NCBI GenBank assembly: GCA_001655205.1
Contig: LPNZ01007209.1
Location: 1-34,136, forward strand
Direction: 5' to 3'
Length of the DNA: 34,136 nt
DNA from: Lenisia limosa
Taxonomy: Eukaryota > Protista > Breviatea
Shown here: piece after piece, positions 1 to 34,136 of the stretch
How positions within the stretch are numbered: the stretch's first letter is position 1
Layout of the letters: each line of letters opens with the position of its first letter
Notes under the pieces: model-generated
Databases searched by the model: none
Told to the model about the DNA's origin: nothing
What the model saw: only the letters and a program-made list of their open reading frames with translations
Position numbers and translations under genes: made by a program

Positions 1-161
1 CTCCAACAAAGACTTCCAAATTGTGCCTAGCGCATTTGAGTACCAGGCTGTCTGGGTAGACACCTCAGACGCGGCCCCAGAGCCTTCCTATGGCCCGGCG
101 CTATATGGTGGACTGGTGGGGGGAACTTGCGCCAAATCGGGATACGTCATAAATTCTAGTT
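1..161 (+). CDS. Possible exon fragment of an unidentified gene entering from the left, convergent with DCAF13
   Basis: Frame starting at base 2 is open to a TAA at 159-161 (SNKDFQIVPSAFEYQAVWVDTSDAAPEPSYGPALYGGLVGGTCAKSGY...) and is followed by T-rich, intron-like sequence. No family recognised; splice and stop positions unresolved. Confidence 0.3.
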
Positions 162-547
162 AAATTTCCAATTGTAGTTCAGAATTTTGCTTAATACCTT
201 ACCACTGGATTTTTCTTGGTGTCTTGGTCATGTTAATCTTATCTTTCTAGGTGTTTGTTCTCCTTGCGCTGATTGATTAGTGTTTTTGTGTCTTTTTTTT
301 TTGATACACCGGTTTCCTTTGTAATGGTCGGCTGGTTCACTGAAGGTGCACTGCTAAGGCTTCCCCACAATGATTTGTCGTCTTTTGAGACTAGGGAAAC
401 ACTAGGAAATTGCTGAGTGTTACTGAATCCTTATGTTTTTGTTTAGACTACATACGAGGCACCTATGATTGTTCTATGGCAGAAAGCACACAATGTGGAA
501 ACCATTAGAAACATTCATATACAATACCAGACCAGACAATACCATTT

Positions 548-3500
548 CTACTTCTCCACCGTAACAATAGCGCTTTGTCGGGTCTTCTCCTTCTGATACT
601 CGCCCTTCTTGTACGTGAACTTCTCCCTAAAAGATGAACTCTGTAAAGCGTTCTTCAAAAAGTAGCAACAATGTACCATCAGCCGCTCCGGTTGCCCACC
701 TGTTGCCCTCCTTGCGTCTTTCCGATTGTCTCATTGTGGCCTTCAGGTCCTTGGCCGCCTTGATGTACTTCGGCACGTGACGGTGCCTGGGGGGGGGGTG
801 ATTTGGGGGAGTTGTCTGGTTACATGGGCGTGGGAGGAGAACGAAAAGTCAACCACGGGGGGAGGGAATGTAAGTTGAAAGATGAATGAACCAAAGCTGT
901 CGTGTCATTATCAATCCGCTAGTCACTACACCAAAGCTGCCGTGTCATTATCAATCCGTTAGTCATTGCACACAGTCCAGCCTACTTTGAGATTCTCTGT
1001 ACATCCTTGACGTTCTTGAACTTTGTGATGAGCTTCTTGTTGTAATCAATCTTCGCTCGCTCCTTGGAGGTGGTCTGAAGGGGTCAACTGGGCTTCACTT
1101 TGGTGTGGAAAATATCAACTAGTTACGAAAAAAATTAGAGCCACCGCCACCTTTACATGCGCCCATTATCAACCCCCCACGGGTCCAAGTTTTTGACTGG
1201 CGTCAGCCTTCCAAATGCGGATGTTGGTGTCGTCCGAGCCACTCATCACGTATTTGGCGTCTCCACTGAATATCCGTGAATTGGTGCATTAGACATACCT
1301 GAAGCAAGCAGAGAAAACACGTTGCATTCTTCGGGTGTGGTACACCTCACGACTGTGTCCTTCCCGTGACTAAATCGGTCAATAAGGTCACTATACGGAT
1401 GTTGAAGCAATTGGTCACCTTGAAGATTCGGATGGTTTTGTCGTACGAAGCGCTACAGAACTCTTGGCCCGTGGGACTGTAGGAAACGTCCATTCTGCAG
1501 GGGTCACGGATGACTGCCATGCCCAGATGTAAAAAGAAGCTGTGTAGTGGAAGCGTAATCAAAGACCCTTCTGAACCTTGATGGTCCTTGACCCCCTTAC
1601 ACTGCCCCTTGATGGTCCTTGTGAATGTTGTTTATCTTCTTCAGGTTCCTCATATCGAAGGTGTACAGATTGTGATCTTCATTAGCCTAGGGCAAGATTA
1701 GCGATAAAATCTGTATGTTGCCAAAACCCTTCATTCCCACAGTGCCATTTTATTCCTTTCCAAAGCTTGTCACCCCCTACTGCAGTGAAGTAAAACGGCT
1801 CCATGGGGTTCCAGGCAATTGCGTTTGTTGTCATCTGAAGGGTTAAATTGAGAGTAGTAGCATACTGCTTTCTTGTTGTGCATGAAGAACAATCCCATCC
1901 GCGAACCTTCAGCACAACCTTGCGTATCGGGGAGTTGGTTCTAATATCGTACAAAATGATAGACCGGTCCGACCCTGCGCTGGCACAAATATCCTTTTCC
2001 GATGGGTTGAATCGGACAGTGTAGATCGATTGGCATCCCCATGAGTATTCAGAAATAGCCTCAGTTCTGCATTCATAAAGTCTTCGAAAGCAACACCATC
2101 ATTTAGGTAAACATTAGTGATACGACATTATGGACATATCTCCCATTACGGAAACCCAAAAAACAACGTTCTTTTGAGACTGGAACTGACCTGTTGACGT
2201 TCCAAAGTTGGATAACGTTGGAGCCCGTCACAAACGCGTCTTTGGAATAGTGGGTGTCCAGTTTGCTGGAGGGTAAGGGTGGATGGAGGTGTTCTCAATC
2301 GCATAGACTCCCATATATATCTATGATATGATGAACATGTTGATGTATCATATATATGCATATACATGTATATAATGATGAAAACCATAAAATATGGTGA
2401 GATTAGAAAAAAAAAGGTAGTATCTGGTTGAAGCCGTCCACACCATCACGCTTATAAGAGATATTATATGATAGCAGAATATTAATTCAATCATTTGCCT
2501 TACAACTCTGTGCACACAGCCAGCTATTGAAAAGTATATCAGAATCCGCCATACTTGAACCCTGATTTTGAAAGGAACGTTGTCATTGGCTGGAAGGGGT
2601 AAGTGAAGGAGAGGGCTTTGGCAAGGGCCAAATAAAAACACATGCCCGTTTTACTCACTTTGCTGAAATCATAAATCAACTCCGTTTCGTTGAGTTCGTT
2701 CTTTGTATCCACTTTCCAATGCTTTGCTGAACTAAAGAAGTTACTTTCACACAACGAAAATGGTAGGCGAAATTTAACAGCATAATGTGCTGTCATGAGC
2801 AAAAATGAGATATCGTAACCCCTGGTGAAGTTGTCCAATTTAGTCTTTTTGCCATATAATCACCTCCCATACCCATCGGATGAACACGTGATCAAACTGT
2901 TGTCGCTCATAACACCCATGCCAGTGAGAGTCGAGGAATGTGCCGTCGTACTTTGGAAGGGTTTCCTGAGAGGGGATAAAATGGAGAATTTAAACAGAAA
3001 TATCCCAAATCAGCTCGGTTGGCTGTGTAATGAATGTTGAGTACTTCTAATGCTACTCATGAGCCAAAGGACGATCACAACCCCAAGATCTTGTTCCCAC
3101 CTTGCTCCCAAGTTCCAAATTTTGAATTCTGGAATGTCAGAAAAGAAAAAAGGTGCCTACGATATATTCTTAAACCATTGGCTCTGATAAGATCATGGCT
3201 TGGTATTGCAAGCAAACCTCCATTAGCCGAGCCAGACATCAAAAGGCCAACACGGTTGCGGTGTCTCTCGAGGCAGTTTACGGTGTCGGTGTGGCCGTCC
3301 AGTTGGAACACAAAGGGCTTCGCGAAGAGGCGCTCCTATTATGTAAGATGTTTTAGATCGAATAGGTGACTGATGGTGATATTCAATTTGCACTCATCAC
3401 GCTTGTCTCTCACATGATATACACAAGATAGAACATGGACATGATAGCAGTACGATTCTCAGATACATCAATACGAATGACAAAAAACCATGATCATGGG

Positions 3501-3759
3501 CTACCCGAAAGTGAGCCACAAACCAGTTTGACTGCGTTGACGGCACGCGTGTATTCGCGCTCTCTCTGGAAGTGGTGGGCATTGGGGTCGTAGTTATGAA
3601 CTGTTCGGTTCATTTCGTGACGATTGCGTCCCACATAATCTTGCTGAAAGGATGAGCATAAATGTCCTTCCAATGGGACCAAATAAGCCTTCTTAGAGTG
3701 GACATGGAAACCAAACCCCAAGCGCCAACCTCATTTCTTGAAAGCGCTTTGACCTTCAT
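548..3759 (-). CDS. DCAF13: DDB1- and CUL4-associated factor 13 / Sof1 (WD40 protein of the U3 snoRNP/SSU processome), 17 exons, about 452 aa
   Basis: Manual splicing with all GT-AG introns gives one open frame. Exons: 3759-3730, 3643-3524, 3335-3218, 3128-3101, 2965-2873, 2731-2659, 2589-2555, 2265-2191, 2066-1907, 1834-1781, 1686-1601, 1494-1419, 1369-1299, 1265-1181, 1074-986, 786-700, 626-548 (sum 1359 nt, ends TAG). Family motifs: MKVKALSRNE, NYDPNAHHFQREREYTRAVNAVKLERLFAKPF, LDGHTD, WNPMEPFYFTAANED, MDVSYSPTGQEFCSASYDKTIRIF, SREVYHTRRMQRV, SGSDDTNIRIWKADASQKLG, and the Sof1 C-terminal HRHVPK. Confidence 0.96.
891..970. repeat. Tandem duplication, 2 x 40 bp, inside DCAF13 intron 15
   Basis: CCAAAGCTGTCGTGTCATTATCAATCCGCTAGTCACTACA / CCAAAGCTGCCGTGTCATTATCAATCCGTTAGTCATTGCA. 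Confidence 0.9.
1576..1621. repeat. Direct repeat of 15 bp (period 31) across a DCAF13 donor site
   Basis: CCTTGATGGTCCTTG at 1576-1590 (intron) and 1607-1621 (exon, encodes KDHQ on the minus strand). Confidence 0.8.
2422..2520 (-). other. Intronic hairpin-forming element, copy 1 (DCAF13 intron 7, 2554-2266)
   Basis: Minus strand GCTGTGTGCACAGAGTTGTAAGGC...TGAATTAATA...AATATCTCTTATAAGCGTGATGGTGTGGACGGCTTCAACCAGAT; 23/24 identical to 21906-21929 in the left arm plus an identical 18-mer AATATCTCTTATAAGCGT in the right arm. Confidence 0.8.
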
Positions 3760-4210
3760 GGTGATCAGATCTTAGGCCGATATCAATTAAACGAGCCTTC
3801 AACTGAGGCGCTTTACCTCTATTGTTCTAAAGCAGATAGTAGCAGTTGAGAAAGGGAGCTTGGGTAAATATATGGAGGTGATCACACGGGGGAGAGTCAG
3901 TCTTCGAAGATGAAACTGGTAACAATAAGTGTAAAACTAGCTTCTGTAGTCACTGTAGAGGGTTATTAATGGTGAAAAGGCCTTGTTGATTTCTTTTGTG
4001 GAGTAAAGACAAAGTCTGGTTGCCTTCCGGTCGCATAAGCCCCAAAACCAAAAATTTCAAAGTGCGAATGAAAGTTATAACTAACTCATTGAACATATTA
4101 TTAAGACTTATATATATATACGACAATGGAATAAGCATCATTTACTATGAAGCCGCATAAAAGCTGATCCCATCAACCTAGCTGCCACGCACCCCTCCCC
4201 ACTGCGGATT
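3760..4210. promoter_or_regulatory. Putative bidirectional promoter/5' UTR region between divergent DCAF13 and giant surface-protein genes
   Basis: Only 451 bp separate the two inferred, divergently oriented ATGs; includes a (TA)n run near 4108-4120. No specific elements proven. Confidence 0.45.
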
Positions 4211-4286
4211 ATGTCAATAGCTTGTAGTATAAGGTTATGGCAGGGATTGGCATTGGCCCTGTTTCTTCTATCTGCATGGGCTAATG
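4211..4286 (+). other. First exon encoding a predicted N-terminal signal peptide
   Basis: MSIACSIRLWQGLALALFLLSAWAN-G: basic residue, hydrophobic core, small-residue A-W-A cleavage motif; phase-1 donor GTATGA at 4287. Confidence 0.7.
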
Positions 4287-7200
4287 GTATGATTCATTCT
4301 TCGTAGCGTTCTCTATTTTCCACTATGTTTCTTTTTATGGATTATCTATCTCAAGCTTGGGAAAGTTATGGCCATTTTATTTGGGGGAATTAATAATTAA
4401 AGGAAGACAAAACACAACGCAACCCAGCAAACATTTACTAATCATAGCGTTGGGGGAGTATGCAAACACACTGTACGTGGTGGTGGTCACGACATGCATC
4501 CTTACAGAACTGTGTAGGGTCGGGACCCGAGTGACGTAAAACATCACGTTGTCCTCTACTTGGTGTTCGCAGAGAACCCAGTAGTGGACACAGGTGACGT
4601 CCATGTTCGCGAGGCTAAGAGTTTTTGCCCGTTGAGTGGGCTCATATGCCATGGCTGGTCTTTCATGTCGCTGGCAATGGACGATTCAGTTATTCTCAGG
4701 CCAGAGAGTGGACATCACAACTATTAGTGATTTATTTTGCTTGTGAATGTGTTTGTCTCTAAATGAACCCGTTTCTGTTCCAAGACATTCTCTCTCCATA
4801 TTTTGCCTTCAACATCACACCCTTCAGCCACGCCGCAGTGCTTCATGTTCACAAGCGTGTTCGTCGACCCCCTTCCTAATGCCTTGCCAGAGTCCCATAG
4901 AATCTTCTCAGCTGTCAGGTTGGTCTAGCTAATGCTTAGAATATGGAGGGATAGAATTGGTCCTACGGCAAAAGGTTACTTTCACTGTCTTTCGTGTTTC
5001 TCTTTCTTTTTCTTTTTCTTAGGTGTTTAATCTTGGTCTAATCCCGTTTGGAATCGATTTCCTTTTCATAGTCTTACCCCCCTGGTATCCTTTTCATAGT
5101 CTTGCCCCAGGTACCCAGGAACACTCGAGATGTTTTATCAGTATGGAATGCCCAAAGTCCAAGGTCCCAATACAGGTTTTGGGGCACTGTTTGGAACTGG
5201 TGGAGAGCCTTGCGTCGAACCCTCGCTGATACCCTTACTCCATTAGGACTGGAAGAATCTGACCACATTGGAATGGTGATTGTGACTGTTGGTGACGATT
5301 CCAGTTACCTGGTTGTGATCGGTGAGTGGTTGTGATCGATGAGTGGTTGGGATCGATTCCAAGTGAGGGGAATGGATTTTTGTTGTTTGGAACACACGCA
5401 GTGGATAGTGATATGTACCAAGGTGAGATGACCGAAGGGCCACACTTTGGAGAAAGGTGGTATTTTGATTCATTCTGCCGTGAAGCAAGATTTCGGTAAA
5501 CTCCCCACCCCCAGGTGACGATGATGACAGGACCAGTGGTGATTTTGCCGTTCGATTGTCCAGCTCGGGTTTTGGAACAATCCCTCTTGCCTTACGTAAG
5601 GGGTATATCATTTCTATAAATAATTATTTTTGACAGGTCTACTTATAAGCAGCATGTAACTCATATTATAGATATAGTATGTGTATAGTATATACATGTA
5701 TATATATATGATATAGTATAAACATTGAGTTTTAATGTTTGTGCCAAGTCTACTCACGACTATTGAGTATACAGTATCTTATGATGCGCAAAGAACACAA
5801 GACATTTTAACAATCCACAGAAGATGACCCGGGTGACACATGTCCAGGGCTCACAGTCAATCATGACTGTTACAACACCACTGATGACTCAATGTACGTG
5901 GCTCTGGGAAGGAAAGCTAATCCTAGAAAGACTCAATGTCATCATTTTTTCTCAAAATGCAAGCACGAGTGAAGAATTAATTAGGATACCAAGAACTTTT
6001 TATCATTTTAAAACCTGGAGTTTTTTTCTGTTCAAACTTTTTTAGATCGAGACGGACCCGCGTATTGACGTTATAGACTGGCCTTTTGGCACTTTGCCCC
6101 GTGCTGCGTATTGACGTTTTAGACTGGCCTTTTGGCACTTTGCCCCGTGCTGCGGAGACGGCATGGCTATTGGGCCGCTTCCGGACCTGGACCTAGATCT
6201 CTCAGTCGAATTCTTCAACGTCTTTGATATGGACGCAGTATGGGGGGCCTTGGGGTGTTGGTGGATAAGGGTTGTTGGTGGATAAGGGTTGTGTTGGTAG
6301 TGGGATTACATGATTCTCGCGTCTGTAGTTTTAACTTTCATTCATTAATTCCATCAGGTGAACTTTTTTGGCAGTTTCGAGTCCGACCTCTACACCATCA
6401 TCAAAGCTGCCGAATTTAGACTAAGTAACTTCGAGATTGACGGATCTGGTGGGGGGTAGAGAGGAAGTAAAGAGGACAGAAGTAGTAACATAATATGGGG
6501 CTGTGAAAGGAAATATAAGAAACCAAGGGCCTGGTCTCAAAATAAGATTTTCCGCTATTTGCTTTGTATTTTAGATTTGAATAAGGAAGACAAACAGCTC
6601 ATTGCCTCAGACCAAGTCAGGAATATGTCAATCAAAGCCATGTCATGTGGTGCTGCATGTGCCTCTCTGACCACCTGTTCCGAATGTGCCACGTCACCAC
6701 TTTGCGGGTGGTNNNNNNNNNNNNNNNNNNNNNNNNNNNNNNNNNNNNNNNNNNNNNNNNNNNNNNNNNNNNNNNNNNNNNNNNNNNNNNNNNNNNNNNN
6801 NNNNNNNNNNNNNGGCATTAATGACCTCTCAGGAAGCGGGGAGTGTTTGTACGGAATAGAATCCGGGCCACTTATTGGAGAGTGCTTCTCAACTAATTAC
6901 TTCTACGATGATTGTAAGAAGGAACCTTACTCACAACTATCATGTCTCTTCGCTCCAATAAATACAGATAAAGAGCGCAATTGAACGAGAAATCTGCTTT
7001 TGTTGAGCCTAAGGGAAGCCCTTGGGTATGCCCTTTATTTCCTTTAGGTAGCGATCACTGTTCCCGTTATGGTAATTCCTCCTCGTGTGTGGTAGACATG
7101 TCATGCGGTATTTGCGAAGACATCAACTGCGTCCCAATTGCTTTGGACCAGGTGAGTGCATGGGGAAATGGCAGTAACGTTGTATTGAGTTCATGAAATT

Positions 7201-10200
7201 CATCATTTAGTTCGGGAACGACATTGAAAGAGTTAAACAGAACTGCGGAAAATGGGACTCCTTTTACCATACCACTGGTGAGTATAATACCTGTTTTTTA
7301 ATTTCAGCAGATCAACAGATCTTGTTTCTTTCTATTTCTTTCTTTCTTTATTTTACAGTGTCCTCGCACTTGTTTTGTTGTAGTGTTTAATTTAACCCTT
7401 CCAGTCCCAGCCAAGCCAAGAGAACTCTTTATTTCTGTTCCGCAAGCAGAGAGTCACAACGTGCGTGGATATGTGTACCATTCGCTGATACCAAATTTAT
7501 GTTATTTAATACGTTTCATTGGGTAGAGAGGAAGTGATTTTTTAATTTTACTCATTTATTAACTCACAATAATATTTGTGTCGTATTGAGGAGATGAATT
7601 GATACTTTCACCATGGTCTGACATGTTGATCCTTGTCAGCGTTTTCTGTGTTTCCAAGTTCTCCTCCTAATTCCGCATAGTACACAATTGAAATGATTTG
7701 CTCGGACCCGGACGGATCGCCAGAGTATGCCCCCATCATATGGTCCACAAACGTCCAAACAATAGAGCCAGGTGTGTCACTGTCAACGCTCTCCAATGTC
7801 AGCAATTATGCACTTCTCCAAGTACCAGGCAACGTCATTTCTGGACTAGTCGTCTCTTTCCTGTCCACTTGCCAGGACCTTGCCCCCCACAGCGAGCTGG
7901 TTTCTATTTTCATTGAGGCGGATCCACCAACACTCTCGCCGCTAAACTCAACAGCTTCTGTCACTGCTGGAGACTTGCCTCATTTGATAACTCTAGACGT
8001 TATCACACACAACATTTTGGCGCCACATGCTCTCACGCACACCATTACGTCTCTCCCAGATACAGGAATGTTGTTTCATCATCTTCATGGTGGAGCCGTG
8101 GGTTCTCAGATCGGCTCTGTTCCCGCAGTTTTATCAGACAACACGGTCTTCTTCGTTCCTCCTGCGGCACTAGAACCCGGTGTGCACCCGGTGGTATTCT
8201 CATTTGAAGTGGCGTCCCACTCCCAATCCGTGACATCATCGATAACTGTCGAAATTAGCTCGAATAACCTTCGGCCCAATGTAATGCCAGATCTTCAGAT
8301 CGACGCTTCACGCAACTCCCCAGTTCAGTTCAGTTTCGTCAGCCAAGGTGACCCGAACAATGATTCACTGCAGTTCACCGTTTCATCACTTCCTTCAAAC
8401 GGAAGGCTATTCCAAGTCTACGGGAATATGTCAACTGGGGTGGAAATTACAGCACCCGGCTCCATCTCCAATCCAACTCATCTTTTGGAGTATTTAGCCA
8501 ACAACACTTCCTTATTTGGAAAGGTTTTTGATTCTCTGACCATTTCCGCTTCCGATAATTCACTTGTAACCGACTTCCAAGTGACGTTTTCGCTCGCCAG
8601 ACCCGAGCCGATCTTGGAAACGTCGGATATCACCGTTAGCTCTGACCAGCCTATCCGGATAAATCTCCGAGAAGGCCTGGCTACTGACGTGGCAGGCCCA
8701 GTGAAATACTCAATTCTGTCTCTTCCATCATCTGGTTCTCTCCACACATGCATGCAAAATGGACATGCTCTGGCCGCGCTATCCGATCCCGACATGCCAG
8801 CCGACCTTGACCTGGACTGTATTGTGTTTATTCCTGGGGTGGACGGGTTCACGGGTTCAGTTTCAGTCTCCGCAGGTTGGTCCGGTGACGGTACATTTGG
8901 ACCCACGAACTCGACTTTCAACATTTATTTCAATGGAAGCCCCCGGGAGGTGCCCGGTTGGAGAGTTCTGTACACGCTTGTCAACACCACCGCCAGCGTA
9001 AGTCTGCCGGCCGAACTGCATTCAGACGGACAGTTACGGGTTTTGTCGCTGACCGGGGATTCTGCTGAATTTTCAATTGGCAATGTAACCATCTCTACAG
9101 CTGACTTATTGACAGTACCTTTGGATCTCAACGTGACATGTTGTCTTCCCTTCGAAGAGAATTACGAAGCCAATCAGTTGGTTTTTGAGCTGACCTCTGT
9201 GTCATCCCCATCTACGAGGCATTATGTTGACGTTATATGCCACAACGGAACCCTTGTTGTCACCCCAGCAACAGTGTCTTCTACAGATTTCAGCATCCCA
9301 TCAGGCATTATCTCATGCCTCGACATTGCTGTGGATGGAATTGGACCAGTGGCTGTGTCGGTCACCAATATGTCTGGCGGTATTTTACGCACGCCTACTG
9401 GGGTCACTATCGACATTGGCGATTCGGTCACCCAGGGTGTGTCCGCCGCCGCACTGCCGCAGATCTGCGTCTATCCTGATGAGGCTATTTTGGGCCCAAG
9501 TCGTCAGGTCAATATCACCATCACTCCGATATCCCAGGGTACCTCAGGAGCGCCGGTTGCGCTTGAAATCTCCATTGGCTCTCCTGTGACACCCATCCCG
9601 AACCGGATTAGTGTTCAAGGAGAGCCGTGTGCTTGTCACCCCTTTTCACTCAAATCCTCTCGCTATGATGACGTGGCATATTTCGAAATTACGAGTTTCC
9701 CCAGTGAGGGTTCGATTTGGTTTATGACTGGAGACACGGCCACTTCCGAAATTACGAGTGTTCCGGCGGCGGTTGCGAAGTCGGACTCCCTTTGTTTTGA
9801 CATTCCGTGTTTGTCTGAAGGCTGGCCTCTTGATTCTTTCGCATTCTCAGCCACAGATGGTGTTACAACGTCACCCCCAGAATCGATTTTAGTATTTTCG
9901 GCAGTAGTCTCCGACCGGCCTCCCGAGTGTTCCGCTTCTTCAACCTCCGTAACCTCGACGGTCGGTTCCGTATTCTTCACACCGGGGCTCTGTCTAGACG
10001 CGGATGGAGATAATGTAAATATCACAATCACTTCCCTACCTTCAAATGGTTCGTTATTCCTGTACCCCGAGGAAACCCTCCTGGACATTGGGGACAGCTT
10101 CCTCCAAGACTCCCTCCTCCTCTTCCGAGCCACACCATCCGCATTCACGCTAAGCGATTCGTTCACATGGAGGGGCACAAGCAATGCCTTTGAGAGCGCC

Positions 10201-13200
10201 AGCCAGACCACAGAGATCAGCATGACATGGTCTCGGGCCGGGGGCTGTGACCACCAAGTTATCGCGGCGGCTGAGGGGGCTGACACTGATGTTCCCCTCT
10301 CCTGGACATCTTCTGTGTTCACCCCAGATTCAGTCAGGTTTGTTATTGTTTTAATGTTGATTTTTCACTCACACATTTTTTTTTGGATCTGAGGGTTATC
10401 TTTTCACAATCACCCAGGTGAGCAAGCAAAATGTGGCTATAATTACAATGAATGGTATTCGCTTATAACTACTAGTATATATGATATAATACCTGCTTTT
10501 TGTTACAGCAGGACCTGACTACTATAGGGTTGCCTCTCTCCCCTATCAGACCCGTTTATACATTGGCGGTGTCCGGCTATGGGAAGGGAGCGTGTTTTCT
10601 CCTGCGGCTGTGCCCCAAGTGCGGTTCACAGATGTTTATGAAAACACAAATGGCCCGCTGATCTTGATGTTTGACCCCCAATTTAACGGTACTGTGGATC
10701 GAAAGGGCGGCCTATTTGACACACTTTCAACTTCTATTCTCATTTCCACACGGCTTGGTGACTCTTTCAGATCCTTCGATCGTCCCCGAGCCGTGCACAG
10801 TCTTACTTCTTGTTACCGCCAATAATACGGCCCCGGTAGCCAAGCCTCTGCGATATTGGCAACCCGAAGATTGCATAGTGGATATTGAACTGGAAGGTGC
10901 GGCATCTAATTAACATGTTACGTTAAACTCTTTGCTGCGCTTGCTTGGCTTGTGATGATCCGTTTTGCATCTCTTTTGTAGTAACACCCCCACCCCCACA
11001 GGTTATGATCTTGATACACGATTTGCAGAACTGCAGTTCCGGATATCTACAGCTCCAACTAATGGGGTTTTGATGGTATGAGTGGCCTCAACTAATGGGG
11101 GTTTGATTGTATGAGTGGCCTCAATTGACCCCTTTTACTTGGATGGGCATGATGCACTGTTGATTGTTATCGAGCTAAAAAGAGTTTAAACCCTTTTCTG
11201 TTTCTTTGATGGAATGCGGTGCTGAAGAAGCGACTGGGCTTTGTTTGTTTTGTTGTTAACCCGTGTGTTGTCAGNNNNNNNNNNNNNNNNNNNNNNNNNN
11301 NNNNNNNNNNNNNNNNNNNNNNNNNNNNNNNNNNNNNNNNNNNNNNNNNNNNNNNNNNNNNNNNNNNNNNNNNNNNNNNNNNNNNNNNNNNNNNNNNNNN
11401 NNNNNNNNNNNNNNNNNNNACAAACAGCCGGCTGGGAGTGCAATGATTTGGAGAACTGTCTTGGTGGGTGGCATGCCATATCCGTGGGATAAGTCTTTGC
11501 CTCTTTGTTAACACTGTGACTCCTTTTATTCCACTGGTTATTGAGGTTTTGCAACTGATAATGTGTTGTTAGTTCAAAAACATTGATTTTGAAACATGTT
11601 GTGTGTCGTGTATGAAAGTTTAAGAGATGGATTACTTTATTTCTCTGTTGAAACCTATCACTTCCTTTCTTATTCGACTATGATAGTGTAAGGATATTGA
11701 GATCGGTATATTGAAAGCCAGGATTGCAGTGTCAGGAGGACAACCATGTTGGACGATTGTGTATAGGGTTAAAACCCATAACACCTACCCTTAATGGAGC
11801 CCTATTGTGTATTGATTGAAGAAACATATGTATATAGAGCCTAGTTTAGGAGAATAACCTGGGATGAGGAGGGTGGGCTCAAAAATATTTCAAAAGAGGA
11901 ATTGTTATTTGTTGTATCTCAGATGAACTGAAATAGTCTCTTAACATATTTACGATATTACAATTGTGCGATTATTGTAATCTGTTGTTGCTATCATTGT
12001 TTACATCCCTCTTACCTGAAATAAAACTATCATTAAACACACTGCTGCATTTAAGACTATTTTCATTTGATTACACAGGAACCCGAGGCCCTTCTGTAAC
12101 CTATATCCCGGACCCTGACGTATTTGGCAGCCCCGCTGACTCCTTCTTGGTAAGTCTTCAGGGACAATTCGACGATTAAAGCTCATAGAGTTATGCTAAA
12201 TCCATTAGTATATGATATAATATATGATATGTACTACATATTTTATATCATTGGTACGTGTAAGTTGTATGATGTACCACTATGTGAGGTATGTCATGTG
12301 GCATAGACAGCCACACATGAGATGTACACTGACACGATTCAGTACGACATATTTGACGGGACAACTTGGTCCGAAGCCGAACTCGTAACCATCAAACTAA
12401 CATCGCGAAATGACGCTCCATCTGCTGCGGCGGCAAATTATACCATGAACGAGGTTGAGGAGCGTCACGAATATTAATAATCAAAGAGGCTTTTATTCAA
12501 TTCTTACCACCCAGGACATCACTCAAGAATTCACGCTCAATGTGTGGGACCTTGACTCGGCTGAAGTCATCGTCGAGGTTCTTTCTCTCCCCCTTGGCAC
12601 CCTACAAACCCGGGATGCCAGCGACCAGAACTGGATTTCCGTTGGCTCAGTGCCGTTCGCGTTGCCAAATGATCATAACAAGGTGGGGTGGAGATGCACC
12701 GAAGTGAAGCCTTGTGCCTTAAAGCAGGGTTGTAATTCAGAAAGTTGGAGAAAATTGAACGAAAATCCGAGCCAATTTCTTGAATTACCACCCTGCTTTA
12801 AGACCTGAACCCCTCCTTAGCTGCAATAAAATCTGACTCTTCACGTTTCAGATGCGCTTCCAACCGGTTCCGTTCCAATCGTCCGAACCACCTGGCTCAG
12901 TTTATACGTCCTTTCAATTCTCAGGTGAGCATTAGTGCTGATGATAGTTCAAGACCTCTAGGATCATCTCACCGCCTCCACAGCTTCGGATGGTTCAGCT
13001 TCAAGCCCTATCCAGACTATATCCTTTGTTGTGATCGGAGTGAACAACAGCCCTGTTCTGACTGGAGGAAGTCTGAGCATCCTTGAAGACACTGAAACAG
13101 TTTTCTGCTTCGGCCTGAGTGATGTGGATGATGACACTGCCAGCCTGAACCTGACTGTGTCACAGCTGCCAAACCACTGTGACGTTTGCAATGTTGCTAG

Positions 13201-16200
13201 TCCTGGTAGGCGACGGGCTTTTGGAGGACGTTTCTATGTCTGTTCAGCAAGTGGAGAACTGTTTTAGGGCTTTCTTTTTTCATTTCATTTCTTTGACTAT
13301 TTCACACCCCAGGTTCCAATACAACGTGTATTTCCGACATTTTGACATCACCACCTCTCCAAGTATATACCCCATGCTTCAAGTTTATACCCGAAGCTGA
13401 CTGGTTTGGCCCGGACGCGGCTCTGGAGCTGAGAGCCCGGGACCCCCAGGGTGCTGAGAGTTCCGTGAAGCAGTGTGTCATTGAAGTGCTGAGTGTCAAT
13501 GACGCACCGGACATACCGGCTATAGTATCCATTGTGGGGGGATATTAAGCCCCTGTGGAGAGGTTGCAAAGAATTTTATTTTATCTATTCACTGCCACTC
13601 TTATTATTTACTTTAAAGGGTTTAGAATATCTTCTCTTGTCTAACCTCTTAGAACGGAACCGAAGATAGCCTGGTCACAGTTATACTAACTGGTCGGTGG
13701 TAGGGAGTTTCTTTGATCTGACTATCTGCAGTGTATACCATTTGCATAAGATATTGCTATCATATCATATGGCCCATTTTAACATCGCCTCCTAGGAACG
13801 GATGTTGAAGGTGACGACATTATTTGGCGCATTCTGAGTCTTCCGAGCGGCACCCTCTACCAAAGTGCGTGGGTGTCCTTACAAACATTCCATTGAATCC
13901 TTAAACGAAAAACAATTCATAGATATCTTATTGATACTGTATCCTAGAGTCGTTTTCAATTTTACGGTTTAGTTGACGACACGGTTGTGAATTTCACTCC
14001 AGTGGATGTAATGTCCAGTGCTGGGCTTCTGAGTGGGCTACAAAGTGTTTCGAGATATCTATACTCATTAAGAACAAAGGAATCACGCATTGCCTTTGAT
14101 TTTAACAGTGTCGAATAGCATTGTTAGTTAGAAGTGACTTGAGTATTTCTTCCGCTGAATGATGCAGGCGCCTTACCCCTTCCCCTCCAGCCTTCCAACC
14201 CAAGCCAAACATCTACGGCTCTCATGTTGACGGCTTCCTGTTTAACGCTCGAGACAGCAAAGGAATGGTACGGTGTAATATTGGAAGGTCTAGAGACGTA
14301 AATGGCGGAGTGAGGAGTTCTTCGGTATCATAGCATTATCTCCCCCAGACCAGTGCCACCAGTCAGGTTCAGATCAGTCTCAGCCCAGTCTATGACGAAA
14401 TGGAGTTTCCCATCTGCTCTACACACATGCCTGAGGACTCTTCTATGATCTTCAACCTCTCAGACTGCCTTGTTTGGAACGACCGTGACCCCAATACCAC
14501 TCTTAGGTGAGATAATGGCGAAACTTTCGTTTAATCACTCATCGAAAGGGCAATTCTATGCTCTCTTTGTAGTTGAAAAGGCCCTTCTCACACATCGAAT
14601 CCTGTCTTTTTGCATTGTTTCTGATCCTTTATATCAACATGTCTACTCAAAAATACAAAACACACATAACAAGCTAACAACCTCAGACCTTTTTTGACCA
14701 GGGTTTCATCAGTCGTCGCCTTGTAGAACTAACAACCCAGTTTCATCAGTCGTCGTCTTGTAGAAGAAGCGTTCTTTGTGGTTAATGCAACTGAGAAAGG
14801 CAATTCCATTGTCAAAGGAGATGAGGTCAGTATTTTCTTTAACACATTTACCGGTCCCCACAGCTCTACTACCCGGACGATCCACTGGTGTTTATAGAGC
14901 CTTTGCCTGGGGAATCGTCCTCCTCTTTTCCGACTGTTTCAATGCTGTTTACTGTAGGCTGCGAGTCTAGCGTCAGCACAAAGATTATATTCCATTTGAA
15001 GCTTCATCAGCTCCAGTTTATTTATCTTGCCCAGATCAAGGTGGATGGTCTGACGTTTGTTGAAGCCCTCCAAGTGAACATATTCGTGGACGTCATCAAT
15101 GATCCGCCGACGCTCAACATGATACCGCTGACACCGTTTTGTGAGGACTGCACCATCACGTTTTCCCTTGACGGTGGGCCTAGGCGGTTGTAACTATTCG
15201 GACTTTGGACTTTGCTTTTTCCGTCTGAAGAGGATCAATTTTCGCTTATTTGGAGGTTCTGTTGATTCACATTCCCCATTCCCCCAGCGCTGGATGACGA
15301 TGAGATTGATAGTCACTACTTCACGATTTCCTCAGCCCCCGCTGACAGTGAGTTTTCGGTCATTAAAAATGGCGACACTTACGCGTACGCCACGATTGGC
15401 GCAATGTCAGCCCAGGCCCTCCCCGTGACCTTGCAAATGATCCCCGCGCTGGACGTCTTTGGATACATTGGGAACTTGGAGGTGAGGACTTATGGGAGAA
15501 ATGTTCAGTATCAAACCAAACTGTTAGGATATTAAACATCTAAAAATGTTAGGTATTTGTTACGGATTCCGCAGGGGTGGACTCTCCTGTTGTCGTAGTA
15601 TGGGGGTTTGGGTTTCTGCAGAAAAAGAGTGAAGGGTGTCCAACACCTGTATGTTTTTGGCGTCCACCTTTCAATGACCCCGTACCCTAGATGCCAATGA
15701 CCCTGGCAAATGTGCATGATAACCCTGAGGGTATTAAGACCACCACCGACGTCGAATATCAAACAGACGTTGTTGTAACATTATCGGCCTTGAACCCTGA
15801 TGTCAACGTTCTAACTGGTTCGCTTTGTAGTATTGAAAGGAATGTTTCATATTTCGGTTGATCCTTTCTTACCATTTAGCAACTATTCACGCATTACCGA
15901 AATTTGGTACTATTTATCAGCACCCCGGGAGAGAGGTAATGCGATGAGTATCATTCACTAATCTATATTTCTCAATTTTATTAAATTTACGATTTAGTTA
16001 ATCAACGACACTTTGGTGGATGTTACAAACGGTGACCTGCAGATCATATACCACTGCCCGTTGCAGCTTAACGTCAATATCACAGACAAAATCATGTTTA
16101 AGGTAGGCAGAGTTCAATGCAAGATTGCCTGGATGGAGATCTGTTTTCTGATTAGTTGAAGTGAGCTCTACCATTTGATACTGCATTAATACAGGAACAC

Positions 16201-19200
16201 AAAGATGATGAAGGGATGTGGAATTGATTGGTCCAGGTTTTGTGTGTATTTTGCCAATAGAGTTTCTTTTCGTTTTGTAGTTCCACCCCCCCCCCCCCNN
16301 NNNNNNNNNNNNNNNNNNNNNNNNNNNNNNNNNNNNNNNNNNNNNNNNNNNNNNNNNNNNNNNNNNNNNNNNNNNNNNNNNNNNNNNNNNNNNCGAGTCC
16401 CAATGCAACCATCACCAAGGTTTCGAGCTACTTATTAGGACTTTCTGTTGTCATGGTGCATGTTCGCGTTTCAAAAACGTGATTCTATGGTTGCGTTCCT
16501 GACCTCGTAGTTGGATGTGTCCACTCAGGAAGACGAGGTGGTTTCTGTTGACCTCAACGCCCTTATCACGGCGCCGTATGCGGTTTTGTGAATGCCTTGT
16601 GTAATTCACTCCCCACCCTCGTTGGACAGCAGAATTGTCTTAGTGCCTCAGTTCATGATACTAGCCAGATGTGATTATTTAGGGAGGCAAGACGCGGGGA
16701 AAGAGGCGAAAGGGAGTCGATAAGCTATGATATTACGGTTGCCTCCCTTCCCGATAAGGTAAGTCTCCGGTTGATTTCCCTTCTTTTTGCGTGGAAACTG
16801 TCACAATTCCCAGGGAACAGTGACCTACCTTTCGACCGAGTTGGTTGTCGGCGATTCTCTTCCCGACATCTACGCCGCTCTTATCTACGAACCGCCGCTC
16901 AATGAGGTTTGCTCCTCCTGCCTACTGATTGTGTTAAATTCCCAATGCGGATCATTTTTTTTTCATACCTTGGAAAAGTTGCTTCATGGCGAAATAGCAG
17001 AACCAAATCGAAAAATGATTGGGGCTTTTGTTTGTTGCAAGTATTGGCAAATCGTTTTTAATTCATTTAATCAGCACTAATTGGATATTTAGGTCGAACC
17101 CTTCTTCGCAGAAGTGATTTTGGAGGTCATTGACAATGTTACTCTCACAATGGAGCATTTTGAGGTGCGGCGCTGGTTGTGGATGTTGACTGGAACCTTC
17201 CAGCAAAATCTTATTGTGAACAAATTTTTGCACACCTCACCACCCAGATTCGCATATTCGTGTCGCCAATCCTGACCCTTCCCATCCCCAATGAAGACGT
17301 GGTTTATCAAGGCTTAGAGAATGGTGCCATTTTCCTTGATCTCAATAAGAACATGTCGAATCCAGATAACATTGAGGACTTCTTCTGTCTTGCTGTGGTG
17401 AGGGGCAGTTCACAATGTTGGGGTCTTCTGTTCGCCTCCACACATCCCAAATAACACCGTCAGTCCTTCAAAAATGGCCAGCTGCACTACGTGACCAGCG
17501 ATAACAAAGTCGGATCGGTTGTGCGTGATTCGGACCGTCGGCTTCTTGATTGCCGAGCCGCCTTTGTCCCAACTACCGACCTCTCTGGCGACTTGATTGA
17601 GATTCTGCAGTGGAAAACGAAGTCCTCCTCGGACGCTGTTATTGGCAGTTACAGCATTGTTCGTGGGCTTTTTCAGTAATGAATGTCGATATTTGTCTGT
17701 CTCTATAACATTACGTGTACATATTTGGTGTCATCGAGGGTATAGACTACAGGGATAGAAAGATGAAATAAAAGCCAATCAAAGCTATCTTGGTTATGGT
17801 TCTGTTGTCTGTGATTATTATAGATAATACACTTTTTCTTTCTGGTTTATTCCTGATAGGTGACTCTCTACGCGAATATTACCAACATCCCATCAAGGCC
17901 GTACTACGCTTCCAAGAAAATCTCTGTCAACTATAAGACACCAAAGGTAGTGTTGCACCTGCAGTTGGGTTCTTTCGGAACGCCACATATTATATCATAT
18001 GAGTGGTGGCAGTTTATGATAAGATAGAATATTTTACTTTTATTTGGTGATATCTAATGCTGTTTAACGTCATGATCCCAACTTAACCCCCCCACCTCTC
18101 AGACGGATTCATGGCCAACTAATGATCCTGATAATGACGCGGTTTTGGCTGTTTTCAATGCCAGTAGTGTTGCTAGAGTACCGATTTTCATTGAGCATTT
18201 CAATGCAACTTCCAATGCGACAGTGTACGAAAAACTCCACAAAGGTTCCAACTTTACTCTCCCAGCGACATTTATGGTACGGCCGGGTGTTTTTTTTTTA
18301 ATATCTATATAAGTATTTTATTTTTGGACATTGTTGGGGACAGAAAGATTGTTTTCCAGGAAATGAAAATATTTGATGAACGTTGGCTCTAGTTTCTGAT
18401 GATGGGAATCACTTCAGTTGCACCGATTCACTAACGCTTCCAGATCAACGCCACTCAATCATTGGAGCAGGAAAAATGTAATAATTTTCCGTTCACTTAT
18501 TACGATGCGACGAATATGAGCTCAAGGTGTGTTGGTCAAGAGCTGTGTTGGAATTTGGCATGGCATAGATTGATTCTTTTTGGTGGCTTTATTGTTCTTG
18601 TTGTTTTCTTTTGCATCAATAATCTTATCAACTTACGGAATCAGTGGACATCTTCGCGTCTGCCATCAAGGCACAAATCAGAAGCCAGTAATGGATCCCC
18701 TGTTTATTACAGCTTTGGAGGACAAGATGACGACCATTGACCTGTCCACCACAGCCTTTGACGATGGCGAAGTCAAGGGGTTCAGCATTGTGTCGTTGCC
18801 TAATAATGGAACGTAAGGGGCTGGTATTGGTTCATCTCAAAGAGATTTTTTTTCTCTGTAGCAACAGTTGATAGTTGATATCATATTGTTTACTATCAGC
18901 AACCCCCCTCATTTTCGGTTCTAGGCTATACGAAGTTGTTGGAGGGTTAGGCCAACTCTCCCTTCCCATCGCGACCGTTCCGAAAGAGATCGGCAGTATG
19001 CTTGGGGTTACATCCCTGGGTGGATATTATACATTTCAACAATTGCCATTCACCCGCCAGACCAGGTATACGTGGCTTATCTCGGCCCAGCGGACCAATC
19101 CGGCCTGAACTTCACGACGTTCGATGTGCAGCCGCAAGACAACCTGGGGGTTTTCGGGGCGGACCAGACCGTGTACGTCAGTATCGACGCGGTCAATGAC

Positions 19201-22200
19201 GTACCCACACCGGTTAATTTTGAGGTAGGCCACCTAGGGTCAGGCTGGCTTTATCATGAGTTAAAATTTAGATTTTTGGTCAATATCAAATTTTGAGTAC
19301 CGTTTTGAATGGGTATCAACTACTCTGCAAGGATTTTTGCCATCATATTGACCTCTCCCAAGGTGCACTGTATAGAGGACACCCCATGCAACATTGTTCA
19401 TCAGGCCTCCGACACAGACAACGATCAAAGTGATCTATGGATCAAAATCCAACTGTATGATTGCGCTGTCCGATAATGCCACTAGATAAAAACACAGTAT
19501 AACCTTTCATTAAATGACCTCATCAGCTTACCCTCCTACGGCTCACTGAGCGTAACGTCCGGCAATGTTACGACCGCTGCTGTTGTCGGTTCGTCGTATC
19601 CGTTGAAGTGAGGCGGGGTGCTTCAAAAACTGTAGATGGATTATCAAAGGTCCATTACGTGAGAATCAATATATAATAGTTTGCTGTGTTCACCCTTCGT
19701 AGTAGTACGATGGTCTACCTTCCTAATGCGGATCTCAACTCCCCACACGGTGATGGGATGGATGCGCTGAAGTTTGACCAGTGGCTTTTCACTGCCCGCG
19801 ACTCTGAGTTTGGTCCGACCAAGGCGTCTGGCAAGGTCATAAGGGTGGATGTTTGAATTTGGATATAATGTTCTACCTTTATAATTTACAATTGCAGAGC
19901 GCAATATAGCTCTTCGAGATTGAGTCTGTTTACATTTTCATTCCATTTACCTATTATATCACCTCAACAGGCGACAGTCAAGGCAGTAGCGGCTGTGAAC
20001 GATGCCCCAGTAACATGGGACCAGTCATTCAACATCAATGAGGACTCCAAGGGCACTATAGCTTTTTCTGGGTCGGACCAGGACGGCGATATTCTCAGTG
20101 CTGTTATCTGGACCCTTCCTTCAGTTGGCAGCTTGTACTATTTCGAAAATGCCACAGCACTGATCAGCTCTGTTCCTGCGTATTTACCAGGACTGAAGGT
20201 TGGTGGAAGGGTGCAATCACAATAAATCCTGATATCTTCAATGTCTTTTTAAAATAGATTTGATGGTGTTCATCTTTTTCTCATCTAATAAACAAGTTTC
20301 ATACCATACACCATATAATATAGTATGTACTTGTTTGTGTACTGATATCATATGATATTGTGTTTGTGTTAAGTGTGATTCTCTTTGCCTGGATCACTAA
20401 CCTGTTGACACTCTCTAGGTAAAGTTCCAAGGCCTTCCCGATGACTTTGCTGACAATTACGCCATATTTGAGTTCAGTGTTATTGATGGTCCGGCGTCAA
20501 GCGAGATGGTGGGATGTCTTTCACTTATCACTTCGAAAATGGTTACACTCCTTTAAGAAGCACTTTTGTCACAACACAACATTTCTTCAGCCACCACAAA
20601 TAGCCATATTCTTAGTAACTGCTCTTTTGTTGCTCTTTCTTTGAAAAGGAATGGCATGACTCACTTTAAAGGCAAACGCGACCGTTAATGTCAAGTCCAA
20701 AAATGACATCCCTGTTGCCACCTCCACCCGTTATCGGGTTGTTGAAGATACCCTTGTGGGTCTTGCTTGACTTGTTGTTTTCCCGTTTCTTCTCTTGTCA
20801 TCGTATGAATTGATACGCTTGAACTTCCACACTATCTTTAGGCAGTGTTTCAAATCAACGCCACCCTCACTCTCTTTAGGCAGTGTTTCAAATCAACGCC
20901 ACCGATATTGAATCACCCCAAGAGGACCTGTTTTTGCGGATCACCCACATACCTCTCATGGGTACTCTCTATCACTATGAGGTAGGGTGATTTGGGTTGG
21001 ATTTTTTTTGCAAATTGATGGAGTTTCTCTGTCAACCATAATTTTGGCAGCGAAATGGAGCCGCTCCAGTTCACCCCATTAATATATAAATCATATCATA
21101 GTATATCGATATGAGATACTATAGCAATTTTAACACCAGTGGTTATTATTCACTCACTCCCCTCACACATTCAGCCGATCAATGGGGCTCTTGGCCTGGA
21201 AATCACAGCTGCCATGACCACTACTGCAAATCTCTGGGTATGTCTTAGGATATCGATATAATATTTTCATTTATCATACATATATGATTGACTTATGATA
21301 TATATAATATACATATCATATCATATGTACATACATGTATACATCTCATATATTTTATACAATGTGAGGATTGAGACAGCAGACCTCATTGAGAACTTCT
21401 TTCAACTCTTGGAATTACACTTTAATTCCCAATTATCAGAGTACCTGGGAAGCATCTAAAATCCTGTCTCTGGTTGTTCCATTTCTTTATGATAACTTAC
21501 TGCTTTTTTCACGGCTGACAGGTCGCATACATGCCATTCGCTAATTTGTACGGTGATAACATGGACCTTTTGAAGTACCAAGTTTCTGATGGAGAGGACT
21601 ACTCCGCAACTGTGAGGGGTACTTGATTTGAACATGAAGGCAAGAAAGTTGCTATGAAGCCTGTTGAGTTTAGAATTCTGAGATTCTTGTCTAAGTTGCT
21701 TGCTCAAGACAAGAGATCGTAACCAGGCTTGCTCTAATCAACGCATTTAGATGACCCTTTGGATTGACTGCACCGCTGTAAATGACCCGCCCACGTCCAT
21801 GGACGACCGAATTCGTTACATTGTAGGAGGCGGCATTTGAGTGTGTGTCTAGGTGGCGTACATATGCTTACTAATTCGAACGTATGCTGGGGAGGCACGC
21901 AGAAAGCTGTGTGCTCAGAGTTGTAAGGCTGGGTGAATTAATACTATTCTTTAATCCAATATCTCTTATAAGCGTAATGTGGACAGCTTCGGCCAGATGC
22001 AATCTTATTTTTTATTTCTCATTGCTATTACGTATCAATCGAACGTGTAGCAACTTTTACGATATCAGGAAGACAAAGATGTGATGATCCAACCGCTGGC
22101 CTTTGATGAGAACCCTGGTTTGCTCACAATTGAGCTTCTAAGTATTCCCGAGAGAGGTGTTCTCTATGAGGTGAGTGGTTACAGATGAAAAATACTGCAT

Positions 22201-25200
22201 TTCGAATATTCACATTATTTTAAAGAAGTTTAGAACGGCTTTTACACAAACACCTTTGTAGTTTTCCTTTTTGAAGAAAGCCTGTTCATACCCCCCCCCC
22301 CAATTACAGGTGGACAGTGACCTTGTCAACGTCAAAAACATCACTACAGTACCACATAACGTAACAACCCACCTTGGACTTTTGCGATACTCTCCTGAAG
22401 CCCATCAGCACGGTGTTGTTGGCAGCTTCCAGTTCCGGTTCGTGAGGATTTCCTTTTTTCGGACATTCACATGTAGTAAATATATTATAATAGCTACCTA
22501 ATTTAAGGACAGTATTTGAATCCACTGCTTTTCTCATGTGTGTTTTTTGCAATCGTTTATCAGAACAACCTCTGCTTTTAGCATTACTTTTCCCACTCGA
22601 CAGGGTGTACGACGATGAGTTTTTGGATACCACCAATTCAACGTTCACTGTGGGTGACGGATCTGATTTGTAACATTCTGACATTTATTAGTTAAAGAAG
22701 TTGGCTATTTATAACTTAATTATGGGTATCATTGTGTTTTTAGAGCACTGAGCTTACCCTTTTCTCATCTAATACAACTTCAGATTGTTTTGAGGAGTAG
22801 GAATGACCAGCCATCCGCCTTCGATGCTGTTGTTACCACTTTTGAAGATACTGAAATTTCGGTTTGTGTCCGGTCTTGTTTTGTCCTTTTAAGTTTTCTT
22901 TTCGATGGAATGTTGTCGTATCATGGCATTATCAAGAAGACATGTGTGTTTCGTCCTTGAAGACTTTTACCCTGCAGTTCCATCTCAATGGTACCGATCC
23001 TGATGAGCTGACGGATGATGACTTTGTTGCTTTGAGGGTTCTTGTGGTTACACCGCCAACTTCGGGCAAGCTTTATGTTGGGGGGACATCATATTTACAA
23101 AACCTGAGAAACTGCTTACTTCAAACTCCTTAATTCAACATCTTTCATGATATTAGAGCGCCTCGGTGGGCGTACAGGTGACCACCCCTGACGTCCTCCT
23201 TCCGGACGACTTCCTCAAATGGGTACCGGATCCCAACGACTATGGCCCTTCAGCTGCCACGTTCACTTATAAGGTCTATGACGGCAAAGCGTACAGCGTT
23301 CTCCATGTCGTTACCTTGGACGTTTTACCCGTTAACGACGCGGCTGTTTTGGACTTCCCTACATCGGTTGACGCTCTTGAAGATGTCCCTGTTGCCATTT
23401 TTAACTCTTCCTCGCTTTCATTCATTGTGGATCATGATGATGAAGGTAACAATCTTCAGATGGACATTTCTGTCTCCTCTGGAGTATTAAATGCTCCTCC
23501 ATCCGCCCTTGTTATCTCGGGTACCGGCACTTCGATTCTCAATGTGACTGGAACTGCAGCCGACACGAGCGTCTGGCTAAAATCATTGACCTATGTCGCG
23601 GAGCCTGATTTCAACGGACCAATAGGAATGGACATCACTATCACCGATTCTTTCACCGGGCCAAATACAAAAATTATCCGGGTCCATGTGAGGGGCATGT
23701 ATTTATTATTATTCAGAAAGTGTCATATTTTCACTTATTTGTATATTTATTTCCCTGTGTTTGCTGCTTGTTGAAGCAAAGTGAACACTTACCTCCCCAG
23801 GTAACAATAAACGTCATCGCCGTCAACGACGCTCCTCTCATCTCCGGACCCGCGTCATACAGCCTAGTGGAGGACACGGAGAAGAAAGTGCCAGCAGGAG
23901 GATGGACAGTTACGGATGTTGATGCCGGGTCTGGTTTGGTCAAAACCTGTGTTCAGTCTGACAACGCAAAAATAAAGGTTGGGGAGTGGTAATGCACAGC
24001 ATGCACGATTCATATTGCCCCAATCAGGGTTAAACTTGGTGGATTTTTTTTTTCATTTACTTCCCGCGTTGACGATTCAGCTGTTGTCATCAGGCCTACC
24101 ATCTTCATTTACAAACCCTACGGGAAGCAACACTCAATATTTCTGCTTCAAATCCACGTTAGGGATGTCTGATCTTTGATATTTGAAACAGGAAAATAGC
24201 AATTGAGCACTATTTGTGTACTATGTGCTGCTGTTGAACCCTTCTGAACCACTGTGTACAACTTGATTTACAAAACCACTTGGACATTTACTTTTCAGGA
24301 TTTTGGATGTGGCTACCTTCCTCAACTCTAGAAAGCTTAAACTGAAGGGGGATGCACATTTCAGCGGACAACTAGTTGTGCAATATTCTGTTTCTGACGA
24401 GGGGAATACGGGAGGACCCGCATTATCAGGTTACTACGTAAGTCACATGAGATTTGTGTGTTTATACGTGCTGTTATATCTTCAACGAAATCACAATGTA
24501 CACTGCAATCACCTTGCAGAATATGACAAATACGGTGGACCCTGTGATTGACGGACCAACCGTCTCGGTAGGAGACAAGTATACTAGAAATGTCTCCCAC
24601 TTTGCTCAGATATTTTTATCTTTTAGTTTTTGGATGTGACGGGAAGCGAGGACTCTGTTACCCCCCTTCACCTTGCTGTGTCCCTCATTGATCCTTCAGA
24701 AGAGCTTCTCCCAATTCTGGTAGGCGGAATGTGGCCTGGGATGGTGAAGGAAATAGTCAAATTGAAAGCACAAAGGCCATTGTGCCTCTAGCACAGCCTT
24801 GGTGGGACTAAACCTGCTTCCTTGAATAATAACACGGTGTTGTCCGGGATAGTCCTGTGCTTTCTGGGCTTTGGTCGCTCATTCATTACAGTGCATCCAT
24901 CCTCACATTTTCAGATATCAGGCTTTGAGACCGGATCGGTTGTAGAGAATGCTACCCAAGTCAATGCTACCACCTGGACTGTGAGGGGACTCGAATACCA
25001 ATTTGAAATTGAACTTGCAAAAACTGTCTTAATACGTCTTCTTTCACCTTATCTTTTCTCCAACAATACGCCTTTACGATATAGACACTGAACTCCTCCC
25101 TGGCTTTGACGCCACCACTTCATTGGTCCGGTGTTATGAACCTGGTCGTTGACGTCACGACAAAAGAAACAGACAACACCATTCTCACCGTAACTAAATT

Positions 25201-28200
25201 GTTTGTTGGATGTTCTCTCACTAAATTGTTTGTTGGATGCGATATCTGGTTATTGGGGGGTCACACTTCTCTTGGGCTTTGCCATTTATCCCAAAAAATT
25301 ATATTCTATGCACATTATACATTTGTATTTAATGTAGTATACCATATGATATATAGACTTCAAGTGCATCGTATAGTATACTATAGTTCTTCAAACCAAA
25401 TAAATTGGTCCTGGATTCCTTACTTTCCCCAGGTGTACAGTGAACATCACTCCTGTCCCCACGCTTCCGACGTTCACTGCATTCACTGCCCACTACTCTG
25501 GATGGGAAGACACTTCAGTACCTCTGAACATTGATGGAGTTTTACAAGGTTGTTTTATTGTTGTTTCTCCATTTGCACTGATCTTGATGAAAGGGTGCTA
25601 ACTCTGTAGATTTGGATGGATCTGAGATCCTTTTCGCTGTGTTCCATGGAGTCAGGGGAAGTTTATCCAGGTTGGTGGTTCTGAAGCTTGGAATTAACCA
25701 GTCATGCACTTCATTTCGCTGACGTTTCTTGTTTCTGACCTTGACTTGAATGTCTATTTGATCTTATTATTTAGCGGAGTCAATAGCGGTCCTTCAGAGT
25801 GGACTGTGCAATCTACAGATTTTGTCGGTCTTGCCTTGGACCCCATCCCGAACAGTGACGAACCGTTCAACGTCACGGTGTATCTCACTGCACAAGAAAC
25901 TGCCACTCTTGATACTATTGCGGTCAATCAGGCATTTTCTGTGGAGTTGCAGGCTGTTGCTGACCTTGCTACTGTTCAAAACGGCGAAATGAATGTGACC
26001 GAAGACAACCCTCTTGTACTGGTGGCACTTGCCGATATTGATCTCTCTGAAGTGGTGGTCATCAATGTGACGGGTGTGCCTGCTGGCGGCTGGCTGAATA
26101 TTGGCAACCTCACAGACCCTGCAACCGGCAAATGGGAAGTTACCCAAGCTCAGTTTATTGGGTCAGGTGTGAGTTCCCTGGTGTTCTGGCCGCCTTTGCA
26201 TTGGCATGGCAATTGCACTCTGCAAATCGGACCAGGTACGGTGGTGGAGCTGACCAATCAAGATAGTACACCCATTCCGGGCAACACCTTGGATGTGACT
26301 GTTCTTCCTATTCCTGACGCTCCTTTGTTGGAGGTCAACAGCTCGACAGCACTCGAGGACGCTACAGCTCAGATTGTGCTAGCTGGATCCTTAGTGGACC
26401 CTTCGGAGGCCATTTCTGACTATGTCATCACAGGGGTTCCTTTGGGGTGGTCGCTGGTTCCCGGCACGGAATCGCCACCAGGAACTTGGACAGTTCCTTT
26501 TGCTCCCGAAGTGACGGTGGGAGTAACTGCTATCCCCCACCAAAGTGGTGTTTTTTCTCTTTCCGTTTCGCTCACTTCTTCTGAACAGTCAACTTCCGAC
26601 TCGGCAACCACTGCTGTTGCCCCGGTCGTTTCGTTTACAGCGGTGGCGGATGCAGCTACTCTTGCGCACCCCGCTGTCATATCTACGTACGAAAATGGCA
26701 ACGTCACGTTTGATATTGCGTGCACGAGTGTTGATTCAGACGGATCCGAGGTCGTTACCCTTTCTATCATTGGACTTCCTGGCAGCTCAACATCATCAAG
26801 TGGTGCTATCAGCGGGACTGTTTTGCTGTTCGACAGCAGCGCATCTTCAGTGAACATAACAGGGGTGAGCATCTTCCTGCCGCCGTACTGGTCTGGCAAT
26901 GTGTCTCTTGGAACAGTATGCTGGACCGAAGAAGGCAATGGAGACAGAAAGCAGTCCAATGACACCATGCTGCTTTCGGTTCATTCCGTGCCAACAATGC
27001 CATCAATGGTGCTGACCAATAGCCCACTTGGCAACGAGGATTCTGCGATTGCAGTGACGCTCGATATCGATTTAGTGGATACTGATGGAAGTGAGACTCT
27101 TAGTACACTGAGACTATCTGAACTTCATCCTAACGCCACAGTGTCCCCTGGAACCCGAGTATCATCAACATCTTGGACCTTGTCTGGACCAAGCGAGTGG
27201 TCTAGTTTTGCCGTCACCCCGCCGAGCTTCGACTCTACGGACTTCAGCTTTATTGCAATGATTGATGCGATCGAAAGTGACACTCTTGACTCGATCTCGA
27301 GAGCCATTTCTATCCCCATTTCAGTCACAGCCGTTGCCAACCCTCCGTTTGTCGGACTTGTCTCCGCCGGTTCCGGTCCTGAAGACACGGCTATTACGGC
27401 GATAGTTGACGTGGCTCTGGTTGACTTTGACTCTTCTGAAACCCTGTCTGTTCAAATCCACAGCCTACCTACAGGCTCATCTGTTCAGAACTGTGTCCCT
27501 CTGAGCTCGACCAGTTGCGCATTCAACACGACATTTCTTCCAAACATTGTCTTCACCCCCGCCCTTCACGATGACACGGACATTACCCTGGTCTTGGAAG
27601 CGATCGCCACCGAACAGTCCAATAATGACGAGGCGTCCTCAATGCTCAATGTTTCTTTCGAAGTCATTGCTGTCACGGACCCCATTATATTCCACAGTGT
27701 CAGCATTATCTCAAGGGAAAACGATGACGTTGTCCTTCCTATCGCTCTTGTTGACCCTGACTTGAGTGAGCATCTTTATCTCAATATCAGCCTTCCTCCA
27801 GACTTCGTTTTGCTTCCCGGTTCTCTTATCAGCGGCTCCTGGATTGCAGTTGTCACGGATGGTTCCGACGTCGTCATTCGGCCCCCATTATATGCCAGCG
27901 GAGTGTTCTTCGTCAATGTCACGGCTTACTCGCAGGAACAAGCTGATAGCGCTCTTCGCCTCGACGCTCCCTTCACAACGATCACGCTTACTATTCGCGC
28001 CGGCGCAACCCCTCCACAAACTTCCATCCACCATGCCATGGGTTTGCCTAATAAGGTAATTGCCTTATCTGTCAACTGTAGTCTCACTGACCCTGGAGAA
28101 ATCCTTCTCCCTGTTCATATCACGGGGCTCCCTCCTCCATTTTTACTGTCCTCTGGAGTTTATGACACAGCCAATGACACTTGGGTTGTCCCTTTGGCTG

Positions 28201-31200
28201 AAATGCACAATTTAACTGTATCTCACCCTGGTCCATCAGCAGCCGTCAACATCACCTTGATGGGCTACTCTTTTGACCCGCGGAGTAACACCACTGCAAA
28301 CTCCACCGCGATTGCCTCGGTTCAGATCATTGATCTGCCTGCCACACTCCCTCCTGTCACCAAGTACATAGCCTCGGTTTCTGTCAGAACCCTGGAAGAC
28401 ACCATTGTTGCGCTTGGTGTTCTAAGTAATCTAAGTCTTGCTGAAGTGTCTCCACTTCTCAGTGCAAGGCTCTACAATGTTTACGGAACTCTCACGTGTG
28501 GCTCCCTGGTAATTCCCAGGGTTTGGGAAGTCTTGTGGAGTGATTTAGCCTCTTGCCTAATCCTGCCACTGCCATTTGTTTCGCAGACGACTCAGATCTC
28601 GGCAGTTTTCTTCGTCAATGAAGCACCGCATCTCGGCGTTTACGTCCGTCTCCTGAACTTCTCCGTCGAAGCCGTTGCCAACACTCCACTGTTGGAGGTT
28701 CCTATGGAACCTGTTGTTTTAGACCAAGAGATCCACACTCCTCTCAGTATTAACAGTAGCCTGGTTGATCTTGACGGATCTGAAGAACTTTCTTTGACCA
28801 TCAGTTCGGTACCAGCATGTCTGTCATTCAATCTCGGAGCCCCACATAACACTACTTGGGTCATTGCACATCTCGAAGTAGGCAAACTGTCAAATTTGAC
28901 TGTTTACGCTCTGCCTCAGTGTGACGGGGCCCATGTAGTTGAAATGTCAGCAGAATCGATGGAGGTTTCAAATAATGACACATCAAGCATTTTTGCTAAC
29001 TTTACCCTTCACGTTCTTCCGCAGTCTGACGGAGCAGATATTACGATATTAGACTTCTTGACAGACGAGGATTCAAGCGTCAATCTTGACTGGATTGCTG
29101 TTCCGGTCGATTCGGATGAGTCCCTTGAGCCTGTTGCCCTTGTTTCAGGGCTGCCCGGTACACTGTCACCTGCCAATGAAGTCGGTTCTGGGGCCTTCGA
29201 AATCGACGAAAGCAATTGGTCGTCAGTGTCCTTCACCCCCACGCACAACATCTACGGCAACTTTTCTGTCAGCATTTCTATCCGCTCTGTCTCTGCGGGA
29301 TTGTTGGCATACCCAGTTCCGGCGCCTCTTATGACAACCACGTCATTTCAGATTGTCATTAATCAAGTTGATGATCTTCCTGAAGGCACACTCACAACAT
29401 CGGAAGACATTTGCCAAGTCGGCCTACTTTGTTCAGGCTTTTCCCTACATATATCCGAAGCAATTGGTCCCATAAACGTAACGGTTTCGTCAGCGGATGC
29501 TTTAATTATTCTAGATCCTTCCACACCCTCAGTCATTGATTTGGCATTAACAGAAATATCGTCAAATGGCGCTACTGTCCTCCTTTCTGGTGGTGTATTG
29601 GAAGTGATGTCGGCAGTTCAGTTCATTCGAGTTTTGAGAGAAGTTCCTTCGGAAGCCTTATCCCATTACCCCCAAGCAATGGTGGTGTTTAGCATTACGG
29701 ATTTCGGGCTCAATGAACCCCTAGAATTTATTAAATCATTGACGGGAGTGAAAAAATTCAACCAGCCACCCCAGGCCCTTGGATTAGTGCTAGAGATGAC
29801 CGAAGAGACCTCACAGACTTTTTCGGTGGCTGAAATTGCCGTCAACCCTGAGAATGATGGCATGATACTGAAAGAGGTGCATTGTTTACCCTCCTATTTC
29901 TGCTCCACATCTGTTAACAATACGCATGTGACTGTCTCCCCCAAATTGGACATGTTTGGCTCTTCAGTGCTCCGTTGTTTAGTGGCAGACTCGTTCAATA
30001 ACACTGGTCCAATAGACGCTAATGTCACAATCGCTAACGTCAATGACCCCCCTGTGGTGATTGCACCCCCAGTTCTCGCATTTATTGAGGACGGGATTTC
30101 TGGAATTGGAGTTTGGAGCATTATTGACGTTGATAATGAAACTATTTCGGTAACTATCGAAACTACTTCCAGTGATAGAAGAAGGTCCATCCCACAACCC
30201 ACTATCATGGTACCCGGAGGAACCCCGGAAATAGAGTCATCCGCAGTGACGGTTGGCACAAATGCCACGTCAATTATCACATTAACTGGAAAGGCTGTCG
30301 ACATCACTAAATGCATGATGAACGTTCGAGTGACGCTACCTCCGCATTCGACTTCCACAATCGAAGTTCTTGTTTCTGCCGTTGACACAGAGTATCAAGT
30401 TCACTCGCCAGGAATAGTGACTAATATTACTGCTGTTGACGACGTGCTTGTCAGACAATGGCAAAGCGTTGAGTTTCAGATTTGGAGTGACCTCACGCGC
30501 ACTCTTACGCCAGCGCAACTTGGCGTGGTTGATGTGGATGGTGACTTGGACCTTTCTTCCGCTGCCGTAGTCCTGATTTCTGGATCTGACCAAATCTCAG
30601 CCGAACCCATGACGGGCGGTATTCGGTTCACTTCCGCTGGCAGCTGGGGAGGCTCGGAGATTGTCGGAAACTATTCTGTTTGTGACCTGAATCTGTCGTG
30701 CGTGGCTGTCAATATATCAATCGAAGTGAGGGGATTGTTCTTGTAGCTATATTACTGTGTACTATATGATATGTATAATCCTCAAATTCATCTTCTCAAG
30801 TTCAGCAGCGCATCTGTTTTGCATTGTTTCACTCTTGCAGCTCCTTGAAGCCCCCTGTCTGGTCCAAGCCGAAGCCAGCGACCCCACCAACCTCATCGCA
30901 ACCTGCAGTACAGGCGACCTGATTACGCTAGAGTTTTCCTCGGATTGCCTTCCTGCTGACCCCCATGAGTTCTTAAACTTCTCACACCCTGGTGGGAAGG
31001 GATGGCTGGAATAGAATTCAGTTAACATTGTAAAATACGGGGTTTTGCTGTTTGAAGATATAGCCGTCTATTTCATTTTACCATATCAAACCAATTCCCC
31101 AAACATTCATGGTCACATTGAATGATTAACTAGATATTAGCCTCAGTTGTGTCGTTTTTGACCATTGTAGTTGGAGATTATGATTACATTTGGAAGACGG

Positions 31201-34136
31201 CCAGGACTTTAGAACTCAGTATCACAATAGAAGACCCGTTGACACCTATTCTTGCCCCTAGTATCAAGGTCTCTGTTGCAAGCAATTCACTCCTTGTCAA
31301 CTCATCAGTAGTGGACAGAATAGGCAGTTTTACTGCTGTATCACTTTCCTTATTAGGCAATTGGGGGACATCCATACCCAAACTTCTTAAAGCGGAGGCA
31401 AGTGGTTCCTCTGACAACTCCATCATGAGCCCTGGAGACTCTGTCACTCTCTACTTTGACCAGGTAGGGTTCTTTCTTTTGGCATTTGTTGAATCATTTG
31501 TACAGTTACGTCGTTGCCTTTCAATGAAAACTAGGGTAACGCAGATCACCATATATATGGGTATTGAGGAGGCATGACATTTTTTTATTTCAAAAAACCG
31601 GTACTGACCACCCCAGGCTACGGAGCAATACCCGTCGGGCCTCACCTTGATCCCTTGGCTATCTTTCAATCCCCCAATTCAGTTGCTGACAAACATTACC
31701 TGGGAGTCCGCAGCAACTGCAAGGATGGCTTTACTTGCGAATAGCACCTGGATAGTCCCGGGACCTCTTGCCCTTCCGGACCCCTACATCCCGGCAGATC
31801 TTAAGATCTCGACACAAGGCCTGAATAACGCTGCTGGTAGGCTGTCAATATATATATTTGCCATAAATAGCTTAGTGTAAGTATTATGTACTACAAAGAG
31901 AACTATAAAATTATATCTCCCTATTACCCTATTAGGAAACGCCAATCTGACAGAAGTGAGCCAGCCACTTGCCTTATCTGGAAACTGGGGTAGAAAAGCA
32001 CCTGCCATTATTGAGACTGTCATCCTTACTGAGGACAAGACGAAGATCAAGATCACTTTTTCGGACGAATTCCCCCCCAATGGTGTGGATTTCTGGACTG
32101 TTTTCAAGGTCACCGGACCTGTTATATCCAATCCTGTGGTTCAGTGGTCCAATTCAATGACCATGCTTGTGACTAATCCCGACTCCTCCAAGCCTGTTGT
32201 TACGGGTCCTGAAACCGTCACGATTTGCCCTATGCCGCCTGAAGATCTCGTGGCCTACACGTGGCGTGAGGCCCAACAGTTACTCCGAACGGGTTTAACC
32301 GGCCTCGGCCCACCACTCAGCGGAAACTGCCTCTCCATCGAATCTGTTTCGTCCATCAAGGCATCCTCTGCTCTGATCACCATGATCCTGCCAGCCACTG
32401 GAGCCACCAGCGCCGCCGTGTTTGCGTTTGTCGTCTTTTTCCTTCGCAAACCAAAGCAGAAGAAGTCCAAGATCCTTCGTCTGCCTTTTGAACTTCCAAT
32501 CTATCTCAGTAAACCGTTCCAACCTCCTCCAATGGACACGTTTGACCCGGACCAATGGGCACGTGACCATGGCGACACGTACTCCGACATTGCTCCAAGC
32601 CAGGTACCGGAGCTGATTGGCCGGGCCGAAGTGTTAGGCGTGGAGACTGACACTCTTGAGGAAGAGCCGACAGACGATGATCCGAAAACAAAGGTTGCCA
32701 GAGTTTGTTTTAATCTTGGAATATTGTCTTTCAGAAGTGCCTATGTTTTAACATTATAAAACTGACTATTACGTACGCTGGGGTGATGGGATGCGGTGCT
32801 GCTACAGAAGCTGGGGATGATGGGATGTGGTTCTGCTACAGAAGCGACTGGCCTGGGCTCTGTTTGTTTTGTTGTTATTAACCCTCGTGCGTTATCAGCC
32901 AACAGAGTTATTCGTGCTTTTTGCTTCATAAATGTTCCAATTTTACTCACCCACACCAGGATCCCTATTCTGTTGGCCTCCCTGAAAGTGATGAGGACAC
33001 ACCACGAGGCCAAGACCAATACAACGCACTTGTTACCCCAGGTTTTATATATAGCGGCGAATCCAACAACGATGAGGATGAAGGAACCTCTGTTGATGAT
33101 CAAAAGACCACAGAATTCTCTGGAGCTGACAGTTTTGTGGAATCTTCATCTGACCCTTCACCAGCAACCCCCAGACCATTGCACACCGCGTCCGAAAATA
33201 GTGACAGCGTCTGTTTACTCCCTGGTATGCCAGCATCACACGATGAAAGCGCCCCAATTGCTCCTTTTTCGCCGCCGCAGCTGCAAAAGAGTGTTGTGCC
33301 TGACAAGGATGAAGAGGATCTTCCAATCTACTCGCTGAAGAACCTCACATCAAGCTCCACAGTCAGCGTTAGCAATGTGGAAATTGAAGCCCCTTCAAAC
33401 CCCCTCTCTCGCAACTCGTCGCTGCATTCCTTCGGCAGTCGATCGTCGCACAAGATCGGGCCCCTGGGAAGGCGAGCGTCGTTCTCGCATTCGGCGTCCT
33501 CCCCAATCACAACGCTTGACACACTCAATGCCGCTAATATGATGGTTTGTCACGATAGGCTCCACTGAACTAATGTCTACGTGATGTTCATAGTATCCGG
33601 GGAGTCATACATGTTGTTGACCTTTTAGCACTTTAAGGAGAAGCTTTCCTCCCTCGAGCTTCAAGGCAGCGCGTGGGACTCTGAAAAGGGTGGGTCGAAG
33701 AGCACCTTTTGCCCCGCTCCTAAAGCGGTCTTTTTTGTATCATGAGTATTTGACCCCCCCCCCCCAGNNNNNNNNNNNNNNNNNNNNNNNNNNNNNNNNN
33801 NNNNNNNNNNNNNNNNNNNNNNNNNNNNNNNNNNNNNNNNNNNNNNNNNNNNNNNNNNNNNNNNNNNNNNNNNNNNNNNNNNNNNNNNNNNNNNNAAGAC
33901 GAAGAAGGCGGATGTCTGTGAGTGTTTCTGAAGTTCCGACGTTCATGAAGGCTGCTAATGAGGCTGCATGTGAGGGGGACATTTGATCTGTGATCGTATC
34001 TTTGCTTCTTGAAACTCCCTTCAGTATAGCTATGTAACTATGTACTCACAGGTGCCGACGACAGGAACACGCTGAAGCCTTCTTCTAGCACCCCGGCCAC
34101 GCCACTATCCAAGTCCCCCGAAAGGCGGAGGGGCGG
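4211..34136 (+). CDS. Giant multi-exon single-pass surface protein (adhesin/receptor-like): signal peptide, PSI-like modules, tandem bacterial-type Ig/cadherin-like repeats, TM helix, long cytoplasmic tail; 3' end outside the window
   Basis: ATG 4211 begins MSIACSIRLWQGLALALFLLSAWAN followed by a GTATGA donor. Dozens of GT-AG exons carry recurring VNDAP/NDPP/EDT/DxDGD motifs. Long open exons at 7681-10332 and 25775-30725; TM at 32370-32444. The last visible exon (34052-34136) is still open. Junctions checked by hand stayed in frame and no internal stop/TM suggesting a gene break was seen, but not all were checked, the 4450-4830 exons are ambiguous, and four gaps interrupt it. Confidence 0.85.
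5060..5113. repeat. Tandem duplication (period 28) over a splice acceptor
   Basis: TCCTTTTCATAGTCTTACCCCCCTGGTA / TCCTTTTCATAGTCTTGCCCCAGGTA. Confidence 0.8.
5311..5358. repeat. Tandem triplication (period 17) over a splice donor
   Basis: GGTTGTGATCG|GTGAGT, GGTTGTGATCGATGAGT, GGTTGGGATCGATT. Confidence 0.85.
6061..6152. repeat. Tandem duplication, 2 x 46 bp, over a splice acceptor
   Basis: CGTATTGACGTT(A/T)TAGACTGGCCTTTTGGCACTTTGCCCCGTGCTG twice with one mismatch. Confidence 0.92.
6256..6289. repeat. Tandem duplication, 2 x 17 bp, intronic
   Basis: TGTTGGTGGATAAGGGT twice, 18 nt after the donor at 6238. Confidence 0.85.
6658..7151 (+). other. Two PSI-like (plexin/semaphorin/integrin) cysteine-rich modules
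   Basis: CASLTTCSECATSPLCGW[gap]...GECLYGIESGPLIGECFSTNYFYDDC and HCSRYGNSSSCVVDMSCGIC. The CxxxxxCxxCxxxxxCGWC pattern is typical of PSI repeats; partly interrupted by the N gap. Confidence 0.7.
6713..6813. other. Assembly gap (101 N)
   Basis: Run of N inside the PSI-coding region. Confidence 1.
7681..10332 (+). CDS. Intron-free 2,652-nt exon (884 aa) of divergent Ig-like repeats
   Basis: Acceptor catAG|TAC at 7680/7681 and donor TCA|GTCAGG at 10332/10333 splice in frame to neighbours; matches the 899-aa ORF. Repeating I/V-x-S-L-P-x-x-G-x-L motifs (TSLPDTGMLF, SSLPSNGRLF, LSLPSSGSLH, TSFPSEGSIW, TSLPSNGSLF). Confidence 0.85.
11056..11121. repeat. Tandem duplication, 2 x 33 bp, over a splice donor
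   Basis: CAACTAATGGGGTTTTGATG|GTATGAGTGGCCT / CAACTAATGGGGGTTTGATTGTATGAGTGGCCT. Confidence 0.9.
11208..11274 (+). repeat. Dispersed intronic repeat family B, copy 1
   Basis: GATGGAATGCGGTGCTGAAGAAGCGACTGGGCTTTGTTTGTTTTGTTGTTAACCCGTGTGTTGTCAG aligns with 32819-32898; abuts an N gap. Confidence 0.75.
11275..11420. other. Assembly gap (146 N)
   Basis: Run of N. Confidence 1.
14703..14765. repeat. Direct repeat of 26 bp (period 37) at an exon start
   Basis: GTTTCATCAGTCGTCGCCTTGTAGAA / GTTTCATCAGTCGTCGTCTTGTAGAA. Confidence 0.88.
16299..16393. other. Assembly gap (95 N) after a poly-C tract
   Basis: Run of N; probably hides an exon start. Confidence 1.
20835..20903. repeat. Tandem duplication (31 bp, period 38) over a splice acceptor
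   Basis: TCTTTAGGCAGTGTTTCAAATCAACGCCACC twice, identical. Confidence 0.9.
21906..21998 (+). other. Intronic hairpin-forming element, copy 2 (intron of the giant gene)
   Basis: GCTGTGTGCTCAGAGTTGTAAGGC...TGAATTAATA...AATATCTCTTATAAGCGTAATGTGGACAGCTTCGGCCAGAT; AAGCTGT/ACAGCTT and TTGTAAG/CTTATAA arms pair. Confidence 0.8.
25193..25239. repeat. Direct repeat of 20 bp (period 27) just after a donor
   Basis: ACTAAATTGTTTGTTGGATG at 25193-25212 and 25220-25239. Confidence 0.85.
25775..30725 (+). CDS. Intron-free 4,951-nt exon (about 1,650 aa) carrying about 9 RTX/T1SS-adhesin-like repeats plus a few VNDPP-type repeats
   Basis: Acceptor ttAG|C at 25774/25775 in phase 2 with the preceding DLDGSEIL exon; donor GAA|GTGAGG at 30725/30726; matches the 1680-aa ORF. 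Motifs DIDLSEV, DPSEAI, DSDGSEV, DTDGSETL, DFDSSETL, DPDLSEHL, DPGEIL, DLDGSEEL, DSDESL, with AVADxxxL/IPDAPLL/AVANxP linkers, W-containing turns and PPxxxG motifs. Confidence 0.88.
30841..32340 (+). other. Membrane-proximal repeated beta-rich domain (2-3 copies), unassigned
   Basis: APCLVQAEASDPTNLIATCSTGDLITLEFS, IPKLLKAEASGSSDNSIMSPGDSVTLYFDQ and a weaker APAIIETVILTEDKTKIKITFSD share a P-x-(L/I)-x-x-A...GD-x-(I/V)-x-L-x-F pattern. Confidence 0.5.
32370..32444 (+). other. Predicted transmembrane helix of the giant protein
   Basis: ALITMILPATGATSAAVFAFVVFFL immediately followed by RKPKQKKSK (positive-inside rule), consistent with type-I topology. Confidence 0.85.
32819..32898 (+). repeat. 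Dispersed intronic repeat family B, copy 2 (5' part itself tandemly duplicated, 32777-32843)
   Basis: GATGGGATGTGGTTCTGCTACAGAAGCGACTGGCCTGGGCTCTGTTTGTTTTGTTGTTATTAACCCTCGTGCGTTATCAG, inside intron 32694-32959. Confidence 0.75.
33768..33895. other. Assembly gap (128 N) directly after a poly-C acceptor (CCCCAG)
   Basis: Run of N; probably hides a cytoplasmic-tail exon. Confidence 1.

Follow-up and report, generated by a model that had tools for sequence, protein, structure and literature searches.

The window analysed here (the whole 34,136-nt stretch) carries a genuine, intron-rich eukaryotic gene. Its product is a membrane-anchored surface protein with about 45 bead-like domains, the repeats being ~100–113 residues long and of three subtypes. 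We consider it likely that positions 4211–34136, together with ~1.4 kb beyond, constitute one microbial-eukaryote gene, whose product would be a type-I membrane glycoprotein at least ~6,000 residues long; the single-gene status is well supported, not proven. The earlier note, made from the sequence alone, had described a signal peptide, PSI-like modules, repeats, one TM helix with a basic stop-transfer segment and a long tail, and all of these were present where it had placed them. The features are listed below, with strand in brackets.

4211–4286 (+): exon 1, start codon and signal peptide; ends in phase 1, with a GTATGA donor at 4287
4287–6610 (+): putative first intron, 2.3 kb; donor and acceptor (6610/6611) both in phase 1
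6611–6913 (+): PSI module 1 (Pfam PSI match), split by an intron that holds gap 1 and a poly-G run
7048–7151 (+): second, weak Cys-rich PSI-like module, recognised by its Cys pattern
7681–10335 (+): giant exon A, an intact 2.65-kb frame with ~8 degenerate cadherin-like repeats without calcium motifs
10773–11078 (+): front half of the first VND-type repeat, in the last exons before gap 2; read directly from the sequence
11100–12078 (no strand): high-copy repeat DNA holding gap 2 (11275–11419), recognised by read depth; presumably intronic
12079–24437 (+): ~18–20 VND-type (Cadherin_4/Big_9-like) repeats in exons of ~50–230 nt, with GT-AG introns of 55–130 nt and a few longer; contains gap 3
24520–29291 (+): 11 scored AVAD-type repeats of ~113 residues plus 1–2 degenerate ones; six introns interrupt the first two
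25776–30725 (+): giant exon B, 4.95 kb, intronless; most AVAD repeats plus 3–4 more cadherin-like/Big_9-like domains
30841–32369 (+): membrane-proximal region, ~370 residues; no Pfam match, no homologue and no recognisable family
32370–32471 (+): single TM helix plus basic stop-transfer RKPKQKKSK, from a hydropathy scan
32472–34136 (+): cytoplasmic tail, Ser/Pro/Asp-rich, with RRxS sites; contains gap 4; exons after 33565 are low-confidence

Gene model and assembly

The gene model was obtained by custom dynamic programming and is rough in places, for example at 16.1–18.6 kb and after 33565. It predicts ~80 GT-AG introns, six of which were confirmed by profile alignment: once they were spliced out, two AVAD repeats aligned end to end, at 62 and 70 bits, with a profile of 59 bacterial and 3 window rows. 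Removal of the introns thus restored the two repeats, bearing out the claim of a spliceosomal-intron gene. That frames of 2.65 and 4.95 kb have stayed intact points to selection. GC content was host-like throughout (0.49–0.51 in repeat, giant and membrane-proximal exons; 0.55 in the tail), and the head-to-head, divergent neighbour, whose start lies ~440 bp from exon 1, resembles the eukaryotic SOF1/DCAF13. Transcripts, which the earlier note had named as a check, did not confirm the model: the only RNA run gave no RNA contig on 10700–16650, and it contained almost none of the words sampled from 26000–30700 and 30700–33760.

Three of the four assembly gaps were closed by an independent assembly (ENA contigs NODE_709 and NODE_390), which was identical in sequence across 26 kb. 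The fills comprised 93 bases for gap 1 (an intronic poly-G run), 60 bases for gap 3 (the in-frame end of a repeat) and 46 bases for gap 4. No contig spans gap 2, and the DNA bordering it showed a depth of 800–2000x compared with ~35x elsewhere.

At the N-terminal end, translation from the ATG at 4211 gives a hydrophobic leader of 25 residues, up to the GTATGA donor. Exon 1 would join the PSI exon over the 2.3-kb intron, phase compatibility being the sole basis for this junction; long open segments within the putative intron contained no Pfam domains. Of the PSI modules claimed earlier, the first was recovered by PF01437 at 23.1 bits, exactly the gathering score, over profile positions 2–26 (L001:8929–9045, in the exon from 6611 through gap 1), and it scored 20.4 bits with PSI_integrin, below the cut-off of 27. 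The second (7050–7151) had no Pfam match.

At the other end, a hydrophobic stretch (32370–32444) lies inside an uninterrupted frame (31881–32756) and is followed by the RKPKQKKSK run. The predicted tail has at least 560 residues (564 predicted) and extends ~1.4 kb past the window end. It contains four RRxS sites and, in the 564 predicted residues (of which the last exons are uncertain), no NPxY motif. HemolysinCabind had no match in either giant exon or in the scanned C-terminal pieces, and VWA had none in the giant exons, the open segments of 4285–7193 or the other scanned pieces; no recognisable ligand-binding domain was found in the scanned pieces.

Repeat array and its relatives

Profiles of two repeat types gave 38 and 14 matches (52) in stop-free segments of the forward strand between 7975 and 29927. 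The reverse strand had none, and the excess is far above chance. Along this span the profile coordinates of the 52 matches cycle in order. A profile made from the downstream VND repeats alone detected five repeats in giant exon A (E 2e-12 to 9e-6); this exon has no Pfam match and no homologues, and a 260-residue stretch within it (8836–9645) lies outside the assigned repeats. The 11 AVAD repeats scored 27–78 bits. The repeats are strongly diverged, with a mean mutual identity of 23.6% and no DNA-level similarity. Intron sites recur at the same repeat positions (about 20–26, 55, 77 and 96), suggesting that expansion took place at least partly within a eukaryote. N-x-S/T sites occur at 18–24 per 1000 residues, compared with 9.6 in bacterial relatives, and at 2–2.6 times the shuffled expectation.

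Pfam Cadherin_4 matched three exon pieces at 27.8, 35.2 and 26.3 bits (cut-off 25.1). The earlier note had pointed to Big_9, cadherin-like and PSI families; Cadherin_4 lay above and PSI at its cut-off, whereas Big_9 only came near its own on the exon pieces. Ig_SibA matched one exon piece weakly (19.1 bits versus a cut-off of 27), and the VND repeats were matched better by the bacterial Cadherin_4 model than by Ig_SibA; one atlas cluster contains both families. Classical Cadherin (PF00028) matched none of the scanned pieces, the likeness being at fold level only.

The AVAD query returned 1008 library matches, and all 10 named ones were bacterial, several of them RTX or 'calcium-binding' proteins. 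These named relatives are giant proteins, with matches in Pikeienuella, Halobacteriovorax, Paracraurococcus, Pacificispira, Thalassospira, Magnetococcales and an 'RTX toxin-like' protein. The two best matches, when scanned, showed Cadherin_4/Cadherin_5/Big_9 repeats beside the matched AVAD stretches, and one of them had RTX nonapeptides. The sole solved relative by sequence was PDB 9cse (E 1e-12), a bacterial 'Large adhesion protein'. In the protein atlas, the neighbours with a recorded taxon were bacterial, except for one phage cluster. Each AVAD repeat is nearer to some bacterial repeat (30–42%) than to any sister repeat (25–33%). The per-repeat tree suggested earlier had long eukaryotic branches and no resolved branching. 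Domain structure prediction was also suggested there: an AlphaFold2 model of two AVAD repeats formed two β-sandwiches with pLDDT 96, and its Foldseek matches included desmocollin EC domains (top in PDB), SiiE, the RapA2 cadherin-like protein and a T1SS agglutinin. Judged by sequence comparison, the dozen AVAD repeats are seen here only in giant bacterial adhesins. The Cadherin_4 scores, the bacterial AVAD relatives and the 9cse match thus uphold the assignment of the repeats to the giant-bacterial-adhesin type.

Proposed architecture, origin and function

We propose that the protein would enter the secretory pathway through its signal peptide. Its ectodomain would begin with one or two PSI modules, followed by ~45 Ig-like/cadherin-like β-sandwich beads: ~8 degenerate ones at the tip, ~20 of the 'VNDAP...ED...DxDxD' (Cadherin_4) type, 11–13 of the 'AVADxPxL...DxDGSE' type and a few more. 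The last beads would precede the orphan membrane-proximal region, one helix would anchor the protein, and the long, disordered RRxS tail would be cytosolic. The acidic motifs at bead junctions may bind calcium and make the chain stiff, as cadherins and RTX adhesins suggest by analogy; for RTX adhesins, it is established that calcium stiffens such repeats (PMC7493085, PMC4083281). At full extension the chain could span roughly 150–200 nm, and the distal beads free of calcium motifs, together with the PSI modules, might be shown to a substrate, prey or partner cell. An adhesive function is suggested by analogy. An ancient bacterial origin is probable for the AVAD repeats and may extend to the entire repeat class; the repeats would since have gained introns, host-like composition and extra N-glycosylation sites.

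Could the gene be two genes, joined by scaffolding through a repeat, with PSI modules and degenerate repeats (to 11274) on one side and repeats plus membrane anchor (from ~12079) on the other? Gap 2 lies unbridged in repeat DNA of 800–2000x depth, its sides belong to different ENA contigs, and no RNA contig falls on 10700–16650. The exon phases also fail to meet directly over the gap (phase 0 at the end of the last exon to its left, phase 1 at the start of the first exon to its right); either one or more small exons are missing or one boundary is misread. However, both sides lie on the same strand at equal depth (37.7 versus 33–35), and the left side breaks off within the front half of one VND repeat, the right side beginning with the matching back part. 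Taken alone, the left part would lack a stop, a membrane anchor and a tail, and the right part would lack a leader. We therefore regard two genes as improbable. The chance that a bacterial adhesin gene was mis-joined to eukaryotic DNA is negligible, even though bacterial contigs abound in the source metagenome and the repeats look bacterial: GT-AG introns interrupt both repeat types and their removal restores domains, the independent assembly agrees over 26 kb with even depth, the scanned pieces contain no RTX end while the C-terminus is a membrane helix and tail, and sequon density is double the bacterial level. The independent assembly, the intron-removal result and the one-strand repeat series effectively refute contamination or chimerism.

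For the one eukaryotic gene, origin and function allow further readings. The repeats could belong to an old, vertically inherited eukaryotic Ig/cadherin-like family that includes Sib, their bacterial look reflecting slow fold evolution or reverse transfer. Their strong divergence, the recurring intron positions, the host-like composition and the weak Ig_SibA match are consistent with this, but the named AVAD relatives and, save for the phage cluster, the atlas neighbours with taxa are bacterial, the AVAD repeats are closer to bacterial than to sister repeats, and the VND repeats favour the bacterial Cadherin_4 model; we consider vertical descent unlikely, if still a serious contender. A more specific scenario builds on bacterial origin: the protist lineage would have received an RTX-type extender array from a bacterial adhesin, comprising the AVAD block alone or together with the Cadherin_4 block. 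Joined to a PSI head and a membrane anchor, and since furnished with introns and N-glycosylation sites, this array would now hold bacteria as prey or epibiotic partners. Protists of such anoxic enrichment cultures carry epibiotic partners. This full sequence of events is a long shot; were it true, a host would tether its symbionts by a domesticated bacterial adhesin. As to function, the glycosylated rod might instead mainly shape the glycocalyx as a surface coat, or pass force to a phospho-regulated tail as a mechanosensing or signalling receptor. Dense N-glycosylation sites, four RRxS sites with no talin-type NPxY and the lack of a recognisable ligand-binding domain in the scanned pieces fit such a role, yet the characterised proteins of this build (cadherins, Sib, RTX adhesins) all mediate attachment (PMC9197732, PMC5550230), and signalling and adhesion are not mutually exclusive. 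A mainly coat or receptor role seems rather unlikely to us.

Comparison with known adhesion proteins

The giant protein shares with T1SS RTX adhesins (LapA, SiiE, MpIBP, FrhA, Aeromonas Lap) tens of tandem β-sandwich extenders and acidic calcium-type junction motifs (PMC7493085, PMC5550230), and both its AVAD and its VND repeats have homologues in giant bacterial proteins, some of them RTX-bearing. Unlike these adhesins, it has no RTX nonapeptides in the scanned pieces, no T1SS signal and no N-terminal retention module, and it combines signal-peptide export with a membrane helix and cytosolic tail, ~80 predicted introns and doubled sequon density. Bacterial RTX adhesin genes are intronless and lie beside T1SS genes, whereas the giant gene has introns and a SOF1-like neighbour. 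Identity as a bacterial RTX adhesin was rejected on account of the RTX/T1SS end, absent from the scanned pieces, and the C-terminal membrane helix and tail. Consistent with the earlier note, bacterial-type repeats sit in a eukaryotic frame of leader, PSI, introns, helix and tail.

Metazoan and choanoflagellate classical cadherins are likewise type-I proteins with tandem calcium-linked β-sandwiches and DxNDxP-like and DxD motifs; the giant protein differs in matching bacterial-type Pfam models rather than PF00028 and in lacking a catenin-binding tail. With the integrin β chain (PSI, VWA-like β-I, EGF repeats, helix, NPxY tail) it shares only the PSI and the helix.

Amoebal adhesion receptors already show the general design. 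Sib proteins have ~1,900 residues, and Cornillon et al. reportedly described their repeats in 2006 as otherwise bacterial. The Dictyostelium Sib family is a type-I membrane adhesion receptor with Ig-like repeats probably of this class (PMC9197732; Pfam Ig_SibA), so the novelty claimed earlier was overstated. Like the giant protein, integrin-β-like SibA–E of Dictyostelium discoideum come from a free-living protist, are type-I proteins with repeats probably of one Ig-like class (Ig_SibA/Cadherin_4/Big_9), and have a signal peptide and one small-residue-rich helix followed by a cytosolic tail (PMC9197732), the leader of the giant protein being linked to it by inference. Sib proteins carry a VWA domain and two talin-binding NPxY motifs, whereas the giant protein has PSI modules and neither VWA (in the scanned pieces) nor NPxY; it is also ~3 times the Sib length and has 11–13 AVAD repeats in addition.

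Layout of the giant gene and its repeat array

Two very long stop-free stretches (7681-10389 and 25698-30743) lie on the + strand of the window, with many short ones between and after them. Reading 10260-11280 by eye gave exons of ~70-230 nt separated by GT-AG introns of ~60-100 nt, and GT-AG introns of 55-130 nt occur alike in the giant gene and in its upstream neighbour. The GC content is ~0.50 in coding parts and 0.40 in predicted introns. The features concerned are as follows.

~900-3771, - strand: intron-bearing gene with SOF1/DCAF13-like exons, recognised by eye
4211-34136, + strand: giant gene, encoding a putative type-I membrane protein
7681-10335, + strand: giant exon A, with degenerate repeat copies that have neither a Pfam match nor a homologue
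25776-30725, + strand: giant exon B
VND type repeat: ~100 residues; NDxP at the start, then ED, a DxDxD-like loop, LPxxGxLY and YxPxxNxxGxDxFxY
AVAD type repeat: ~113 residues; motifs AVADxPxL, ED, DxDGSE, W and PP

The - strand gene, whose exons resemble SOF1/DCAF13, stands head-to-head with the giant gene, their starts ~440 bp apart; a Pfam scan of one of its exon pieces returned no match. SOF1/DCAF13 is a nucleolar WD40 protein. The head-to-head arrangement fits a true 5' end of the giant gene.

Exons were modelled with a home-written dynamic-programming chainer combining codon log-odds learned from the two long exons, iteratively trained splice-site matrices and an intron length prior. It placed 12 exons to the left of the second assembly gap (~1,180 residues) and 76 to its right (~4,720 residues). 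This model is rough: it removed the membrane helix as intron by mistake, and its exons at 16.1-18.6 kb and past 33565 cannot be relied on; we therefore rested the main points on tests independent of it. The trained acceptor matrix was C-rich. A donor motif, GTRRGGG, was considered as a signal and rejected, showing no strand excess.

The earlier note had claimed an array of 40-55 domains. A splicing-free profile search of all stop-free segments on both strands returned 38 VND and 14 AVAD matches on the + strand and none on the - strand, placing the array well beyond chance. Along the DNA the matches run through the profile in order, cycle after cycle, and the array is one uninterrupted series of ~42-46 beads from 7975 to 29927, within the claimed range. 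Three single-exon VND pieces passed the Pfam Cadherin_4 cut-off of 25.1 (27.8, 35.2 and 26.3 bits); VND pieces reached 23.2 bits against Big_9 (cut-off 23.6) and 19.1 against Ig_SibA (cut-off 27). Five degenerate repeats in giant exon A were recovered by a profile of 11 downstream VND repeats (E 2e-12 to 9e-6). Within this exon, a protein-atlas search with 8836-9645 (260 residues) gave weak Ig-like leads only, below 0.9, and structure prediction of 8236-9645 without an alignment was unusable (pLDDT 37). The three repeat subtypes belong to one superfamily. Introns of the VND block recur at profile positions ~20-26, 55, 77 and 96, often in phase 0, which suggests either duplication, within the eukaryote, of units already carrying introns or more than one intron gain at the same repeat positions.

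AVAD repeats and their bacterial relatives

A 1,150-residue AVAD query, run with HMMER against all 1.84 billion representatives, yielded 1008 matches, 265 of them below 1e-30. Those listed are mostly 1,000-7,600 residues long, at ~30% identity. Twenty were looked up, and all ten that carry names are bacterial: they are from Pikeienuella ('tandem-95 repeat protein'), Halobacteriovorax, Paracraurococcus, Pacificispira and Thalassospira ('calcium-binding protein') and Magnetococcales, with a 'Ca2+-binding RTX toxin-like protein' besides. Pfam scans of two top matches showed that both join Cadherin_4/Cadherin_5/Big_9 repeats to the matched AVAD stretches, and one of the two has RTX nonapeptides. 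The relative closest by identity, from another sample, sits in an ordinary bacterial gene neighbourhood. Identity of the giant protein as an RTX adhesin was rejected, since an RTX/T1SS end (in the exon pieces scanned) and a bacterial gene context were both tested for and absent.

We built an AVAD profile (A1) from 59 bacterial and 3 window rows. Against the predicted protein it found 11 tandem AVAD repeats (27-78 bits), with one degenerate repeat between. The only solved structure that it found was 9cse, a bacterial 'Large adhesion protein' (E 1e-12). No Pfam or NCBIfam model matched the AVAD repeats of giant exon B (25941-29291), and the repeat appears to be without a curated family model. 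Given its spread over ~1,000 library proteins and one solved structure, it deserves one.

Structure prediction, which had been proposed for the domains, was carried out for two AVAD repeats: AlphaFold2 with the A1 alignment gave two beta-sandwiches at pLDDT 96. Foldseek matched this model to generic Ig-like and cadherin structures, including desmocollin EC2-5 and SiiE in the PDB; a RapA2 cadherin-like protein, a tandem-95 protein and a T1SS agglutinin were among the matches in the AlphaFold DB. The protein-atlas neighbours with recorded taxa were bacterial Cadherin_4/Big_9 clusters, save one phage cluster.

Protein ends and probable continuity of the gene

The ATG at 4211 opens a 25-residue hydrophobic leader, which ends at a good phase-1 donor at 4287. 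No convincing exon follows until 6611, where a phase-1 acceptor implies a first intron of 2.3 kb; long open segments within it gave no Pfam match. PSI modules, as the earlier note had them, stood in part: the exon from 6611, read on a gap-free contig, matched Pfam PSI at 23.1 bits, equal to the gathering score, and PSI_integrin at 20.4 bits, and the second Cys-rich module (7050-7151) had no Pfam match. At the other end, an uninterrupted frame (31881-32756) holds a membrane-helix stretch. Apart from the leader, strongly hydrophobic 19-residue windows with a basic run behind them (RKPKQKKSK) occur solely at 32370-32444, in agreement with the claimed helix and stop-transfer segment. The predicted tail is rich in Ser, Pro and Asp, has four RRxS sites and no NPxY motif, and reaches ~35.5 kb in the model, 1.4 kb past the window.

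An internal twofold pattern is seen in the membrane-proximal region (30841-32369, ~370 residues): each half closes with GNWG, after which comes a short beta-like segment. The region had no family match and may be a new membrane-proximal module. When homologues were sought for giant exon A, for the membrane-proximal/helix frame and for the C-terminal part of giant exon B, the matches were either self or single cadherin-like repeats in bacterial proteins; because these searches were length-limited, the blank for the non-repeat parts is weak evidence.

The giant-exon proteins are recorded in an ENA metagenome assembly. Two of its contigs, NODE_709 and NODE_390, are 100% identical to the window and free of N, and NODE_390 runs 4.2 kb beyond the window end. 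They show that gap 1 (6713-6813) is really 93 bases, including a G run of ~22, within the intron that splits the first PSI module. Gap 3 (16299-16393) is 60 bases, first the AG ending a C-rich intron tail and then an in-frame repeat end, and gap 4 (33768-33895) is 46 bases. A homopolymer of G or C, ~12-22 bases long, marks the start of each of the four gaps (6712/6814, 11274, 16298 and 33767); for gaps 3 and 4 this C run forms an intron 3' end, with AG directly after.

Gap 2 (11275-11419) was spanned by neither ENA nor Logan contigs: NODE_709 stops 65 bases in, where it meets a C run, and the Logan contigs are likewise interrupted at this point. Word depth is 800-2000 at ~11100-12090 versus 33-38 on either side, which marks this stretch as a high-copy element and explains why the scaffold left the gap unbridged. 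The same stretch occurs in many short, variant-bearing Logan contigs; an intronic dispersed repeat or mobile element is its probable nature. The last exon to the left (11003-11078) encodes the front half of a VND repeat, and the first to the right (12079-12150) the matching back part. Because these two exons do not join in phase, either one or more small exons have been missed or one boundary is misread. Both sides have equal depth, lie on the same strand and agree in repeat register, which speaks for their continuity without proving it, and we infer a single transcript. In the study's sole RNA run, words of the gene are all but absent and no contig falls on 10700-16650.

Eukaryotic setting, origin and precedent

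That the array sits in a spliceosomal-intron gene, as had been claimed, is borne out by the two most upstream AVAD repeats, which are spread over seven exons (24520-25670 and the start of giant exon B). With six predicted GT-AG introns removed, both align end to end to A1 (62 and 70 bits), providing independent evidence that these introns are real. The giant exons, of 2.65 kb and 4.95 kb, carry no intron, and the rest of the gene has ~8-9 introns per kb coding. Their lack of introns could reflect a recent insertion or local intron loss. A foreign composition was rejected, as GC and GC3 resemble those of the small exons, in a test biased by a codon model trained on the giant exons. Because the giant exons are host-like in composition and the AVAD repeats just upstream carry introns, local intron loss seems more likely.

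The AVAD repeats share a mean identity of 23.6% among each other versus 28% with bacterial repeats, and each of them is closer to its best bacterial match (30-42%) than to its best sister repeat (25-33%). DNA-level repeats of at least 40 bases were absent within the giant gene. Together, these results argue for an old array that diverged from a state like the bacterial consensus. A repeat tree (108 columns) with long eukaryotic branches gave no resolution and cannot decide the donor; the direction of transfer is one that we infer. In the giant exons the density of N-x-S/T sites is 18-24 per 1000 residues, which is 2-2.6 times that expected from shuffling; in 154 bacterial relatives it is 9.6 per 1000, about half as high. 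This excess fits passage through the eukaryotic secretory pathway.

The architecture and the repeat homology uphold the reading of the earlier note, a protist surface protein of bacterial-type repeats. Such repeats are found here inside an ordinary eukaryotic membrane-protein frame, with introns, added N-glycosylation sites, a PSI head and a cytosolic tail, which provides a dated instance of domains passing between bacteria and eukaryotes, open to testing.

The design has precedent, the closest being the Sib receptors of Dictyostelium. Sib repeats were reportedly described as bacterial by Cornillon et al. in 2006, and the Pfam family name points the same way. Comparison of the two architectures reveals differences: the head here is PSI, with no VWA or NPxY found in the pieces scanned, the protein is about threefold larger, and the AVAD block is extra, whereas Sib receptors, which are type-I proteins, carry a VWA domain, talin-binding NPxY motifs and a helix rich in glycine (PMC9197732). 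Collectively, the two cases suggest that this repeat class has been used by protists more than once to make long surface adhesion receptors.

Calcium bound by acidic motifs between such beads makes the chain of cadherins and RTX adhesins stiff, so that it extends away from the cell (PMC7493085, PMC4083281, PMC5550230). By analogy, the giant protein would form a calcium-stiffened, glycosylated rod, on the order of 150-200 nm long at ~4 nm per bead. One helix would anchor it, with a phospho-regulated tail inside the cell, and calcium-motif-free beads and the PSI head would occupy the far end. Such a rod may serve attachment to surfaces, prey or partner bacteria.

Standard gene callers split this gene into dozens of fragments, so such proteins are probably under-counted in protist genomes. 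A 46-nt tandem duplication, perfect to 98%, lies at 6060-6151 inside the putative first intron, and a 46-nt inverted match (83%) links 2444-2489, in an intron of the SOF1-like gene, to 21934-21979, in an intron of the giant gene.
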